This document shows, piece after piece, positions 1 through 64,000 of a DNA stretch of 64,000 bases; within the stretch, counting starts at the first letter, position 1; the number at the start of each line of letters is the position of its first letter. The notes beneath the pieces were generated by a model. It made no database searches and was not told where the DNA came from. It saw only the letters and a list, made by a program, of their open reading frames with translations. This stretch comes from an uncultured Acidobacteriota bacterium (lineage in GTDB: Bacteria > Acidobacteriota > UBA6911), in NCBI GenBank assembly GCA_963827655.1, contig CAWHCF010000019.1:1-64000 (forward strand), read 5' to 3'. Position numbers and translations under genes: made by a program.

Positions 1-59
1 TCTTCGTGGTTAGAGGAGTCTGCGAAATACCGCTAAGACTGAAAACACCAAGAATCTTC

Positions 60-2310
60 CTACTTGCGAAAGGTCCAGCGCAGCTTCAGCGCCAGAAGTT
101 CGGTTTCGGGGATGATTGTCAGGTCGTCGCGGCTCAACAGCAGGCGTTTCCAGCCCCGGTTCCACACGATAAACAGATCGTTGCCCGGCTTGATGGTCCA
201 GCGCAGGCGCATATTGTTGCCGACGTTCTGCGATTCGTTATCGTACTGCAAGAAAGTCGTAAGCATGAGGTTCGGGTTGAAGGCGTAGGCAAGGTTAAGC
301 TGCCAGAGCCGTTGGATGAATTTTCCCTCGTGCAGGTCGCCGAAGTTATGCTCGCTCGCGACGCCGGCCTGCCAGTTTCCATCGGCTGACGTAAAGTTCA
401 AGGAGTTCTGCTGCTGGAGAAGCCGCCCGTTGTAGAAGGTGCCGAACCAGGTTTCGTTCCCGAATGCCCACCGCCGATGCTCGCTGGTTTCAAACTCCAC
501 ACGAAAACGGTCGAACCGATAGCCACCCTCCGGCAACGTAACGCCCTCGGCAATCTCAAAGGGCGCCGGCAAGAACTCATACGAGGGAACCCACGTCAAC
601 TCGAAGGTATCGCCGGACTCCAGCTCCACGTTGATGGGCGACCAGGAGAAACCCTGCGACTCGAGCTGGCCCATGTGGTTTACGACCCGGTAGAAGCGAT
701 GCTCCATGAAATGCTGGCGAATCCACCCAAATGGTCCGTCCTTGCGAGGCCGCGGCTTGAATTCGCAATCAGCGTCAAACCGGCGAGTGCCGGGTCGTGG
801 GAGAAAACCAAGTGCCGGATCGAGCGCTTCACCGAACTGGTTCAACGAAGTGAAACAATCCCAGAGGTCGTTCGGATAATCTATTTTGAACCCCCAACCT
901 GACCGATCGCCCTCAGCGATGTCACCGGCGCTGAAGGCGCTCCAGGCCCCGATCAAAAAATTCTTGTCGTCGAGGAACTCTGAAGTACGCCAGACGCCGT
1001 CGAACCCGGCAAACCTGTTCCGGCGAATGCCGTCGGGAGTTCCGTTCGTTAGCATGGTGCCGACTCGGAGCCTGGAATTCACGTCGTAGGAAACCCTCCC
1101 AGCGAAAAGATTCGTGCCGGGCACGAGAGTGTTCGATCCCTGGAGTGTGGCATCGCGGGTCTGCACATCGAGCAAGCCGATATTCCAGCGGCCCGCCCGG
1201 CCGTTGAGCTTGACGCCTGCATTGATCGGAATCGGCTGGCCTTCGAACAGACCCACGCGGCGCGAAAAGAAGGGGATGAACTGCTCCTCCAGACCAAGGC
1301 CGAACTCGTATTGATTGGCGCCCTCAAGGAAGAACGTGCGGCGCTCAGGGAAGAACAACGGGAATCTCGTCAGGTTCAACTGACGCGAGTCTACTTCCGT
1401 TTCGGCAAAATCGGTGTTGACGGTGAACACCGCGGCCATTTGAGGCGTCATGCGATAAGTGACGTCGATGCCAGGGGAACCTTGCCAGGTGCGGCCTTGT
1501 TCCTGGAAGAAGTCCTTCATGCGCCCGACTACATACGGGCTGATCTCAAGACCCAAACCCTGCCTCAGGTCCTGGACACCGCTCAAGGTTCCTGCCCTGC
1601 TGAGGTCGTAGAAGAAGGAGTCGAGCGTTGCGGAGCTCCAGCGCAGAACGGTTCGGTCGCGCGCGATGTTTCGTTCGAAGTTGACGCCCCAGGAAGACCG
1701 GCCCCCGGCAAAACTGAGTGAGCGTGCAGGAATAATAATCTCGGCCCGACCAGCCTCGATCCGAACGCGACGTTCGCGCATCCCAGATGCCGTCCCAATC
1801 GAGGCTCGGGTCTTCAGGGTCCGCAACCAGCCCGTCGACGCGCGCACCGGCGGCGTTGATCTGAAAAAAGTAGCCCGTGCGCCGATCCCCGTAGGTGTCG
1901 AGGATACGGCCCGGTGTCGTCCGCTTCAACATCGCCATCCCTCTGCATGGTGTGGATGGCAATCCTGAAGGCTCCGTATCGCTGCAATCGAAACCGAAAT
2001 AGAGCTCGTCGGGCTGATCAGGACCCGCACTGGCGGTTCGTACGGGGCAGACTCACCAGGTTTCGGCGACTGCTGAATCAGTTCGGCAATGTTGGCTACC
2101 TGCCGCCACGCCGGCTCATCCAGCTCGCCATCGAATTGGATGGAGCCGCTCGGAGGCGAAGGCGTCCACGGTTGCGCCGGTCGCGATCGCGCTGGGCTGC
2201 CCCAGGACTTCGACCGCAATCAGACAAAACAAGACGGCATAAGGCAGGCGGCTGGTAGACAGGCGAGTCGTGATTTGCGCGGCAACAAAACCACACCACT
2301 GGACACGCAA
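60..2310 (-). CDS. DUF5916 / CBM9-like domain outer-membrane protein, split by frameshifts
   Basis: Consecutive ORFs 2116-2310 (signal peptide-like), 1926-2219 (DGELDEPAW), 1546-1962 (LDTYGDRRTGYFFQINAAG..DWDGIW) and 60-1847 (TVNTDFAETEVD, FPLFFPERRTFFLEG, FFSRRVG, C-terminal WTF) join into one typical DUF5916 protein. Confidence 0.75.
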
Positions 2311-2335
2311 ACTCGAAGAGTGACACGAAGAAACG

Positions 2336-2615
2336 CTAAGATCGCCCGGGGATTTCCCGCTCCGGCGGCGCTTCGCCCGGTTTTCCTGCGCGGCGCAGCC
2401 AGGCGAGCAGCTGCCTCGGCTCCCACTCGCGCAGATCGTCGAAGTACGAATACACGACCGGAGAGATCAGCAGCGTAAGGAGTAAGCAAAGCATTTGCCC
2501 GCCGATGATCGTAACCGCCATGGAGGATCGCGATCCGGCCCCGAGTCCACGACCTCGATCCGCTGGTCGTTGCGCGCGCCCAGGGTAGCGCCAGAGGAAG
2601 AATGCAGCGAGACAT
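2336..2615 (-). pseudogene. Internally deleted remnant of an RND adaptor/permease operon (paralog of 2975-7485)
   Basis: AGGAGG RBS then ATG (MSRCILPLAL), then TLGARNDQRIEVV (adaptor C-terminus-like), then GRGLGAGSRSSMAVTIIGGQMLCLLLTLLISPVVYSYFDDLREW, nearly identical to the C-terminus of the permease at 4219-7485. Confidence 0.8.
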
Positions 2616-2785
2616 GGGAGCCTCCTGGGTTCTGTAAGGGTAGACCAAGGTGTTGAAACGTTTCAAGATAGTGAGTCTCAGGTATCAAAGTGGGATTACT
2701 ATCAAGCGGAAACTGTGGAGACTAAGAACCTCCAAATGATAGGACGCGTTCATCGGGTACATAACCGTTTTTGGGAAAGCGTCCT

Positions 2786-2855
2786 CTCGTTCCCGTTCCC
2801 GTCCACGTTCCCGAAACCGCCGGAAAACGGGAACGGAAACGGGAACGTGTACGAG
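2786..2855. repeat. Inverted hexamer tandem-repeat element (GTTCCC)n...(GGGAAC)n
   Basis: ctcgttcccgttcccgtccacgttcccg ... cgggaacggaaacgggaacgtgtacgag read directly. Confidence 0.85.
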
Positions 2856-2974
2856 GAGGGAATTGCCAGTTTCGTTATACACGATCATCTGTATCCTTTA
2901 ATCCGACCCCCCGCTGTGGCAAAATAAGTCCGTTTGCGCAAAACAGAATCAGCAGAAAAACGTATTAAGCCAAC

Positions 2975-4222
2975 ATGAGTAGTATGAAAAGCTTAAAGCT
3001 CCTGTGGCAAATCCTGATTCCGGGGGCTGCACTGGCTGTCGCGGTCGCCGGCTGCACGGGCGCAACCGAGGCCGGCAAGGCCGAGGGTGGGAAACGTGCA
3101 GGGGTCACGGTCCGCACTGTGACACCCGACCGGATCTCGATCGCGCGGCAAGTCGACATCTCGGGTACCGTGATTTCGCCCGACCAGGCGACGGTTTCGA
3201 GTGAAGTGGCGGGCGTCGTACGCGAGGCCGAAATCGAATTGGGTCAGGAAGTCCGTCCTGGGCAGGTGCTTGCGCGCATCGATCCTCAGGAATTGGAGAT
3301 CGCGCTCCGGCGCGCCGAGAGCCTCCTCAGGCAGACGGAGGCGCAGCTCAACATCGACGGGGTCAAGGTCAAAGAACCTCCACCAGAAGACCAGATCGCC
3401 GCGGTGCGGCTAGCCCAGGCGCAGCGCGAGGACGCTCAAGCACAACTCGAGCGCGCCTTCCAGCTCTCGAAGCAGGGACTCCTGCCGCAGGCTGACATGG
3501 ACGCGGCTCAGACCCGATTCAAAATGAGCGAGGCGGGGTATCAGGCGGCACTGCAGAATGTCCAGAGTCTGAAGGCCAGCCTGCAGGATCGCCGGGCTGC
3601 CTATGAACTCGCTCAGAAGAAACTCGCCGACGCCACGATACGCGCCCCGGTGGGGGGGCGCATCAGCGAGCGGTTGATCCACCCCGGCGAATACATCCGC
3701 GAGAACGCCGCGATCGTCACAATCGTGCAGATGAATCCACTCAAACTTCGAACGGCGGTGCAGGAGCGGCACGCTGGAGTGATCCGTCCTGGGCTGAGCG
3801 CCCATTTCCGCGTAGAAGCGTTTCCTGAGGATCTCTTTCAGGGAAAGGTGGCTTTTGTGAGCCCGGCGGTCGACCAGGCGACCCGCACCTTCACGATCGA
3901 GATCCTGGTCGATAACCCGCAATGGAAGCTGAAGCCCGGTTTCTTTGCCAAGGGAATCATTGCCACGCAGGTCGACGAAGGAATCATCGCAGTTCCTGAA
4001 GAGGCGATCTCCACGCTAGCGGGGGTCTCGAGCGTCTTCATCGTCGAGCAGAGCAAGGTGCGCCAGCACGTAGTCACGATCGGTGCGCGGCAGGGGAAGC
4101 TGCTCGAAGTCCGTGAAGGGCTCCGCGGCAATGAAGTTCTGGCTGGGTCGAACCTGAGCCAGCTGGCGACGGGTGTGCCTGTCGATGTCGAGCCGGCGCG
4201 TGCCGGCAAGGAGCGCCCATGA
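2975..4222 (+). CDS. RND efflux transporter periplasmic adaptor (MFP) lipoprotein
   Basis: Lipobox VAGC, biotinyl-like V..G.V motif, coiled hairpin, IRAPVGG, VSPAVDQATRT, LKPGFF. Confidence 0.95.
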   Translation: MSSMKSLKLLWQILIPGAALAVAVAGCTGATEAGKAEGGKRAGVTVRTVTPDRISIARQVDISGTVISPDQATVSSEVAGVVREAEIELGQEVRPGQVLARIDPQELEIALRRAESLLRQTEAQLNIDGVKVKEPPPEDQIAAVRLAQAQREDAQAQLERAFQLSKQGLLPQADMDAAQTRFKMSEAGYQAALQNVQSLKASLQDRRAAYELAQKKLADATIRAPVGGRISERLIHPGEYIRENAAIVTIVQMNPLKLRTAVQERHAGVIRPGLSAHFRVEAFPEDLFQGKVAFVSPAVDQATRTFTIEILVDNPQWKLKPGFFAKGIIATQVDEGIIAVPEEAISTLAGVSSVFIVEQSKVRQHVVTIGARQGKLLEVREGLRGNEVLAGSNLSQLATGVPVDVEPARAGKERP

Positions 4223-7200
4223 CTTTAGCGGATATCAGCATCAAGCGCCCGGTCTTTGCTTTCATGATGACATCGGCGCTCGTCGTCATGGGCCTATTCT
4301 CCTACCGCGAGCTGGGCCTTGACCTGATGCCCAAAACGGATTACCCCTCGGTAACCGTCAGGGTCATGCTTCCGGGAGCGAGCCCCGAGGAGGTTGAGAC
4401 CCAAATCGCCAAGCCGATCGAGGAAGTCGTCAATACTATCAACGGCATCGACGAGGTGAGCTCGTTTGCCAATCAGGGCTTTGCCTACGTAAGTATCAGT
4501 TTCGTTCTCGAGCGTGACATCGACACCGCCGTCCAGGACGTCCGCGACAAGGTCGCGACCATTGTATCGAGGTTCCCGCGCGACACGCTTCCCCCCGAGA
4601 TCACGAAGTTCGATCCCGATTCCGCTCCCATCCTGACGCTGGCGATATCCGGCAACCGCACGCAGAAGGAGATCACCGAGATCGCCGACAAGAAGATCAA
4701 GCAGGAGCTCGAAACAGTCAAGGACGTCGGCGACATCCAGTTCATGGGCGAGCGCCGGCGCGAGATCCAGCTCCTGCTCGATGCCGACCGCCTCAAGGCC
4801 TATGGACTAACTGTCGAGCAGGTGCGTGCTGCCGTGCAGCGCCAGAACGTCGAAATCCCCGGCGGGTCATTCATTACCGGACCCTCGGAGATCGCGCTGC
4901 GCACCATGGGCCGCGTCCTCAAGGTGGAGGACTTCAACCGCGTCATCCTTGCCTATCGCCAGGGGTCGGTGATCACATTGAGCGACGTCGGGCGGGCGAT
5001 CGACACGATCGAGGAGCCTCGCTCGACGGCTCGGCTCAACGGGCGGCCCGCCGTGGCGCTCGAGATCCGCAAGCAGTCGGGGACCAACACCGTAGCGGTC
5101 GTGGATGCCTTGATAGCCCGCCTCGAACGGGTCAAACGGATCCTGCCTGCCGACATTGTCGTGCAGACGATCCGCGACCAGTCGCGCTTCATCCGCCGCT
5201 CGGTTCACGACATCATGATGCACCTCATCCTGGGGAGCTTGCTCGCAAGCGCAGTCGTATTCCTCTTCATCCGCAACTTGCGCAGCACGGTCATCGCGGC
5301 GCTGGCGATCCCGACCTCGATTATCGGCACTTTCACGATCATGAAGCTCTTCGGCTTCACGATGAACAACATGACCATGCTCTCGCTCAGTCTGGCGACG
5401 GGTATCGTCATCGACGACGCGATCGTCGTCCTCGAGAACATTTTTCGCTACGTCGAGGAGAAGGGTATCACGCCGAAGCTTGCGGCGTCGGCGGCAACGA
5501 ACGAGATCGGCCTGGCCGTCATGGCAACGACGCTGTCGCTCGTCGTGATCTTTCTTCCGGTCGCATTCATGACGGGCCAGATCGGCCGCTTTTTCTTCAG
5601 TTTCGGCATCGTGTCGGCAGCCGCGATTATGATCTCGATGTTCGTGGCGTTCACTCTCACGCCCGCGCTCTGCGCCATCTGGCTGCGCCCCAAAGACGCG
5701 AAGGCGCATGGGGGTTCTAAGAAGGGGCTGTACGGTCTGATCGACCGTGTATACGGCAGGATGATGGTCTGGTCGCTTCACCACCGATTCGTGATGCTGC
5801 TGATTGCCGCGATCGTATCGGTATCGGCTTTGCTGCTTTTCCCCCGAATCGGAAAGGAGCTGGTGCCGGAGGATGACCAGAGCGAATTCAGCGTCTCCGT
5901 CCGCATGCCTACCGGAACGAGCCTGGAGCGGAGCGACCGCTACATTCAGGACATCGAGCGCGAGCTGCAACAGCTCCCTGAGGTCCAGACGATCTTTACG
6001 AGCATCACGCGTTACTCGAACATCTATGTCGGCCTAACGCCGCATGAGGAACGGAAGCTGTCACAACAGGAGATCATGCGGCTGGCCCGCCTGCGCCTGC
6101 GCAGTTATACGATGCAGGCGGCTTCGAAGGCGCCGGGGGGTGGGGCCCGCATCAGCATCTCGGGTGGCACGGATCTGTCGGGGGCATCGACATCAGGAGG
6201 AGGCCAGCGCAGCAGGGGCGGCAACCAGAGCACCAACCGGCTGGAACTAAATCTCCAGGGTCCTGACATCGACCAACTGTACGAATACGCGCAGGCGTTG
6301 ATCGTGAAGCTGCGGACTATTCCCGGCGTGGTCGACCCGGACAGCTATTTCGAGCCGGCTTTGCCCGAGCTTCGCGTTAACATCGACCGCTCCCGCGCGG
6401 CGGACCTGGGTGTCCAGATCGACTCGCTGGCTGGGAGTCTCCGTACTCTGGTCGGCGGCGAGGAAGTTTCACGCTTCCGCGAGGGTGACGATAACTACAT
6501 CGTACGGATGCGGCTGGACGAGCAATTCCGAAATGCCGAGTCGATGGGCGACCTGCTGATTCCGTCGACGACGCAGCGCGTCGTGCGCGTGAGTGACATC
6601 GCCCAGCTTCGTTTGGAGAAGGGCCCGGCGTCGATCAGCCGCTACAACCGCCAGCGCAACATTAGGATGTCCGCGAACCTGGACGGGCTGCCGCTCGTCG
6701 CGGCAGTCGCGAAGGCCCGCGAGAAGATCGACGAGCTCAACATGAAGCTCGGCTATCAGGCCAGCTTCGGCTCGAGCGCGCGCACCCTCGAAGAAGCGTC
6801 AAATGACTTCGTAATCGCCATCATCCTGGCGATCGCCTTCATCTACATGGTGCTGGCGTCACAGTTCAACAGCTTTATCCACCCGCTCACCATCATGACT
6901 TCGCTTCCGCTCAGCCTCCCAGCCGGGCTGCTGGCATTGATGGCGATGGGGATGACGGTGAACGTCTACAGCGCGATCGGCCTCTTGATGCTCTTCGGCA
7001 TCGTCAAGAAGAACACGATTCTCCAGGTCGACTACACCAACACGCTGCGGGCCGAGGGGATGGAACGCCACGAAGCCCTGATCATGGCGAGCCATGTCCG
7101 GTTGCGTCCGATTCTGATGACCACGATCGCGATCATCGCCGGAATGCTGCCCATCGCATTCGGCAGGGGTGCCGGCGCCGGGTCGCGCGCCTCGATGGCC

Positions 7201-7485
7201 GTAACGATCATCGGCGGCCAAATACTCTGTCTTCTGCTGACACTCCTGGTGTCGCCCGTCGTTTATTCGTATTTCGATGACCTGCGGGAGTGGCGTCCCG
7301 CTCGCCTGCTCGCAGTATTTCGGTCCCGCGACGTCCAACGGCAAAACCCCCGCATAGGAATTGCGGATTGGGGATTTCGGATTGGCAGTTTGCCGTCACA
7401 ATGCCGTCCAATCCGCGATCCGAAATCTGAAATTCCAATCAGGGCGCGGAGCCGTGAGGGATCAGGTGCACGGCGGACGCCTTGA
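4219..7485 (+). CDS. RND efflux permease (AcrB/MdtB-like HAE1 family)
   Basis: SIKRPVFA, GIVIDDAIVVLENI, GIVKKNTILQVD, RLRPILMTT motifs. The true stop may be TAG at 7355-7357 if the preceding C-run holds one extra base. Confidence 0.95.
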   Translation: MTLADISIKRPVFAFMMTSALVVMGLFSYRELGLDLMPKTDYPSVTVRVMLPGASPEEVETQIAKPIEEVVNTINGIDEVSSFANQGFAYVSISFVLERDIDTAVQDVRDKVATIVSRFPRDTLPPEITKFDPDSAPILTLAISGNRTQKEITEIADKKIKQELETVKDVGDIQFMGERRREIQLLLDADRLKAYGLTVEQVRAAVQRQNVEIPGGSFITGPSEIALRTMGRVLKVEDFNRVILAYRQGSVITLSDVGRAIDTIEEPRSTARLNGRPAVALEIRKQSGTNTVAVVDALIARLERVKRILPADIVVQTIRDQSRFIRRSVHDIMMHLILGSLLASAVVFLFIRNLRSTVIAALAIPTSIIGTFTIMKLFGFTMNNMTMLSLSLATGIVIDDAIVVLENIFRYVEEKGITPKLAASAATNEIGLAVMATTLSLVVIFLPVAFMTGQIGRFFFSFGIVSAAAIMISMFVAFTLTPALCAIWLRPKDAKAHGGSKKGLYGLIDRVYGRMMVWSLHHRFVMLLIAAIVSVSALLLFPRIGKELVPEDDQSEFSVSVRMPTGTSLERSDRYIQDIERELQQLPEVQTIFTSITRYSNIYVGLTPHEERKLSQQEIMRLARLRLRSYTMQAASKAPGGGARISISGGTDLSGASTSGGGQRSRGGNQSTNRLELNLQGPDIDQLYEYAQALIVKLRTIPGVVDPDSYFEPALPELRVNIDRSRAADLGVQIDSLAGSLRTLVGGEEVSRFREGDDNYIVRMRLDEQFRNAESMGDLLIPSTTQRVVRVSDIAQLRLEKGPASISRYNRQRNIRMSANLDGLPLVAAVAKAREKIDELNMKLGYQASFGSSARTLEEASNDFVIAIILAIAFIYMVLASQFNSFIHPLTIMTSLPLSLPAGLLALMAMGMTVNVYSAIGLLMLFGIVKKNTILQVDYTNTLRAEGMERHEALIMASHVRLRPILMTTIAIIAGMLPIAFGRGAGAGSRASMAVTIIGGQILCLLLTLLVSPVVYSYFDDLREWRPARLLAVFRSRDVQRQNPRIGIADWGFRIGSLPSQCRPIRDPKSEIPIRARSREGSGARRTP
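7357..7436. repeat. Inverted heptamer tandem-repeat element (GGATTKC-like)...(GMAATCC-like)
   Basis: ggaattgcggattggggatttcggattgg ... ccaatccgcgatccgaaatctgaaattcc. Confidence 0.85.
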
Positions 7486-7618
7486 AGGCCGCAGCGACTT
7501 CACTTCCCACGGCTAAGTCAAGTTCTTCTACGGCCTGCCGACTAACCAGCGCCACAAGCCTGAACCCGACATCGAGGACGACGTTTGCCGTCGAGCCGCT
7601 CGAGTGGATTTCCATCAC
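7439..7618 (-). pseudogene. TOBE (Mop-like molybdate/tungstate-binding) domain fragment
   Basis: Manual translation gives VMEIHSSGSTANVVLDVGFRLVALVSRQAVEELDLAVGSEVAAAFKASAVHLIP, a classic TOBE C-terminus. It is below the ORF-track cutoff and has an in-frame TGA just upstream. Confidence 0.75.
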
Positions 7619-7724
7619 GCTTCAGAAGCCATTGGCGAAATCCGGCTTGGATTGCGAAGCTTGCCTGCGCTTCGAGGCATTCGCGCCGAACCGTACCGAT
7701 AAGGCTTCTACGAATGACAAATGA

Positions 7725-9501
7725 CTAATGCGTAAGGCCACCAGGAAAGATTTTGGGCCAGAGGTCATCGACACGCCTTACCGTCTCAGGCAAGGGTTCG
7801 ACCAGCGGGGGAAACCACGCTTTGATCCGGCAGTCGAAAACCACGGGTGCAGACATGCTGACGTGGTATCGAAGCAGACGCGATTGATGGGCATAGATAT
7901 CGGCCGCCGGCTCGAGCCGCGTAAAGACGGTCCACAGAAAGGATGCCTCATCCCGCACGCAGTCTGCCGCATCATCCACCAGGATCACGAGACGGAACGG
8001 CCGGACTGCGTTCTCCTGCAGGAGATCCTCCACCGCGGTGTCGCCTTCGCGCCAGGGCGGGCCCTCGACTACCAGCACACCCGGTGCAAAAACAGCCTGC
8101 CGGCGAAAGACCGATTCTCGCAACATCGCCTGCGGTGTTTCTTGAAGCTGGAATTTCCTGTCACCCAGCCCAAGCAGAATTGCCTTGCTCCCCTGGTTCA
8201 GGGTCCGGGTCGTGTAATCCAGTGTATCTTGAGAGACGTTGGAAAAAATAAAGAGATCGGTGGCGAAATCGGCGCGCTCCAAAACATGGACGAGAAGGGA
8301 TCGGAACTTCTTCAGATCCAGACGAGCGTCGGTCACGATCAGAAACTTCGTCAGCGAGAGCTGACCTTCGCCCAGAATGCGCATCGCGGCCATGAACGCC
8401 TCGCGGCGGTATCGCTCGCGAACCACGGCGGAGGCCAGCGGGTGCACACCCGCGTCATCGTAGGCCCAGACATCCACAACGCCATTCATGACCAGCGGGA
8501 ACACCGGCGCGAAGAGTTCCTGAAGGTATTCTCCAATGTAGTGATCTTCCTGGCGCGGACGTCCCACAACTGTCGCCGGGAAGATCGCATCGCGGCGATG
8601 ATAGAGTTTGTGAACCTCGAAAACAGGGAACTCGTGGGCCAGGGAATAGTAGCCGTAGTGATCCCCAAAGGGTCCTTCCAGCCGCCGCACCCTGGGCGGT
8701 ATCTGTCCGGCCAGAAGAAAATCGGCTTCGGCCACGATCGGAAGCGAACTGATGCCAGGATCGAGAACGTGTGCCAGACGTCCATCCTGCAACAGCGACG
8801 CGAGGATCAGCTCAGGAACATTTTCCGGCAGCGGCGCGACGGCGGACATGATCAGGGCGGGTGGCCCACCCAGGAATAGATTCACCGGCAAGGGCCGGTT
8901 CTGCTTCTCCGCTTCATGGTAATGGAATCCGCCACCGCGGTGGATCTGGAAGTGCATCCCGGCTGTCCGATCATCGTAGATCTGGTTCCGGTACATGCCG
9001 AGATTCCCTTTTCCGGTGGCGGGGTGCTCCGTGTACACCAGAGGCAACGTAATGAAGGGCCCGCCATCCTGGGGCCAGTTCTGGATCTGCGGCAGCGACG
9101 TGAGTCGCGGCGGCTCAATGACCTTCTCGAGCACCGGACCTGTCCGGCGAGACGTCCTGCCCAACCGTATAGCCATTCTGGCCAGGTCGCGAAAGGACCA
9201 CAGCCTGGAGACGCTGGGGGGCATAAGGGTTTCCGCCGCCTCCACGACTCTCCTGAAAAAGCGGGCAGGCTCTTCTCCGAACGCCAGATCGATCCGGCGG
9301 CGCGTCCCGAAAAGATTGGTCGCCACGGGAAACTGAGTTCCCGTCACCCGCGTAAAAAGCAGGGCCGGGCCATGCGCTGCCACTACGCGCCGCTGGATCT
9401 CGGCCAGCTCGAGTCGCGGGTCAATCGGCTCATCGATTACGTGAAGCTCTTTCTCGCGTTTCAGGGTCTCGAGAAATGATCGGAGGTTCGGAGTGGCGCA
9501 T
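7725..9501 (-). CDS. UbiD-family decarboxylase (likely the futalosine-pathway menaquinone decarboxylase)
   Basis: DGGPFITLP, NLGMYR, EGPFGDHYGYY, VGRPRQED motifs. The frame extends upstream as LRSFLETLKREKELHVI; the ATG at 9501 is offset by one base. Confidence 0.88.
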
Positions 9502-9515
9502 CGGATGGAGGTAGT

Positions 9516-10292
9516 TCAGCGATTCTCACCCGGAAGGCGCGAAGACTCAATCAACATCTCGGACGAAAGAAGCGAGGCCGCGGCTTCGTCCACCATCCAG
9601 GTCAGTGAATCGGCTCTGGGCCGAATCTTCTTTGCTGGATAATCGTTGGTCGGGTCTTCCAGAACCTTTGCCAGCGCCGGAGCCTTGACTGCTCCTGCCG
9701 TCAGGAAAATCACCTTGCGCGCGCGTTGAGGATCCGGGGGGTCATTGAAATCCGAGTGCTCGCGAGCCCTGGTACTGAAACCGCGACGACGAGCCGATCC
9801 GTTCGTCCCAGACGGTGCCAGGAAAAAGCGAAGCCGTATGGCCGTCCTCGCCCATTCCCAGCAGAACCAGGTCGAAGCTCGGAATCTCGGCGCTGCCGGC
9901 GGCAGCGCGGCGGATCTCAGCTTCGTAACGGAGAGCCGCCTTTTCGGCGTCCTCCAGCTCGCCCAGGATGCGGTGGATCCGGTTTTCAGCCACCGGTATT
10001 CGTGAAAGGAGCGTCTGCCGGGCCATCCCGTAGTTACTTTCGGGGTGATCAGGAGGAACACAGCGCTCGTCTCCCCAAAAGAAATCGATCTTTTCCCAGT
10101 CAATTCGCTCGCGATAAGGAGAACGGGCCAAGGTTTCGTATATTGGTTTGGGTGTCTTCCCGCCGGTCAGGACGAAGATTGCGCTACCCCGCTTCCGCGA
10201 TCGCACTTTCCAGAGCGCAGCGCGATCTCTTCGGCGGCGGCGCGCGCCAGGGTCTCGACATCGGAGAAGATTTGAATGCTGGGTCGGTTCAT
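9516..10292 (-). CDS. pgl: 6-phosphogluconolactonase, frameshifted
   Basis: LTGGKTP, FFWGDERCVPPDHPESNY, FDLVLLGMGEDGHTASLFP, C-terminal WMVDEAAA, spread over several frames. Confidence 0.88.
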
Positions 10293-10336
10293 GTTTCCTG
10301 GCGTCTTTGCGTACTGGCGGTGAATTGCACCGCGCG

Positions 10337-11469
10337 CTACGTGAAGCTCCGTTCAAGGGCGAGGGCTTCGGCCAGCGCCTGGCTGAAAACCTTGATCCTG
10401 GCCGGAAAGTGAAAGCTCGTGGATGAGAAGCAGTGCCTCGTCCCGGGCTTCCTCGGTCACCGAGTGAACCAGCGCCGGGCCGAGCCCTTCGGTTCGGGCC
10501 GTTATGCAGGAGGAACCCTTTTCCCGAACTTACCGTGAAGGTGGGACCGTTCCTCGCGCGCAGAACGATCGAAGCGATGCCCGGAGCCTGGTTGAGCTCG
10601 GTGGGCGTGCCGCTAAAGCGGACCACGACTTCTCCGCTCGGGCCGTTCCAGCGAGAAATCCATTGGCCGTCTTGCCGTTCGGGCCGAAGTTCTCTGCCAG
10701 TTCAGGCGAGAGGCCAGCCATCCAGTCAACAGCAGACGTGCGGGTAGGAATGTTCGCCGGCGACGCCACGCTCCTGAGAATTTCCACTTCGCATATTTCG
10801 CGCGCATAGCGGCGCAGCGCCGGGGGATCGAAAAACTGCGCGATGAGGTCCCGCCAGGCGGTCAGACGAGACCAGTTCAGGTCGCGGACGCAAAGCCCCT
10901 TGGGAGCGTGGGTCAGCAGAGTCAGGAGGCGCCCCCGGTTGTGCGCGTCGTCTTTGGAGACATGGGAATCAACAATCAGCAAATCCGCAAAGTCAGCCAC
11001 TTTCACAGCCAGTTCCTGGTCCTCGGGTTTGAAGGATCTCCAGTAAAGAAAGACCGGCAAATCCGGAACCAGGAGCGAAACCAGGATGTTCGGCAGGTCC
11101 GCGACGGAGCTGCCGCGGGCGCCAACGGTAACTGTCTCGCAGCAGGTTGGGGACCCGCCCGCCGTGGAGACCAAGCAATGCGCATGAATCCACGCGCGCA
11201 TTCCGGAGGCGCCGGCGGAGCAGCGGCTCCTTGAATCTCATCTTCCCGGTACGCGATCAGCGAGCGGCAGGGTGCCACTCCGCGACCCGAGCCAGCAGTT
11301 CGGGAAGCAATTCAGATTCTGCCCGGTCGTGCGCAATGACAACCAGGTTACAGGAGCAGGCGCGGATCGCCGCCCTCTCGCTTTCGCCTTCCGACTTCCA
11401 CAAGGATGTCAGTTCCTGCTCGATCACGGCGGCATCGACCGCGACCGGCATTCCGAGGTTAGAAGTCAT
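10337..11469 (-). CDS. opcA: Glucose-6-phosphate dehydrogenase assembly protein OpcA, frameshifted
   Basis: IEQELTSLW..RACSCNLV, LLVPDLPVFLYW, IVDS, DLNWSRLTAWR; sits between zwf and pgl. Confidence 0.85.
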
Positions 11470-11471
11470 AG

Positions 11472-11593
11472 GATTTACGATTGACGATTGACGATTGACG
11501 ATTGGGAGACTGCGAATGATTGTTCAATCCAGGCGATCACGGGCATGGACCTGTCTGGCATTCATCGTCAATCGTCAATCGTAAATCGTCAAT
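11472..11593. repeat. Inverted heptamer element (GATTGAC)n...(AATCGTC)n
   Basis: Left arm 11472-11504 and right arm 11563-11593 fill the zwf-opcA spacer. Confidence 0.92.
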
Positions 11594-11595
11594 TG

Positions 11596-13139
11596 TTATA
11601 GTCGGCGCCAGCGGCGTCCGTCACGCTCCAAAAGTTTGTCGGCTTCAGCCGGGCCCCACGATCCTGAAGCATACTTAGGGATGGGTCCGCCGTCGGTCGA
11701 GGACCAGCGATCCAGAAAAGGTTGCACGAGAGACCAGGCGGCTTCTACCGAATCGATCCGGTCGAACAGTGTCGGATCTCCCAGCATGCAATCCAGGAAC
11801 AAGCGCTCGTAGGCGCTGGCCAGATGGACTCCGAAGGTGCTTCCATAGCGGAAGTCCATGTTTACTGGGCGTATGTTAATGAGATTGCCCGGGGAGCTTG
11901 GCGGCGAATTTCCACGTGATCCCTTCATTGGGCTGAATCCGCATCGCCAGAACGTTGGACTCCACCTCGTCCGTACCGGCCTGGCGAAAGATGAGATGTG
12001 GGGTCCGGTGAAATACAATGGCTATCTCCGTAGTGCGCTTGGCCAGGTTCTTTCCAGTGCGCACATAGAAGGGCACACCCGCCCACCGCCAGTTGTCGAT
12101 CGACGAAACGGAGCGCGGCGAAAGTTTCGGTCTTCGAATCGGGAGCAACGCCCTTCTCCTGGAGATACCCGGGCACGTGTTTACCTGCCGCAAATCCAGC
12201 ATCATACTGGCCGCGCACGGCAACGTGGTCAATCTCCTCGGGAGTGAAGGGACGAATCGACCGCAGGACTTTGGCCTTTTCGTCACGGACCGAGTTGGGG
12301 CCGAAATCCGGCGGAGGCTCCATTGCCACCAGCGTCAAGAGTTGCATCATGTGATTCTGAATCATGTCGCGCAGCGCGCCGGCTTCCTCGTAGTAGGCGC
12401 CCCGGCTTCCCACGCCGATGTTTTCGGCGGCCGTGATCTGGACGTGGTCCACGTAGTGGCGGTTCCAGATAGGTTCGAAATTGATGTTGGCAAAGCGAAA
12501 AACCAGAAGGTTCTGAACCGTTTCTTTCCCCAGGTAATGATCGATTCGATAGACCTGGTCTTCTGCGAAGACGGCGTTCACCTCCCGGTTCAGCGCGCGC
12601 GCGGATTGCAGATCGTGGCCGAACGGCTTCTCGATGATGATTCGCGCCCAGCCGGACCCATCCACGCCTTCCCGCGCCATTCCTGACGCTCCGAGATTTC
12701 GGACGATGTCGACATAGTCGCTGGGGGCGGTCGCAAGATAAAAGATCCGGTTCCCGCCGGTGCCGCGGCGAGCGTCGTACTCGGCCAGGCATTGCTTGAG
12801 ACGAGAGTAGCTGTCCGGTTCGTGGAAGTTAGCCGGTAGATAATGGATCCCCTGAGCGAACGGCTCCCAGGTCGCGGGATCGGAGGGGCCTCCTTCGCCA
12901 GCCTTGTCCACCCATTCGCGCAGCCTGGTTCGATATTCGTCGTCACTCAAGGGGGAGCGCGACAGCCCCAGGATCGAGAAGCCTCCGGGGATTAATCGCT
13001 TCCGGGAGAGATTGTAAAGTGCCGGCACAAGCTTGCGCCGCGTCAGGTCACCCGAGCCACCGAAGATGACCATGACGCATGGCTCCGGGCTGCGACTCAT
13101 TCGCCTGCCGTGACGTAGCGGATTGGACTCATCAACCAT
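11596..13139 (-). CDS. zwf: Glucose-6-phosphate 1-dehydrogenase, frameshifted near the 3' end
   Basis: [61 protein letters not shown]. Confidence 0.95.
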
Positions 13140-13242
13140 GATTCGCGATCCTTGGGAGCGGGTGCCTTGGCGGTGAGTGGATCGAGGCAAAGCCACCCCC
13201 GGCCCTCGCGTCAGAATGTGAAGCTATTTCTGCGCGAGCCCT

Positions 13243-13310
13243 ATTGACGATTGAAAACCCAGCTCGCCGTCTAGTTTAATCGTCAATCGTCAATCGTCAA
13301 TCGTCAATCG
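13243..13310. repeat. Inverted heptamer element (GATTGAC)n...(AATCGTC)n
   Basis: attgacgattga ... aatcgtc x4 in the tkt-zwf spacer. Confidence 0.88.
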
Positions 13311-13326
13311 ATCGAAAGCCCGGCTG

Positions 13327-15333
13327 TCAGGCCAGGCGTTCCAGAATTTTCTGGGCGACGTTCTCGGGCGAGAAGCCGAAATTCTTCATCGAGACCTCGA
13401 ACGGCGCCGACGCGCCGTAACGGTCGATCCCGATAATCAAGCCGTCTTCGCCGACCCACCGTTCCCAGCCGAATGAAACGGCGGCTTCGACCGCGACCCG
13501 GAGCCTCGCCGACCGAGGGATCACGCTCTCGCGGTAAGCGGCTTCCTGTCTGGCAAAGAACTCCCAGCAGGGCATGCTGACTACCCGAGTCTTGATGCTT
13601 TTCGCCTGGAGCACATCCCGAGCCGAAAGGGCGACACCGACTTCAGATCCGGTCGCGATGATGACGACATCGGGCTTGCCTGATTCGGCTTCCGCCAGAA
13701 TATAGGCGCCCCGGTGCAGGCCTTCGGCGGAAGCGTACTTCGACCGATCGATCACGGGGAGCTTTTGTCGCGTGAGCGCCAGGGCTACGGGTCCGGAAGT
13801 GTGCCGCAGCGCCGCGCGCCAGGCCTCCGCAGTTTCAGTCGCATCCGAAGGACGAATGAAGATGAGGCCTGGAATCGCCCGCAGCGCCGCCGCGTGCTCG
13901 ATGGGTTGATGCGTGGGACCATCCTCTCCCAGGCCGATACTGTCGTGGGTCCACACATAGATGACGCGGGCTTTCATGAATGCGGCCAGCCGCACGCTGG
14001 GCCGCATGTAGTCCGAAAAAATCAGAAAGGTCGCACCGAAGGGAATCAGTCCCTTATGCAGGGCCATCCCGTTCAGGATCGCGCCCATTGCGTGTTCGCG
14101 CACACCGAAATGGAAGTTGCGTCCCTGGTACTTGCCCGCCTGGAAATCGCCAAAGGACTTGACATAAGTATTGGTGGAGGGCGCCAGATCCGCGGATCCG
14201 CCCACGAGTCCGGGAGCGTGAGGGAAAATTGCTGCGAGAACCTTTCCCGAGGCCTCGCGCGTCGCAATGGGCTTGGCTTCGGAGACCAGCGACGGAATCT
14301 CGCGCTCCCAGCCCTGGTTTAGACCGCCGTTCATGAGGACTTCCCATTCCCGGAATTTGTCGGGATGAGCGGCCGCATACCTGTTCAGCATCTGATTCCA
14401 CTGTGCCTCCCACCTTGCGCCTCGCGGGATGGATTCTCGGAAAACTTCCAGCGCCTCAGGAGGCACATAAAACTGGGCATCTTCGGGCCAACCGAGATTT
14501 TTCTTGGTAAGGCGAATTTCATCTTCACCGAGAGGGGCGCCGTGCGCCTCCGCCGTATCCTGCTTGTTGGGACTTCCGTAGGCGATGTTGGTTCGAACAT
14601 TGATCAGTGAGGGCCGGCCGTTCACTGACTGAGCTGTCCGTATCGCGTTCTCAATGGCATCGAGATCGTAACCCGAGACTTCCTCGACGTGCCAGCCGTA
14701 TGCCTCAAACCGGCGGCTGGGATTCTCCGTGAAGGCCAATTCGGTATTGCCCTCGATGGTGATGTGGTTGTTATCGTAGAGATAGATCAGTTTCCCAAGC
14801 CCCAGGTGCCCGGCGAGCGAGGCGGCCTCCGATGCCACCCCCTCCATAAGGTCGCCGTCGGAGACAATGGCATAGGTAAAGTGATCCATGACAGGGAAGT
14901 CGGGCGTGTTGAGGCGCGCCGCAAGATGGCGTTCGGCAATAGCCATTCCGACGCCGTTCCCGAATCCCTGGCCGAGCGGGCCGGTCGTCGTCTCAACCCC
15001 AGGCGTTTCGCCATATTCCGGGTGACCGGGCGTCATGCTCCCCCACTGCCGAAACAGTTTCAACTCGTCCAGAGAGAGGTCATACCCGGTCAGATGCAAG
15101 AGGGAATAGAGCAGCATAGAACCGTGACCCGCCGAGAGAATGAACCGATCACGATCGGGCCATTGCGGATTCCGTGGATTATGCCGCAGGAACCGGGTCC
15201 AGAGAACGTAGGCGGCGGCGGCCATTCCCATGGGCATTCCGGGATGTCCCGATCTGGCTTTCTGAACGGCGTCCATGGAGAGGGTTCGGATGGTGTTGAT
15301 GCAGAGTTCATCCAGGCTGATTTGAGTCGCCAT
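13327..15333 (-). CDS. tkt: Transketolase
   Basis: [49 protein letters not shown]; start set at [11 protein letters not shown]. Confidence 0.97.
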
Positions 15334-15340
15334 GCTTGAT

Positions 15341-16714
15341 TCACCTCGGATCGGGCGATGACCATTGTACAAGCTTCCTCGCGTGCTCGGTCTTTGCGCT
15401 TGATTTTGGAATTGGGATGGTAAGCGACTGGCCGGGTTTGAGGTTCCGGTTCGGCGCGACATCCAGCAGATTAGGTCCCGGTTGATACTTGTCGTCGAGA
15501 AAGAAAAGTTTGCGCACCAATTGAATCTCAGCCGCCGGGGACCGTACCGGTTTTTCTCCTTCGGGAGCCGGGGCTCGTCGGCAGCGGATTCGCAAACTCT
15601 CGAGATCATCCGGACCCGTTCCAGCCGGAAGTTCGACGGTCGAGCGCGCGCATCCGCTGCGGCCGATCGCCGACTTGGGATCACCATGATCCGAGCTGAA
15701 CCAACCTTCACCCCTTCGAAGCTTGAGGTGAAAGTAAATCTCCGTTCCGCGCTGCAGCGAGCATACTTCCAGGTAGGCGTAATTACGCAGTTCGGAGACA
15801 CCCGCGGCATGCGGATTTGCGGGCCGCTCGAGTTTTCCTTCGCGCGCCATTTCTTGAGCCATCACGGCGTAGGTCCACGGCAAGCGGTCCATCATCACTT
15901 CGCGCGCCTGTCCCTCGAGGTCGGCAAAGATTGGAAATGGACGGACCCGAACCTTGGGCGCCTCCGCCGATGCGTCGGCAAAATTGTTGTTCACGGTGAC
16001 ATTGTAAAGAATGGGATGCCCGCCTTGCTTTCGTCCTTGAAATGGCAATGTCTTGTGATCGCGCCCCTGAAACGTCTCCTCGAAGGAGTTTCCCGACTTC
16101 GAATAACGATAACACCATTCAATGTCGGTGGTGCGGCCCCAGCGCGCCATAAGGCGCTCGGTATTGGTTCCGCCATCTTCGTTGCTGAAAATGACGGTGT
16201 AAGTAACCTCGTCTTTTTCCCGTTCCCAGTAAAGAACCAGCGGAGCATCACTGAAGCGCGCTACGGTATCACTTCGAATATACAGGATGGGCGCCCGCAA
16301 GATCGGTTCCTGGGCCGGATCGGCGCGCTTGAGAGCGGTTAGATCTACTGCAAGGATTTCCGGCGCGGTCTCGAGGGCGGGGGTCCAGGAATTGTCCCAG
16401 TCAATGCGCAAGCGATGCTCGCCAGGCGCCAACGGGCCAAGGAGGACATTGTAATCCATATCTCGGCCTCCTCCAACCAGGAAGACATGCTGGTCGTAGC
16501 GGTCGTCGACGAAGATCTTGAGCAGCGCGCCCGGACGTTCCTTCCGATCCCACGAGGTTCCAGGGGCGCGGGCGCGGATCTTGAGATGAAATTCGGCGTC
16601 TGGCTCTGCCACCACAATCTTCTCGGAACGCAGTACCTGATCTGGCGCACCCGTCTGGGAAGCCGGCGCGAATAGCACCCACGCAAGAACGCGAAGCAAG
16701 GCTAGGGAGGCCAT
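15341..16714 (-). CDS. Secreted hypothetical protein
   Basis: 457-aa ORF with a signal peptide; no family recognised. Confidence 0.75.
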
Positions 16715-16795
16715 GGCAGGCGTCCTACCGAGCGAAAATCCAGCAGTCCTTTCGATTCCATCGAGCTCTTCGGTAATGGCGAAACAAGGCCTGCT

Positions 16796-17305
16796 TCAGG
16801 ATTCCTCCAGGGCCTCGGAATAGCAGTCGTATGTTTTCTTGTCGAAACAGACCACGACGACCTTCAGCTGGGGGTTTTCCTTTAGATGATTGATTATTTC
16901 CCTGAGAGCGATTCGAGACGCGCGCTCAATAGGAAACCCGTAGGCACCCGTGCTGATCGATGGAAATGCTACGGTCCGGAACTTTTTCTTCTGTGCCCAA
17001 GCCAGGGATTTCCGGTAGCAACTCGCCAGCAGTTCATCCTCATCGTGTTTCCCGTCCCGCCAGACAGGTCCGACCGTATGGATAACATACCGGGCGCTCA
17101 GGTTATAGCCTCCGGTGATTCTTGCATCTCCTGTGGGGCAGCCGTTGAGTCTTCGACACTCTTCGAGCAGTTGGGGACCCGCGCCTCGGTGAATCGCGCC
17201 ATCGACTCCTCCGCCTCCCAGGAGCGTGGTATTAGCGGCATTGACGATTGCGTCGACCTCTTGACGGGTTATGTCCCCTTGAGCGATCTCGATTCGGTCT
17301 TTCAT
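16796..17305 (-). CDS. ymdB: Macro-domain O-acetyl-ADP-ribose deacetylase (YmdB-like)
   Basis: [39 protein letters not shown]. Confidence 0.93.
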
Positions 17306-17346
17306 GACGTTCCCTCAAATTTCCGGGCGATTATACCTTAGTGCTT

Positions 17347-17410
17347 CTTCGTCTCTTCGCGCCTTAGTGGTATTTCGCAAGCGCCTGACCACAAAGACAC
17401 GAGGAAACAC
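17347..17410. repeat. Inverted nonamer-type element
   Basis: cttcgtctcttcgcgccttagtggt ... accacaaagacacgagg. Confidence 0.7.
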
Positions 17411-17478
17411 CTCGAACACGTCCATCAAGTTTGTTGAATTTGTTCAACTTTCCCAGCGTCGGGGGTGCGGCGGATCTT

Positions 17479-17987
17479 TCAGAATGGCTGATGCACGACA
17501 CAAACTCTGGGCAGGTTACTCTCCAAGAAATACTCCCAGTAGGTGGAAGGCGTATCGTTGAAGAACTGGCCGTCGGGGGTCATTATCTGGGAGCGACATG
17601 ATGAAGTCACAGCCTGGCCACTTTTGACACAAAGTTCAATTCGAACGACGCCTGCCGGCATGGAGAATTCTCTTGCGTCGGAATTCGAGGACCATTGTTT
17701 CATGAACCTTGCCCAGATCGGCACCGCAACGGATGCTCCGTACGCGCGGTTCTGACTTTTCCATTGCGGTCATGAACCTTGGTGATTTCCTCCATCTGCG
17801 GCACAGACTCGATACTTTTACTGTTCACGTTGCCGCTCTGAAATCCCAGACAGAGAATCACCGCCGCAACCGGGATGATGGTAATCAGCCCACGGGCTTG
17901 GCTCCTTCCAAGCCTGAGCTTCTTGTAGCACAGCTTCGTGTTCCACCGCGGCTTCGCTTCTTTGATGCTCTGGGGATCCTGGGTCAT
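17479..17987 (-). CDS. Hypothetical membrane-anchored protein, probably frameshifted
   Basis: Overlapping ORFs 17700-17987 (one hydrophobic segment) and 17479-17724. Confidence 0.35.
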
Positions 17988-18350
17988 GATTCCGCTTTTG
18001 TTCCTTGTTCGAAGGTTTTCTACATCTCCTTCCCGCGACCATTCGGACTACGCAAATAACGTTCCCGTGAACATGGCGCTCGGACCGGCGAGTATTTGTT
18101 CAATGGCCTTTGACCGGAAATTATCGGAACACGCGGAAGAATTTCCCTGGAGTTTGTCCTGCCGGCACCTCAGGCCACTCGAACCGCGCGCCATGCTCGA
18201 GGATCCACCATTTTTGAACTCTGAGCCCTGGTTCCCAGCGGGATCGAGGCGCGACTCCCCGCCCCATCGGAGTGTTACCGGGTATTTTTCCCCGAGGACC
18301 TTTCCCGGAAAAGACGCGCCTCCGGACGCCTCAAAATATTGAGGTCCTTT

Positions 18351-18363
18351 CAAGTCCTTGATA
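18351..18363 (-). promoter_or_regulatory. IHF-binding consensus site upstream of a sigma-54 promoter
   Basis: Reverse strand reads TATCAAGGACTTG, matching WATCAANNNNTTR. Confidence 0.55.
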
Positions 18364-18413
18364 ACGCGGTAAAAGCTTGCATGGCTGCTGGCTGATCCCG
18401 TTCGGCCATCCTG

Positions 18414-18428
18414 TGGCACGCTCCTTGC
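18414..18428 (+). promoter_or_regulatory. Sigma-54 -24/-12 promoter
   Basis: TGGCACGCTCCTTGC, an exact TGGCAC-N5-TTGC match about 100 bp upstream of the gene at 18526. Confidence 0.8.
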
Positions 18429-18525
18429 GTTTAACGGAAGGCGGTATACAGGTTAGTTAGTCTGTATCCCTGGCAAAGAACTAAACTGCGAGAGACCTAA
18501 ACCTGTAATGTGAGGAACTAACTTT

Positions 18526-19011
18526 ATGAAACGGACAACGTTAGCGATATGCTTCACCGTGGTATGTAGTCTCGCGCTGGTGCTGTATGCCCAGGCGCCA
18601 CCCCCTGCCCAGACGCCTTCCCAGGCGCCCGCTGCACAGGCGCCGCCTGCCCAGGCGCCGGTTGCCCAGGCGCCGGCTTCCGCGGAGAGAGGCTCGACGA
18701 CTCTGACCGGTTGCTTGAAAGCCGGCGCCGAGCCGGATAGCTTCATACTCACCAATATTGGCCCCGCCGGATCTGACACGGCTCAGAAGAGTGCGCCTGG
18801 AGAGCTGGCAAAGACCGATGTTTCCTACAAATTGAGCGCTGACGGCGGCGTAAAGCTTAAGGATCATGTCGGCCACAAGGTCGAGGTTACCGGCACGCTC
18901 GCCGGGAAGGGCTTCACCGCCACCCCGCCTGCCTCTACCGAGAAACCAAAAGCTGAAATGGCTAACTTGAAAGTAACCGCCATCAAGCACATCTCACCGT
19001 CCTGTCCATAA
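18526..19011 (+). CDS. Small secreted OB-fold-like protein with Pro/Ala/Gln linker (DUF5818-like)
   Basis: Signal peptide, 15-bp QAPxA repeats, TLTGCL...LKDHVGHKVEVTG...SPSCP. Confidence 0.8.
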   Translation: MKRTTLAICFTVVCSLALVLYAQAPPPAQTPSQAPAAQAPPAQAPVAQAPASAERGSTTLTGCLKAGAEPDSFILTNIGPAGSDTAQKSAPGELAKTDVSYKLSADGGVKLKDHVGHKVEVTGTLAGKGFTATPPASTEKPKAEMANLKVTAIKHISPSCP

Positions 19012-19027
19012 GAGAAGAGCGAACGGC

Positions 19028-19051
19028 TGGGGCCGGCTCGGGCCGGCCCCA
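19028..19051 (+). terminator. GC-rich hairpin after the secreted-protein gene
   Basis: tggggccggc tcgg gccggcccca; no U-tract. Confidence 0.45.
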
Positions 19052-19371
19052 TCGCTGAAAACGCCTCATGGGCGAAGCAAGTTCGACCCAGATATAACGG
19101 TCACAGAGCCTGGCCGATTTAAAGTATCTTTGGAGTTTGATTTGAAGCTGCGGAGCGCCGACCTTTCGGCGCTCTTCGCTGCTTAGGAGGCCTGTAGGCC
19201 TTCACTTTTCCCGGCCTTTTCCATTACCCTCCGTGCGTTACCCCGGGACAATCGCCAGTTCAAAAGCACCCCTCTCAGTATTCCGCTCTTTCGAATTCAC
19301 TGACTCAACTTGTTAACGCCCCCAAGCCAGCGTCCTCAGGAATCTCAGAAAGTTTCACGGAGAAAAAACCA

Positions 19372-19995
19372 ATGACTACCAATGTCACCTACAAAGTCAA
19401 ACAGTTCGATCTGAGCGGCCTGAACGGCATCTCGGATCAGACCCTGCAGATGCATTTCAAACTTTACGAGGGCTATGTAAAAAACACCAACAAGCTCAAT
19501 GAGAGTATCGCTGAGATTCTGAGAAAGGGTCCTGTGAATCAAGAGACGACCCCTGCATACGCAGAATTGACGCGGCGGCTCGGGTTTGAATACAACGGAA
19601 TGGTCTTACATGAGTACTATTTCGGGAACATGAAGCGAGGAGGTTCAGCGGAACCCAAGCGAAACTCGGGCTTTTTTGAAGCGGCTGAGCTCAGCTTTGA
19701 GAGTTATGAAGTCTGGAAAACCGATTTCGTTGGGACTGGAGAGATGCGCGGTGTAGGCTGGGTTATCTGTTATGAAGATCCCACCAATGGCCGGCTGTCG
19801 AACCACTGGATATCGTTGCACCAGATAGGAAATGTTGCAGGGTTCAACCCTCTGCTGGTAATGGATGTGTGGGAACACGCTTATCTCCTCGACTACAAGC
19901 CGGCAGAGCGCTCGAAATATATCGAAGCCTTTTTCTCCAATATCGACTGGAGCGCTGTGGAGAAGCGACTCAGAGTCGGGGCTTCGGTCCGCTAG
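19372..19995 (+). CDS. sod: Fe/Mn-family superoxide dismutase
   Basis: MHFKLYEGYV, NGMVLHEYYF, GVGW, PLLVMDVWEHAY. Confidence 0.9.
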   Translation: MTTNVTYKVKQFDLSGLNGISDQTLQMHFKLYEGYVKNTNKLNESIAEILRKGPVNQETTPAYAELTRRLGFEYNGMVLHEYYFGNMKRGGSAEPKRNSGFFEAAELSFESYEVWKTDFVGTGEMRGVGWVICYEDPTNGRLSNHWISLHQIGNVAGFNPLLVMDVWEHAYLLDYKPAERSKYIEAFFSNIDWSAVEKRLRVGASVR

Positions 19996-20260
19996 ATTTG
20001 ATCACAGCTGCGTGAAAAATGAAGGGCATGGAAACTAGAAGACCAGGGCTTGCGGCGGGAACCGCGAATTCCAGCGCTCGGTTTCAGCTTGCTCTCCTGC
20101 CGCTTCCTATCTCGGTCTGATCAGACCCCGTCGCAGATAGCAAACTACAGGGTCTCACAACATGAGCGCCGAACGGTCGAAGTGCCGGTCTTTCGGACCT
20201 AGTTAACGACACCCGAGCTTCAGTGCCTGCGAAATGTTCAAACTCCAGGCGACGGGCCAT

Positions 20261-20379
20261 TACGCGATAGGAAGGACTTGTCCTTAACAAGTTCATTGCC
20301 CTCTTGGTAGGTCGGACGGGCTTGATCGCCGGGCCCGCACATAAACCGGAAGAGTTTTGCAACAGTCCTCTGACGACCC
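20261..20379 (+). repeat. Dispersed ~120-bp repeat, copy 1 (IS-end-like)
   Basis: Aligns by eye with 62855-62973; ends gagttttgcaacagtcctc. Confidence 0.8.
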
Positions 20380-20582
20380 ACGGCTCGGGTCAATCAAGGG
20401 GTTATTCTGGGACCTTCAGACCTTCTGAAGCTGGACGTGCGGCCACGAAGTGCGCCGGAGATGCAACACAGCCTGAGTGCCAAAAATGAAAATACGCCTT
20501 CAATACGCGGGCGGATGGAGCATGGATAAATTGCCCGCTGAAGGCGTATTTTCCCAAGGAGCGACGAAGACAGGACCTTGAT

Positions 20583-21230
20583 CTAGTTCTGGACCGCCTT
20601 CTGGGCTCCAACCTTCAGTCGATTCTGAATGCTCTGGACTCCCTCGGTATCCTTAGCCACTCTCTCGGCCTCTATTCTCTGATCCGCCGTATCGACAACG
20701 CCACGGAGAGTCACGACACCGTTAACGACATCCACGTTGATCTTTCTTTCCGGAGTTGAGGCGTTTCCAATCAACTTGGTAACGATCTTCATATGAATCC
20801 AAGCGTCATCCACGCTTTTCCCGATGCTCTCACCCAACTCTTTCGCCTTTATGCGCTCTTCCATGGCCAGCTCTTCCGTGTAATCCGCCCGCGCCAGCTC
20901 GGCAGGTTTCACGTCAATCTTGTCGTTCACCACGAGGCCTGGATAAGTGCTCTTCGCTGCGTCGACCGCTTCGGCACGCAAGACTTGCGATCCGACAGTT
21001 CCCGAAAGCGTAACCTCACCCCGGTCGGCATTGGCGTCGACATCAAGATTGGCAACTGCGAGTTCGGGGTTAGCGTTGAATCTTGCCTTGATTCTAGTTT
21101 CCAGATCTGAATCGCTGATCTTGGCTTTCGGCTCAGACTGCGCAGTCTCCCTCTCTTTGGTTTGGGTGCACGCCACGCAGAGTGATCCTACGACCAAGAG
21201 GATCATTGATACCCAAAGTAACTTCTTCAT
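20583..21230 (-). CDS. Double BON-domain lipoprotein (OsmY-like)
   Basis: GGAGG RBS, lipobox CVAC, two BON repeats (VDANADRGEVTLSG, INVDVVNGVVTLRG). Confidence 0.92.
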   Translation of the reverse strand: MKKLLWVSMILLVVGSLCVACTQTKERETAQSEPKAKISDSDLETRIKARFNANPELAVANLDVDANADRGEVTLSGTVGSQVLRAEAVDAAKSTYPGLVVNDKIDVKPAELARADYTEELAMEERIKAKELGESIGKSVDDAWIHMKIVTKLIGNASTPERKINVDVVNGVVTLRGVVDTADQRIEAERVAKDTEGVQSIQNRLKVGAQKAVQN

Positions 21231-21325
21231 AATGCCTCCAATCGATAAGTGAGCCACTTCAGCCAGGAGGCCTTCGCAAACTTCGTTTTGACCCCACAGG
21301 CCACCGAAACACTTCTCGACATTGA

Positions 21326-21340
21326 GCAACAGGCATGCCA
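21326..21340 (-). promoter_or_regulatory. Sigma-54 -24/-12 promoter
   Basis: Reverse strand TGGCATGCCTGTTGC about 95 bp upstream of the BON gene; IHF-like AATCATTTATTTG at 21367-21379. Confidence 0.72.
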
Positions 21341-21396
21341 GCCGCCAACCTGACCTTATCTAACGACAAATAAATGATTTTCTCGATCCGGAAAAT

Positions 21397-22239
21397 TTAC
21401 CCGGACCCGGAAGACGGGAAATTTTTCCGCTCCGACGCTCCGGTCCCGCTCCTGGCGCGTTCGGCTTTAGCTGCCGGCAGGAGGTGGGCTTTCACGATGA
21501 ATCGTTTCGGCGCGTTCCCGACATAATAAAAGGGATAACAGGTGACCAGGGTCAGGCAGGGTTGCGAGGACGGCTTCAAAACTCTTGTGTCGGCAGGGTT
21601 CACGATTTGGGTATTGGCCACACCGTAGCGGAATGTTCCCTGAGTAGTGGTAAGAGTGATCTCGTCTCCTTCGCGAATCTTTCTCAAAACCCGAAAGTGG
21701 CGATCCCGATGTCCGGCGATTCCAAGATTTCCTGACTTGCCCGGGAGCGCCGTCCCTTCGATTCGTCCTACCGCCTGATTCAAGACCCACTCGTCAGTTC
21801 CATTCAACACCATGACCGAGAGATCGATCGACGGTATATTGAGACGTCCTATCGGTGAGCCTGCGGCCGGGAGGGCAGACGCTTCTTCGGTTACAGTTTT
21901 GTCCTGCGCATCCGCGAGCTGTCCCTGAGGGTTCTTCTCAATCTCGATGATCGGCACTCGTGGAGATCCGACTGCAGGTTCGAGCACAATCCTTTTCCAG
22001 ACGGAAAAGGTCAGGTAGTCGATGTAAGCAATCAGAGAAGTTCGTTTTCCTTGAAGCGCCTGGTCGAAACGCCAGCTCGTGTACGACTCGAGCCGATCAG
22101 AAGCGAGCAACCAGGCGCCAAAAACCAAAGAGCCGCTCAGGCCGATAGCGAGGAAGAATTTCTCCCAGCGCCGCAAGATTGGTTTTCTTTTTTTTGAAGA
22201 GGCAATCACATGCAACCTCTTGACATCGCGAATCTTCAC
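21397..22239 (-). CDS. Class D sortase
   Basis: N-terminal TM, GRLNIPSIDL, IAGHRD, TLVTCYPF, catalytic Arg in PKRFIV. Confidence 0.93.
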   Translation of the reverse strand: MKIRDVKRLHVIASSKKRKPILRRWEKFFLAIGLSGSLVFGAWLLASDRLESYTSWRFDQALQGKRTSLIAYIDYLTFSVWKRIVLEPAVGSPRVPIIEIEKNPQGQLADAQDKTVTEEASALPAAGSPIGRLNIPSIDLSVMVLNGTDEWVLNQAVGRIEGTALPGKSGNLGIAGHRDRHFRVLRKIREGDEITLTTTQGTFRYGVANTQIVNPADTRVLKPSSQPCLTLVTCYPFYYVGNAPKRFIVKAHLLPAAKAERARSGTGASERKNFPSSGSG

Positions 22240-22250
22240 TTGCGGAAAGC

Positions 22251-22286
22251 GGAATCGGGAATCCGTGAATCCGGATTCCCGATTCC
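22251..22286. repeat. Short inverted heptamer element (GGAATCG)...(CGATTCC)
   Basis: ggaatcgggaatccgtgaatccggattcccgattcc between the sortase and its substrate. Confidence 0.7.
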
Positions 22287-22310
22287 AGGCGCTCGCCTTG
22301 CCGGCTCGGC

Positions 22311-23022
22311 TCAGGACAGCGCTCGAACCATTCGCAGCAAGAAGGCCAATCCCAGAGAGACCAACCCGATCAGTCCGACAAAGGGAAGCGCGCTCGCCGT
22401 TTTGGGCAACGCAGCCGGCGGCTGGTCAACCCGCGGCTCCTCGATTCGAGCCGGCTCCACAGGCGCCGGTTGCGCCTCGACCGGAGCAGGCGCCGGAGGC
22501 TGTTGCTCGACCGCCGCCGGTTCGGCGGACGGCAGCTCGGGCGCGGGTTCAGCCTGGGCAAGTTGTACCTGCTGCTCTTGGGTGACTGTCGGAACCTCTT
22601 CCTTGGTAGTGGCGGCTATCAGCAGCGGCCTCTCGCTTCGGGTAAGCGAATTCCTGACCAAAGTTATCACCCGGGTAAAACCAGGAGCGAAGCGGCTGGG
22701 GAGTATTTGCCGGCGCTTCCCAGAAACCGAACTCGCTATCACCGCTCGGTTTCAGGCGGTAATTGGGAATCGCTAGAACGGTAGCGATGACGTTTGACTC
22801 ATCCTCGTTGAAGACCTGAACGATGTGCCGATTCGAGGGCGAGTCAGCCAGCTTGAATACATATTTTCCCGGATTCAAAACCGCCCCGGGGATTTGCACT
22901 GGGTTGTTAATCGATATGACAGTTTTCTTGTTCCAAGCGTCAGCCCAGCTATTCGAAGACATCAGAACTACTAACAACGCAGCGACACAAGTCGCGCGCA
23001 GGGCCCGGACATTACTGTTCAT
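22311..23022 (-). CDS. LPXTA-motif sortase substrate, one frameshift
   Basis: Signal peptide and beta-rich domain (ORF 22549-23145) continue into a Pro/Glu linker, then LPKTAS, a hydrophobic helix and a basic tail (ORF 22311-22742). Confidence 0.85.
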
Positions 23023-23161
23023 TTTTCCTCCTTGTCCCCTGTTCCCCTCCTGGCCGCCGAGAGACGGCTTGAGTAGGCTCCGGTTAAAGAAATGCGCTGC
23101 ACGGCCTGTTTGAGGGACAAGGCCCCTCGAAATCAGGAACCGCACACAACGGAGCTAAGAG

Positions 23162-23176
23162 GCAATCGTCGTGCCA
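23162..23176 (-). promoter_or_regulatory. Sigma-54 -24/-12 promoter
   Basis: Reverse strand TGGCACGACGATTGC about 140 bp upstream of the sortase-substrate gene. Confidence 0.8.
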
Positions 23177-23339
23177 TCGCGAGGGCGCCGGTTATCTGGA
23201 TATCCTGCAGCTAGTTAATAGGGGAAGAAAGCCACGCCCTGGGAACTACGGGCGTCCATGTGAGGGAAAATTTTTCCTTGGGCAGGCTGTGAACACCAGG
23301 ATTCGTCTCAGAGCGGATTTGCGTCCTGGCAATAAGTGG

Positions 23340-24695
23340 TCACGACCGGCCTGTCGGAATCGGCGCCGTGATTTCAGAAGATGAGAACTTGCGCCACAAA
23401 AGAAAAGCGATGAGCCCGGCCGCGATCAGCGCCAGACCCCCGACTACGTACTTCAAGCCGGAAGTGAAAAAAATGTAGAGCCATCCTGTCAGCGCAATCA
23501 AACTCGGCAGCGGATACCACCACATGCGAAACGAGGGAGGGTAGCCTGGCTGTGTTTTGCGAAGTATCGTCACGGCTGCAATCTGACCCAGGAACTGAAT
23601 CAGGATGCGAGCTGTTATGAGATAAGTGATGACGTCGACCAGCTCCAGGAAGCTGGCCATCAGAGTAATAAGTCCCAGGACAAGAACTGAAACGTGGGGG
23701 AAATGCCCGGTCGGGTGCAGCTTGCCAAACACTCTGAAAAAGTACCCGTCCAGCGCGGCCGCGTATGGGATTCGAGAATACCCGACCAGTAACGCAAAAA
23801 TCGAGGCGAAGGCCGTCCACACGATCATTACCGTAACGGCGCCGCCGGCCCAGGGTCCATAGATGCGCTCCATGAAATCCGATGCGATGTATTTCGATTG
23901 CATGGCCTCGCGCCAGGGGATTACGCCGATGAAAGAGAGGTTCATCGTGGCATAAATGAGAGCTACTGCGATTACCGACAGGATGATTGCTTTCGGTATC
24001 ACCCGCGCGGGGTTCTTTACTTCATCCCCGATGTAGCAAACGTCGTAGTAGCCGAGAAAGTCGTACATGGCAATCAGCATCGCGCCGCCCAGACCCACAA
24101 AAAAGCTCTGATTCAAGCTGAACGCGCCCGCGGGAAAGTCGAAAGCCCGGCCGGCATCAAAATGGAGCAGGCCCGACGCGATTATCCAGGTCACGGTGAC
24201 GATCATTCCCAACCAAAGAGTGACAGTGGCCCGCGCGATAAAGTTTATTCGCCGATAAAGCAGAAGCGTGGCGAGAATCGCCACGGTGGCGGCCACCCAT
24301 TTGCCTTGCGCGGGACTCATCGACTTCCAAAAGTAGTTCACGTACATGGAAATCCCAATCGTGCCGGAAGCCAATTCGAGGGGCCCGCTCAGTATGAATT
24401 GCCATATGAAGAGAAAAGGCATGGCCTTTCCGAAACGAAATCGCTCGTACGCCTTTTTCAAATACAGGTAGGTCCCGCCGGATCCCGGCATCGACGAAGA
24501 AAGCTCGGCCCACACCATGCCGTCGCTCATCGCAATAAGAACACCGACCAGCCAGCCCAGCATGCATTGTGGTCCTCCCATCGTCCCGATTATGATCGGA
24601 ATAGTGATGAACGGTCCGATACCGACCATATTGGACATGTTGAGAGCGCTCGCATGGAGCAGCCCAAATCTCCGTTCAAGGCGGGGAGCTTCCAT
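23340..24695 (-). CDS. APC-family amino acid permease
   Basis: About 12 hydrophobic segments, NMVGIGPF, GSGGTY, DEVKNPARVIPKAI. Confidence 0.92.
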   Translation of the reverse strand: MEAPRLERRFGLLHASALNMSNMVGIGPFITIPIIIGTMGGPQCMLGWLVGVLIAMSDGMVWAELSSSMPGSGGTYLYLKKAYERFRFGKAMPFLFIWQFILSGPLELASGTIGISMYVNYFWKSMSPAQGKWVAATVAILATLLLYRRINFIARATVTLWLGMIVTVTWIIASGLLHFDAGRAFDFPAGAFSLNQSFFVGLGGAMLIAMYDFLGYYDVCYIGDEVKNPARVIPKAIILSVIAVALIYATMNLSFIGVIPWREAMQSKYIASDFMERIYGPWAGGAVTVMIVWTAFASIFALLVGYSRIPYAAALDGYFFRVFGKLHPTGHFPHVSVLVLGLITLMASFLELVDVITYLITARILIQFLGQIAAVTILRKTQPGYPPSFRMWWYPLPSLIALTGWLYIFFTSGLKYVVGGLALIAAGLIAFLLWRKFSSSEITAPIPTGRS

Positions 24696-24773
24696 ATTGG
24701 TTTCTTCGGGTCTCAGCGTTCTGGTGATTGGTTTAAGCTCTGGCGCAGGCGTCGTCGCGTCACCGTCGTTCGA

Positions 24774-25190
24774 TCAGCTTGACTTGACGCGCCGCATAGC
24801 CACGATCTGGCCCCGCCCGAAATCACGAAACCGGTCAAGTTTCTGGGCAATGGAGTGCGGAACCTCGGCCGACTCCACGAAACCCATAGGACGGAAATAG
24901 TTCGGCATGTCGGTCGTAATCCAGACTTCGTTCGGAGCCCTCGAGATCAATTCATCAACGATCAGCGTCCCGATTCCCTGGTTGCGCCGGTCATGGAGCA
25001 CACCGACGCAGCCGAGTTCGGTAGCGTCGGGATAGGGCTTGAGGCGTCCGAATCCCACCATGACGCCTGCATCTTCGACGATCACAAACTGACCAGGCTC
25101 CAGGTTCTCGTAATCGAGGTGAAATTCACCGATCATCCGGACGATGGCCGGCATGTCTCGGTTGGTTGCGTTTCGAACTGTCAGGGACAT
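24774..25190 (-). CDS. GNAT N-acetyltransferase
   Basis: ELGCVGV..RRNQGIG motif A. Confidence 0.88.
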   Translation of the reverse strand: MSLTVRNATNRDMPAIVRMIGEFHLDYENLEPGQFVIVEDAGVMVGFGRLKPYPDATELGCVGVLHDRRNQGIGTLIVDELISRAPNEVWITTDMPNYFRPMGFVESAEVPHSIAQKLDRFRDFGRGQIVAMRRVKSS

Positions 25191-25195
25191 ATTAG

Positions 25196-26386
25196 TTAGA
25201 CGGCGCTCGCTTGCAGCGCTGAGAAATCGGCCAGGATTGTTTCGCGCTCCCCGCGGTCTACCGCGGCCCGGACCAGCCCGGCAACCTCGAAGACGCTCTC
25301 TGCCTGATCAACCTGCTCGAGGCGGGCCATCGTTTCCGGATGTCTGGGCACAAACATGGTGCAGCAATCCTGGTCCGGCAGAATGCTGATCTCGTAGGTC
25401 CCGATGGCGCGCGCTACTCGTATTATTTCTTCCTTGTCGTCTCCAATGAGCGGCCGAAAAATGGGAATGCTTGCCGCGGCCGACACCGCTCGCAGGTTAT
25501 TGAGCGTTTGGCTGGCGACCTGTCCCAGGCTGTCGCCGGTCACCAGGGCAGCGGCTTTTTCCTTTGCCGCAATGACTTCGGCAATCCGCACCATGAAGCG
25601 GCGGTAAAGTACCACCCGCAGAGAGGGCGGAGCAAAGGCGACTATTTCTCTCTGGAGTTCGGCAAAGGGAACCATGTAAAGCCGCGACTCGAGCTGATAT
25701 CGCGAAAGAATCTGGATTATTCGACGGACCTTCTCCTGCGATTCGGCCGTGGTATGAGGAAAACTATGAAAATGCACATACATCATCTGGCAGCCACGGC
25801 GCATGAGACGGTAAGCCGCCACTGGAGAGTCGATGCCTCCGGAAAGGAGACACATCACTCGACCGCCGCTGCGTGCCGGAAGTCCGCCGCCGCCGGCAAT
25901 TTTTTCGAAGTACAGGTAGGCATGTTGGCCCACGAGCTCCACGTAGCAGGTTAGTTCCGGGTCATTCAATCGAACGGGAACGCCTGTAAGGTCGTGAATG
26001 AAGGCGCCCAACTCCTGGTTCAATTGCTGCGAGTTCATCGGAAAATCTTTCGTTCCCCGGCGCGCTTCGATCTTGAAGGAGAGGAAGTTTCTTCCTTCCA
26101 ACAGACGGAAGAGGGCCGAGCGGATTGAATCGAGATCGGCCGGAACCTGCCAGGCAAAAGCAAAGTTCGCTATTCCAAACGCGGTCTTGATCCGCTTCTC
26201 AATCTCGGAGACCGGCGAATCTTGGCCCAGACTTACGAACATCCGGCCGGCAAAGCGTTGGATCCCTTCGTGCGCGAGATCGCGCAGGAGAGCCTCCAGG
26301 TGCAGTTTCAGGCGATTCTCGAACCATCCTCGATTATTTTTCTTGAGGTTGATCTCATGGTAATGTATGAGAACAAATCGCTTCAT
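25196..26386 (-). CDS. thiI: tRNA 4-thiouridine synthase ThiI
   Basis: HYHEINLKKNNR, THUMP domain, LLSGGIDSPVA, GDSLGQVASQT, DCC. Confidence 0.95.
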   Translation of the reverse strand: MKRFVLIHYHEINLKKNNRGWFENRLKLHLEALLRDLAHEGIQRFAGRMFVSLGQDSPVSEIEKRIKTAFGIANFAFAWQVPADLDSIRSALFRLLEGRNFLSFKIEARRGTKDFPMNSQQLNQELGAFIHDLTGVPVRLNDPELTCYVELVGQHAYLYFEKIAGGGGLPARSGGRVMCLLSGGIDSPVAAYRLMRRGCQMMYVHFHSFPHTTAESQEKVRRIIQILSRYQLESRLYMVPFAELQREIVAFAPPSLRVVLYRRFMVRIAEVIAAKEKAAALVTGDSLGQVASQTLNNLRAVSAAASIPIFRPLIGDDKEEIIRVARAIGTYEISILPDQDCCTMFVPRHPETMARLEQVDQAESVFEVAGLVRAAVDRGERETILADFSALQASAV

Positions 26387-26574
26387 TAACACTGGACTGA
26401 TTTTCCCAGCACGGAATTTAACTGCAGTGGGGACCGGGAACCCGTGGGTCATCCGCCGAACTTGCCATTTTTCCCGCTCGCCCCTGGGCTGGTAAAAAAG
26501 AGAGCCGTATCTTAACCCATGGCAATAACGGCTTACAACGCTCCTCTTGATTTTTTGGCAGGATTCTTGTTGTT

Positions 26575-26643
26575 TCTTCGTGTCCTTGCGTCCTGGTGGT
26601 ATTTGGTTAGCTGCCTGACCCCAAAGACGCCAAAGACACGAAC
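26575..26643. repeat. Inverted nonamer-type element
   Basis: cttcgtgtccttgcgtcctggtggt ... accccaaagacgccaaagacacgaac. Confidence 0.8.
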
Positions 26644-26664
26644 GCAAAACAGAAAGGAACATGC

Positions 26665-27495
26665 ATGCCCGAAAACAAAACCATGCTTGGAGCCCAGTGT
26701 CGAGCTGAGTTTCTCGGAACATTCATCTTGATCCTGGTGGGTGATGGAGCCGTTGCGGTGGATGTGTTCACCGGTTCGCTGGGTTTGTGGGGCGTTGCGA
26801 TGCTTTGGGGCCTGGGGGTTACGCTCGGCGTTTATGCAGTCGGGGCGGTCTCCGGCGGGCATCTGAATCCCGCCGTCACCGTGACCCTGGCATTATTCCG
26901 GGGTTTTCCGCGCCGCAAGATCGCTCCTTACATATTGAGTCAGATCCTGGGGGCGGCCGCCGCCGCCGCAACCCTTTGGGTTTTCTGGTATGGATTCTGG
27001 GCGGTCAAGGCAAGCGCGCTGGGAGTTGAGATTGGCCGCGAGGGAAGTCAGAAACTGGCCATGGTTTTCTGTTGTTTTTATCCCAACCCGGGTATTGTCG
27101 GCGCGACAGCGGCCGACCTGGCGAAGGTGTCGACGGGTCAGGCCTTCTTTGTCGAAGCAGTCCTCACGATGTTTCTGTTGCTCATGATACTTGCCCTGGT
27201 CGATGAGAGAAGCTCGGGAATACCCCTGTCTAATCTGGCTCCCCTCTTCATCGGGTTCACGGTGGCTGTTATAGTGGGGATCGCGTCACCGCTGACGATG
27301 GACGCCGTGAATCCAGTGCGCGATTTCGGCCCGCGGCTCCTGGCATGGCTGGTCGGTTTCGGATCCATTGCGTTTCCGGGGCCCCGAGGCAATGAATGGT
27401 GGCTTTACATTCTCGCTCCAATGCTCGGGGGAATCCTCGGGGGAATAATCTACGATGCTGTGGTACGGCGCTTTCTCCCGGGCAAATCGCAGTAG
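26665..27495 (+). CDS. MIP-family aquaglyceroporin (GlpF-like)
   Basis: AEFLGT, SGGHLNPAVT, second box AVNPVRDFGPR. Confidence 0.92.
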   Translation: MPENKTMLGAQCRAEFLGTFILILVGDGAVAVDVFTGSLGLWGVAMLWGLGVTLGVYAVGAVSGGHLNPAVTVTLALFRGFPRRKIAPYILSQILGAAAAAATLWVFWYGFWAVKASALGVEIGREGSQKLAMVFCCFYPNPGIVGATAADLAKVSTGQAFFVEAVLTMFLLLMILALVDERSSGIPLSNLAPLFIGFTVAVIVGIASPLTMDAVNPVRDFGPRLLAWLVGFGSIAFPGPRGNEWWLYILAPMLGGILGGIIYDAVVRRFLPGKSQ

Positions 27496-27543
27496 CGCCG
27501 CCAAAACCACCACCAAGACGCCTGGGAATCATCCTCTGTTATC

Positions 27544-28584
27544 ATGCAATCTCCTGAATCACTCCCGGCGCCGCGCACACGCCGGGAGTTTTTCGTGCAA
27601 TGTTCACTGGCCGGCGCGGGTCTTGCGGTTCTTCAAGAGCAGGAGCCCAAGGCAACCCGGCAATCGGCGCTCGCCCTGGCCAAGAATAAGGAACGAGGCG
27701 AAGCCCTCGACGCCGCTTTATCGCTATTGGGTGCGATCGATTTCGAGGGAAAAGATGTTTACCTGAAGGCGAACTTCAACAGCCCGGATCCTTTTCCGGC
27801 CACGACGCACCCGGAAACTCTCGCCGGCGTGGTACGCCATCTTCGCCAACGAAACTGCGCCCGTGTGATCCTCGTGGAGCGCAGCGGAATGGGAAGGACG
27901 CGCGACGTCTGGCGAAAGCTTGGGGTCCCGGATCTGGCCAAGCGGCTGGATCTGAGCCTGGTCGCCCTGGACGAGATTCCTTCCGAGACCTGGCGTCACG
28001 AAGAACTTAAAAATTCGCATTGGAAGCGTGGCGTCGAAGTTCCCAACCTGTTGAATGCCGAGACCTGCGTCGTTCAAATTTGCAATCTAAAGACCCATCG
28101 GTTCGGCGGGCATTTCAGCGCCAGTCTAAAGAACTCGCTGGGTTTAATTGCCAAGTATTCATCCCAGCCTCCCCGTTACAACTACATGACCGAGTTGCAC
28201 TCCTCCCCCGACCAGCGCTCGATGATCGCGGAAGTAAACCAAATCTACGCGCCTCATCTGGTCGTCATGGACGCAATACAGGCTTTCGTGAATGGCGGAC
28301 CTGAGCGCGGCGACATGGCCTACCCCGAAATGATAGCGGCTTCACGAGACAGGGTCGCGATCGACGCTGCCGGTGTGGCTGTGCTTCGCCTCCACGGAGC
28401 GGGTCCTCCGCTCAGTCGCGGGACCGTTTTCGACCAGGAGCAGCTCAAGCGCGCCGTCGAGCTTGAGCTCGGGGCAAAATCGGTCCAGGAGATCCAGTTT
28501 CTGACCTCAGACGACCCGGGGCGCCGACTCGCCGCGCAAATCACCGCCAGCCTGGAGACGGCTCCGAAGGACAAGAAACCGTGA
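27544..28584 (+). CDS. DUF362-domain protein with twin-arginine signal
   Basis: TRREFF, LKANFNS, TTHP, LKTH, SLKN, SRDRVAIDA. Confidence 0.8.
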   Translation: MQSPESLPAPRTRREFFVQCSLAGAGLAVLQEQEPKATRQSALALAKNKERGEALDAALSLLGAIDFEGKDVYLKANFNSPDPFPATTHPETLAGVVRHLRQRNCARVILVERSGMGRTRDVWRKLGVPDLAKRLDLSLVALDEIPSETWRHEELKNSHWKRGVEVPNLLNAETCVVQICNLKTHRFGGHFSASLKNSLGLIAKYSSQPPRYNYMTELHSSPDQRSMIAEVNQIYAPHLVVMDAIQAFVNGGPERGDMAYPEMIAASRDRVAIDAAGVAVLRLHGAGPPLSRGTVFDQEQLKRAVELELGAKSVQEIQFLTSDDPGRRLAAQITASLETAPKDKKP

Positions 28585-29027
28585 ACCATTCCAGACGCCG
28601 GACGCCCGCCTGCCTTAAAAATATTCAGGCCCGACGCAACTTTTTCCTTGAACCTGGGTTTGAGTAAGCGAGGTTCAGTCCATTCTGCGGGGCTGGGGTC
28701 CATTCCGTAAGGAGACCCATGGGGAGATGGGGGATCCAGGCCCCGCGTCCAATCCCTCTCCGCCGGCGATATTCGTTGGCGCCAGACTTTTTGCGTTGGA
28801 AAATACCAGTCTTTTGGCCCCTCTTAACCGCGCAATTTGGTGCCTGTCAACGAATTTCGTAGACCTTCCGCTGGCCTGCTAACTACCGCCGCGTCCTCCA
28901 GGCGTAAACGTTCTTCGTCTGTTTTAGTAACACTTTCGAAATAAATCTTACTGGATGTCGTATCTGTTAATAACCCTGGCGATGTAGTGGCTAGCAGTTG
29001 GACGTTAACCTTTGCAGGGATGGACGT

Positions 29028-29396
29028 ATGATGAAAAAAGACTTGAATTCAATGCTGCTAACCCGCCAAGAGCTGCAAATAATGAGAGTAGTGTGGGAGC
29101 GCAGCGAGGCCACCGTGCGAGACGTTTGTGAGGTAATCTCCCGGAAGAAAAAGACCGCGTACACCACGATCCTGACTCTTATGGGAATTCTCGAAGCTAA
29201 GGGAGCATTGACCCACGTTCGCTCCGGGCGGGCCTATGTCTACCGGCCGATTCTGTCACGCGACCAGGCCACCAGCAATCAGGTCAACGATGTGATAGAA
29301 AGGTTCTTTGACGGCGACGCCGACAGACTCGTCGACTATGTGCGCGAAAATGGGTCGGTTCAAGCCTGCATGGCGGTTTCTGGTTCGAGGATCTAG
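29028..29396 (+). CDS. BlaI/MecI/CopY-family transcriptional repressor
   Basis: LTRQELQIMRVVW, AYTTILTLM, KGAL, RAYVYRP. Confidence 0.92.
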   Translation: MMKKDLNSMLLTRQELQIMRVVWERSEATVRDVCEVISRKKKTAYTTILTLMGILEAKGALTHVRSGRAYVYRPILSRDQATSNQVNDVIERFFDGDADRLVDYVRENGSVQACMAVSGSRI

Positions 29397-30370
29397 GTTG
29401 TCGGCGCGTAGTATCCGCGACGGTAACGCATTTTCAGGCCCTTTTCAGCCAGTTTGACCTCCACCTTTCGGTAGCCGCCATCTCTCTGGGTGTTGCTGGA
29501 CAGGTAGCCAAGATTATACTGGCTTCGAAGCTCCTGGCTGATATGCTGGAAAGCCTCCTCGAGTTCCTCGACCTTGAAAGGAAAGAAAACCTTTCCGCCG
29601 GTTTCTTCGGCCAGCTGCTCCAGGACCCGATCCCCGGTCTTGCTTGAGCCGACTCCAAAGAATCCGCCCCGGCTGACACTGATCGCAAATATCGTGGCTT
29701 CGGCCTTCAGCGCCATCTGCAGCGCCTCTTCGTAGCTGTGTTTGCTGGCACTGTCTTCGCCGTCCGAGAGTAGAACGACAGTCTTGCGTCCCATCTCTCG
29801 AATCAGTTTCTCATCACAGGCGAGGTAGATCGCATCGTACAGTGCCGTCCCACCAGCCGCGCGCAAGGTCTTGATTTGTTTTGCCAGCTTGTTCGCGTCG
29901 CTGGTGAAATCCTGAACCATGGTCACGCCGGAATCGAACTCGACCAGCATGGCGCGATCCTTGTCCTTCAATACGCTGAAGAAAAAGTTCGTAGCAGCTT
30001 CCTGCTCAAATTTCAGCTTGGGAGCCACGCTCTGACTGGTATCGATCAGAAGGGCTATCGTCAGCGGCACATTCATGTCGCGGCTGAAGTTTTTGATCTC
30101 CTGCCTCCGGTTGTCTTCGTAAATCGCAAAGTTCTCGCGAGTCAAAGTAGTTACGAAAGCATTCGTCTTCTGGTCCCAGACCGAGCAGAAAATATTGACC
30201 AGGTCGACACTGACCCGGTAAGTCTGATCCGAGATTCGGGACGAAGGCTGCTCCTGGGTCCCAGGCGTCGTTTTGTTGGGTTGTTCCTGGCTCGAGCCGG
30301 ACTTGATGTGGGAGAGAGGTGTGAGCCCGAGCAGTAAGGCCAGGAGAAGCCGATTGTATCGATGGATCAT
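29393..30370 (-). CDS. Secreted VWA-domain protein (acidobacterial VWFA-related)
   Basis: VDLVNI, LLIDTSQS MIDAS, GGTALYDA, LLSDGED, ELRSQYNLGY, RRGYYAP. Confidence 0.92.
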   Translation of the reverse strand: MIHRYNRLLLALLLGLTPLSHIKSGSSQEQPNKTTPGTQEQPSSRISDQTYRVSVDLVNIFCSVWDQKTNAFVTTLTRENFAIYEDNRRQEIKNFSRDMNVPLTIALLIDTSQSVAPKLKFEQEAATNFFFSVLKDKDRAMLVEFDSGVTMVQDFTSDANKLAKQIKTLRAAGGTALYDAIYLACDEKLIREMGRKTVVLLSDGEDSASKHSYEEALQMALKAEATIFAISVSRGGFFGVGSSKTGDRVLEQLAEETGGKVFFPFKVEELEEAFQHISQELRSQYNLGYLSSNTQRDGGYRKVEVKLAEKGLKMRYRRGYYAPTT

Positions 30371-30565
30371 GGCGTCTTCCCTTTTTTACAGTTCGACGTG
30401 AAGTTCTTTGGTTCGACGGTTGGATTATAAGGAGAGCTGGAAGGCCAGTCAAGGCACCGGGAGTCCCGCCCACCGGGACGGGTTTGACGAAGCAAGCCCA
30501 AAGGGCGCGTGTTTTCGAGTGCGCCAGCTTGAAATGCCGAAGATGCGGCGCTTTCACCAAGCTCC

Positions 30566-31513
30566 TCAGGATTCCAATTGAGTAAGGAGAGCGGCAAGTT
30601 CCAGGGGCACGGCTGCTGAAAAGCTGACCAGCTGCCCCGAACGCGGATGGCGAAACTCGAGCTTGTGAGCGTGGAGAAAATGCCGTTCCAGACTGCCAAT
30701 GGCCTTCCGGAGCCTTTCGTCTTTCAAAGCTCGGCTGCGATCCCCACCATACAGCGTGTCTCCCACCACCGGATGGCCGATGTGTGACAGGTGGACGCGG
30801 ATCTGATGCGTCCTTCCGGTCTCTATCCGCACCTTCAGGAGCGACAGCGGTCCGTAGTCTCTCTCCACATGGTAGTGAGTGATCGCACTGCGATGCCGCC
30901 GTGCCCGAGCCGAGATCTTCTTCCGGTTCTTCGGATCGCGCCCGAGTGGGAGATCGATCGTGCCCGTCGCTGGAACGGGCCTTCCATACACGAGAACGGT
31001 ATATTCCTTCCTGACCTTTCTCCCCTTGAACTGCTCAGACAGAATCCTATGAGTCTCCCGATTCTTTGCCACCATCATCAGACCGCTCGTCTGTTTGTCC
31101 AGACGATGCACGATTCCCGGACGGGCAGGGTCTCCTCCTTCAAGCGGGCCTAAACGATAGAGCAGGGCGTTAACCAGAGTTCCGGAACGAACGCCGGCGC
31201 CCACGTGACACACCAGGCCCGCCGGTTTTTCAATGACCGCCAGATCGGTATCCTCATACACCACCGTGATCGGAATGTCTTCCGGATGAGGCTGGGCGGG
31301 GGGCGTCGTCTGCGGGTTCAGGGTTATTTGATCGCCCGGGCGCAAGGCGTAACCCGTCTTGGCTTGTAATCCATTGACGCGAATCTGTCCGCCACGAATC
31401 CAGACTTGGATCTGCGATCGGCTCTGATCCGGGACCTGTTGCGTCAGATAGCGATCGAGTCTTCCTGGGACCTCGCCCGCCTGAACGATCCAACGGCGCG
31501 CGATTTCCTCCAT
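30566..31513 (-). CDS. rluD: RluA-family pseudouridine synthase (RluD-like)
   Basis: S4 domain, KPAGL, GIVHRLDKQTSG, TGRTHQIRVH. Confidence 0.93.
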   Translation of the reverse strand: MEEIARRWIVQAGEVPGRLDRYLTQQVPDQSRSQIQVWIRGGQIRVNGLQAKTGYALRPGDQITLNPQTTPPAQPHPEDIPITVVYEDTDLAVIEKPAGLVCHVGAGVRSGTLVNALLYRLGPLEGGDPARPGIVHRLDKQTSGLMMVAKNRETHRILSEQFKGRKVRKEYTVLVYGRPVPATGTIDLPLGRDPKNRKKISARARRHRSAITHYHVERDYGPLSLLKVRIETGRTHQIRVHLSHIGHPVVGDTLYGGDRSRALKDERLRKAIGSLERHFLHAHKLEFRHPRSGQLVSFSAAVPLELAALLTQLES

Positions 31514-32307
31514 CAGGCCGCCGGCGCCTCCCTGGTGCGTTGGCGCAGGAAGTAAAAGGCGGCCAGGGCTCCGACGATGGTGAGGATTCCAATGAATTGA
31601 GACGTGGAGAGCAAACCTCCGAACAGAAACCCTCGATCATCGTCACGGAAGAACTCTATTATGAAGCGAAACACCGAATAGAGGACCAGATACTCCAGGA
31701 TTATCTGCCCCGTAAAGTGCTTGCGTGAAAGACGCCACATCAAGTACAGGAACAACAGCAAGGTGGCAAGAGATTCATAGAGCTGGGTCGGGTGAAGCGG
31801 CGTATTCAGCGGCACGCCGACGTTATCATAAGCATACCGGTCGGTGAAGGTGATTCCCCAGGGCATCTGAGTCGCCTTGCCGTAGCAACATCCGGCCGAA
31901 AGGCACCCGAGCCGCCCGATCGCCTGACCCAAGGCGATGCCGGGCGCGGCCAGGTCGGCGATGGTCCATCCCGGAAGCCCGGTCTTGCGCAAATAGATTG
32001 CCGAAGCAGCCAGCGCCAGGAGTAACCCGCCGTAGTAGACGCCGGCCGAACGAAGGGTTGAGAGTGAAAAAATCTCGCGCGGATTTTGAGAATAGTAGGA
32101 GAAATCCGAGAGAAAGAGAAGAACCTTGGCGCCGACCAGCGCCGAGAAGATGATGATCAATCCGAGATTCCAGATCTTATCCGGATCTAATCCTTCCTTT
32201 CGCGCATTGCGGCTCGTGAGCCAGATACCGGCGATAAAGGCCAGAGCCAGAAGCAAACCGTATGTGTGAATTGTTACAGGGCCAAGGTCTACGATTTTGG
32301 GGTACAT
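31513..32307 (-). CDS. lgt: Prolipoprotein diacylglyceryl transferase
   Basis: YGGL, GQAIGRLGC..GCCYG, HPTQLYE, RFIIEFFR. Confidence 0.95.
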   Translation of the reverse strand: MYPKIVDLGPVTIHTYGLLLALAFIAGIWLTSRNARKEGLDPDKIWNLGLIIIFSALVGAKVLLFLSDFSYYSQNPREIFSLSTLRSAGVYYGGLLLALAASAIYLRKTGLPGWTIADLAAPGIALGQAIGRLGCLSAGCCYGKATQMPWGITFTDRYAYDNVGVPLNTPLHPTQLYESLATLLLFLYLMWRLSRKHFTGQIILEYLVLYSVFRFIIEFFRDDDRGFLFGGLLSTSQFIGILTIVGALAAFYFLRQRTREAPAA

Positions 32308-32317
32308 GAGTTGGGCG

Positions 32318-34411
32318 CTATTCTACTGTTTCCTTTCTGTCCTTGTTGCCTTCATCGATTATTTTTTGCGCTACATGGGCAGGAACCTCATCGTAGTGGG
32401 AGAACTCCATGTGGTAACTCCCCCTTCCGCCGGTCATGGAGGTCAGCACCGGAGCGTAAGTGACCATCTCCGCCATCGGAACCTGCGCCTTGATGACCTG
32501 CGTGTCCCGCTTTACGTCCATCCCCTGAAGCCTTCCTCGACGGCTTGTGAGATCTCCCATCAAGTCCCCGGCGTATTCCTGCGGAGCGAATATTTCCACG
32601 TTCATGATCGGCTCAAGCAGCACCGGCTGCGCTCCCTCCATCCCCTTCTTGAACGCCATGCTCCCGGCAACCTTGAAGGCAAGCTCTGACGAATCGACCG
32701 GGTGATAGCTGCCGTCATAGAGCGTGACCTTGAAATCTACTACGGGGAATCCGGCGAGGAATCCCTTCGAGGCCGCTTCCACAATTCCTTTCTCCACCGC
32801 GGGAATGAAATTTCGCGGGATGGAGCCTCCGAAGATCTCGTCGACGAATTGAAAGCTCTCTCCACGCGGCAGGGGCTCCATTCGAATCTTGCAGTCGCCG
32901 TACTGACCGTGTCCCCCCGTCTGCTTCTTGTATCTGCCCTGAACATCCGCGTGTCCGCGGATAGTTTCCCGATAAGGAATTTTGGGAGTCTTCAGGATGA
33001 CTTCGACCCCATAGCGCTTGCGCAGCTTTGCGACTGTCACCTCGACGTGAAGCTGGCCCGATCCGGACAGGAGAAGCTGTTTGGTCTGAGCGTCTCGATT
33101 GTACTTGAGGGCAGGATCCTCTTCAGTAATGCGGGCCAGCGCGTTGCTGATCTTGTCCTCATCGCCGCGGCTCTTGGGCTCGATCGCGAACGTCATCGAG
33201 GGCTCTGGAACCTCCACGGCAGGGAAGACGATCGAATGCGCGGGGTCGCAGACGGTATCGCCGGTGGTCGTCTCCTTTAATTTGGTTACGGCGAAGAAAT
33301 CGCCGGCGTGAACCTCGCCGACGGGAGTCATTGACTTGCCTTGAAGCGCCTGCAGCGGACCGAACTTTTCGCTCTTCTCTTTGGTTTGATTGTAGTACTG
33401 CGTGTCAGACTTCATCACTCCGGAGTAGAGCCGCAGAATGCTGATCCTTCCCGTAAACGGATCTGCCACGGTCTTGAAAACATAGGCTGCATAGGGCTCT
33501 TTGCTGCTTACTGCCCGCTCGATTGATTCCTTTGCCTTGGGATCAATCCCCTGTACTTTTCCACGGCTGGCGGGAGAAGGCAGCAGGTCGACGATGCTAT
33601 CCAGGACCTGCGCGATTCCGACGTTCAGCGTCGAGCTGGCACACAAAACCGGCACCACGCTTCTTTGCGCAACTCCGCGTCTCAAGCCCTCGACCAGGTC
33701 GGGCCCTTCAAGCGTTCCCGCCGAGAAGAACTTCTCCATCAATTCATCGCTCCCCTCGGCCACCATTTCAACCAGCTTCTCGCGAGCGCTCTTGACTTGA
33801 TCCTTGAGCTCCGCCGGAACCTCTGTTTCCTGGAATTTTCCCGAGCCATCGCGGGCATATCGGTAAGCCTTGTTGGCAACTGTGTCGACTACACCGCTAA
33901 ACTCGCGCTCGGCCCCGATCGGGATCTGAATCGGGATAGGCGTCCTTCCAAAACTGTCCTCGATGGACTGGAGCGTACGGTCAAAGCTGGCGTTATCCCG
34001 ATCCATCTTGTTGATGACGATGAGCCGCGGCAGATCGAACTGGTCTGCGAATTCCCATACTTTCTCGGTCTGGACCTCAACGCCGGCGACGGCGTCGATC
34101 ACTACCACCGCAGCATCAGCGACGCGCAGCGCCAGCTCTGCCTCGGTAAGAAAAGGTCGATAACCAGGAGTATCAAGGATGTTGATTTTCTTCTTGTTCC
34201 ACTCACAATGAGCCAGAGCGCTGCTGATGCTGATTTTGCGCTCAATCTCCTCATCTTCCCAATCCGTGACTGTGTTTCCATCTTCCACGCGTCCCAGGCG
34301 ATTGATTGCTCCCGAGTCGAATAACATCGCGGATGTCAGGGAGGTTTTGCCTGAAGCTCCGTGCCCCATGACCCCGACATTACGGATGTTTTCGCTCTCA
34401 TAAACCCTCAT
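32318..34411 (-). CDS. fusA: Elongation factor G paralog (EF-G2 type)
   Basis: GHGASGKT, DTPG, NKMD, YRETI, KKQTGGHGQ, VDSSE; the divergent G1/G2 motifs indicate the second paralog. Confidence 0.92.
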   Translation of the reverse strand: MRVYESENIRNVGVMGHGASGKTSLTSAMLFDSGAINRLGRVEDGNTVTDWEDEEIERKISISSALAHCEWNKKKINILDTPGYRPFLTEAELALRVADAAVVVIDAVAGVEVQTEKVWEFADQFDLPRLIVINKMDRDNASFDRTLQSIEDSFGRTPIPIQIPIGAEREFSGVVDTVANKAYRYARDGSGKFQETEVPAELKDQVKSAREKLVEMVAEGSDELMEKFFSAGTLEGPDLVEGLRRGVAQRSVVPVLCASSTLNVGIAQVLDSIVDLLPSPASRGKVQGIDPKAKESIERAVSSKEPYAAYVFKTVADPFTGRISILRLYSGVMKSDTQYYNQTKEKSEKFGPLQALQGKSMTPVGEVHAGDFFAVTKLKETTTGDTVCDPAHSIVFPAVEVPEPSMTFAIEPKSRGDEDKISNALARITEEDPALKYNRDAQTKQLLLSGSGQLHVEVTVAKLRKRYGVEVILKTPKIPYRETIRGHADVQGRYKKQTGGHGQYGDCKIRMEPLPRGESFQFVDEIFGGSIPRNFIPAVEKGIVEAASKGFLAGFPVVDFKVTLYDGSYHPVDSSELAFKVAGSMAFKKGMEGAQPVLLEPIMNVEIFAPQEYAGDLMGDLTSRRGRLQGMDVKRDTQVIKAQVPMAEMVTYAPVLTSMTGGRGSYHMEFSHYDEVPAHVAQKIIDEGNKDRKETVE

Positions 34412-34567
34412 AGACAAACCCCTCCGGGAAGTTGGTGACGCGTTGAATAAAAAAACGATACTATCATAGGGTCCAGGCGCTCGCAATAATTGGGCCGTCG
34501 CGCGCCGCGTCTCCGCCCTTCATCACGAAAACGCAAAGACTCGGTAAGGTTGTGGTATATATTCCGA

Positions 34568-35476
34568 ATGCGAGCCTGGATCGCCATCGCTTCTCTTTCC
34601 CTGATCACGGCCTGTGCCGGCGTTCAGGTTGCTTCGTTAGACACCGCGTCGGCGCTCAGCGGAAAGCGGGCGCTGGAACATGTTCGCGCGCAGGTGGACC
34701 TTGGACCTCGCCCCCCCGGCTCGGAGGCGCTCGAGAAATGTCGGCAGTATATCGTCCGGCATCTGCGCGAATGGGGCTACGAGATAGAAGATGACGCGTT
34801 CGAAGCCACGACGCCTTACGGGCCCAAGAAAATGCACAACCTCATCGCCCGGAAGGGAAAGGGAGACAAGGGCGTCATTGCACTGGCGAGTCACTATGAC
34901 ACCAAGTACATGGAAGGGATTCGCTTCGTCGGAGCCAATGACGGCGGCAGCAGCACGGCGCTTTTGTTGGAGCTGGCCAGGGTACTTTCCCAACGGAAGG
35001 ATGGTCTGGACTACTGGTTCGTGTTCCTGGACGGCGAAGAAGCTTTCGTCGAGTGGAGCACGTTCGACAGTACTTATGGGAGCCGCCATCTGGCTCGCCG
35101 CTGGAAAGAGGAGAGCGTGGCGAACAAGATCCGCGCCTTTATTCTGCTCGATATGATTGGAGACCGGCAACTCGATCTCCTGAAAGAAGGGCATTCGACT
35201 CCCTGGCTTCGAGATCTGGTCTGGTCCACGGCGAGTGAGTTGGGCCTGGATTCGGTCCTATCAAAAGCGGAATTCGAAGTGGGAGACGATCACGTCCCTT
35301 TTCTCGAAATAGGCATTCAGGCAGTGGATCTTATCGATCTGAATTTCGGTCCGGGGAACTCCTATCACCACACCGCCGAGGATACGCTGGACAAGGTCAG
35401 CGCCGAGAGCATGGAGAAGGTCGGGAAGCTTGTGCTCGGCGTCCTCCCGAAACTGCAGAAAAAATTCACCCAGTAA
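34568..35476 (+). CDS. M28-family peptidase / glutaminyl cyclase-like lipoprotein
   Basis: Lipobox ITAC, SHYDTK, GANDGGS, DGEEA, DMIG, DDH, HHT. Confidence 0.9.
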   Translation: MRAWIAIASLSLITACAGVQVASLDTASALSGKRALEHVRAQVDLGPRPPGSEALEKCRQYIVRHLREWGYEIEDDAFEATTPYGPKKMHNLIARKGKGDKGVIALASHYDTKYMEGIRFVGANDGGSSTALLLELARVLSQRKDGLDYWFVFLDGEEAFVEWSTFDSTYGSRHLARRWKEESVANKIRAFILLDMIGDRQLDLLKEGHSTPWLRDLVWSTASELGLDSVLSKAEFEVGDDHVPFLEIGIQAVDLIDLNFGPGNSYHHTAEDTLDKVSAESMEKVGKLVLGVLPKLQKKFTQ

Positions 35477-35482
35477 CTTCTT

Positions 35483-35968
35483 ACCGCGAAGACGCGAAGT
35501 CCTCGAAGAGTCAAGAGGAGTTAATAACTCTTTGAATGCCTTGCTTGATCACAGGAACATTGAAATTAATCAGAAACCCAAGGTGTTTTCCGGTTAGCTT
35601 CAGCTGGGAAATGATCTGCGCGAGAAATACAGGGTTTAGACGACTCGACGCACTTTAGTTCACACATGACGAGGTCGTCCACCAGGACATCAAGTCGCAG
35701 ACCCTCAGAGAATGAGACCCCGTCATACACAAGGGGCACGACTAACCTGACGGCGGTAAGGTATCCGACGTTTGCTTAACTCGTGGCAGAAACAGGCCTC
35801 ATAAATTGATTCTAGCAGGCCGGGTCCGAGAGTCTTATGAACAGCATATGCCGCAGCTACAATCGCCTTTGCGAGTTCCTCTTCCCGCGTCGACACGACC
35901 GTCATGCTTTAATTGTTTCACGGCCCCGTTAAAGCATTTCAGAATCTTTGTGACTTCGAGTCTTAGCA
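35483..35968. mobile_element. Nonamer-type inverted-repeat element enclosing a GxxExxY gene
   Basis: Arm accgcgaagacgcgaagtcctcgaag (35483-35508) is complementary to ctttgtgacttcgagtcttagc (about 35946-35967). Mobility is inferred, not shown. Confidence 0.55.
35511..35905 (-). pseudogene. GxxExxY protein (PD-(D/E)XK-like), frameshifted
   Basis: VHKTLGPGLLESIYEAC, then LRLDVLVDDLVMCELK, then LKLTGKHLGFLINFNVPVIKQGIQRV in successive frames. Confidence 0.88.
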
Positions 35969-35983
35969 AATGCTGGGCGGGGG

Positions 35984-38413
35984 TCAGGCGGACTTGGGGA
36001 CCTTCTCTTTGTAATCGCAGGTTTCGCTGCTGCAGAAACGCACGGTCCCGGTTCGCTTCGTCGTCCTCTCGACGATGAAGGGAGCCTCACAGACCGGGCA
36101 GCGTTCAGGCAAGGGCCGATTCCAGAGCGTGTAATCGCAATCCGGATAATTGGAGCAACCGTAAAATGTGCGCCCTCGCCGCGATTTCCTCTCGACGATC
36201 TCGCCGCCGCAGTTCTTCGGACATGATACGCCCGTGCTCTTGAGCTTGATGTACTTGCAGTCTGGATAATCGCTGCACGCAGTATACTCCCCGAAGCGCC
36301 CGTGCTTGAGCGCGAGGTTTTTCCCGCAAACAGGACACTTCTCGTCCAGCGGGATATCGTGCTGGACGTTGATGGTCTCGTCCGACTTTACGATCTTCTT
36401 GGTGTTGCGGCACTCCGGATAGCCTGAGCATGCCATGAATTCCCCGAAGCGCCCCCGCTTCAGGACCATCTGCCTGCCGCACTTCTCGCACATCAGATCC
36501 TCGACGTCCCCGGGCGCGCTCGAGTCCAGACTGCAGACCTTGGGAATCTCCCGCGTGTTTTTACATTCAGGATAGCCTTTGCAAGCCAGGAAACGGCCGA
36601 ATCGTCCCCATTTAATCACCATCTTGTTGCCGCACTTGTCGCAGACTTCCTCGGTCGCGATCTCTTCGCTCTTTAGATCCCGCATCTCTTTCTCGGCCAC
36701 CGCCAGTCGCTTCGAGAAGCGTCCGTAAAACTCTTTCATCACCTGATTCCACTTTTCGCGTCCCGACTCGATGCGGTCGAGATGATCTTCCATGCGCGCC
36801 GTGTATTCGTAATCGAAAATGTCCCTGAAACTTTCCACGAGTAACTCCACAACCACTTCGCCCGTTTCAGTCGGATAGAACTTGCTCTCCTGCTTCACAA
36901 CGTATTCGCGATCCTGGATCGTGCTGAGGATCGTAGCGTAGGTGCTGGGGCGGCCGATGCCGTTTGCCTCCAGGGCCTTGACCAGGCTCGCCTCGTTATA
37001 CCGCGGCGGAGGTTGGGTAAAGTGCTGCGACGGACGAAGCTCCTGGACTATGAGGGGTTCTCCTTCCCTGAGCTCGGGCAGGATTCCGGCATCTTCTTCT
37101 TCCTCGCCCTTGGCCGGCGTCTCGTCCGCTTTCGCTTCCTGGTACACCGCCAGAAATCCCTGGAACTTGATGATCGAGCCGGTGGCCTTGAAGCCGACCC
37201 GGCCGGCGTCGATCTCGACGTCGGTCTGATCGAAAACAGCCGGACTCATCTGAGAAGCTACGAATCGCTGCCACACGAGAGTGTAAAGCCGCAGCAGGTC
37301 CGGTTCGAGGAAGGACTTAAGACTCTCCGGAGTTCTTTCAACCGATGTCGGGCGGATGGCCTCGTGAGCCTCCTGTGCCGTCTTCTTGGACTTGTAGTAG
37401 ATCTTGTGGTGGGGAAGAAAAGCGTCGCCATAGAGGTTCTTGATCAAGCCGCGAACTTCCTCGAGCGCCTGCTCGGAAACGCGCGTGGAATCCGTCCGCA
37501 TGTAGGTGATAAGACCTACGGCGCCCTCGCTGCCGACCTCGACCCCCTCATAGAGCCGTTGCGCCATGACCATGGTCTTCTTCACCGAAAAATTCAGCTT
37601 GCGCGCTGCATCCTGCTGCAGCTTGCTGGTGATGAAAGGGGGAACCGGGTAGCGTTTCTTTTCGCGCCGATGGATTCTGGTAATGACGAAAGGTTGCTGT
37701 CGAAGTCCCTCCACGACGGCATCCATGGTTTGCTGATCGGACACATTCCACTTTTTCCCGTCGAGCGAGCGCGCTTTGGCAGTGAATTCCGGAGGCTTCT
37801 CCCCCAGCAGGCGCGCGGCAAGATTCCAGTACTCTTCCGATTTGAAGGCGCGGATCTCCTGCTCGCGCTCTACAATCAGCCTCAATGCCACCGTCTGCAC
37901 GCGCCCCGCCGAAAGACCTCGCCGCACTTTGTCCCAGAGGAGCGGACTGATCTTGTAACCTACCAGGCGGTCGAGAATCCGACGCGCCAGTTGAGCGCCG
38001 ACCTTGTTCCGATTGATTTGCCCGGGATTCTTGAACGCTTCCTGGATTGCGTTCTTCGTGATTTCATGAAAAAGAACTCGATAAATCTTCCTTTTCTTCT
38101 TGGAGTCTTTGGTGCTGGCTAATTCTTCGGCAAGGTGCTGGCAGATTGCTTCGCCTTCACGGTCAGGATCGGCGGCCAGGTAAACCGACTCCGATTTCTG
38201 CGCCGCCGCGCGCAGCTCGCGCACAATTTTTTCTTTCGAGGGAATGATGGTGTACTCCGGGGTGAAGTCGTGCTCGACATCCACAGCCAGCTTGTTCTTG
38301 GGGAGATCCTTGATATGACCGACCGAGGCCTTGACCGTGTAAGCACTGCCCAAGTATTTCGTGATGGTCCTGGCCTTGGCGGGAGACTCAACGATGACGA
38401 GTGACTTTGCCAT
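35984..38413 (-). CDS. topA: DNA topoisomerase I
   Basis: IVESPAKA, DPDREGE, SAGRVQ, ITYMRTDS, GIGRPSTY, C-terminal zinc ribbons. Confidence 0.97.
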   Translation of the reverse strand: MAKSLVIVESPAKARTITKYLGSAYTVKASVGHIKDLPKNKLAVDVEHDFTPEYTIIPSKEKIVRELRAAAQKSESVYLAADPDREGEAICQHLAEELASTKDSKKKRKIYRVLFHEITKNAIQEAFKNPGQINRNKVGAQLARRILDRLVGYKISPLLWDKVRRGLSAGRVQTVALRLIVEREQEIRAFKSEEYWNLAARLLGEKPPEFTAKARSLDGKKWNVSDQQTMDAVVEGLRQQPFVITRIHRREKKRYPVPPFITSKLQQDAARKLNFSVKKTMVMAQRLYEGVEVGSEGAVGLITYMRTDSTRVSEQALEEVRGLIKNLYGDAFLPHHKIYYKSKKTAQEAHEAIRPTSVERTPESLKSFLEPDLLRLYTLVWQRFVASQMSPAVFDQTDVEIDAGRVGFKATGSIIKFQGFLAVYQEAKADETPAKGEEEEDAGILPELREGEPLIVQELRPSQHFTQPPPRYNEASLVKALEANGIGRPSTYATILSTIQDREYVVKQESKFYPTETGEVVVELLVESFRDIFDYEYTARMEDHLDRIESGREKWNQVMKEFYGRFSKRLAVAEKEMRDLKSEEIATEEVCDKCGNKMVIKWGRFGRFLACKGYPECKNTREIPKVCSLDSSAPGDVEDLMCEKCGRQMVLKRGRFGEFMACSGYPECRNTKKIVKSDETINVQHDIPLDEKCPVCGKNLALKHGRFGEYTACSDYPDCKYIKLKSTGVSCPKNCGGEIVERKSRRGRTFYGCSNYPDCDYTLWNRPLPERCPVCEAPFIVERTTKRTGTVRFCSSETCDYKEKVPKSA

Positions 38414-38609
38414 AGAAGCGGGCAAACTATATCAACCTTTCAAAGAATTCCAAGCAAAATCATTCTACAGGTCATCGGGGTCAGTTTCGAGTAGCGCCTG
38501 CCGGGACCGAGTTGATCATTTTCCCTAATGTATTGTAGCGTAAAGCTTTCCGTCTTGATTTCCATTGCCGCCGGGACGCGAAAAACACCCGCAAAAGACT
38601 TGGTCCGGT

Positions 38610-39761
38610 CTACCGGCGGGCACCCCCCGGATACGCAGGTCTGGCTACTTTGACGTACAGGTTCCCGGGCACCTGGCGGATCCAGCCCCTCATCTCCAGG
38701 TTTAAGAGAACGTCGCTCAATTGGGGGATTTCGAGACCAGACTTCCGAAAGAGCTTATCGAACTGGGTCGCCTGATCAGTTTGCAAAAGCTCTAGAACCG
38801 CGGTCTCCTCCTGAGTTAGAAGTTGGAGTTCGGGAGTTTCTGAAACCCGCGACTCCTCTTGGGCCAGGATTCGATGGCGAATCTCGGGAGGGAACTCTTC
38901 GACAATATCCCGCCACGATTGCACCAGCTTGGCACCTTGCTTGATGAGAAAATTCGGTCCGAAACTTTGCGGTGAAGTCAAATTGCCCGGCAAGCCGAAG
39001 ACGTCGCGGTTCTGCTCCATGGCCAGACGCGCCGTGATGAGAGACCCGCTGTACTCCCCGGCCTCGACGATCAATGTTCCAAGCGCGAGCCCGCTGATGA
39101 GACGGTTGCGGACTGGAAAGTTTTGAGGAGATGGGGATGTTCCGGGCGGAAACTCCGACAGAAGAAGGCCAGACTCCAAGATTTTCCTCGACAAATAGCG
39201 ATGCTCGCGGGGGTACACGATGTCGATGCCGCACCCAAGCACCGCCACGGTCGGACCGTACTCGAGACAACCCCGGTGAGCGGCGGCATCGATCCCACGG
39301 GCAAGGCCGCTTACAATGCATACGCGCCGCGCCGCCAGATCGGCCGCGAGTCCCTGGGCCATCTGCAGGCCATAGTAGGTCGGACGGCGCGTCCCCACGA
39401 TAGCGACGCAGGGCAGGTCCAGAACCTCAACATGTCCCTGGGCGTAAAGGATCAGGGGAGGGTCATAGATTTCCTTGAGCAACGAGGGATAGCCGGGCCT
39501 ATCCACCAGCAACAATCGGCGGCCGTCCGTATGCGACCATCCCAGTATCTCTTGAGCCATAGAATGATAGCGGCGCGAGGCAATGCTCAAACAGCCGTCG
39601 GGCGGTATCCCGAGTCTTTCCAGCGCGTCCGCGCTGAGCGAGAAGAGTTCGGAAATGTCAGGGTACAAAGAGCAGAGCTTGCGCTGTGTCTGAGTCCCCA
39701 CGCCCGGAACAAGCGTCAGTTCAATAACGTCTATTAAATGTCGTTCGTCCGACTGGGTCAC
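38610..39761 (-). CDS. dprA: DNA-processing protein DprA
   Basis: AIVGTR, SGLARGID, FPVRNRLISG, SGSLITA; canonical dprA-topA order. Confidence 0.96.
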   Translation of the reverse strand: MTQSDERHLIDVIELTLVPGVGTQTQRKLCSLYPDISELFSLSADALERLGIPPDGCLSIASRRYHSMAQEILGWSHTDGRRLLLVDRPGYPSLLKEIYDPPLILYAQGHVEVLDLPCVAIVGTRRPTYYGLQMAQGLAADLAARRVCIVSGLARGIDAAAHRGCLEYGPTVAVLGCGIDIVYPREHRYLSRKILESGLLLSEFPPGTSPSPQNFPVRNRLISGLALGTLIVEAGEYSGSLITARLAMEQNRDVFGLPGNLTSPQSFGPNFLIKQGAKLVQSWRDIVEEFPPEIRHRILAQEESRVSETPELQLLTQEETAVLELLQTDQATQFDKLFRKSGLEIPQLSDVLLNLEMRGWIRQVPGNLYVKVARPAYPGGARR

Positions 39762-39962
39762 GGGCGGTAAAGGGAACCGGACGGCTGTTCACGAGTGGAA
39801 GCGAAATCAGCCGCCAAGGCACGACGACAATGGAAATCACGACCGCGAACTCCTGGTACAAATTTCAATTCAGCAGAGCCGCTTTATGTGTCACAGTAAT
39901 TGTTTCGTGGAACATTGACTTATTTCGAAATAAACCCAGGGGTCAGCACAACTGAGGCAATC

Positions 39963-40797
39963 TTGAAGTTACGCGTCTCGCTGGTAGACTACTTGAACTC
40001 AGCCCCGCTCGGCTGGTCGTTTCTCCACGGTCCGCTTAAAGGGAAATTTGAGGTGGTTCGATCGTCCCCGGCAGAATGCGCCGATCAACTGGCCCGGGGC
40101 GAAGTGGATGTGGGCTTGATTCCCAGCATCGAGTATCAGCGCATCCCTGATCTTCGGATTATTCCAGGAATAGCTGTTGCCGCATCCAATCGGGTCCGCA
40201 GCGTCCTTCTGGTGCGGCCCAAGGGACGACCGGAGATTCGTTCCGTAGCTCTGGACACGAGTTCCCGGACCTCCGCAACCCTCGTGAGAATACTTCTCGA
40301 GCGCCGCATGGGACTGCGGCCTGAGCTTGTGCCGCACATGCCGGAAATAGATGAGATGCTGGGAAGATGCGACGCCGCCCTCATTATCGGAGATGCGGCT
40401 CTAAGACTCCCGGCCGACAAGTATGAGGTTCTCGATCTGGCACAAGCATGGATCGAATGGCAGAAGCGTGCCGTTCGTTTTTGCCTTCTGGGCCTGCCGC
40501 GCCGAATTGGAAGCAGACCTGGAGCTGGTTCCGATATTTCACGAAGCTCGATCCTGGGGGTTGGGAGCGCGCGAGGAAATTGCCGAAGTGTACGCCGGTA
40601 TTCTCAACCTGTCTGAGGCCTCTCTGCGGGAGTATCTGCACTTCAACGTTGACTATAACCTGGGTCGCCCCCACGTGGACGGGTTGACAAGGTTTTTCCA
40701 CCTCGCCTTCGAGATGAACGCCATTCCTGAACTTCGGCCGCTCGACTTCCTACCAATGATGTCGATTGACGATTTACGATTGACGATTGACGATTGA
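39963..40797 (+). CDS. mqnA: Chorismate dehydratase MqnA (futalosine pathway), one frameshift near 40470
   Basis: YLNSAPL, VRSVLL, SSRTS, ALIIGDAAL, DLAQAW, then PFVFAFWA in the next frame. Confidence 0.9.
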
Positions 40798-40838
40798 AAA
40801 AAACTGGATTCGATGGATCAATCGTAAATCGTGAATCG
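40763..40838. repeat. Inverted heptamer element (GATTGAC)n...(AATCGTM)n
   Basis: Five units at 40763-40797 contain the mqnA stop; three inverted units at 40818-40838. Confidence 0.92.
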
Positions 40839-40840
40839 GC

Positions 40841-41371
40841 TCACTCGAGCTCAACGTTCCAGTACAGATAGTCGCGCCATGCCTCCGGCGCGCTCCGGAC
40901 TCCAATCGTGATGTGGAGCATCGTCGGCACCCACTCGGGCTCCCTGGGTTGCCGGATCAATCGCATACCAGCCTCTTCGGGCGTCTGCCCTCCCTTCCGG
41001 TGGTTACATTCGAAGCAGCAGGTGACGATATTGCTCCACGTCTTGCCTCCCCCCTTCACGATGGGAATCACGTGGTCAAAGGTCAAATCCTGAGTCGAGC
41101 ACTTCTCCCCGCAATACTGGCACGTGTGGTGGTCCCGCGCGTATATGTTAGCCCGGCAGAACTTTACATGCTGGAAGCGTTTCCGGATCTTTACGTACTT
41201 CAGAAGCCGCAGTACACTGGGCAACTTTATGCTGAAGCTGATGCTTCGGATTTCGCGGTCATACTCCGCCAATACCTCGACCTTTCCCTGGTAGAGCAAG
41301 CTAAGGGCACGCTTCCAGGAGATGATGTTGATGGGCTCATAACTGGCATTCAGAACTAGAGTATGTTCCAT
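40841..41371 (-). CDS. HNH endonuclease (McrA-like)
   Basis: LVLNASYEP, RDHHTCQYCG, TFDHVIP, WSNIVTCC..CN..K. Confidence 0.92.
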   Translation of the reverse strand: MEHTLVLNASYEPINIISWKRALSLLYQGKVEVLAEYDREIRSISFSIKLPSVLRLLKYVKIRKRFQHVKFCRANIYARDHHTCQYCGEKCSTQDLTFDHVIPIVKGGGKTWSNIVTCCFECNHRKGGQTPEEAGMRLIRQPREPEWVPTMLHITIGVRSAPEAWRDYLYWNVELE

Positions 41372-41600
41372 CGTATGTCCTGGCGATGAGCTAACAGCAA
41401 AATGCCTTGGTTCGAGAAAAGTCCAGTAAAGGCGGGAGATTAAAATGAAGCGCGTATGGGTAACTGAAGACTCTTATACCTCCTCGGCTCGTAATGTTTT
41501 TAACGCGATAATTGAAATACAAGATCCACTGCAAGTCAAGTGTTAATAAGACTTGGAGTAAATAGCCATGTGATTCTCCAGGTCTCGGCCCTCTTGATGG

Positions 41601-42410
41601 TCAAGTCTGCGAAGGATCGTCAAGTCTCTTCCGGCTGCCCCAAATCTCTTCGAGTTTTGTATAGCTGGGAGGGTAGGAGGGTTGGAATCGCAGGTAGGTT
41701 GGTATGGGATAGCGAACGCCGCCTTTGTGCGCGCCTTCCAGGCCTTCAATGAGGGTCTCGCTGTGGCCGGCCGGAAAGCTGAATCCCATTTCGTGATCCT
41801 GGGTTTGTCCGAAGACGCGATCCCCGTAGCAGGGGAGAATGACCTGGGGCTGCCCGCTTTGAATCGTCTGGATTACACTGTCGGAGCAATCGATGCGGCC
41901 GGCAAAGCTCGACTGAATCCTCCCCCCCGTCTTGTAGAGGGACGCCACCACCAGGATCATGACCTGCGCCGAATTACCATAGAAAAGGACGACCTGCGGC
42001 TCGAAATCAGCCCTGGAGAGCGGAGCACAGACGATGGTCTGATATTCCTTCCACGAGAACTTCGCGATTGAGGCCTCAGTTCTTGCGCCAGCCTCCGTTG
42101 TCGCTGTGTACATGCCCGCGCAGGTACACCCTTCCTTGAAGTAGTCCACTTCTTCCTCGAAACCATAAACGACCTTCGACAGCGGACAGTTGATATCTTC
42201 ATGGCCCATCGCCAGTGCCCAGCCGTATCGTCGAGCCATGGTGTAGCCCATGCAGGTCGTGACTTGCACCTTCAAATCACGGAGCGGTCGCTTGGCGCGC
42301 TCGGGAATGGGTTCTCCTGCCTTCAGCATCCGGATTGCGAGAGGAAAAGTGTCGGGCCGGACGCAGCGGGTTAGAACTTCGTCTAGACGATCAAGATCCT
42401 TCATGAACAA
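41601..42410 (-). CDS. DUF169-domain protein
   Basis: C..ARRYG, INCP, PQVVLFYGNSAQ, PCYGDR. Confidence 0.78.
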   Translation of the reverse strand: MFMKDLDRLDEVLTRCVRPDTFPLAIRMLKAGEPIPERAKRPLRDLKVQVTTCMGYTMARRYGWALAMGHEDINCPLSKVVYGFEEEVDYFKEGCTCAGMYTATTEAGARTEASIAKFSWKEYQTIVCAPLSRADFEPQVVLFYGNSAQVMILVVASLYKTGGRIQSSFAGRIDCSDSVIQTIQSGQPQVILPCYGDRVFGQTQDHEMGFSFPAGHSETLIEGLEGAHKGGVRYPIPTYLRFQPSYPPSYTKLEEIWGSRKRLDDPSQT

Positions 42411-42557
42411 GTCTCCTCCAACTGAACGGTAATTCTAGCAAACACCCTGGTGCGGCTGTAGCCGGTGATCGGGCCCACCGTTCCAGAATGACGCTTCGGA
42501 GTCAGGCTGAGCGGGCGAATTGAAAGGAAAATGTGATTCTACTATCATTCTTCGGCC

Positions 42558-43730
42558 ATGACGGTCCGAATTGGCGCTGAAATTCTCCTTGCCAACTCTC
42601 GATCCTTTCTTCGGGGGGAGAGAGTCGGTCTTGTCGTCCACCCGGCTTCGGTTCTGCCGAATTTGAGACATACCGCCGATGCCTTGATGAACGAAGCCTC
42701 CTCGAGGCTGGTGGCGCTCTTCGGCCCGCAACACGGCGCCCGGGGCGAGAAGCAGGACAACATGATCGAGTCGGAGCACTATCGCGACCCCGACACCGGG
42801 CTCCCGGTTCACAGCCTCTACAGTGAAACGCGCCGGCCAACCGAACATATGCTGTCAGACCTGGACGTGCTCGTCTTCGACCTGCAGGACGTAGGTACGC
42901 GCATCTATACCTTCATCTATACCATGTCTTATTGCATGGAGGCCTGCGCGGAATACGGAAAACGGATGATTATTCTCGATCGGCCCAATCCCATTAATGG
43001 CCGGCAAGTCGAGGGTAATCTTCTCGAACCGGAGTTCAAGTCTTTTGTCGGCCGCTATCCCTTGCCCATGCGCCACGGCATGACCGTTGGCGAACTGGCG
43101 CGATTCTTTAACGCCGAGTTCAAGATTGAATGTGACCTGTCGGTAGTACCCATGGAGGGATGGAAACGCGCTGACTGGTTCGATCAGACCGGGCTTCCAT
43201 GGGTCCAGCCTTCGCCCAACATTCCTACGTTGGATTCGGCCGTGGTCTATCCGGGGATGGTCCTGGTCGAGGGAACCCGGTTATCGGAGGGCAGAGGAAC
43301 GACGCGGCCATTCGAACTGGTCGGAGCCCCTTACATCCGTCCCCGCGATCTCGCCGGCCGGCTGAACTCTCAAGACCTGCCGGGTGTTCAGTTTCGCGCG
43401 GCCTATTTCGAGCCGACTTCCCAAAAATGGTCCGGTCAGACTTGCGGAGGCGTGCAGATTCACGTGCAAGATCGACAAGTCTTCGAGCCTTACTTGACCG
43501 GAATCGCCGTCCTCTCCGCGATTCAGGCTCTGTATCCGGAGTCGTTCAAGTGGCGAGAGCCGCCGTACGAATACGAGGATGACAAGCGCCCCATTGAGAT
43601 ATTATCCGGGAGCGACAAGATACCGGCCCAAATCGAGTCGGGTATATCTCCGGCAGAAATAAGGTCAGGCTGGCAATCTGATGTGGCGCGGTTTCTTCGG
43701 CAGCGCGAACCTTACCTGCTTTACGGTTAG
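42558..43730 (+). CDS. namZ: Exo-beta-N-acetylmuramidase NamZ (DUF1343)
   Basis: LFGPQHG, FDLQDVGTRIYT, LDRPNP, HGMTVGELA, SEGRGTTRPFE. Confidence 0.92.
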   Translation: MTVRIGAEILLANSRSFLRGERVGLVVHPASVLPNLRHTADALMNEASSRLVALFGPQHGARGEKQDNMIESEHYRDPDTGLPVHSLYSETRRPTEHMLSDLDVLVFDLQDVGTRIYTFIYTMSYCMEACAEYGKRMIILDRPNPINGRQVEGNLLEPEFKSFVGRYPLPMRHGMTVGELARFFNAEFKIECDLSVVPMEGWKRADWFDQTGLPWVQPSPNIPTLDSAVVYPGMVLVEGTRLSEGRGTTRPFELVGAPYIRPRDLAGRLNSQDLPGVQFRAAYFEPTSQKWSGQTCGGVQIHVQDRQVFEPYLTGIAVLSAIQALYPESFKWREPPYEYEDDKRPIEILSGSDKIPAQIESGISPAEIRSGWQSDVARFLRQREPYLLYG

Positions 43731-43799
43731 GATCCAGCTGATCGAGACCGAGCGGACGCCGTTTCCCTGCGGCAAACCGGGCAGAAAGTAGCCAACATT

Positions 43800-44801
43800 A
43801 TGATCATAGGATTGACCGGAAGAAACGGCTCGGGAAAAGGCGAAGTCTCACGCTATCTTCAAAGCCGCGGGTTCGAACCTCATTCCTTGTCCGACGAGAT
43901 AAGAGACGAGATTCGGTCGCGGGGACAATCGATAACACGCGAGCTTCTGATCGAAGTAGGGAATGAATTGCGCGCGAAGTTCGGGCCGGCGATTCTGGCT
44001 GTCCGGGTGCTGGAGCGGCTGGGCGCGGAATCCAATCATGTGGTCGACTCGATTCGCAATCCGGCGGAAGTCGAGGCTTTGCGGCGCAGGAAAGACTTCG
44101 TCCTCCTGGCCGTGCAGGCCGACCTGCGGCGCCGGTTTGAAAGAAGTAAATCCAGGGGAAGGGAAGCGGCGGCTCCAACCCTGGAGCAGTTTGCCCGGGA
44201 AGAAGAACGCGAACTGGACAGCGGCGATCCGTTGAGCCAGTTGCTCGTGGCAACGGAGCGCATGGCCGATGTAACGGTCTCGAACGACGGCTCGCTTGAA
44301 GACCTGCAGCGGGAGCTCGATGTCCTGATACCGCGACTTATGCGGAATTTCCAGCGGCCCGAGTGGGACGAATACTTCATGAGCATCGCGAAGGTGGTCG
44401 CCTCGCGCAGCAACTGTATCAAGAGAAAAGTGGCCGCCATCATTGTAAAAGACAAGCGTGTCATTTCCACCGGATACAACGGCACGCCGCGCGGGGCTCG
44501 AAACTGCAACGAGGGTGGGTGTCCGCGCTGCAACAACATGGCGAAAAGCGGAACCGCGCTCGAGGAATGCCTCTGCAGCCACGGCGAGGAGAACGCGATC
44601 ACGCAGGCCGCCTACCATGGCACCAGTTTGAAGGGAGCGTGTCTCTACACCACGTTCGCGCCCTGCCTTCTCTGCACCAAGATGATCATCAACAGCGGGA
44701 TTGCCGAGGTCGTCTACAACCAGGAGTATCCGCTCAACGACGTCGCGTTAGCTTTGCTGCGGGAGTGCGGCATTACTCTGCGGCAGTACCGGGTCGAATA
44801 G
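43800..44801 (+). CDS. P-loop nucleotide kinase-like / dCMP deaminase fusion
   Basis: GRNGSGKG and VDSIRNPAE in the N-terminal half; WDEYFM, TGYNG, HGEENA, PCLLC in the C-terminal half. Confidence 0.9.
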   Translation: MIIGLTGRNGSGKGEVSRYLQSRGFEPHSLSDEIRDEIRSRGQSITRELLIEVGNELRAKFGPAILAVRVLERLGAESNHVVDSIRNPAEVEALRRRKDFVLLAVQADLRRRFERSKSRGREAAAPTLEQFAREEERELDSGDPLSQLLVATERMADVTVSNDGSLEDLQRELDVLIPRLMRNFQRPEWDEYFMSIAKVVASRSNCIKRKVAAIIVKDKRVISTGYNGTPRGARNCNEGGCPRCNNMAKSGTALEECLCSHGEENAITQAAYHGTSLKGACLYTTFAPCLLCTKMIINSGIAEVVYNQEYPLNDVALALLRECGITLRQYRVE

Positions 44802-44810
44802 CTTCGCGTC

Positions 44811-45806
44811 TCAGCGAAGGCCTTTTCTCTCCAGCCAACCCTTTACCGTTCTGATGTGCGCGTCGAGTTTGCTTTTCAGTCCTGCGTCGATCTCAAGCGC
44901 CTGCTTGAAGTCGTTCTCAGCCTCGCCATCGAGGCCCTGCCGCAGGCGCGCCAGCCCCCGGTTGCCGTAGGCGAGGGCAAATCGTGGATCAAGCGCGATC
45001 GCCCGGTTGAAGTCCGCGATGGCCAAGTCCAGGCTATCCCGGTCGCAGCGAACCAGGGCACGGCCATAATAGCCCCAGGCCAGGTCAGGATTGATTTGAA
45101 TGGCCTTCTCGAAATCACTCAGGGCTCCATCGAGTTCTTTCGCATCTCTACGAGTACTGCCCCGGTTGCAGTAGATCTCGGCCAGGCGCGGGGCCAGGGC
45201 GATCGCGCGGTCGAAATCCTCGAGCGCGCCTTTCAGGTCCCCCTTTTCTTTGCGAGCGTTGCCACGGTTGCTGTAAGCCCTTGCCTCTCTCGGATCGAGC
45301 GCGATCGCCCGGTCGAAATCAGCAATCGCGCTGTCGAATTCGCCCGTGGCATACCGGGTGACGCCTCGGTTTATGTAACCCTCGACAAAACCAGGCTTGA
45401 GCGATAAGGCCTGATCGTAGTCGGCGACCGCCCCGGCAAAATCACCCATGTCGTGGCGCGCGACACCACGATGGACGTAGACGGGCGCAGCCCGGGGATC
45501 AATGGCCCGGATCCTGCTCTGGCTCGGAGCGCCACTGTCCGCAGATGATTTCCACTTATTGCCGCCGAGGACGGCACCCTCATCGAGACGCGAGCTCAGA
45601 TCGAGAGCCTGGGTGAAATCGGCGATGGCCCCTTGCAGATCTCCCTTTTGATAGCGAGCCTGTCCGCGCTCAAAGAAATCCCAAGCGGTGCGGGGAGTCC
45701 CCGCAAGGGCCAGGGCAGTAGAGAAGAAAAACAGGGCGACGGAGAGATAAGGATAGGTATGCACGAGCGGATCTCCTTGCTGTTGGCCGCAGCGTAACGC
45801 GGTCAT
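44811..45806 (-). CDS. Tetratricopeptide-repeat protein, probably exported
   Basis: Repeated AY.NRG...GA.ADFD.AI.LDP units; hydrophobic N-terminus. Confidence 0.9.
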   Translation of the reverse strand: MTALRCGQQQGDPLVHTYPYLSVALFFFSTALALAGTPRTAWDFFERGQARYQKGDLQGAIADFTQALDLSSRLDEGAVLGGNKWKSSADSGAPSQSRIRAIDPRAAPVYVHRGVARHDMGDFAGAVADYDQALSLKPGFVEGYINRGVTRYATGEFDSAIADFDRAIALDPREARAYSNRGNARKEKGDLKGALEDFDRAIALAPRLAEIYCNRGSTRRDAKELDGALSDFEKAIQINPDLAWGYYGRALVRCDRDSLDLAIADFNRAIALDPRFALAYGNRGLARLRQGLDGEAENDFKQALEIDAGLKSKLDAHIRTVKGWLERKGLR

Positions 45807-46008
45807 TCAGATACGTAAGGCGACATCCACCCATCCAACCTCCAATGACTCCGGAAAAACGGCTTCTAGAGTCGTCCTCGCATTTAACTCGCACCGGAGT
45901 TCTCTTGTGCCCTTAGACGCTAACCGGTGCTCCGGAGTTTGCTTATTTTTTTCCAAATTCTAAATAACTGCGAAAACGGAAGAAGGTTACTTAAAGTCTC
46001 ATAGTGTT

Positions 46009-46035
46009 TTTAGTGTCTTCGCGTCTTCGTGGTTA
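46009..46035. repeat. Nonamer-type repeat arm
   Basis: tttagtgtcttcgcgtcttcgtggtta; tcttcgtggttagag also occurs at 1-15. Confidence 0.65.
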
Positions 46036-46056
46036 GAGAACGCAGCTTTTGCGCGG

Positions 46057-46779
46057 TTAGTTCAATCCAAAAACGAGGAAATATTGATAGGGAAGGAAGG
46101 TATGTTCTTTCAGCAGTCGAAATCCATGCGTCTCCATCTGCCGCACCAGATCTTCTCGCGCGATCTTCATCTCGAGCCGCGGCCCGACCGGCAGTTCTTT
46201 CTTGTGGAAGTCGATCATTACCACTTGCCCTCCAGGCTTCAGCATCTTCTTTATTAACCCTAGATATTTCGCCTGGTTTTCCACGTGATGCCATGTATCG
46301 CAGATGAAGAATCGGTCAATCGACGCATCGAGGAGGAGCGGGTCATCCGCCACCGAAAGGACCGTGACGACGTTCTTCAAGCCCAGGTCCCGAACGCGGC
46401 GATTCATGTGCAGAATCATGTCGGGGCTGATGTCTACAGCGTAGACTCTGCCCGTATCTCCGACCTGTCCGGCAAATCGAAAAGAAAAGTAGCCGGACCC
46501 GGCGCCGATATCCGCAACAATCTCGCCCTCCTTGAGGGCAAGCGCGTTCAGGACTTCGTGCGGCTTCTGGTAGGCATCCCGTTTAGGATCCTCCAGCATC
46601 GCTATGAGCGCCTTGGGATCCTTGTGCAGGCGATGCATCTCATGCTGGTCGCGCCTGACAGCATCCTGCGCCACCAGCATGATCCCAACCGCCAGAAAAG
46701 CGAATTTCACGGTGTTTCCCGGCTTCCTCGCGACCAGGGCTGCGCAAAATACTTCACTGGCGCGAGAGTCGGTGGTCAA
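46057..46779 (-). CDS. Class I SAM-dependent methyltransferase
   Basis: VADIGAGSGYF, VYAVDI, LKPGG. Confidence 0.9.
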   Translation of the reverse strand: MTTDSRASEVFCAALVARKPGNTVKFAFLAVGIMLVAQDAVRRDQHEMHRLHKDPKALIAMLEDPKRDAYQKPHEVLNALALKEGEIVADIGAGSGYFSFRFAGQVGDTGRVYAVDISPDMILHMNRRVRDLGLKNVVTVLSVADDPLLLDASIDRFFICDTWHHVENQAKYLGLIKKMLKPGGQVVMIDFHKKELPVGPRLEMKIAREDLVRQMETHGFRLLKEHTFLPYQYFLVFGLN

Positions 46780-46832
46780 TCGAACCGCCCCTCACTGCCA
46801 AGACGCCAGGCCGCGACGAAGCGCCCAGCCGG

Positions 46833-47918
46833 CTAATTGCTATATTGCAGCACTTTTTGCTTGAAGGCGTCGAGGGTAAGCCGGCCCGCCTTGTACTCTG
46901 TAATAACCGACTTCTGGACCGACATTATTTCCCGGTGCGATGACTCCCCCTCTGAATCAGCCAAGGTGAAGACTTTCGCGCCGCCCTCCTCGGCTGTCAA
47001 GACCAGATTGATAAACTCGTTGGGTTTCACGTGCGTGAGAGAATCCCCATGGTTGGCCAGGGCCTCGATGAGGTAGATCTTGACCTGCGCCAGACGCTCC
47101 AGAAGCTGCTTTCGATTGATCTCTGCCTCTTCCCGCCGTTTCACGACGCTGCGTTGAAGATCTTCGACTCTCTTCCGGATTTCTTCCTCTCTCTGGGGGC
47201 TTTGCGGCGCTGGAGCCGGCTGTGGCGCCTGCGGCGGCTGAGGAGGAGCCACAGGAGCCCCTGGGCTACTGGTTTCGCGGGCTTTGGTCCGCGATCTCTT
47301 GCCGGCCCACGAACGCCACCGGGAATTCCTCCGGCGACACCGCCAGGAACTCCGCCCACGATACCGCCGGGAACTCCCCCAGGAACACCGTCGAGGAGTC
47401 CAAGAATCATCTCGAACTGGTGCACCGACAGCTCTTGCTCTTGAGCCTCGAGGTCGGCGAGCTGGACATCAAGCTGTACTACTTGCTCGTCTAATTGCTC
47501 CTGTAACTGTAGTTCCCGCAGAGCCTTGATCTCCCCGTCCAACTTCAATTGATCGACGTCGATTTCTCCAACGGCTTTGACCGGCTTGGCCTTCGCGTAG
47601 CGCAGCGCCGAAACCGGGATGATGAAAGTGGCTCCCTGACCGTATAGATAAAAGGCGCTCACACGAGACCCTCCCCAGGGACCCTGAAAGGTAAAGTGCT
47701 TGAGTACCTGAATCTTCATCTCTCCCGGGCTTCGGGGTCGACGAGCCGCGGAGTTCCTTCAGGACGAAGTTGAGCGTCGTGTTGAGGATCCCTTTCATGA
47801 CCTCGAGTTCCTGCTGCGATTTCTTCAGGTCGAAGAGATCCGGCCGGGCGCCTTGAGCAGCGCCCCATGAAAGTAATCCCATACTGATCATCAGCAAAAA
47901 GGTACAAAGATGTCTCAT
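46833..47918 (-). CDS. Secreted protein with GGV(P/A)GG repeats and coiled coils, frameshifted
   Basis: ORFs 47469-47918 (signal peptide), 47141-47719 and 46833-47252 join; third gene of the ECF operon. Confidence 0.7.
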
Positions 47919-47937
47919 CGTTATCCTCCGGGGGTTT

Positions 47938-48729
47938 TTACTTCATCCTCACTTCAGCGACCTCGAGCAGCGTCTCCAGGATAGCGTCGGTCTGGTTGCT
48001 CTTGATCTCACCGCTCAAGGTCAGTCGATTCAGGCGATCATTGACAGCGGTGAAATCCCGTTCGTTCTGAAGCGCCATATTGCGGTACAAGAGGGCCAGG
48101 GAATTTCGCGTTCCGGTTTCAAGCGAGGTCGCAGTGTCGGCGAGCCGCTCGTTGATGCGGGTTTCGGCACCCGAGAGGGCCGCCTCCAGGAGAGCGCGTT
48201 GTTTTCGGGTGAATGCGGCGTTTGACGACGCGAGTTCTGCCCGCATAGTACGAATCACTTCCAGTCTGTCGGCCCGAGACTTTTCCTCGACAATGCTCAG
48301 GAGCTCCGCCTTGAGCTTGGCCACATCGACGGCTTCGGGTGAAGCCAAAGGTTGAGCGGTACCTGCCGGACGGCCGAAGCTCACCACGAACGTCCCGCGC
48401 TCGCTTCGAACCTGCATCGGAGCAAGCGCCAGAACCACGGCTGCCAGACCGGCGGCGATCGCGGCCGTTCTCCATGAAAGGAGAAGGCGTGGAAGAGCCT
48501 GCCATCGGGATGCCGGCGCCTCCTCGGAATACACGAAAAAGTGCCGCGGCACTGGAACATCGCCCGCCGAACTCAATTGCCGGACGGTCTCGGCATAGAG
48601 TTCCCGCTCCCGAGAGCACACAGAGCACTCCTCGATGTGGGATTCCAGGGCTTGCTGGTCCGAGGGATTCAACTCCCCCATAAGACCTTTTGGAATCTGA
48701 CTTTGATATGTGCTGCAGCCGGTCTTCAT
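47938..48729 (-). CDS. zf-HC2 membrane anti-sigma factor
   Basis: HIEECSVC, one TM helix; overlaps the sigma stop codon. Confidence 0.88.
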   Translation of the reverse strand: MKTGCSTYQSQIPKGLMGELNPSDQQALESHIEECSVCSRERELYAETVRQLSSAGDVPVPRHFFVYSEEAPASRWQALPRLLLSWRTAAIAAGLAAVVLALAPMQVRSERGTFVVSFGRPAGTAQPLASPEAVDVAKLKAELLSIVEEKSRADRLEVIRTMRAELASSNAAFTRKQRALLEAALSGAETRINERLADTATSLETGTRNSLALLYRNMALQNERDFTAVNDRLNRLTLSGEIKSNQTDAILETLLEVAEVRMK

Positions 48730-49373
48730 CTTGCTCCTCGCTTGACTTGAAGGGAGTTTTCTCCCAACCGAACTTTCAACGTCTCCAGGCCCGCGTAAAG
48801 CCTGGACTTTATCGTGCTGAGCGGGGCTTGCACGACAGCGGCTATCTCTTCAAAGGTCAGCTCTTGAAAGAACTTCAGCTCCACAACCGCCTTTTGATCC
48901 GCGCTCAGGTACTCGAGCGCCTGCCGCACCCGATTCCGACTCTCTTCCCGCAGCAGTTCTCCTTCATGAGACTCCTGCGCAGGCAGGGCTGCCGAGACCA
49001 GGGTCTCGGGACGCCTGTCATCCAGAGAAAAATGCACGCCCGGCGGCCGGCGCCGGAGCCTGGAGATACAATGGTTCACCGCAATCCGATAGAGCCAGGT
49101 CGAGAACCTCGAGTCACGCCGGAAACGTCGGATGCTCTTGAATGCGGAAATAAAGATTTCCTGCGCTGCCTCCGCCGCTTCTTCCGGTTGTTGGAGCATT
49201 CTCAACGACAGGTTGTATATGGGTTTCTCCCATTTCAGGACCAGCCGGTTGAACGCAACGGTGTCGCCACCCTGGCTCGCAGCTACCCATGCAGTCTCCT
49301 GCATTTGATCGGGGAAGTTTCCGTCTGCGCCGAGGTCCTTCGGGAGCACCGAGTTCAAGCTCTCTTCCATCAA
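48726..49373 (-). CDS. ECF RNA polymerase sigma factor
   Basis: GDTVAFNRLV, FSTWLYRIAVN, TFEEIA, TIKSRL. Confidence 0.95.
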   Translation of the reverse strand: MMEESLNSVLPKDLGADGNFPDQMQETAWVAASQGGDTVAFNRLVLKWEKPIYNLSLRMLQQPEEAAEAAQEIFISAFKSIRRFRRDSRFSTWLYRIAVNHCISRLRRRPPGVHFSLDDRRPETLVSAALPAQESHEGELLREESRNRVRQALEYLSADQKAVVELKFFQELTFEEIAAVVQAPLSTIKSRLYAGLETLKVRLGENSLQVKRGAR

Positions 49374-49558
49374 TAGGGCCCGCTGTCTCTGTTATCGCCT
49401 CCAGTTACAGTCCTTTTGACTCAATGGGATCACAAAAAGTCGAGTTAATTTAACGATTTTATGCCAACCTTGAACAGGGAAATTGACGACTGACCAATAA
49501 GTCTCCAGAATTAGGTAGTTAGGCGTTATGTCCGAGCTTACGAGAATTTTGTTCACGT

Positions 49559-49830
49559 TAGAAGCCAGAAGTCAGAAGTCAGGAGCAAGAATGTGTTGGT
49601 AATAATCCACGTTACATGAAAGAATACCATCCAATATGGTTGGCACTGGATGGCAGAAAGCTCATGAATTTGTGCTCGAAGCATATCGTTACACGGAATC
49701 GTTCCCGCAGCGCGAGATCTATGGCCTGGTGCTCAAGAAGGAAGGATGAGTCTCCTGGAGGAAGTCAGCCGCCTGCTGAATGCATATGCAAAGGCGATTC
49801 TGGCTTCTGGCTTCTGACTCCTGGCTTCTA
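49559..49830. mobile_element. Heptamer inverted-repeat element (AGAAGYC)n enclosing a four-helix-bundle gene remnant
   Basis: 34-bp arms at 49559-49592 and 49797-49830 are complementary at 30 of 34 positions. Mobility is inferred. Confidence 0.65.
49651..49817 (+). pseudogene. Four-helix-bundle (23S rRNA IVS-type) protein remnant, internally deleted
   Basis: Manual translation gives WQKAHEFVLEAYRYTESFPQREIYGL (N-terminus), then MSLLEEVSRLLNAYAKAILASGF* (C-terminus) in another frame; the core is missing. Confidence 0.85.
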
Positions 49831-49892
49831 TCCCGCTGCTTTTGGCGGGATATCAAGGGCGCAGTCGTTGCCTGGTTAGCCCGGCAAGCTAA

Positions 49893-49925
49893 AATCGTCA
49901 ATCGTAAATCGTCAATCGTCAATCG
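49893..49925. repeat. (AATCGTC)n right arm; probable partner aattgacgactgac at 49481-49494
   Basis: aatcgtcaatcgtaaatcgtcaatcgtcaatcg read directly. Confidence 0.85.
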
Positions 49926-49933
49926 GTCGGCCT

Positions 49934-50503
49934 ATGACCATTGAAACCGAGATCAAGCTCCGGCTCGAGGATCTTGAGTGCTTTCGGCGTCGACTCGAAC
50001 TGGTGGACGCGGTCTTGCGGGCTCCGCGTCACTTCGAAGAGAATTATGTCTTCGACTTTCCTGACCGCCGGCTTCGAGCGCGCGGCTGCCTGCTGAGGGT
50101 GCGGGTCACCGCGACCCAATCAATATTGACCTATAAGGGCCCTGCGCAACCGGGAGGGCCGTTCAAGAGCCGTGAGGAGCTGGAAACGACGGTCGCAAAT
50201 GCGGCGGAGATAGTGACGATTCTGAAGCATCTCGGGCTGAAGGTGTGGTTTCGCTATCAGAAATTTCGCGAGGAGTATACCCTTACGGTGAAAGAATATC
50301 CTGAACCCGAGGTGCACGTCGCACTCGACCAGACGCCGCTCGGGTTCTATGCCGAACTGGAGGGCTCACCACAGTGCATCCGCGCGCTGGCCGCGCGCAT
50401 GGGTTTCAAAGAAGGAGAATTCATTCGAGATAGCTACTATTCTCTATACCTTCGGTCGTGTGAGCGGAGTGGCGTAGATCCCGGCGATATGGTTTTCAAA
50501 TGA
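49934..50503 (+). CDS. CYTH-domain protein (class IV adenylate cyclase-like)
   Basis: ETEIK, LLRVR, LTYKGP, REELET, YQKFRE, AELEG. Confidence 0.9.
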   Translation: MTIETEIKLRLEDLECFRRRLELVDAVLRAPRHFEENYVFDFPDRRLRARGCLLRVRVTATQSILTYKGPAQPGGPFKSREELETTVANAAEIVTILKHLGLKVWFRYQKFREEYTLTVKEYPEPEVHVALDQTPLGFYAELEGSPQCIRALAARMGFKEGEFIRDSYYSLYLRSCERSGVDPGDMVFK

Positions 50504-50632
50504 CTACGCTTCCCAATTTCATTGCGGCACAGAAGGAATTCGACCGCAGGCGCACGCATTCAGTTCAGTCGAGCCTGATCGTACCGCGTTGAATTGGAAC
50601 AAGCGTGGTCTGTCGCCGGAAAGGGACACTGC

Positions 50633-51925
50633 ATGGCGTGTGCGTATATCCAGGACATAGCAAAGCACGAGGGATCGGAAGCCGTACTGCGGGGGTGGGT
50701 TTACAACAAGCGCAGCAGCGGTAAGTTGCAGTTCCTGCTCCTGCGTGACGGAACCGGCACGATTCAGTGCGTCGGTTTCAAGGGGAACTTCACGGCCGAA
50801 CAATTCGAAGCCCTCGATAAACTGACTCAGGAATCCAGCATCGAAGTGCGCGGCCGGGTGCGCAAGGATGATCGGGCGCCAGGCGGCTTTGAGCTGGAGA
50901 TGACGGGATTTGAGGTCCTGCAGATCGCCGATAACTACCCCATAACTCCCAAAGATCATGGCATCGCGTTCCTGATGGAAAACCGGCACCTGTGGCTCCG
51001 GTCGTCACACCAGCATGCCATCCTGAAGGTGCGACACGAAATCATCAAAGCCTGCCGCGACTATTTCGATGATCAGGGGTTCACTCTGGTCGACACTCCG
51101 GTGTTCACACCCAATGCGTGTGAAGGGACCACCACTCTGTTCGAAACGGACTACTTCGATCAGAAGGCGTATCTCACGCAAAGCGGCCAGCTCTATAACG
51201 AGGCCACGGCGGCTGCCTTTGGCAAGGTCTATTGTTTCGGGCCGACTTTTCGCGCGGAAAAATCCAAGACTCGTCGCCATTTGATGGAGTTCTGGATGGT
51301 AGAACCCGAGGTTGCCTTTGCGACACTCGAAGACACGATCCTGCTTGCCGAAGGACTGATCTGCTTCATTCTGGAACGTGTCTTGTCGCGGCGAAGAGGC
51401 GAGCTGCAGACGCTGGAACGCGACACAACCGCTCTGGAGCGGATCAAGCCTCCGTTTCCACGCCTCTCATACGATGAAGCCGTGAAGATTCTTCAATCTG
51501 CCGGTTCGGAAACAAAGTGGGGGAGTGATTTCGGCGGCGGGGATGAGACCATCCTTTCGGAACGGTTCGATTCGCCGGTCATGGTTCGCGGATATCCCGC
51601 CCAGGTGAAAGCGTTTTACATGCAGCCAGATCCTGGGAGACCGGAAGTCTCTCTTAGCGTCGATGTTCTGGCTCCGGAAGGATATGGTGAAATCATCGGC
51701 GGCGGGCAGCGCGTTCACGATTACGACCTTCTCCTTCGACGGCTGAACGAACACAATCTACCGGTTGAGCCCTTCCAGTGGTATCTCGACCTGCGCAAGT
51801 ATGGCACGGCGCCCCACGCAGGGTTTGGGATGGGAATTGAAAGAGTGGTCGCCTGGATTTGCCGGCTCGACCATCTTCGCGAAACGATCGCCTTTCCAAG
51901 AATGCTCTACAGGATCTACCCGTAG
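50633..51925 (+). CDS. asnS: Asparagine--tRNA ligase
   Basis: [39 protein letters not shown]. Confidence 0.96.
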
Positions 51926-51943
51926 CTTGGCCATCCCGCAATC

Positions 51944-51969
51944 AACCACCAAGACGCAAAGAAACGAAG
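51944..51969. repeat. Nonamer-type repeat arm
   Basis: aaccaccaagacgcaaagaaacgaag. Confidence 0.55.
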
Positions 51970-51985
51970 CATCGCCAACGGGGAA

Positions 51986-53662
51986 GTGATGGCCGTCCAG
52001 GAAAACCGCTACGTACGCGTCGTCAATGCTTCCCGCTCGATTCTCGTCCTGGGCGCGACGGTCGGCCTTGGCAGTTTCGCCTACTACAAAGCGCTGGGGT
52101 TGACTACCGCCCACTACGACGCCAAAGCTCACCTGGTGGTGGCGCGCCGGATCGTCGATTCACTCGAACCGGGGTACCTGCAGATGGGCATCCACTGGCT
52201 GCCACTCATCCACCTGCTCTACTTGCCGCTGGTACGCAGCGACAGCCAGTACCATTCCGCGTTCCTGCCAAGTCTGATCTCCGTCACTGCATTTGCTCTT
52301 TCGGGTTGGCTGGTCTTTCGGATTTCCCGCCGTTCGACCGGCTCAACCGCGGCCGGCGTCTTCGCCAGCCTTCTGTTGCTGGGGAACGCCAATCTCCAGT
52401 ACCTGCAAAGCTGCCCGTTGACGGAGCCGCTTTACATGATGCTGCTTCTGCTTGCCGTGGATGCGTTGACGCAATGGCGGGACGGTGAGAAACGGTCTCC
52501 TCCCTGGATGGTCGGGCTTTGGACAGCGCTAGGCGCTCTGTGCCGCTATGAAGGATGGCTGTTCGCTGCCGGAGTGATCCTGATTCTGGCCTTCGACTTC
52601 TGGACCGGTCAAACTCGCCGTGCCCAAGCAGCGAAATCAATGGCGTCAGTCGCCGTCTGTTTTGCCCTGCCGGTCCTGGTTCACTTCGCCTACCTTTATT
52701 CCCGCGTGGGCGACAGTTTCGTCCACAGGGTTGCTCGCGGAAATCCGGCTCCGTATGAAACGTTCCACCGCCCCTTTTTGTCACTGGCCTATCACCTGGG
52801 AGAACTCGGTCAGATTGCGGCTATTCTTCCGCTGTTGCTCGGGCTTGCCGGACTCGCCTGGTCACTGCGACCAGGCGGCCGGGCGGTCCGGCTCGCGCCG
52901 CTCTATTTGCTCTGGATTCCCTCGCTGGTCAACATCGCGGCCTTTTACTGGGGAATGCTCTATCGAGTCCGCTATTCCATTTTGCTTGTGCCGGCCATTG
53001 CCATATTCGGCAGTCTCCTGCTGGTTTCTCCCGCCGCGCTCCGCAGAACCTTCACGCTCGCGTGCGTAGCTGCCATGGCGCTTCCCTGGATCTCGTGGTA
53101 TTTCCCGCGAGAATGGAAATACCACCTGGTCTCCCCGGGGCCGGGCATTTTGATTGTTCCAGCGGTGGCCTTGATCTGCCTGCTTGCGTCTCGCGCCGGG
53201 GCAGGGGAGCGCTGGCCTTTTCTGGCCCTCTGTCTTCTCGCAATGCAGGTACCGGCGCTGTCAGGAGAGGATCGGCCGATTATTTCCGAGACGCTCGAAC
53301 ATAGATTCCTCGACCAGGAGAGAGAGGCGGTCTTGAGCCATCTCCAGTCCCGGTATGACGGCACACGCATCCTGATCGACATGGAGAAATCAGCGCCTCT
53401 GGTCTACGATTCGCGTCTTCCAGTGAAGGAATTCATCTACAGCGAAGGCGGCGGCTCCTATTGGCGGCAGGCCCTTGATTCGCCTTCGCGCATAGCCGGC
53501 TGGGTATGCGCTCAGAAAGGGGATGTGGTGTGGCATCGCCTCCAGGTTGACCCTCGGTGGGTCGACGGGTATTCTCTTGCAGTGAAAACGGAAACCTTTC
53601 TTTTATACCGGTTGCGAGCGGAAGCCCGGGAGACGTTGCTTCCGCCCAGGCGATCAGAGTGA
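51986..53662 (+). CDS. GT-C fold (ArnT/PMT-like) membrane glycosyltransferase
   Basis: Multi-TM, YDAKAH, WLPL, PLTEPL, RYEGW. Confidence 0.75.
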   Translation: MMAVQENRYVRVVNASRSILVLGATVGLGSFAYYKALGLTTAHYDAKAHLVVARRIVDSLEPGYLQMGIHWLPLIHLLYLPLVRSDSQYHSAFLPSLISVTAFALSGWLVFRISRRSTGSTAAGVFASLLLLGNANLQYLQSCPLTEPLYMMLLLLAVDALTQWRDGEKRSPPWMVGLWTALGALCRYEGWLFAAGVILILAFDFWTGQTRRAQAAKSMASVAVCFALPVLVHFAYLYSRVGDSFVHRVARGNPAPYETFHRPFLSLAYHLGELGQIAAILPLLLGLAGLAWSLRPGGRAVRLAPLYLLWIPSLVNIAAFYWGMLYRVRYSILLVPAIAIFGSLLLVSPAALRRTFTLACVAAMALPWISWYFPREWKYHLVSPGPGILIVPAVALICLLASRAGAGERWPFLALCLLAMQVPALSGEDRPIISETLEHRFLDQEREAVLSHLQSRYDGTRILIDMEKSAPLVYDSRLPVKEFIYSEGGGSYWRQALDSPSRIAGWVCAQKGDVVWHRLQVDPRWVDGYSLAVKTETFLLYRLRAEARETLLPPRRSE

Positions 53663-54402
53663 AATCCGAAAAGTCGGGCTCGAGTGCTCAACGGAAGTTC
53701 GATTTCTCTCCTCCTCATCCCCGTCCGTTTCTGACCAACCTGCCCGCTCGCATCGACAGCTACGAGGAGGGAATCGCGCAGCTTTTCCAGTGGAGAACCG
53801 GCCTCGACTACTACGCCTCGATCGATCAGATTGTAAATTTCGTAATCAACACCCGGCGGCTGAAGGTAGTAGACCTGTTGACTGATACCGGTACGTTCGC
53901 GCTGAAGTTAATCGGGCAGAGGACATTTGTCGGCCGCGTCTATTCATTCGACCCTAATATCACCCTTCTCGAACGGGCGAAGCAGAGGGCGCGGTACTTG
54001 AGGATTGAACAGGCCATTGATTTCAGGCACTCTGAACCGACCCGGCTTCCTATTCCTGATGGATTTGCTGAAGTCGCGGTCTCAATCTTTGACTTCCATC
54101 GGCATGCGGCCGAGCAATTCCTGGCCGAGGCTGCGCGCATCATCGCGCCGGAAGGCCACCTGATTCTGGCTGAAGTATTGGAACCAAACTCCACCGTGAA
54201 CCGGTGGATCTGGGGTTGGAAGAAGCTGCACCTGAAGTACATCCAGAAGAATCCTGCCGAGGCGTTGGGCTTGTATTACGATCGCGAAGAAATCATCCGG
54301 CTCCTCTTTGCCGCAGGATTCCGGCAGGTCATCATCCAGGGGCTGGCAAGTCCCCGGTCGCCTCACAGGGGTGTCTTCAGCCTGGTTGCCGCTACAAAGT
54401 AA
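53659..54402 (+). CDS. Class I SAM-dependent methyltransferase-like protein
   Basis: VVDLLTDTG (degenerate motif I), LPIPDG, RIIAPEG. Confidence 0.7.
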   Translation: MKSEKSGSSAQRKFDFSPPHPRPFLTNLPARIDSYEEGIAQLFQWRTGLDYYASIDQIVNFVINTRRLKVVDLLTDTGTFALKLIGQRTFVGRVYSFDPNITLLERAKQRARYLRIEQAIDFRHSEPTRLPIPDGFAEVAVSIFDFHRHAAEQFLAEAARIIAPEGHLILAEVLEPNSTVNRWIWGWKKLHLKYIQKNPAEALGLYYDREEIIRLLFAAGFRQVIIQGLASPRSPHRGVFSLVAATK

Positions 54403-54467
54403 GAGGAAATTCTCTTACACTAACCCATCCGTGAGGACTGGGCGATTCAGACTGGCGAGGCTTTGAC

Positions 54468-55415
54468 GTGGCTCAGTGGATCAATGGAAGCGAATTGGCG
54501 AAGCAGATCCAGGCAGAGGTTGCCGTGGAGGTGCGCAGACTGAAGGCGAACGGTGTCCACCCGGCTCTGGCGGTCGTCCTGGTCGGTGATAATCCTGCGT
54601 CTCAAGTCTATGTTCGCGGAAAAGCAAGAACCTGCCTGGAGCTGGGCATGCATTCCGAAAAGATAGAGCTGCCCGGTACTTCGACAACGGATGAGATCCT
54701 GGCGGTCGTGGAAGGGCTGAATCGCCGCGGCGATATTCATGGCATCCTGGTGCAGGTGCCCCTTCCGCCCCAGGTCGCAGCCAGGCGCGTTTTAGAGTCC
54801 ATTGTCCCGGAAAAGGACGTCGACGGGTTTCATCCTTTCAACGTCGGCCGCCTGGTTGCCGGAAACGCCGTGTTGAAACCATGCACGCCCTCAGGGATCA
54901 TGGAAATATTCAAGCGTTGCCAGATTCTTCTCCGCGGCCGGCGAGCGGTGGTGATCGGCCGCAGCGATATTGTGGGAAAGCCCCTCTCGTTGATGCTCCT
55001 TCATGAAGACGCGACCGTCACCGTGTGCCACTCCAAGACCCAAGATCTGGCCGGCGTCGCGCGCGAAGCGGATATTCTGGTTGCGGCCATGGGAAGACCC
55101 GCCTTTGTAGATGACCAATACGTCAAGCCCGGAGCCGTTGTGATCGACGTCGGAGTCAATCGAGTCGAATCGCCGGCCGCCATCCGTGAAATCTTCGGAG
55201 AGGATCCTCAAAAACTCGCGGCTCACACCAAACGAGGCTACGCCCTCGTCGGCGATGTTCATCCTGCAAAGGTTTTCCCCAAGGCATCCTATCTTACTCC
55301 GGTTCCTGGAGGCGTCGGACCTCTGACTGTTTCAATGCTGATGGGTAACACGGTTCGGGCGGCCGCCTCATTGACGAACGTGCCGGTTTTCTCCGGACCA
55401 GGAGAATCAAAATGA
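54468..55415 (+). CDS. folD: Methylenetetrahydrofolate dehydrogenase/cyclohydrolase
   Basis: YVRGK, KDVDGFHP, PCTP, GRSDIVGKP, TPVPGGVGP. Confidence 0.97.
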   Translation: MAQWINGSELAKQIQAEVAVEVRRLKANGVHPALAVVLVGDNPASQVYVRGKARTCLELGMHSEKIELPGTSTTDEILAVVEGLNRRGDIHGILVQVPLPPQVAARRVLESIVPEKDVDGFHPFNVGRLVAGNAVLKPCTPSGIMEIFKRCQILLRGRRAVVIGRSDIVGKPLSLMLLHEDATVTVCHSKTQDLAGVAREADILVAAMGRPAFVDDQYVKPGAVVIDVGVNRVESPAAIREIFGEDPQKLAAHTKRGYALVGDVHPAKVFPKASYLTPVPGGVGPLTVSMLMGNTVRAAASLTNVPVFSGPGESK

Positions 55416-56386
55416 GAATACGAACACTCTCCGCCATTGCAGTTTGTCTCTTGCTCAGCCTCACGGCCTGGGGGAAGACTTCCCGCATCAAAAACGTCGG
55501 CGAGTACCCCAATTTCCTTGCTCTCAGCCCGGACGGCAGGATTGCCTATGTGACCTCGTTTGGAACCAGCGAGGTGCTTGCGGTCGATCTCGCCCAGAAG
55601 GCGGTGACGAAAAGCGCAGTCGTCGGAACGTCTCCCCTGGGCATCTCAGTGACGAGTGACGGAAAACTGGCAGTTATCGCATGCAAGGATTCCGGTACCG
55701 TGTCTTTCCTGAACCTGGACACTTTTCGTGTGGAGGCCGACATAAACACGAGTGGCGCGCCGAACGCCGTCGCCATCGACCCGAAGGGTTACCGCGCCTT
55801 CGTAACTAATTTCGGTAGAAGCAAGGAAGGCAATCTGCACATCGTGGACATTCGACAACGAAGCGTGGAGGCCAACGTGACGATGGGAATGGCGCCGATC
55901 GCCGTTGCGGTTTCGCCGGTCACTGATTTGGTCTATGTCGTCAATGGCGGGTCCAACGAAGTCTGGGTGGTGAATCCGGAGAAGAAAGCGGTAACCACCA
56001 AGATCACGGTTGGCGAGGCCCCTGATGGAATCGCCATTACGCCCGACGGTAATCGCATCTTCGTCAGCAACAGCCGCTCGAACGATGTTTCCGTGATCGA
56101 TACTCAACTGGGAAAGGTAGTCGTCACAATACCGGTGGGCAAGAGACCCTTCGGAATAACCGTGAGTCCGGATGGCAAGCGCGTCTTCGTGGTTAACACA
56201 GAGTCTCGCACGGTCTCGATCCTTCCGGCGGATCTTACCAGCCTCCAGGCGCAGTCCTTCAATGTGGAAAAGGGACCGGTCGATATCGAGGTAGCGCCCG
56301 ACAATCGGACGGTGCTGGTTGTGAACGAACAATCCCATTCGCTCACCGTTGCCGACATGCCTCAAACAGCAGGCGGTAAGCAGTAA
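55412..56386 (+). CDS. YncE/YVTN beta-propeller repeat secreted protein
   Basis: Signal peptide and repeated VG..P..IA.SPDG..V.V.N units. Confidence 0.9.
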   Translation: MRIRTLSAIAVCLLLSLTAWGKTSRIKNVGEYPNFLALSPDGRIAYVTSFGTSEVLAVDLAQKAVTKSAVVGTSPLGISVTSDGKLAVIACKDSGTVSFLNLDTFRVEADINTSGAPNAVAIDPKGYRAFVTNFGRSKEGNLHIVDIRQRSVEANVTMGMAPIAVAVSPVTDLVYVVNGGSNEVWVVNPEKKAVTTKITVGEAPDGIAITPDGNRIFVSNSRSNDVSVIDTQLGKVVVTIPVGKRPFGITVSPDGKRVFVVNTESRTVSILPADLTSLQAQSFNVEKGPVDIEVAPDNRTVLVVNEQSHSLTVADMPQTAGGKQ

Positions 56387-56406
56387 GCAGAATCAACTGC
56401 TTACTG
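56367..56406. repeat. Inverted heptamer element (GCRGTAA)n...(TTACTG)
   Basis: cagcaggcggtaagcagtaagcag ... ctgcttactg; the arms hold the stop codons of both convergent genes. Confidence 0.8.
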
Positions 56407-57348
56407 TTCTTGAACAAACCAGTCGACGAATCTACGGATTCCCGTTCTGAATCCGGTCGTTGGCTGATACCCGAGGATACGGGTGGCGCGGCTGACGTCC
56501 GCAAAAGTTATCGACATGTCACCCGGCTGCGGAGGTAAGAATTTCAGCCGGGCTTTCTTCTGCAGGGCATTCTCGAGTTCGGAAACAACTTCGAGCAGCG
56601 TGACCGTCTGCGATTCTCCCAGATTGAGGATCTCGAAAGCAGGATTGAGCCGGAGGGCGGCCACGATTCCGGAAACAATGTCATCGACATACGTATAGTC
56701 CCTGCGCGTGCCGCCGTCGCCAAAAACGGGGACCTCTTTGTCCTCCCAGATCAATCGAGCGAACTTATGAATTGCCATTTCGGGCCGCTGGCGCGGCCCA
56801 TAGACGGTGAAAAAGCGAAGACAGGTGAACCTCATGGCATAGTTGTGCGCGTACGTGCGGCAGAGCAGCTCTCCGGCCCGCTTGGTCGCAGCATAGGGAG
56901 ATACTGGCGTGTCCACGGGATCGTCTTCAGTGAACGGAACTCGTGAGCTCGACCCGTAGACCGAGGACGAGGAGCCGAAGATGAAGTTCTGAACTTCGAA
57001 TTCCCGGGCAAGCTCCAGGATGTTTACGGTGCCGGTTACATTCACATCAGTGTAGATTCTTGGGTTTTCGAGCGAAGGCCGAACTCCGGCCCAGGCCGCA
57101 AGGTGAACAATGGCCTCGGGCCGGCTCTCTTTGACCGCGGCGCGCAGGTTATTCCAATCCAGAAGATCGACTTCATGCACCGCCGCCGGGCCTGATCTCT
57201 GAAGGTCGCGCACGTTGCGGCGTTTCAGATCGGGGTTGTAAAAGTGGTTGAAGTTATCGAGCAGGGCGATTTCATGCTTGAGCTTCTGGAGTCTTGACGC
57301 CAGGTGATACCCTATGAACCCGGCCCCGCCGGTAATTAACACCCGCAT
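56401..57348 (-). CDS. NAD-dependent epimerase (UDP-glucuronate 4-epimerase-like)
   Basis: TGGAGFIG, HLAAWAGVRPS, SSSSVYG, YAATK, RFFTVYGP. Confidence 0.92.
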   Translation of the reverse strand: MRVLITGGAGFIGYHLASRLQKLKHEIALLDNFNHFYNPDLKRRNVRDLQRSGPAAVHEVDLLDWNNLRAAVKESRPEAIVHLAAWAGVRPSLENPRIYTDVNVTGTVNILELAREFEVQNFIFGSSSSVYGSSSRVPFTEDDPVDTPVSPYAATKRAGELLCRTYAHNYAMRFTCLRFFTVYGPRQRPEMAIHKFARLIWEDKEVPVFGDGGTRRDYTYVDDIVSGIVAALRLNPAFEILNLGESQTVTLLEVVSELENALQKKARLKFLPPQPGDMSITFADVSRATRILGYQPTTGFRTGIRRFVDWFVQEQ

Positions 57349-57488
57349 TAGAATGTATCCTCTCTGTATGTGAAGAAACCGCTCGCCGCGTTAAACCCAA
57401 GGGAAAAACCGGAAGTTTCATCGGCTGCGCCAAAGTTCAGAGCCTCTGAATCCTCCTGGCGAAAAACAGGTATGTTATCATCCGGCGC

Positions 57489-58118
57489 ATGCTGCGCGTC
57501 GGATTAACCGGCAATATTGCGTCCGGAAAAAGTCACGCTACGCAAGTCTTCGCCGAGCTCGGGGCCTACATAATTGATGCGGATGTGATTGCCCACGGGT
57601 TGCTGGCGCCCGGCACGAGTACCTACGACGGAGTGGTTGCGGCATTTGGAGGTCAGATCCTTAACCCGGATGCAACCATCAATCGTCGAAAGTTGGGCGA
57701 GATAGTTTTTCAGGACGAGGCGAAAAGAGCTGAACTGAATAGCCTGGTGCATCCGGAGGTACGTGCCCAGGTCGTCCGCCGCATCGGGGAACTGGAAGAC
57801 TCCGCGCAAAATGGCATCATCATCATAGACGCAGCCCTTATGGTGGAGTCGGGGTTTTTCCGCACTTTCGATCGCCTCATCGTGGTCCACTGCAGCCCCA
57901 GTTTGCAGCTATCCCGGATTGTGAACCGCGACGGCCTGACGCCCGCCCAGGCTCGCGCGCGCATGGCTGCGCAGATGCCCGTGGAGGAGAAGATCAAACA
58001 TGCCCACTACACCATAGAGACCTCCGGTACGTTTCGACAGACTCGCGAGCAAATCGAGTCCATCTACCGGGACCTGCTATTGCTGAACCTGAAGACAAGG
58101 AAACCGGGTGATCCGTAG
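57489..58118 (+). CDS. coaE: Dephospho-CoA kinase
   Basis: GLTGNIASGKS, DAD, LVHP, QMP. Confidence 0.95.
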   Translation: MLRVGLTGNIASGKSHATQVFAELGAYIIDADVIAHGLLAPGTSTYDGVVAAFGGQILNPDATINRRKLGEIVFQDEAKRAELNSLVHPEVRAQVVRRIGELEDSAQNGIIIIDAALMVESGFFRTFDRLIVVHCSPSLQLSRIVNRDGLTPAQARARMAAQMPVEEKIKHAHYTIETSGTFRQTREQIESIYRDLLLLNLKTRKPGDP

Positions 58119-58140
58119 GGGCAAAAATCTCCTTGCGATG

Positions 58141-58166
58141 CCTTAGCGTCTTCGAGTCTTGGCGGT
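58141..58166. repeat. Nonamer-type repeat arm
   Basis: ccttagcgtcttcgagtcttggcggt. Confidence 0.6.
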
Positions 58167-58279
58167 AAACGTACGCCATTGGTTGACATTCTGCGAAGCG
58201 GTATGTTACTAGAAAGCTTTCCTAAGCCTACGGTTCAGGGTTTAGATCACCTCACCAGTTTTGCAGCAAACTATAAACT

Positions 58280-60337
58280 ATGCTGACCTATGTTTGGTTA
58301 ATTCCTATCCTCCCGCTGGCAGGAGCGGCCCTCGGCGGTTTGCTAGGGCTGATCCATCTCCGAAGAACAGGACAGCGACTGGCCAAGCCGATCGTCTCTG
58401 CCATCGCTTTAGCCTCCGTCGGCCTGGCCTTCCTCCTGTCGGCGATTGTCGTCTTCCAGCTTTTCTGGGTAGAGCATAAAGAGATCTACATCACGGATCT
58501 TTTCACCTGGCTTGATGCCGGCTCGGTTCGCCTGGCCGATGGCAGTCTCGCTTCGTTCGAGATCCCCTGGGGATTCCAGCTGGATCCTCTCTCCGCCGTC
58601 ATGATTCTGGTGGTGACCGGAGTCGGGTTTCTGATCCACGTTTACTCGACGGGATACATGGCGGACGATCCCGGATACTACCGCTTCTTTGCCTACCTCA
58701 ATCTCTTCATGTTCGCCATGCTGACGCTGGTTCTGGCGAACAACTTCGTTTTAATGTTTGTCGGGTGGGAAGGGGTCGGACTCTGTTCTTATCTCTTGAT
58801 AGGGTTTTATCTGGACCGAAAGAGCGCAGGCGACGCCGGCAAAAAGGCCTTCGTCGTGAACAGGATCGGTGACGCCGGATTTATCCTCGGCATGATCCTT
58901 ATCTTCGTCCACTTCGGGTCACTGAGCTATGAAGAAGTCTTCAACAAAGCGGCCGCTTTGCCGGTAGAGGGGGAGCCCGGCTTCATCTTCTGGGCGACGG
59001 TCTGTCTCTTTATCGGCGCCGCGGGGAAGAGCGCCCAGATTCCGTTGTACGTCTGGCTTCCCGATGCAATGGAGGGCCCCACCCCTGTCAGCGCGTTGAT
59101 TCACGCCGCCACCATGGTGACGGCGGGAGTGTACATGGTATGCCGCTGCAACGCCCTCTTCAGCCGCTCGCCCGACGCAATGCTGATCGTGGCGACCGTG
59201 GGAGCGGCTACCGCCCTGTTTGCCGCCACGATCGGGTTCGCTCAGACCGACATCAAACGGGTCCTGGCCTACTCAACCGTGAGCCAGCTGGGTTACATGA
59301 TGGCCGCCCTGGGAGCGGGAGCCTTCATCGCCGGCGTTTTCCACCTGATGACCCACGCATTCTTCAAGGCGCTCCTCTTCCTCGGATCGGGCTCGGTAAT
59401 CCTGGCCATGCACCATGAACAGGACATGACCAGAATGGGGGGACTTCGCAAGTACCTCCCGTGGACATATCGCACCATGCTTGTCGGCACTCTGGCCATT
59501 GCTGGAGTTCCAGGGCTGGCCGGTTTTTTCAGCAAGGACGAGATCCTCTGGAAAGTCTGGAGCAACGGCCATCCTGTTATCTGGTTTGTACTCTGGCTGG
59601 GAGCCGGCATGACGGCGTTCTACATGTTTCGCCTCATCTTCCTGACCTTCTGGGGCCAGGAAAGGATGAGCGAACACACCAAGCATCATATACACGAGTC
59701 ACCCAACAGTATCGTTCTGCCTTTGATCATTCTGGCCGTCCTCTCGATTGTCGGGGGATGGATCGGACTGCCTGCGTGGTTGGGAACAAACTATTTCGAC
59801 CGATTCCTGGAACCTGTGCTCCGGATACCCGAAGGAGCTTTGCACCACGAGGCGGCGCATTCCGTCGCTCAGGAGGTGCTGTTCACCGCCCTGTCGGTCG
59901 GGATTGCCGGCTTAGGAATCTTCCTCGCGTACCGCTTTTATGTCGTCGATCCGGAAGCCCCGTCGCGGATAACCGCGCGCATCAGGGGACTCTACAATCT
60001 TGTGTATCGGAAGTATTACGTGGATGAAATCTATGACGCCCTCTTTGTGAATCGCACCAAGGATCTGGCAAACGTTTGCGCCTTCGTGGACTCCACGTTT
60101 GTGGACGGCGCCGTGAATGCCACAGCCGCGCTGACGCGCCTGACTGCGACGTTGTCGAGGATTTTCGACACCTATGTGGTCGACGGTCTGGTCAACTTGA
60201 TCGGCTGGATCAACATGGTTTTGAATCGAGTTTTAACCTCTCTTCAGACCGGGCTCATCCAGCGCTACGCACTGGGAGCGGTCTTTGGGATTGTTTTCTT
60301 TATTCTGATTTACTTCCGCTTTCTGGTTGTGTCTTGA
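58280..60337 (+). CDS. nuoL: NADH-quinone oxidoreductase subunit L with extended lateral helix
   Basis: GWEGVGLCSYLLIGF, NRIGD, KSAQIPLYVWLPDAMEGPTPVSALIHAATMV, HAFFKALLFL. Confidence 0.96.
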   Translation: MLTYVWLIPILPLAGAALGGLLGLIHLRRTGQRLAKPIVSAIALASVGLAFLLSAIVVFQLFWVEHKEIYITDLFTWLDAGSVRLADGSLASFEIPWGFQLDPLSAVMILVVTGVGFLIHVYSTGYMADDPGYYRFFAYLNLFMFAMLTLVLANNFVLMFVGWEGVGLCSYLLIGFYLDRKSAGDAGKKAFVVNRIGDAGFILGMILIFVHFGSLSYEEVFNKAAALPVEGEPGFIFWATVCLFIGAAGKSAQIPLYVWLPDAMEGPTPVSALIHAATMVTAGVYMVCRCNALFSRSPDAMLIVATVGAATALFAATIGFAQTDIKRVLAYSTVSQLGYMMAALGAGAFIAGVFHLMTHAFFKALLFLGSGSVILAMHHEQDMTRMGGLRKYLPWTYRTMLVGTLAIAGVPGLAGFFSKDEILWKVWSNGHPVIWFVLWLGAGMTAFYMFRLIFLTFWGQERMSEHTKHHIHESPNSIVLPLIILAVLSIVGGWIGLPAWLGTNYFDRFLEPVLRIPEGALHHEAAHSVAQEVLFTALSVGIAGLGIFLAYRFYVVDPEAPSRITARIRGLYNLVYRKYYVDEIYDALFVNRTKDLANVCAFVDSTFVDGAVNATAALTRLTATLSRIFDTYVVDGLVNLIGWINMVLNRVLTSLQTGLIQRYALGAVFGIVFFILIYFRFLVVS

Positions 60338-60393
60338 GACGCCGCGGCGGGACGGACCGTGGCACGCCAGATTCGAATCCGGGGAGTTAGTCT

Positions 60394-61989
60394 ATGGATT
60401 TCTTCATGGCCAACATACTGAACATCGTCTGCTACTTCCCCCTGGTGGGGATGGTGGCGATCATGTTCATAAGGCGCGAAAACGAGGCTGCGATCAAGTG
60501 GGTGGCCAACATAACGGGCTTGATCGGCTTCCTGATTTCGATTCCCCTGATTACTTCTTTCAACGATCCGCGCTACATCGATCAATCGACTAATTTTCGA
60601 TTTGTTTTCGAGCGCGAGTGGATCCAGCTGATAGGCGCGAAGTACAAATTCGGCATCGACGGGATAAGCCTTCTGCTGGTGCTGCTCACCACGCTTCTGG
60701 GCTCTATCGCCATTCTTTCCTCGTGGAATGCGATCACCGAGCGGTTGAAGGAGTACTACGCTTTCATTCTGCTGCTGCAGACCGGGATGCTGGGTGTCTT
60801 CCTGGCGCTCGACTTTCTGGTCTTTTACGTATTCTGGGAAATCATGCTGGTTCCCATGTATTTCCTGATCGGCGTCTGGGGAGGACCGAGAAAGTTATAT
60901 GCGGCCATAAAATTCTTTCTCTATACCCTGGCGGGCTCAGTGCTGATGCTGGTCGGGATGCTGGCCATTTACTTCTATCAATACAACACCACCGGAGTTT
61001 ATTCGTTTGACATTCTGGCGTTTCAAAAACTCGGGTTTCCCCAGACGATCCAGTACTGGGTTTTTCTGGCGTTCTTTGTCGGATTCGCGATCAAGGTTCC
61101 AATGTTTCCCTTCCATACCTGGCTGCCGGATGCCCACGTCGAGGCTCCGACTGCCGGCTCGGTGATTCTCGCCGGCGTTCTCCTGAAAATGGGGACCTAC
61201 GGCTTCGTCCGATTCAGCCTGCCCATGTTCCCCTGGGCCACGATGCACTTTCTCCAGCCGATGCTCATCCTGTCGTTAATAGGGATCATCTATGGCGCTC
61301 TCGTGGCGATGATGCAGAAGGACATGAAGTCGCTGGTGGCTTATTCGTCGGTGAGCCACCTTGGATTCGTGATGCTCGGGGTGTTTGCGGCCACTCCTGT
61401 AGCCCTCCAGGGCGGCGTCCTTCAAATGATCAACCACGGTATCTCAACCGGGGCGCTGTTCCTGATCGTGGGAGTCATATACGAGCGCCGCCATACCCGA
61501 TTGATCTCGGAATATGGCGGGTTGAGTCACATCATGCCCGTCTATGCCACGGTGTTTCTCATCATGACCCTGAGCTCCATAGGGATGCCTGGCCTGAACG
61601 GGTTCATTGGTGAATTCTTCATCCTGCAAGGAACTTTCGCGGCGCCCGGCCTGTGGATCTACGCCGCCATTGCGGTGGTGGGCATCGTTCTGGGCGCCGC
61701 CTACATGCTGTGGCTCTACCAGCGAGTGATGTTCGGGAAACTCGAGAATCCTCTCAACCAGAGCCTCCCCGACTTGAACTGGCGGGAGATGGTAACCTTC
61801 GTCCCGCTGATCATCCTGGCATTCTGGATTGGAATCTACCCGTCCTACTTCACAAAGTTCCTGGATCAGCCGGTCAATGCTATCGTGGAGCGCGTGAGGA
61901 CGGATTACTTCAAAGCAGGGCGCGCACAGAATCTTCCGCTCCTCCCTGTACAGGGCCAACAACAGCAAGCAGTAGGCGGTAGGCAGTAA
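60394..61989 (+). CDS. nuoM: NADH-quinone oxidoreductase subunit M
   Basis: GIDGIS, FWEIMLVPMY, FHTWLPDAHVEAPT, LLKMGTYG, AYSSVSHLG. Confidence 0.96.
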   Translation: MDFFMANILNIVCYFPLVGMVAIMFIRRENEAAIKWVANITGLIGFLISIPLITSFNDPRYIDQSTNFRFVFEREWIQLIGAKYKFGIDGISLLLVLLTTLLGSIAILSSWNAITERLKEYYAFILLLQTGMLGVFLALDFLVFYVFWEIMLVPMYFLIGVWGGPRKLYAAIKFFLYTLAGSVLMLVGMLAIYFYQYNTTGVYSFDILAFQKLGFPQTIQYWVFLAFFVGFAIKVPMFPFHTWLPDAHVEAPTAGSVILAGVLLKMGTYGFVRFSLPMFPWATMHFLQPMLILSLIGIIYGALVAMMQKDMKSLVAYSSVSHLGFVMLGVFAATPVALQGGVLQMINHGISTGALFLIVGVIYERRHTRLISEYGGLSHIMPVYATVFLIMTLSSIGMPGLNGFIGEFFILQGTFAAPGLWIYAAIAVVGIVLGAAYMLWLYQRVMFGKLENPLNQSLPDLNWREMVTFVPLIILAFWIGIYPSYFTKFLDQPVNAIVERVRTDYFKAGRAQNLPLLPVQGQQQQAVGGRQ

Positions 61990-62025
61990 GCAGAGGGTGC
62001 CTGCTTACTGCTGCCTACTGCCTAT
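61962..62025. repeat. Inverted heptamer element (GCAGTAG)n...(CTACTGC)n
   Basis: gcagtaggcggtaggcagtaagcag ... ctgcttactgctgcctactgcct; contains the nuoM stop. Confidence 0.9.
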
Positions 62026-62365
62026 TCCGACAGGCGGCGATCCTCAATTGCTTCCGGGCATTCCCCTCCGCGACGAAGCGTCGGGCGATTCCTCTTCTCC
62101 TGGCGAGTTTCCTTGTCGAGCTTCTGGAATCGATCCTTGATTTGGTGAAATTCCGTCGAATCGACCTTCATGCAATGTTCAATTCGAGGGTGAATGAAGA
62201 TGTCCCTGAAGGAGCACCTGGAGCACTCTGCCCAGGGCTTCATGAGAGAATTGGCTGAAACCGCAATGGCAGGCAGGTAGCCCGCCTTTCACGGTGAGGG
62301 CGCTTTTGTAGGTGTAGGGAAAAAGAAGGTTTTATATTTGCCGGTCCGATCGCACAAGGACCATT

Positions 62366-62850
62366 TCACTTGCCCGATACCATACGTGCCAGGCTCCGGC
62401 CGAGTAAGGTAAATCGCAGGATTGTCCTGATTTTAGAGTTCTTGATACCGTTTATCTTCATCAACAGAGACTCTTCGATTATTCCCAGCACAAAACCTGC
62501 GGTCGGTGTCGCGATAAGATCGACCGGCGAGATAGGCACATTGCCGATAGACGCTTCTCCCACAAGGCCGAGCTCGAACTGGGTCGAGTAGAATACACCC
62601 ACCAGAACGCCTGCTCCCGGGAACCGCCATTGATCCGAGCCAGGTGGTACGTAGTGGCTCCCTGAACCGGGTGCCCTGCGAAATTCGTCAAGAAGCTATC
62701 GCCGTCGAAAAACCCGGCGGGCCTGCTGCGGAACGTTTCCAGATAGCCTCCGACAAATGGCCCCTGGAGACCGTGTCGCGTCTTTGATTGGAACGCGACT
62801 CTGGCTGCGTTTTGAAGCATGAGGAAGCGGAAGGAATCTGCGGTTGGTCG
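62366..62850 (-). pseudogene. DUF3943-like membrane protein, frameshifted and apparently 5'-truncated
   Basis: DGDSFLTNFAGHPVQGA..ARING, then YSTQFE.G..EASIGN..DLIATPTAG in another frame. Confidence 0.6.
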
Positions 62851-62854
62851 CAAA

Positions 62855-62973
62855 TACCGCGATCGGAATGATTTTACCCTTAAAGAGATCGTTGGTGCCA
62901 TCGGGGGCCGGACGGGCTTGATGGCCCGTCCGCACATGAACCGGGCGAGTTTTGCGACGGTCTCTGATGACCC
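62855..62973 (+). repeat. Dispersed ~120-bp repeat, copy 2 (IS-end-like)
   Basis: Aligns by eye with 20261-20379; ends gagttttgcgacggtctc. Confidence 0.8.
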
Positions 62974-63041
62974 GCACAAGCCAAAGAGCTTCCGGTCAAC
63001 CCCGGGTACGATCGAATTATCCCATTCAGCTCCCGCTCCTA

Positions 63042-63070
63042 TTGACATTCTGTATGGGATCCGTTATCTT
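63042..63070 (+). promoter_or_regulatory. Sigma-70-like promoter of padR
   Basis: TTGACA-N17-TATCTT just upstream of the ATG; the imperfect palindrome cctacagactctctatatg may be the operator. Confidence 0.55.
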
Positions 63071-63086
63071 CCTACAGACTCTCTAT

Positions 63087-63431
63087 ATGAGCACGAAAAG
63101 ACCCCCCATCCAGACCAATCTTCTCCAAGGGACGCTCGACCTGCTGGTCATGAAGGCGCTCGCGCTGGGAGAAATGCACGGGCTGGGGATTTCGCGACGC
63201 ATCGAGCAGATGACCAAGGGGACCTTTCAGGTGAAACCCGGCTCTCTTTTCCCCGCCTTGCACCGGATGGAGCAAGCCGGCTGGCTCACTTCCTCGTGGG
63301 GGGAATCCGAGAATAACCGCCGGGCCAAGTACTATCGGTTGACCGGGACGGGCCGCCGCCGATTCGAGGCCCAGGCCGAAAATTGGGGCAGGATCTCGCT
63401 CGCGATCGCGAGCGCTCTCGAGACGACTTAG
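63087..63431 (+). CDS. PadR-family transcriptional regulator (acidobacterial type)
   Basis: LLQGTLDLLVMKAL, HGLGI, GSLFPALHRME, SENNRRAKYYRLT. Confidence 0.95.
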   Translation: MSTKRPPIQTNLLQGTLDLLVMKALALGEMHGLGISRRIEQMTKGTFQVKPGSLFPALHRMEQAGWLTSSWGESENNRRAKYYRLTGTGRRRFEAQAENWGRISLAIASALETT

Positions 63432-63443
63432 GCGGAGGTGTAC

Positions 63444-64000
63444 GTGTCGGTGGTGAGCTTCTTCTCCAGCCTGGCGCACAATCTCTTTCGCTGGACCAGG
63501 GTCGAACAGGAACTGGATCAGGAAGTCCGGGCCTATGTCGAATTGCTGGCCGATGAGAAAATCCAGGCCGGCGTCAGCCCGGAGGAAGCTCATCGCCAGG
63601 CGCTGGTCGAGTTCGGTGGTGTCGAGCAAGTCAAAGAACGGGTTCGAGACGGACGCATCGGTAACCTGATCGGGAGCTTGTTCAAGGACGCCCGTTATGC
63701 GCTGCGCAGCCTCGCCGGCAATCCCGCTTTCACGGCAGCCGCACTGCTTTCTCTCGCACTCGGCATAGGCGCCAACGCCGCCCTGTTCAGCTTCGTAAAT
63801 GCGATCCTCCTCCGCCCTTTGCCATACCTGGAACCCGAGCGACTGGTCCGAGTGACGGGCTTCTATCCCAAAGGCGCCGTAGTCGAGCTGCAGCAGCAAT
63901 GCCAGTTGATGGATGTGGCCGGTTTTACTGCGGATTCGGAGTTTAATCTTTCCTGGCGCGGAGAAACCGTGCACCTCGCGGGAAATTCCGTTTCCGCGAG
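63444..64000 (+). CDS. ABC-type permease (acidobacterial duplicated orphan permease), truncated by the window end
   Basis: GGAGGT RBS; manual translation [64 protein letters not shown]. Confidence 0.92.

Follow-up and report, generated by a model that had tools for sequence, protein, structure and literature searches.

The window examined here is a 64-kb stretch of Acidobacteriota DNA, in which 68 ORFs were scanned with protein profiles. Dispersed over 62 kb of housekeeping genes, it carries elements whose arms are short tandem units in inverted orientation, all of them between protein genes or at gene ends. The first-pass annotation had described such elements throughout the window, and every position it gave holds what it described, as shown by TRF and an inverted-repeat scan. 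The census comprises nine complete hairpins with tandem 6- or 7-mers, three complete hairpins with 8-9-mers, three solo arms and two pairs of arms with a gene between them. At least seven different units occur within this single window.

GATTGAC is the unit of three hairpins. E4 (11472..11596; MFE -56.3, z -5.9) has a 61-nt loop and lies between the zwf stop codon and opcA, within a tkt-zwf-opcA-pgl gene row on the minus strand. E5 (13243..13310; z -3.6) lies between tkt and zwf, with a short left arm and a right arm of 4.7 perfect units. E10 (40763..40838; z -6.4), between convergent mqnA-like and HNH genes, has arms that match at 95%, and the variant unit GATTTAC in one arm is mirrored as GTAAATC in the other. 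Two hairpins use GCAGTAR: E14 (56367..56408; z -3.9) extends over the stop codons of a convergent gene pair, and nuoM takes its final codons and its stop from the first units of E16 (61962..62026; z -6.2). The GGATTKC hairpin E3 (7357..7436; z -3.5), between convergent AcrB and UbiD genes, starts 5 nt past the stop codon at which AcrB ends in P0001, a relative with 100% identity. E7 (22249..22288; z -5.6), with GGAATCG/GGGAATC heptamers, adjoins a sortase gene, and the tandem-hexamer hairpin E2 (GTTCCC/GGGAAC; 2785..2848; z -4.1) is upstream of HlyD-AcrB genes.

The remaining class had been annotated as nonamers, but the best period was 8 in eight segments and 9 in only two, the eleventh segment being a 12-nt stub too short for a period call. 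Its hairpins are E1 (1..54; MFE -14.3, z -1.8), whose left arm is cut by the window start, E6 (17341..17410; z -2.1), upstream of a macro-domain gene, and E8 (26570..26648; z -3.5), between the divergent thiI and aquaporin genes. The arms of E6 are TCTTCGYG-like and its loop is flanked by GGT and ACC. Read in reverse orientation, the loop of E1 is similar to the E6 and E8 loops. Three arms of this class are solo: E11 (46009..46033) with a GGT end, E13 (51944..51972) with an ACC start, between an asparaginyl/aspartyl-tRNA synthetase gene and the next gene, and E15 (58136..58166) with a GGT end, between coaE and nuoL. No folding was seen in these three against mononucleotide shuffles (z +0.6, +0.6 and -1.3, respectively). 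The empty hairpins of the 8-mer class in the window have the opposite polarity to its filled element.

TRF reported period-6/7 arrays at 2788-2847, 7360-7384, 11472-11504/11564-11593, 13278-13310, 40763-40797/40820-40838, 49560-49582/49798-49829, 49893-49925, 56376-56390 and 61969-61993. The window holds 23 arrays of period 5-10, compared with a mean of 6.4 and a maximum of 12 in 50 dinucleotide shuffles, and four strict inverted pairs, compared with none in all 50. Eleven TRF arrays in the 64 kb have period 7, and these are mainly outside ORFs. The inverted-repeat scan paired 11472-11495 with 11564-11587 (24 nt, 100%). Stems of the empty copies measure 15-30 bp, and E2, E3, E4, E5, E7, E8, E10, E14 and E16 fold with z from -3.5 to -6.4 against mononucleotide shuffles. 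Arm arrays, inverted pairs and folding all bear out the proposal of one architecture shared by elements whose units differ. ORFs of at least 100 aa leave 15.6% of the window uncovered, and 15 of the 20 arm segments lie wholly outside such ORFs; the remaining five meet the ends of genes or mechanically extended ORFs.

Small genes between the arms

In E9, a left arm of ACC followed by CGCGAAGA-like units (35483..35518) is complementary to a right arm of CTTYGNG units (35944..35968), and the two pair across a GxxExxY gene (PD-(D/E)XK, PF13366/TIGR04256; 35514..35908, minus strand). This gene is full length in three frames with two frameshifts. The frames together cover the profile in full (positions 5-50, 50-86 and 83-125), and the first piece alone scores 51.7 bits against a cut-off of 35. 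P0121, an intact relative (130.9 bits), is 92, 83 and 95% identical to the three pieces. The frameshifts may be assembly errors, because zwf, pgl and the acrB tail are split too.

E12 has two sets of arms. The inner ones, AGAAGYC heptamers at 49557..49592 and GRCTTCT heptamers at 49797..49830, are 88% complementary over 34 nt (49559-49592 with 49797-49830) and surround the remnant of a four-helix-bundle (4HB) gene (PF05635/TIGR02436; 49651..49814, plus strand) in two frames. Taken as it stands, the ORF at 49616-49879 had no match among Pfam and NCBIfam models. The N-terminal piece of the remnant reaches PF05635 with E 7.3e-5 and 23.4 bits, below the cut-off of 33.8, and 15 of 15 matches carry PF05635. 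It keeps residues 18-44 (96%) and 91-126 (81%) of the intact relative P0242, which scores 120.1 bits against a cut-off of 24. About 46 codons are deleted internally and the first 17 residues are unrecognisable, and the inner right arm encodes the final residues and the stop codon of the reading frame. The outer arms had been listed as a GATTGAC pair; the right one has 4.7 GTCAATC units (49893..49925), but the left one has only about two degenerate units (49481..49497). Since the outer right arm is such an array, the 4HB cassette is nested within a GATTGAC pair. The earlier statement that two elements enclose a small gene thus stands for the arm pairs; of the genes themselves, the 4HB one is a remnant and the GxxExxY one is broken up among three frames. 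E12 is a decay intermediate, with arms intact, a gene short by about 46 codons and intact relatives elsewhere, and this fits the proposal that empty copies are derivatives.

Arms, genes and arrays in other genomes

The flanks of 19 4HB genes from at least seven phyla were analysed: 16 of the 32 plasmid records matched, chosen for taxonomic spread (11 of these 16 being cyanobacterial), together with the window and the loci L072 and L028. All 38 of the 38 flanks had 7 as their best local period, compared with 5/32 and 30/200 in the controls. An own-arm complementarity score of at least 15 was found in 15 of the 19 loci, and cross-pairs averaged 8.4 (sd 3.2, n 342). As a rule, inverted heptamer arrays flank 4HB genes on both sides, and the link between arms and cargo, for which the first-pass annotation had suggested an enrichment check, is real and general. 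Within 442,707 nt of loci around GATTGAC arrays, all four 4HB genes lie at most 60 nt from an array. GATTGAC pairs spaced 431 nt and 495 nt (L059 and L072) each enclose a PF05635 gene, and a pair spaced 280 nt (L063) holds no recognisable gene. Both arms of one cassette have common unit variants, which differ from cassette to cassette, and two copies in L028 have an identical arm-to-gene junction. The type of repeat unit tracks the clade of the 4HB protein; within the clade with GATT-type units, proteins from Chloroflexota, Cyanobacteria and Nitrospirota share 60-70% identity. In several cassettes the ORF terminates on the first unit of the 3' array, which provides its stop codon.

For GxxExxY genes, inverted 8-9-mer arms are less regular and only some of the genes are bracketed. 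Only three of eight plasmid genes have inverted arms on both sides (L129, L130 and L131, with 8-9-mers and ACC/GGT ends as in the window). Two of the plasmid genes have direct repeats, and L132 has an 8-9-mer arm upstream only. Thirteen of 16 4HB genes and all six of the GxxExxY genes compared point the same way as all their annotated neighbours, as would suit riding in host transcripts; one such site separates an RND adaptor from its permease, and another fabD from fabG.

An identical 20-mer of the GATTGAC array occurs in at least 112 loci from many phyla, where by our own estimate about one match would be expected by chance in the 596 Gb collection. Solo arrays account for 79 of the 112. Among the 33 pairs, 26 are short empty hairpins with a spacing of at most 100 nt, and 24 have GATTGAC as the 5' arm and nine are reversed. 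A 4HB gene is present at only four of the loci. Because GATTGAC arrays are mostly solo, many of the empty copies may never have had a gene, and most arrays may never have been with cargo, which qualifies the view of empty copies as derivatives. By gene context, 20 arrays are inside ORFs, 30 between tandem genes, 12 between convergent genes and eight between divergent genes, with ten undetermined; among solo arrays between co-oriented genes neither strand is preferred (19 vs 11). Frames open for at least 120 nt on both sides contain 35 of 117 arrays. In 9 of 17 ORFs scanned the array is inside a Pfam domain envelope (computed positions), for example in the PolA exonuclease domain, LpxB and HATPase_c. 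The recurring 20-mer and these arrays inside genes are what insertions would look like.

Origin of the elements

We think it somewhat probable that the window elements are intact, decayed and empty copies of selfish small-gene cassettes like the intervening sequences (IVS) of rRNA genes. The hairpins look like empty or decayed shells of a widespread and barely described kind of cassette related to these IVS. A complete cassette would hold a single ORF, about 125 codons long, flanked on either side by an array of a short tandem unit, with the two arrays inverted relative to each other. The unit would be 7 nt long for the Avd-like 4HB family (PF05635); part of the GxxExxY PD-(D/E)XK family would have units of 8-9 nt and ACC/GGT ends. 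Cassettes would reside in transcribed spacers, mostly between co-oriented genes, much as IVS reside in 23S rRNA genes. Loss of the ORF would turn a cassette into an empty hairpin, and further loss would leave a solo arm. In the host transcript the arms may pair into a duplex of 20-35 bp and be cut by RNase III, as has been shown for rRNA IVSs, and such cutting would render the insertion harmless. Tandem units would preserve arm pairing after slippage. The cassettes would be mobile, and they or their arrays would spread without a transposase of their own, by some other route. Stem mismatches on the sense strand are not enriched in G.U (21 G.U vs 38 A.C in 809 aligned positions), so there is no RNA-specific wobble signal, and this counts against processing at the RNA level. 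In Xanthomonas, 90% of heptamer repeats are between the same genes in two species, according to PMC4692102, and such positional conservation argues against frequent movement.

It is possible, though we consider it unlikely, that the arrays came first. They would be ordinary long simple-sequence repeats grown by polymerase slippage, with heptamers favoured and inverted pairs formed at times, into which 4HB and GxxExxY genes insert, or next to which they persist; as a corollary, empty hairpins and solo arms would never have borne genes. The many solo GATTGAC arrays and their presence in every gene context favour this account, as does the 4HB cassette nested in a GATTGAC pair, as if the hairpin were a landing site. 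Three papers point the same way, reporting heptamers that are over-represented in many bacteria, are explained by slippage and are conserved in position in two Xanthomonas species (PMC4692102), 49 four-unit heptamer elements between and within genes in Geobacter (PMC2700814), and a unit number that differs among strains in a 23S IVS (PMC4990558). However, slippage without a seed cannot make at least three units inside a conserved codon run of polA, lpxB or glyS, and the recurrence of one 20-mer in many phyla far from its chance expectation is also against it. So are the period of 7 in every 4HB flank, the unit variants common to both arms of a cassette, the agreement of unit with protein clade and the stop codons formed by the first 3'-array unit.

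The insertions in frame within genes recall the Rickettsia palindromic elements (RPE), for which such insertion is known, and they would also suit hairpins of the REP/BIME, MITE, IS200/IS605 or attC kind, mobile as DNA and moved by an enzyme encoded elsewhere in the genome. The small genes would then be passengers, or the GxxExxY nuclease a homing enzyme. We regard this as doubtful. It agrees with the nesting in E12, the lack of wobble signal in the stems and the place of GxxExxY in the PD-(D/E)XK nuclease superfamily, and the discussion in PMC4990558 already raises the idea that an IVS ORF serves mobility. On the other hand, no transposase, RAYT-type Y1 enzyme, integrase or reverse transcriptase was found among the 68 ORFs scanned in the 64-kb window, which upholds the description of the elements there as transposase-free. 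4HB proteins are not known to have a nuclease motif. Arm sequences also vary between copies, which sets them apart from terminal repeats or REP sequences that a single enzyme recognises.

A role as host cis-regulatory signals (terminators, attenuators or arrays of regulator binding sites) unrelated to selfish DNA is very improbable. In its favour, E3, E9, E10, E14 and E16 lie between convergent genes, GATTGAC contains TTGAC, a promoter scan picks TTGACG inside arrays at 13300 and 49483, and global-regulator binding sites were proposed for Geobacter in PMC2700814. Against it, elements are found within gene rows and between divergent genes too, no Rfam family matched any element in a scan of the whole window with E up to 1, and both the in-frame copies in genes and the tie to two gene families would be left unexplained. 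Intrinsic (Rho-independent) terminators were rejected as well, as no complete repeat hairpin was called terminator-like with a T run among 65 such sites, a number that shuffling alone would yield; overlap with part of an element was limited to two small stems.

Comparison with known systems

Like the cassettes proposed here, integron cassettes combine one small promoterless ORF with an imperfect hairpin (attC) and are co-oriented with their neighbours. They are, however, stacked beside an IntI gene and have R/L core boxes in attC. This identity was rejected given the dispersal of the elements over 62 kb and the lack of an integrase among the 68 ORFs; attC core sites were compared by eye only. 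MITE or REP-BIME families were rejected as well, with at least seven units in one window and neither a transposase nor a Y1 enzyme among these ORFs. RPE, and likewise MITE-like palindromes, are short and occur in intergenic DNA as well as in frame within conserved protein-coding genes; unlike the window elements, RPE are unique sequences of 100-150 bp with no tandem short units and no ORF. The SDR of Nostoc punctiforme are reportedly very small repeats that occur inside tandem heptameric repeats and also within each other, and an RNA intermediate has been proposed for them. They are said to be 21-27 nt long and inserted into such arrays rather than forming them, and to have no cargo gene. Cyanobacterial STRR sequences are grouped with heptameric simple-sequence repeats, and the window has what defines these, at least three tandem 7-nt copies at many, mainly intergenic loci.

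The heptameric repeats of Xanthomonas (GGGAATC) and Nostoc (GGGGAYT) are tandem, mostly intergenic and near gene ends, and those of Xanthomonas are often inverted pairs (PMC4692102); E7 has GGGAATC-like and E3 GGGGATT-like units. That paper reads heptamers as G-quadruplex formers and draws no link to 4HB or GxxExxY genes, whereas GATTGAC, GCAGTAR and AGAAGYC are not G-rich. Geobacter metallireducens has families of four to five tandem heptamers, with 49 GGACCGG copies between or within genes and 15 MTYCTGA sites drawn as hairpins; PMC2700814 interprets these as RNA elements or sites bound by a regulator, and its text on them mentions no cargo. Tandem heptamers, including inverted pairs and intragenic copies, are thus already in print (PMC4692102, PMC2700814), as are heptamers in the stem of a 23S IVS (PMC4990558).

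According to PMC4990558, a 23S IVS has three to four tandem heptamers, variable in number among strains, ahead of its 4HB ORF and within the 5' portion of its stem region; RNase III cleaves at the first of these units, and this ORF is also decaying. The window elements are not insertions in 23S or 16S rRNA genes, which was ruled out by the spacers of protein genes in which they lie and by the Rfam scan, which found no rRNA in the window. They differ from rRNA IVS (S23p, PF05635) in their position in mRNA spacers and at gene ends, in being mostly empty, in a second cargo family and in units of 6, 8 and 9 nt. They are like rRNA IVS in having terminal inverted repeats that form a long stem and an ORF of the same family between them.

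Inverted tandem-repeat elements in the window

The window has a G+C content of about 57% and carries acrAB-like genes, ubiD, tkt-zwf-opcA-pgl, thiI, fusA, topA, dprA and nuoLM as housekeeping genes, and the named proteins most closely related to its RND pump belong to Acidobacteriota. Tandem Repeats Finder detected period-6 or period-7 arrays at every heptamer and hexamer site named in the first-pass annotation, and an inverted-repeat scan paired them. There are nine complete 6- or 7-mer hairpins, which are E2 (2785-2848, unit GTTCCC), E3 (7357-7436, GGATTKC), E4, E5 and E10 (11472-11596, 13243-13310 and 40763-40838, all GATTGAC), E7 (22249-22288, GGAATCG), E14 and E16 (56367-56408 and 61962-62026, both GCAGTAR) and the inner pair of E12 with AGAAGYC arms. 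Two of these hairpins, E14 and E16, provide genes with their stop codons, and E4 and E5 are located within the gene row tkt-zwf-opcA-pgl. The second class consists of the hairpins E1 (1-54, cut by the window edge), E6 (17341-17410) and E8 (26570-26648), the solo arms E11, E13 and E15, and the arm pair E9, which encloses a gene. This class had been described as nonameric, but its TCTTCGYG-like unit has a period of 8 in eight arm segments and 9 in two; the eleventh segment is a 12-nt stub, too short for a period call. The arms of its empty hairpins end in GGT and ACC at the loop, whereas the filled pair E9 has GGT/ACC at its outer ends. The loops of E1, E6 and E8 are mutually similar.

Arrays of period 5-10 numbered 23 in the window, compared with a mean of 6.4 and a maximum of 12 in 50 dinucleotide shuffles, and four strict inverted pairs were found in the window but none in any of the 50 shuffles. 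Folding z-scores against mononucleotide shuffles are -2.1 to -6.4 for the complete hairpins, and the solo arms E11, E13 and E15 do not fold. Fifteen of 20 arm segments are entirely outside ORFs of at least 100 aa, which leave 15.6% of the window free. The excess over shuffles, the folding and the placement of the arms show that the finding is real.

A search of the whole window against Rfam, with E up to 1, gave one unrelated sub-threshold match and no match to an element. Promoter and terminator scans at the hairpins found only TTGACG hexamers within arrays, and no complete hairpin has a T-run terminator. GATTGAC contains TTGAC, so its arrays look to a promoter scan like a ladder of -35-like hexamers (13273-13300, 49483-49511). 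No transposase, integrase or reverse transcriptase was found among the 68 ORFs scanned in the window.

Several other features were noted. Tandem repeats of longer period at 18604-18681 (15/30 nt) and 47335-47390 (24 nt) lie in ORFs without a family match and are unrelated to the hairpin elements. Inside ORF 2220-2666, a 66-residue stretch (2369-2566, minus strand) shares 76% identity with the C-terminal end of the neighbouring RND permease. This fragment belongs to a second, truncated pump gene of opposite orientation and lies slightly more than 100 nt from E2; Pfam did not detect it. An HNH endonuclease gene (40841-41371, minus strand, 176 aa), which has HNH_5 and weak IscB/Cas9/PtuB-like HNH matches, ends 3 nt from E10; the A+T-rich stretch upstream of it (41372-41600) has no partner arm.

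Genes enclosed by the arms

The AGAAGYC arms of E12 were thought to enclose a gene of the four-helix-bundle (4HB) family. ORF 49616-49879 matches no Pfam or NCBIfam model, and a custom 4HB profile gave a non-significant E of about 0.1 on the remnant. The N-terminal piece of this ORF matches PF05635 below the cut-off (E 7.3e-5), and all 15 proteins returned by a database search with this piece have PF05635. The intact relative P0242 (126 aa), which itself matches the Avd model below the cut-off, aligns with the window DNA over residues 18-44 at 96% and, in a different frame, over residues 91-126 at 81%. The sub-cut-off match, the search results and this alignment together identify the gene as 4HB. 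It is a remnant from which about 46 codons are gone; P0243 is another intact relative. An 87-aa protein from a 1.99-Mb contig, P0241, has the identical deletion, indicating that the deletion is not an artefact of the window assembly. The intact 4HB reading frame ends in the right AGAAGYC arm, which encodes its final residues and stop codon. A further arm pair, of GATTGAC units and with a weak left arm, encloses the whole cassette.

The gene inside E9, assigned to the GxxExxY family, covers the entire family profile, but its coding sequence is spread over three frames instead of one ORF. The three pieces are 92%, 83% and 95% identical to the intact relative P0121. Other genes of the window are also split. 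The G6PD_C profile of zwf is found at 1-134 in one ORF and 203-296 in another, and the pgl profile at 21-151 and 181-225 in two ORFs (window 9516-13196). The last ~13 codons of acrB (7320-7352) are out of frame compared with intact relatives, and opcA is probably affected likewise. The split zwf, pgl and acrB suggest either assembly indel errors or several recent pseudogenes. As the splits in zwf, pgl and the end of acrB resemble that of the GxxExxY gene, indel errors in the assembly are probable, and we do not call the GxxExxY gene dead.

A collection scan using three GATTGAC units as the query found three-unit arrays at at least 112 loci, and those listed belong to Chloroflexota, Bacteroidota, Acidobacteriota, Planctomycetota, Verrucomicrobiota, Nitrospirota, Desulfobacterota, Gemmatimonadota, Ignavibacteria, Pseudomonadota and Actinomycetota. 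Among the matches listed, an inverted partner was present in the stored DNA at 33 of 112 loci and the array was solo at 79; both arm polarities occurred among the pairs (24 vs 9), and the pairs spaced 431 nt (L059, an Acidimicrobiia MAG) and 495 nt (L072, an Acidobacteriota MAG) each enclosed a PF05635 gene. The gene of L059 was detected by all-frame translation of inter-arm segments, and that of L072 sits between nuoI and nuoJ. Nothing recognisable lies between the arms of a pair spaced 280 nt. The Nitrospirales locus L028 has two copies with an identical arm-to-gene junction. When the 442,707 nt of fetched loci were searched with a profile built on the collected proteins, four 4HB genes were detected, all at most 60 nt from an array, and none away from arrays. 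No GxxExxY gene was found near GATTGAC arrays in the fetched loci. Comparison of the window with all fetched loci by blastn revealed no orthologous spacer; the only matches were nuoL of L072 and a fusA-like stretch (66%). To account for the opposite arm polarities, an integron-like (attC) interpretation and one with a permuted 'circle junction' were weighed; both were set aside, since each polarity is seen with cargo as well as without it.

Several MAGs (L004 1900-2188, L014 125-188, L067 24-118, L074 1-54 and L079 1-54) have very long arrays of GATTGAC/GATTGAT at or near contig ends; the longest measure about 290 nt and one has an N run. Such arrays seem to break assemblies. At L095 (1-620), a 620-nt stretch of one PyrK-like reading frame contains three different heptamer arrays (GCGGATT, GATTGAC and CTTGCAT).

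The association was also seen from the protein side. In a tblastn search of plasmids, the 4HB protein of L072 matched 32 records, of which 16 were fetched for taxonomic spread (11 cyanobacterial); these, together with L072, L028 and the window, gave 19 genes. The best local period was 7 in all 38 flanks, compared with 5/32 outer ends of those loci and 30/200 random windows, which bears out the suggested association of repeat arms with the 4HB family. The arm complementarity score was at least 15 in 15 of the 19 cassettes (cross-pair mean 8.4). The units vary (GATTTTA, GATGAAG, AATCGTA, AAGTAAA, GATTGCA, TAATTCG, AATTCAA, CAGTNAN, CACTGGT, GGAAAGT), and their similarity goes with the similarity of the 4HB proteins. 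This correspondence does not prove co-adaptation, since related copies share ancestry. For GxxExxY the association holds in part. In a small sample of eight plasmid genes, three have inverted 8-9-mer arms with ACC/GGT ends, one has an upstream arm only, and four have no inverted arms. Two of these four, at L133 and L135, have direct repeats on their flanks, at least about 22 nt long, a hint of a different insertion mode. Period 7 flanks 4HB and period 8-9 flanks some GxxExxY genes, so unit length seems to go with the cargo family. The heptamer and 8-mer elements of the window would then be empty forms of 4HB-type and GxxExxY-type cassettes, respectively.

Cassettes between genes and arrays within genes

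Counting all annotated neighbours, 13 of 16 4HB cassettes and six of six GxxExxY cassettes are between co-oriented genes. Examples of the flanking genes are an RND adaptor and permease, DUF1156 and a Swt1-type HEPN gene, a helicase and a methylase, fabD and fabG, and radA and its neighbour. Start and stop codons are often abutted or overlapped by the cassette arms. Solo arrays had no strand preference relative to flanking genes (19 vs 11). 4HB cassettes recur in defence-type gene rows (L119 and L121, from Nostoc and Anabaena plasmids; L115 and L118; L116, L117 and L123), where they are found between cas2 and cas1 in the opposite orientation, between DUF1156 and a Swt1-family HEPN gene, or beside helicase and methylase genes. 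The 4HB and GxxExxY relatives match no defence model in PADLOC.

Among the matches listed, 35 of 117 arrays are in frames open for at least 120 nt on both sides. In-frame GATTGAC arrays invariably encode QSSIVNR-like peptides, as all frames of the opposite strand contain TGA. According to computed residue positions, the array is within a Pfam domain envelope in nine of 17 ORFs scanned, namely in the PolA 3'-5' exonuclease, a receiver domain, GlyS, squalene-hopene cyclase, GSCFA, HATPase_c, LpxB, an NAD-binding domain and MetH. In HATPase_c and LpxB a whole hairpin is inside the domain. Six other arrays fall between domains that share a reading frame; for the remaining two, no placement was possible. 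Arrays inside genes cannot arise by slippage from nothing, and therefore pre-formed arrays, or a process that makes arrays, must enter the DNA.

Interpretation and relation to known systems

Our data support the core idea of the first-pass annotation, that one architecture is linked to two cargo families and that empty copies are derivatives. We infer mobility and RNA processing of the cassettes; an indirect test of pairing at the RNA level was negative, with 21 G.U and 38 A.C stem mismatches on the sense strand, the numbers being small and the repeat registers ambiguous. It is possible, but in our judgement unlikely, that the cassettes are a self-propagating system without its own transposase in at least 10 bacterial phyla, with 4HB-driven formation of arrays, entry, and removal by RNase III. 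The Avd-like 4HB protein would recognise its own heptamer unit, and the correspondence between unit type and protein clade would follow from this. Working with a host polymerase or reverse transcriptase, the protein might lay down or maintain tandem units at both ends by a telomere-like, reiterative addition. The element could enter rRNA genes, operon spacers and even reading frames, RNase III would remove it from the transcript, and solo arrays in genes might be scars of this process.

The 4HB (Avd-like) and GxxExxY proteins form very large families of unknown function, annotated without context in thousands of genomes, and we know of no explanation for the excess of heptamer repeats in bacteria. 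If the link holds genome-wide, rRNA intervening sequences (IVS), heptamer repeats and the two families would be one object, a small cassette in host transcripts that decays to hairpins and solo arrays. How IVS arise and move could then be tested in ordinary operons, and there would be an explanation for many 'intergenic repeats' and for odd QSSIVNR-type inserts that lie in frame in conserved proteins. Annotators would also have reason to watch for stop codons displaced, and assemblies broken, by such arrays.

In the literature searched, which covers few subscription journals, no statement of a general link between the arrays and 4HB or GxxExxY was found. Several papers describe related systems. 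The rRNA IVS has a 4HB ORF between inverted repeats and is excised by RNase III (PMC4990558), and a 4HB-family ORF between inverted repeats is what it has in common with the cassettes. One IVS has 3-4 tandem heptamers, in strain-variable number, before a decaying ORF, and RNase III cuts at the first repeat (PMC4990558). PF05635 proteins resemble Avd, the DGR accessory protein (PMC10053308), and the domain is reported from insertions in the 16S and 23S genes of CPR bacteria (bioRxiv 10.1101/2024.02.27.582315). Heptamer repeats are reported to be over-represented in bacteria and mostly intergenic (PMC4692102), an excess known since 2007 (as cited in PMC4692102). In Xanthomonas they form inverted pairs at positions conserved between two species (PMC4692102), and the unit given there, GGGAATC, is that of E7 in the window. 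In Geobacter metallireducens, families of 4-5 tandem heptamers occur both in intergenic regions and inside genes (PMC2700814). The cassettes do not open a new category; they extend the known IVS elements and heptamer repeats.

Follow-up and report, generated by a model that had tools for sequence, protein, structure and literature searches.

A stand-alone nuoL-nuoM pair in an acidobacterial family probably completes a NuoEFG-less complex I-like enzyme of mosaic ancestry

Results

The window, i.e. the whole 64,000-nt stretch analysed here, comes from contig C19 of an uncultured acidobacterial genome and carries two complex I genes on its plus strand: nuoL (58280..60337; 685 aa; NF005141), which encodes the antiporter-like subunit L, whose lateral helix has two modules, and nuoM (60394..61989; 531 aa; TIGR01972 and NF004499), which encodes the antiporter-like subunit M. 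NuoL scores 754.7 bits with NF005141 over the whole protein (curated cut-off 556) and 741.1 bits with TIGR01974 (cut-off 407.5), and contains the PF00662, PF00361 and PF01010 domains; NuoM scores 612 bits with TIGR01972 (cut-off 263.8) and 593.7 bits with NF004499 (cut-off 585), and solved NuoM chains align with it end to end (e.g. 8qby_M, 2.5e-136). Residues E164, K250, H275, K363, K419 and D420 of the window NuoL are invariant in 28 aligned sequences; they probably correspond to E144, K229, H254, K342, K399 and D400, the charged proton-path residues of E. coli NuoL.

The upstream neighbour is coaE (57489..58118, plus strand; dephospho-CoA kinase; PF01121 at 2.9e-51, TIGR00152), which is conserved in this place and is no part of the enzyme. 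As the initial annotation had read the locus, nuoL follows coaE without a nuoK and nuoM is not followed by a nuoN: neither gene flanks the pair among the ORFs of the window, and a tblastn search of 56301-64000 with nuoN, nuoK and nuoJ of related operons (lineage X, below) returned no remnant, only paralogous matches to L and M. The first ORF 3′ of nuoM is read from the minus strand and encodes a DUF3943 domain, and synteny with relatives stops directly past nuoM; in two relatives (G011 and G007) no conserved gene lies 3′ of nuoM, hence no hidden extra subunit gene there. An Rfam search of 56000-64000 gave nothing at E ≤ 0.1. The order coaE-nuoL-nuoM recurs in all 16 same-family genomes with a readable upstream side (window counted), and the arrangement is therefore not a misassembly. 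Elsewhere in the window, zwf and pgl are split.

A promoter-like site for nuoL-nuoM lies at 58183..58212 on the plus strand, with TTGACA at 58183-58188, an 18-nt spacer, and TGT-TACTAG at 58204-58212 (extended −10 type). The pattern TTGAC(A/T) plus (T/G)G(T/C/G)TA(C/G)(T/G) is kept in register at 13 of 14 aligned family loci, among which the spacer is otherwise not alignable; the 14th has a similar promoter-like site placed further downstream. A consensus promoter scan of 57300-62600 returned 0 promoter-like sites, 58183-58212 being visible in the alignment alone, and the same interval holds 8 terminator-like sites vs. 5.0 ± 2.3 in shuffles, an uninformative difference. We infer from sequence that 58183-58212 may act as the promoter of nuoL-nuoM.

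The lateral helix of NuoL contains two consecutive 26-residue modules. Module 1 (D604-F629; 60089..60166, plus strand) has the motif VDGAVN and is the extra copy relative to a one-module NuoL (profile match 603-627, 31.2 bits); module 2 (D630-L655; 60167..60244, plus strand) has VDGLVN (profile match 629-653, 37.7 bits), aligns to residues 604-652 of cyanobacterial NdhF1, and is followed by LQTG and a C-terminal anchor helix at ~661-684. VDGAVN (V608-N613) starts at nt 60101 and VDGLVN (V634-N639) at nt 60179, a spacing of 78 nt or 26 codons, as read before. When the C-terminal 145 aa are aligned with NdhF1 (6hum_F), residues 1-63 match chain positions 542-604 and residues 89-137 match 604-652, so that 25 NuoL residues have no counterpart and form a net insertion in the lateral helix; in an alignment with the other NuoL of this genome (642 aa), ~24 extra residues fall as gaps in the same helix. 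These alignments bear out the proposed extension of about 26 residues and place a net 25-26-residue insertion in the lateral helix of the window NuoL.

A profile of the 26-residue module, run over 114 NuoL rows, found two copies in 31 (27 once four doubly fetched loci are removed), one copy in 61 and none in 22. Two-module NuoL is confined to loci without nuoE (0/55 rows adjoining nuoE), and never does such a locus have more than one nuoM. Among the 28 aligned sequences, there is no variation at D630, D635, V638 and N639 and almost none at D604, D609 and G610. An AF2 model of NuoL built on the 28-row alignment has a mean pLDDT of 81 and helices at 578-631, 638-655 and 661-684, with pLDDT below 50 over 614-665, where the predicted helices carry no geometry. 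If fully helical, the extra 26 residues would span ~39 Å, which we estimate to be roughly how wide a single pump subunit is.

A PF00361 search of the 8.18-Mb genome (90% complete) found six genes, namely two L, two M and two N: the L and M of the window, an L, an M and an N on contig C52, and one gene on contig C43, which shares 40% identity with the C52 NuoN. The C43 gene closes an operon of the order nuoA-B-C-D-H-I-J-K-N, which is without exactly L and M. Beside the C43 genes nuoE, nuoF and nuoG are absent; their matches lie on C52, C23, C49 and C6. The nuoK-nuoN gap on C43 is 4 nt, and the same junction is present in 5/5 family genomes examined (this genome, G011, G007, G022 and G024). With L-M on C19 and the nine other genes on C43 there is no contiguous 11-gene operon, and the split recurs family-wide.

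Without the window pair the genome still has a complete 14-subunit set, spread over at least four loci: A, C, G and H on C6; B and D on C51; F on C49; and E, J, K, L, M and N on C52. The expectation that a main set with its own short NuoL, NuoM and NuoN would exist was thus correct (C52). Four antiporter-like subunits per complex are not available in this 90%-complete genome, as six PF00361 genes serve two complexes.

The C43 operon has two frameshifts in this assembly, one in nuoD at a C7 homopolymer run near C43:112250 and one in nuoH near C43:110755. Contigs of three public runs differ by 1 base at both sites; one more C restores the frame at the nuoD site, and the same is expected at the nuoH site. 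Because of these 1-base differences and the split zwf and pgl in the window, the frameshifts look like assembly errors, although a strain-private loss could also account for them. Metatranscriptome run X15 has contigs that match stretches of the C43 operon with 90-99% likeness, which is no proof of transcription.

Phylogenetic trees separate two lineages of 11-gene operons: X, the type typical of this acidobacterial class, and Y, a different type with its nearest relatives in Melioribacteraceae and Binatia. The window NuoM clusters with X-type M (100/100) and the window NuoL with X (SH-aLRT 100). The C43 NuoN clusters with Y-type N (100/100), as do the concatenated A-K subunits with Y (100/100), X falling outside. 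AU tests, for groups chosen after the trees were seen, rejected a clade of the window NuoM with Y-type M (p 2.8e-5) and a clade of the C43 NuoN with X-type N (p 7.4e-4). The genes of the enzyme are a mosaic: L and M from X, A-K and N from Y.

The two parts mostly occur together. Long NuoL and Y-type (C43-type) NuoN are both present in 17 of 25 family genomes and both missing in five, all of a single genus and 96-99% complete, which may reflect a single loss event; four of these five retain the 14-subunit-type L and N. Y-type genes occur alone in two genomes (81% and 84% complete) and L alone in one (G010), where nuoL of the pair is interrupted by one frameshift and Y-type NuoN was not found; no nuoD of any type was detected there, and its assembly is therefore probably gappy and the case uninformative. 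In other families of the class, an orthologous long NuoL lies within I-J-K-L-M in 6/6 genomes, and the full compact ABCDHIJKLMN operon is found in G043 and at locus L011. The closed genome G043 has six PF00361 genes that make two sets of L, M and N, one M per complex; G005 has just three, with a single-M compact operon that includes the 26-residue module.

Discussion

Our results suggest, with a probability of about 0.72, that the pair encodes the L and M subunits of a NuoEFG-less, 11-subunit complex I-like quinone reductase, the other nine genes of which lie on C43: because the C43 operon is without exactly L and M, the pair is needed for an ordinary three-pump enzyme. According to this model, nuoL and nuoM would be transcribed separately, from the conserved σ70-like promoter 3′ of coaE; their products would join N, K, J, A and H by the usual contacts, with M next to N; and the lateral helix and last transmembrane helix of NuoL would clamp the pump row. 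X-type L and M would then physically assemble with Y-type subunits, and the electron donor would be one other than NADH, perhaps ferredoxin. As both the X and the Y lineage have two modules, the two-module helix is a clade trait and not evidence for a second NuoM here. The three-pump model leaves the extra 26 residues unexplained.

The extra module invites readings with a fourth pump. The initial annotation had proposed that the pair combines with a main nuo set and switches complex I to a higher H+/e− form; in our genome this would mean that the long NuoL takes the position of the short one in the 14-subunit enzyme, in the order L(long)-M(window)-M(C52)-N(C52), to give a facultative four-pump “2M” complex I. 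It is true that the window helix exceeds that of the genome's own short NuoL by one 26-residue module, that a full 14-type set including a short L, an M and an N is present, that the pair has its own promoter-like site, and that the geometry would suit four pumps. However, nuoABCDHIJK-N would then be left without L and M; the two-module helix is usual in single-M operons, including that of the closed genome with one M per complex; and the pair and the Y-type operon are jointly missing from five genomes, four of which have retained 14-type L and N. We therefore regard this arrangement as improbable. The 2M switch is disfavoured rather than excluded, since the insertion is present, the genome has a nuoM besides that of the window, and the locus is not a misassembly. 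What stands of the proposal is a putative separately regulated module, which stands alone, has a conserved promoter-like site and needs subunits encoded elsewhere.

A fourth position could also be sought within the enzyme made of the pair and the C43 subunits, with NuoM used twice in adjacent places or the C52 NuoM borrowed. The conservation of the extra module in 28 sequences, and a length equal to that of the 2M insertion (PMC9040806), are consistent with such a variant, but none of the genomes examined offers an additional nuoM for a four-pump row, and the stoichiometry question is one that Yu et al. also leave open in the sections cited here (PMC9040806). We consider this variant unlikely; slightly more doubtful is its fuller form, a hybrid complex I in which a portable X-type L-M has taken the place of L-M in a NuoEFG-less enzyme of another lineage that was acquired horizontally, and four pump positions are filled by a twice-used or borrowed NuoM.

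A more radical reading detaches the pair from complex I altogether: L and M alone would form an Mrp-like cation/proton antiporter, and nuoABCDHIJK-N would be a one-pump enzyme. Ech-type enzymes are such one-pump relatives, and L and M are homologous to MrpA and MrpD, though those families score well below their cut-offs. The proteins instead score as NuoL and NuoM equivalogs, the conserved lateral and anchor helices make sense only as a clamp over further subunits, and the presence or absence of the pair follows that of the Y-type operon; we find this reading very hard to credit and retain the three-pump, NuoEFG-less enzyme as the best explanation.

The 2M complex I was reportedly described by Chadwick, Hemp, Fischer and Orphan in 2018 (ISME J 12:2668). 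As other papers describe it, its NuoL has an insertion of ~26 residues in the C-terminal amphipathic helix and its cassette has a second NuoM (PMC9040806, PMC7419157, PMC11636273). Our system resembles it in the length and place of the insertion and in a partner operon without NuoEFG genes, but differs in having one nuoM in the locus and none in the partner operon; this comparison is by description, as no bona fide 2M NuoL was among the fetched loci. Nor does a 26-residue insertion imply a second NuoM: Complex_I_1 and Complex_I_2 of ‘Ca. Manganitrophaceae’ have the NuoL insertion despite canonical gene content and order, and Yu et al., in the text cited, do not decide between an ability of such enzymes to accept a further pump and a transitional state (Yu et al. 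2022, PMC9040806). An extra helix module with a single nuoM is thus already known from that account. Our pair shares with those complexes the insertion without second-NuoM gene content; they are, however, single Nitrospirota clusters as described there, whereas here L-M is split off, has its own promoter-like site, and belongs to a lineage other than that of A-K and N.

The nearest counterparts are compact nuoABCDHIJKLMN operons without nuoEFG in Acidobacteriota (L011, G043), Binatia (L015, L019, L028, L030, L035) and Melioribacteraceae (L072), which likewise combine a two-module NuoL with one nuoM and no nuoE nearby; the window L and M are 58-64% and 68-77% identical, respectively, to the acidobacterial compact-operon proteins. 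Those operons are of one piece and one origin, whereas in this family the genes come in two pieces and from two origins. Unclustered nuo genes are common in many clades according to the part of PMC12361115 cited here, and the scattered 14-subunit set of this genome, with at least four loci, is a similar case. The cited parts of PMC12361115 and PMC9040806 make no mention of a separately descended L-M unit. What is new is the family-wide split at the point where the distal membrane arm (L, M) meets the proximal one (N, K, J, A, H), together with the differing ancestry of the parts.

If the hybrid is active, it would be a natural experiment in which the distal pump module is swappable between complex I lineages, and such a swap, if true, bears on the assembly of the arm and on the transmission of coupling along it. 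The family, which includes some possibly cultivable soil Acidobacteriota, offers a test ground for what lies beneath the second helix module, and deletion or tagging of L-M would leave the other nuo genes untouched.

Two candidate comparators were set aside. A 1086-aa “double NuoM” at locus L029 is an ORF-calling artefact, in which NuoM makes up residues 585-1080 only. A four-pump cluster in G034 (J-K-two MrpD-like genes-M-N-A-B-C-D), considered as a 2M comparator, has no helix module and looks like the rhizobial “green” type.

Results

In the window, coaE (57489–58118, + strand) is followed after a 161-nt gap by nuoL (58280–60337, +; 685 aa), and nuoM (60394–61989, +; 531 aa) begins 56 nt past nuoL; the products score 754.7 bits against a cut-off of 556 (NuoL) and 593.7 bits against 585 (NuoM) with the NCBIfam equivalog models. 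The upstream neighbours of these three genes are folD, a beta-propeller gene and an epimerase gene; downstream of nuoM lies a 489-nt gap and then a DUF3943 ORF on the minus strand. The initial annotation had described a stand-alone pair, and near it we detected neither nuoK nor nuoN, as gene or as remnant. The sole conserved element when the coaE–nuoL spacers of loci from the source organism's family are aligned is TTGACA, 16–18 nt and TGnTAnTA, which resembles an extended −10 promoter (58183–58212 in the window, upstream of nuoL); the rest of the spacer is unalignable, and an Rfam search of the locus gave no matches. Elsewhere in the window, a 558-aa ORF (51986–53662, +) goes unmatched in Pfam at the default threshold; its counterpart at the syntenic position of another fetched locus (L010) shares 52% identity with it over 544 residues.

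The lateral helix of the window NuoL carries a real insertion. VDGAVN and VDGLVN start at nt 60101 and nt 60179, as first reported; two stretches of the protein both match cyanobacterial NdhF1 from residue 604/605 on in a phmmer search of solved chains, and phmmer comparison of the C-terminal 145 aa alone with NdhF1 leaves 25 query residues without a counterpart. Relative to the genome's other NuoL (642 aa), the window NuoL has about 24 extra residues in the lateral helix and a further 18 in two N-terminal loops. The AF2 model places helices at residues 578–631, 638–655 and 661–684 with confidence below 50 over residues 614–665; from this low-confidence region the insert is predicted to be helical, and the model adds no more. 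A profile built from the 26-residue unit and run on 114 NuoL rows from all fetched loci found two units in 31 rows (27 once four twice-fetched loci were removed), one in 61 and none in 22. These 22 are divergent proteobacterial and Bacteroidota types, outside the reach of the profile. Among these rows, no locus with a two-unit NuoL carried nuoE or more than one adjoining nuoM.

The 8.18-Mb, 90%-complete assembly holds six PF00361 genes: nuoL and nuoM of the window (+); on contig C52, genes for L (642 aa), M and N that follow nuoE, J and K; and, on contig C43, a NuoN paralogue that shares 40% identity with its C52 counterpart. For its two enzymes the genome thus has L, M and N in two copies each. 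The genes of the 14-subunit, NADH-linked complex I occupy four or more loci (A, C, G, H on C6; F on C49; B, D on C51; E, J, K, L, M, N on C52), such scattering of nuo genes being a habit of this genome. The C43 operon, which encodes a NuoEFG-less enzyme, reads nuoA-B-C-D-H-I-J-K-N, with nuoN beginning 4 nt past nuoK and no L or M in the operon; this is the sole enzyme in the genome short of L and M. A VitK2_biosynth gene (menaquinone biosynthesis, PF02621; 39900–40616, +) and a UbiD-family gene (7725–9383, −) in the window hint at menaquinone as the quinone that these enzymes use.

A long NuoL like that of the window occurs at 72–78% identity in most of the 24 other family genomes searched. 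The order coaE-nuoL-nuoM is found in 16 of 16 family genomes with a readable upstream side, the window included; one more family locus ends at a contig end and lies outside this count. A C43-like (Y-type) operon with a direct K–N junction is present in all five family genomes examined (our own, G011, G007, G022 and G024). In six of six genomes from other families of the enclosing class, the orthologous long NuoL lies within I-J-K-L-M, and the whole ABCDHIJKLMN operon is compact in G043, a closed genome, and in locus L011. This synteny in family and class marks the split as an old feature, fixed in the family, and not as an assembly artefact. In genome G022 a third set is divided between two contigs: one carries H-I-J-K-N, the other a one-off L (634 aa)-M pair (the loci involved are L156 on contig C2 and L155 on contig C124). 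Sets of this type are contiguous in G045 and G014. With two split sets in the family, L–M was thus excised from between K and N at least twice there.

Across 25 family genomes, long NuoL and Y-type NuoN occur together in 17, and both are missing from five of a single genus (G006, G020, G023, G025 and G029; 96–99% complete), four of which keep L and N of the 14-subunit type. The exceptions are G010, with the pair, no Y-type NuoN and no nuoD of any kind found, and G014 and G017 (81% and 84% complete), with Y-type genes and no pair. The pattern fits a functional link of the pair with the Y-type operon, but the evidence is weak, as a single event may account for all five losses. The unpublished genome G039 is counted in the long-NuoL, synteny, Y-type NuoN and helix-module tallies; no conclusion hinges on it.

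In trees computed under LG+G4 with no mixture model, the window NuoM, its family orthologues and the NuoM of compact acidobacterial operons (lineage X) share a clade with 100/100 support, apart from the equally supported (100/100) clade of Binatia and Melioribacteraceae NuoM (lineage Y); a quick tree places the window NuoL with X as well (SH-aLRT 100). Lineage Y takes in the C43 NuoN with its orthologues from the family (100/100), as well as C43 and three family operons when A, B, C, D, H, I, J and K are concatenated (1604 columns; 100/100), where X falls outside. With test groups named only after the trees were seen, forcing the window NuoM with Y cost 73.9 log-likelihood units (AU p 2.8e-5) and forcing C43 NuoN with X cost 69.0 (AU p 7.4e-4). 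The reduced trees used as outgroups 15 hand-picked loci of the 48 available 14-subunit loci. Y-type NuoN (≥66% identity) was not found in 16 non-family genomes of the class, and the family genomes showed no NuoL of the Y type.

Two genes of the C43 operon are interrupted in this assembly (locus L008, 12047–14770, equals C43 110050–112791): the reading frame of nuoD shifts at a C7 run near C43:112250 and that of nuoH near C43:110755, the latter giving a false 522-aa 'NuoH–NuoI fusion' ORF. Contigs from three public runs, some near-identical to the assembly, have one base more at the nuoD site and one base fewer at the nuoH site. One added C restores the nuoD frame, as we checked, and a 1-base change is expected to do likewise for nuoH. 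In G011, G007, G022 and G024, nuoD is intact (373 aa); nuoH and nuoI are overlapping ORFs in G007 and separate ORFs in the other three. We read both frameshifts as probable assembly errors; a private loss in the source strain is less likely. In the window, zwf (glucose-6-phosphate dehydrogenase; 11925–13196 and 11596–12018, −) and pgl (6-phosphogluconolactonase; 9742–10626 and 9516–10103, −) are each split over two frames, probably also by indel errors of assembly, which bears on other frameshifts in this genome.

Discussion

We propose that L and M of the pair are the two distal pumps of the NuoEFG-less enzyme, with an ancestry different from that of its other subunits, and that the pair may be expressed from its own promoter; taken jointly, these form the most economical account. 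The initial annotation's model of a separate unit that joins subunits encoded elsewhere survives in that respect, but its partner is read here as a set other than the main NADH-linked one. Its further proposal, a switch of complex I to a four-pump form, is unsupported: the six PF00361 genes serve two enzymes, and the two-module helix occurs with a single nuoM elsewhere, in compact 11-gene operons of Acidobacteriota, Binatia and one Melioribacteraceae genome.

The gene counts in such genomes bear on the same point: the closed G043 (99% complete) has six PF00361 genes, with L, M and N each present twice; G003 and G004 have six apiece, and G005, of completeness not given, only three. Yu et al. 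2022 (PMC9040806) described the same insertion in two clusters of Manganitrophaceae whose gene content is canonical, and left its meaning open. The two-module helix thus does not imply a second nuoM. Conservation of the second helix module speaks for a variant in which the pump row formed by the pair and the C43 enzyme has four places, to which we give a modest probability. A four-pump cluster of a different kind exists in the acidobacterial genome G034 (locus L162, 10481–19501), where J-K, a 492-aa MrpD-like gene, a 600-aa NuoL-like gene and M-N-A-B-C-D follow one another; it resembles the rhizobial 'green' complex I and is without the 26-residue helix module.
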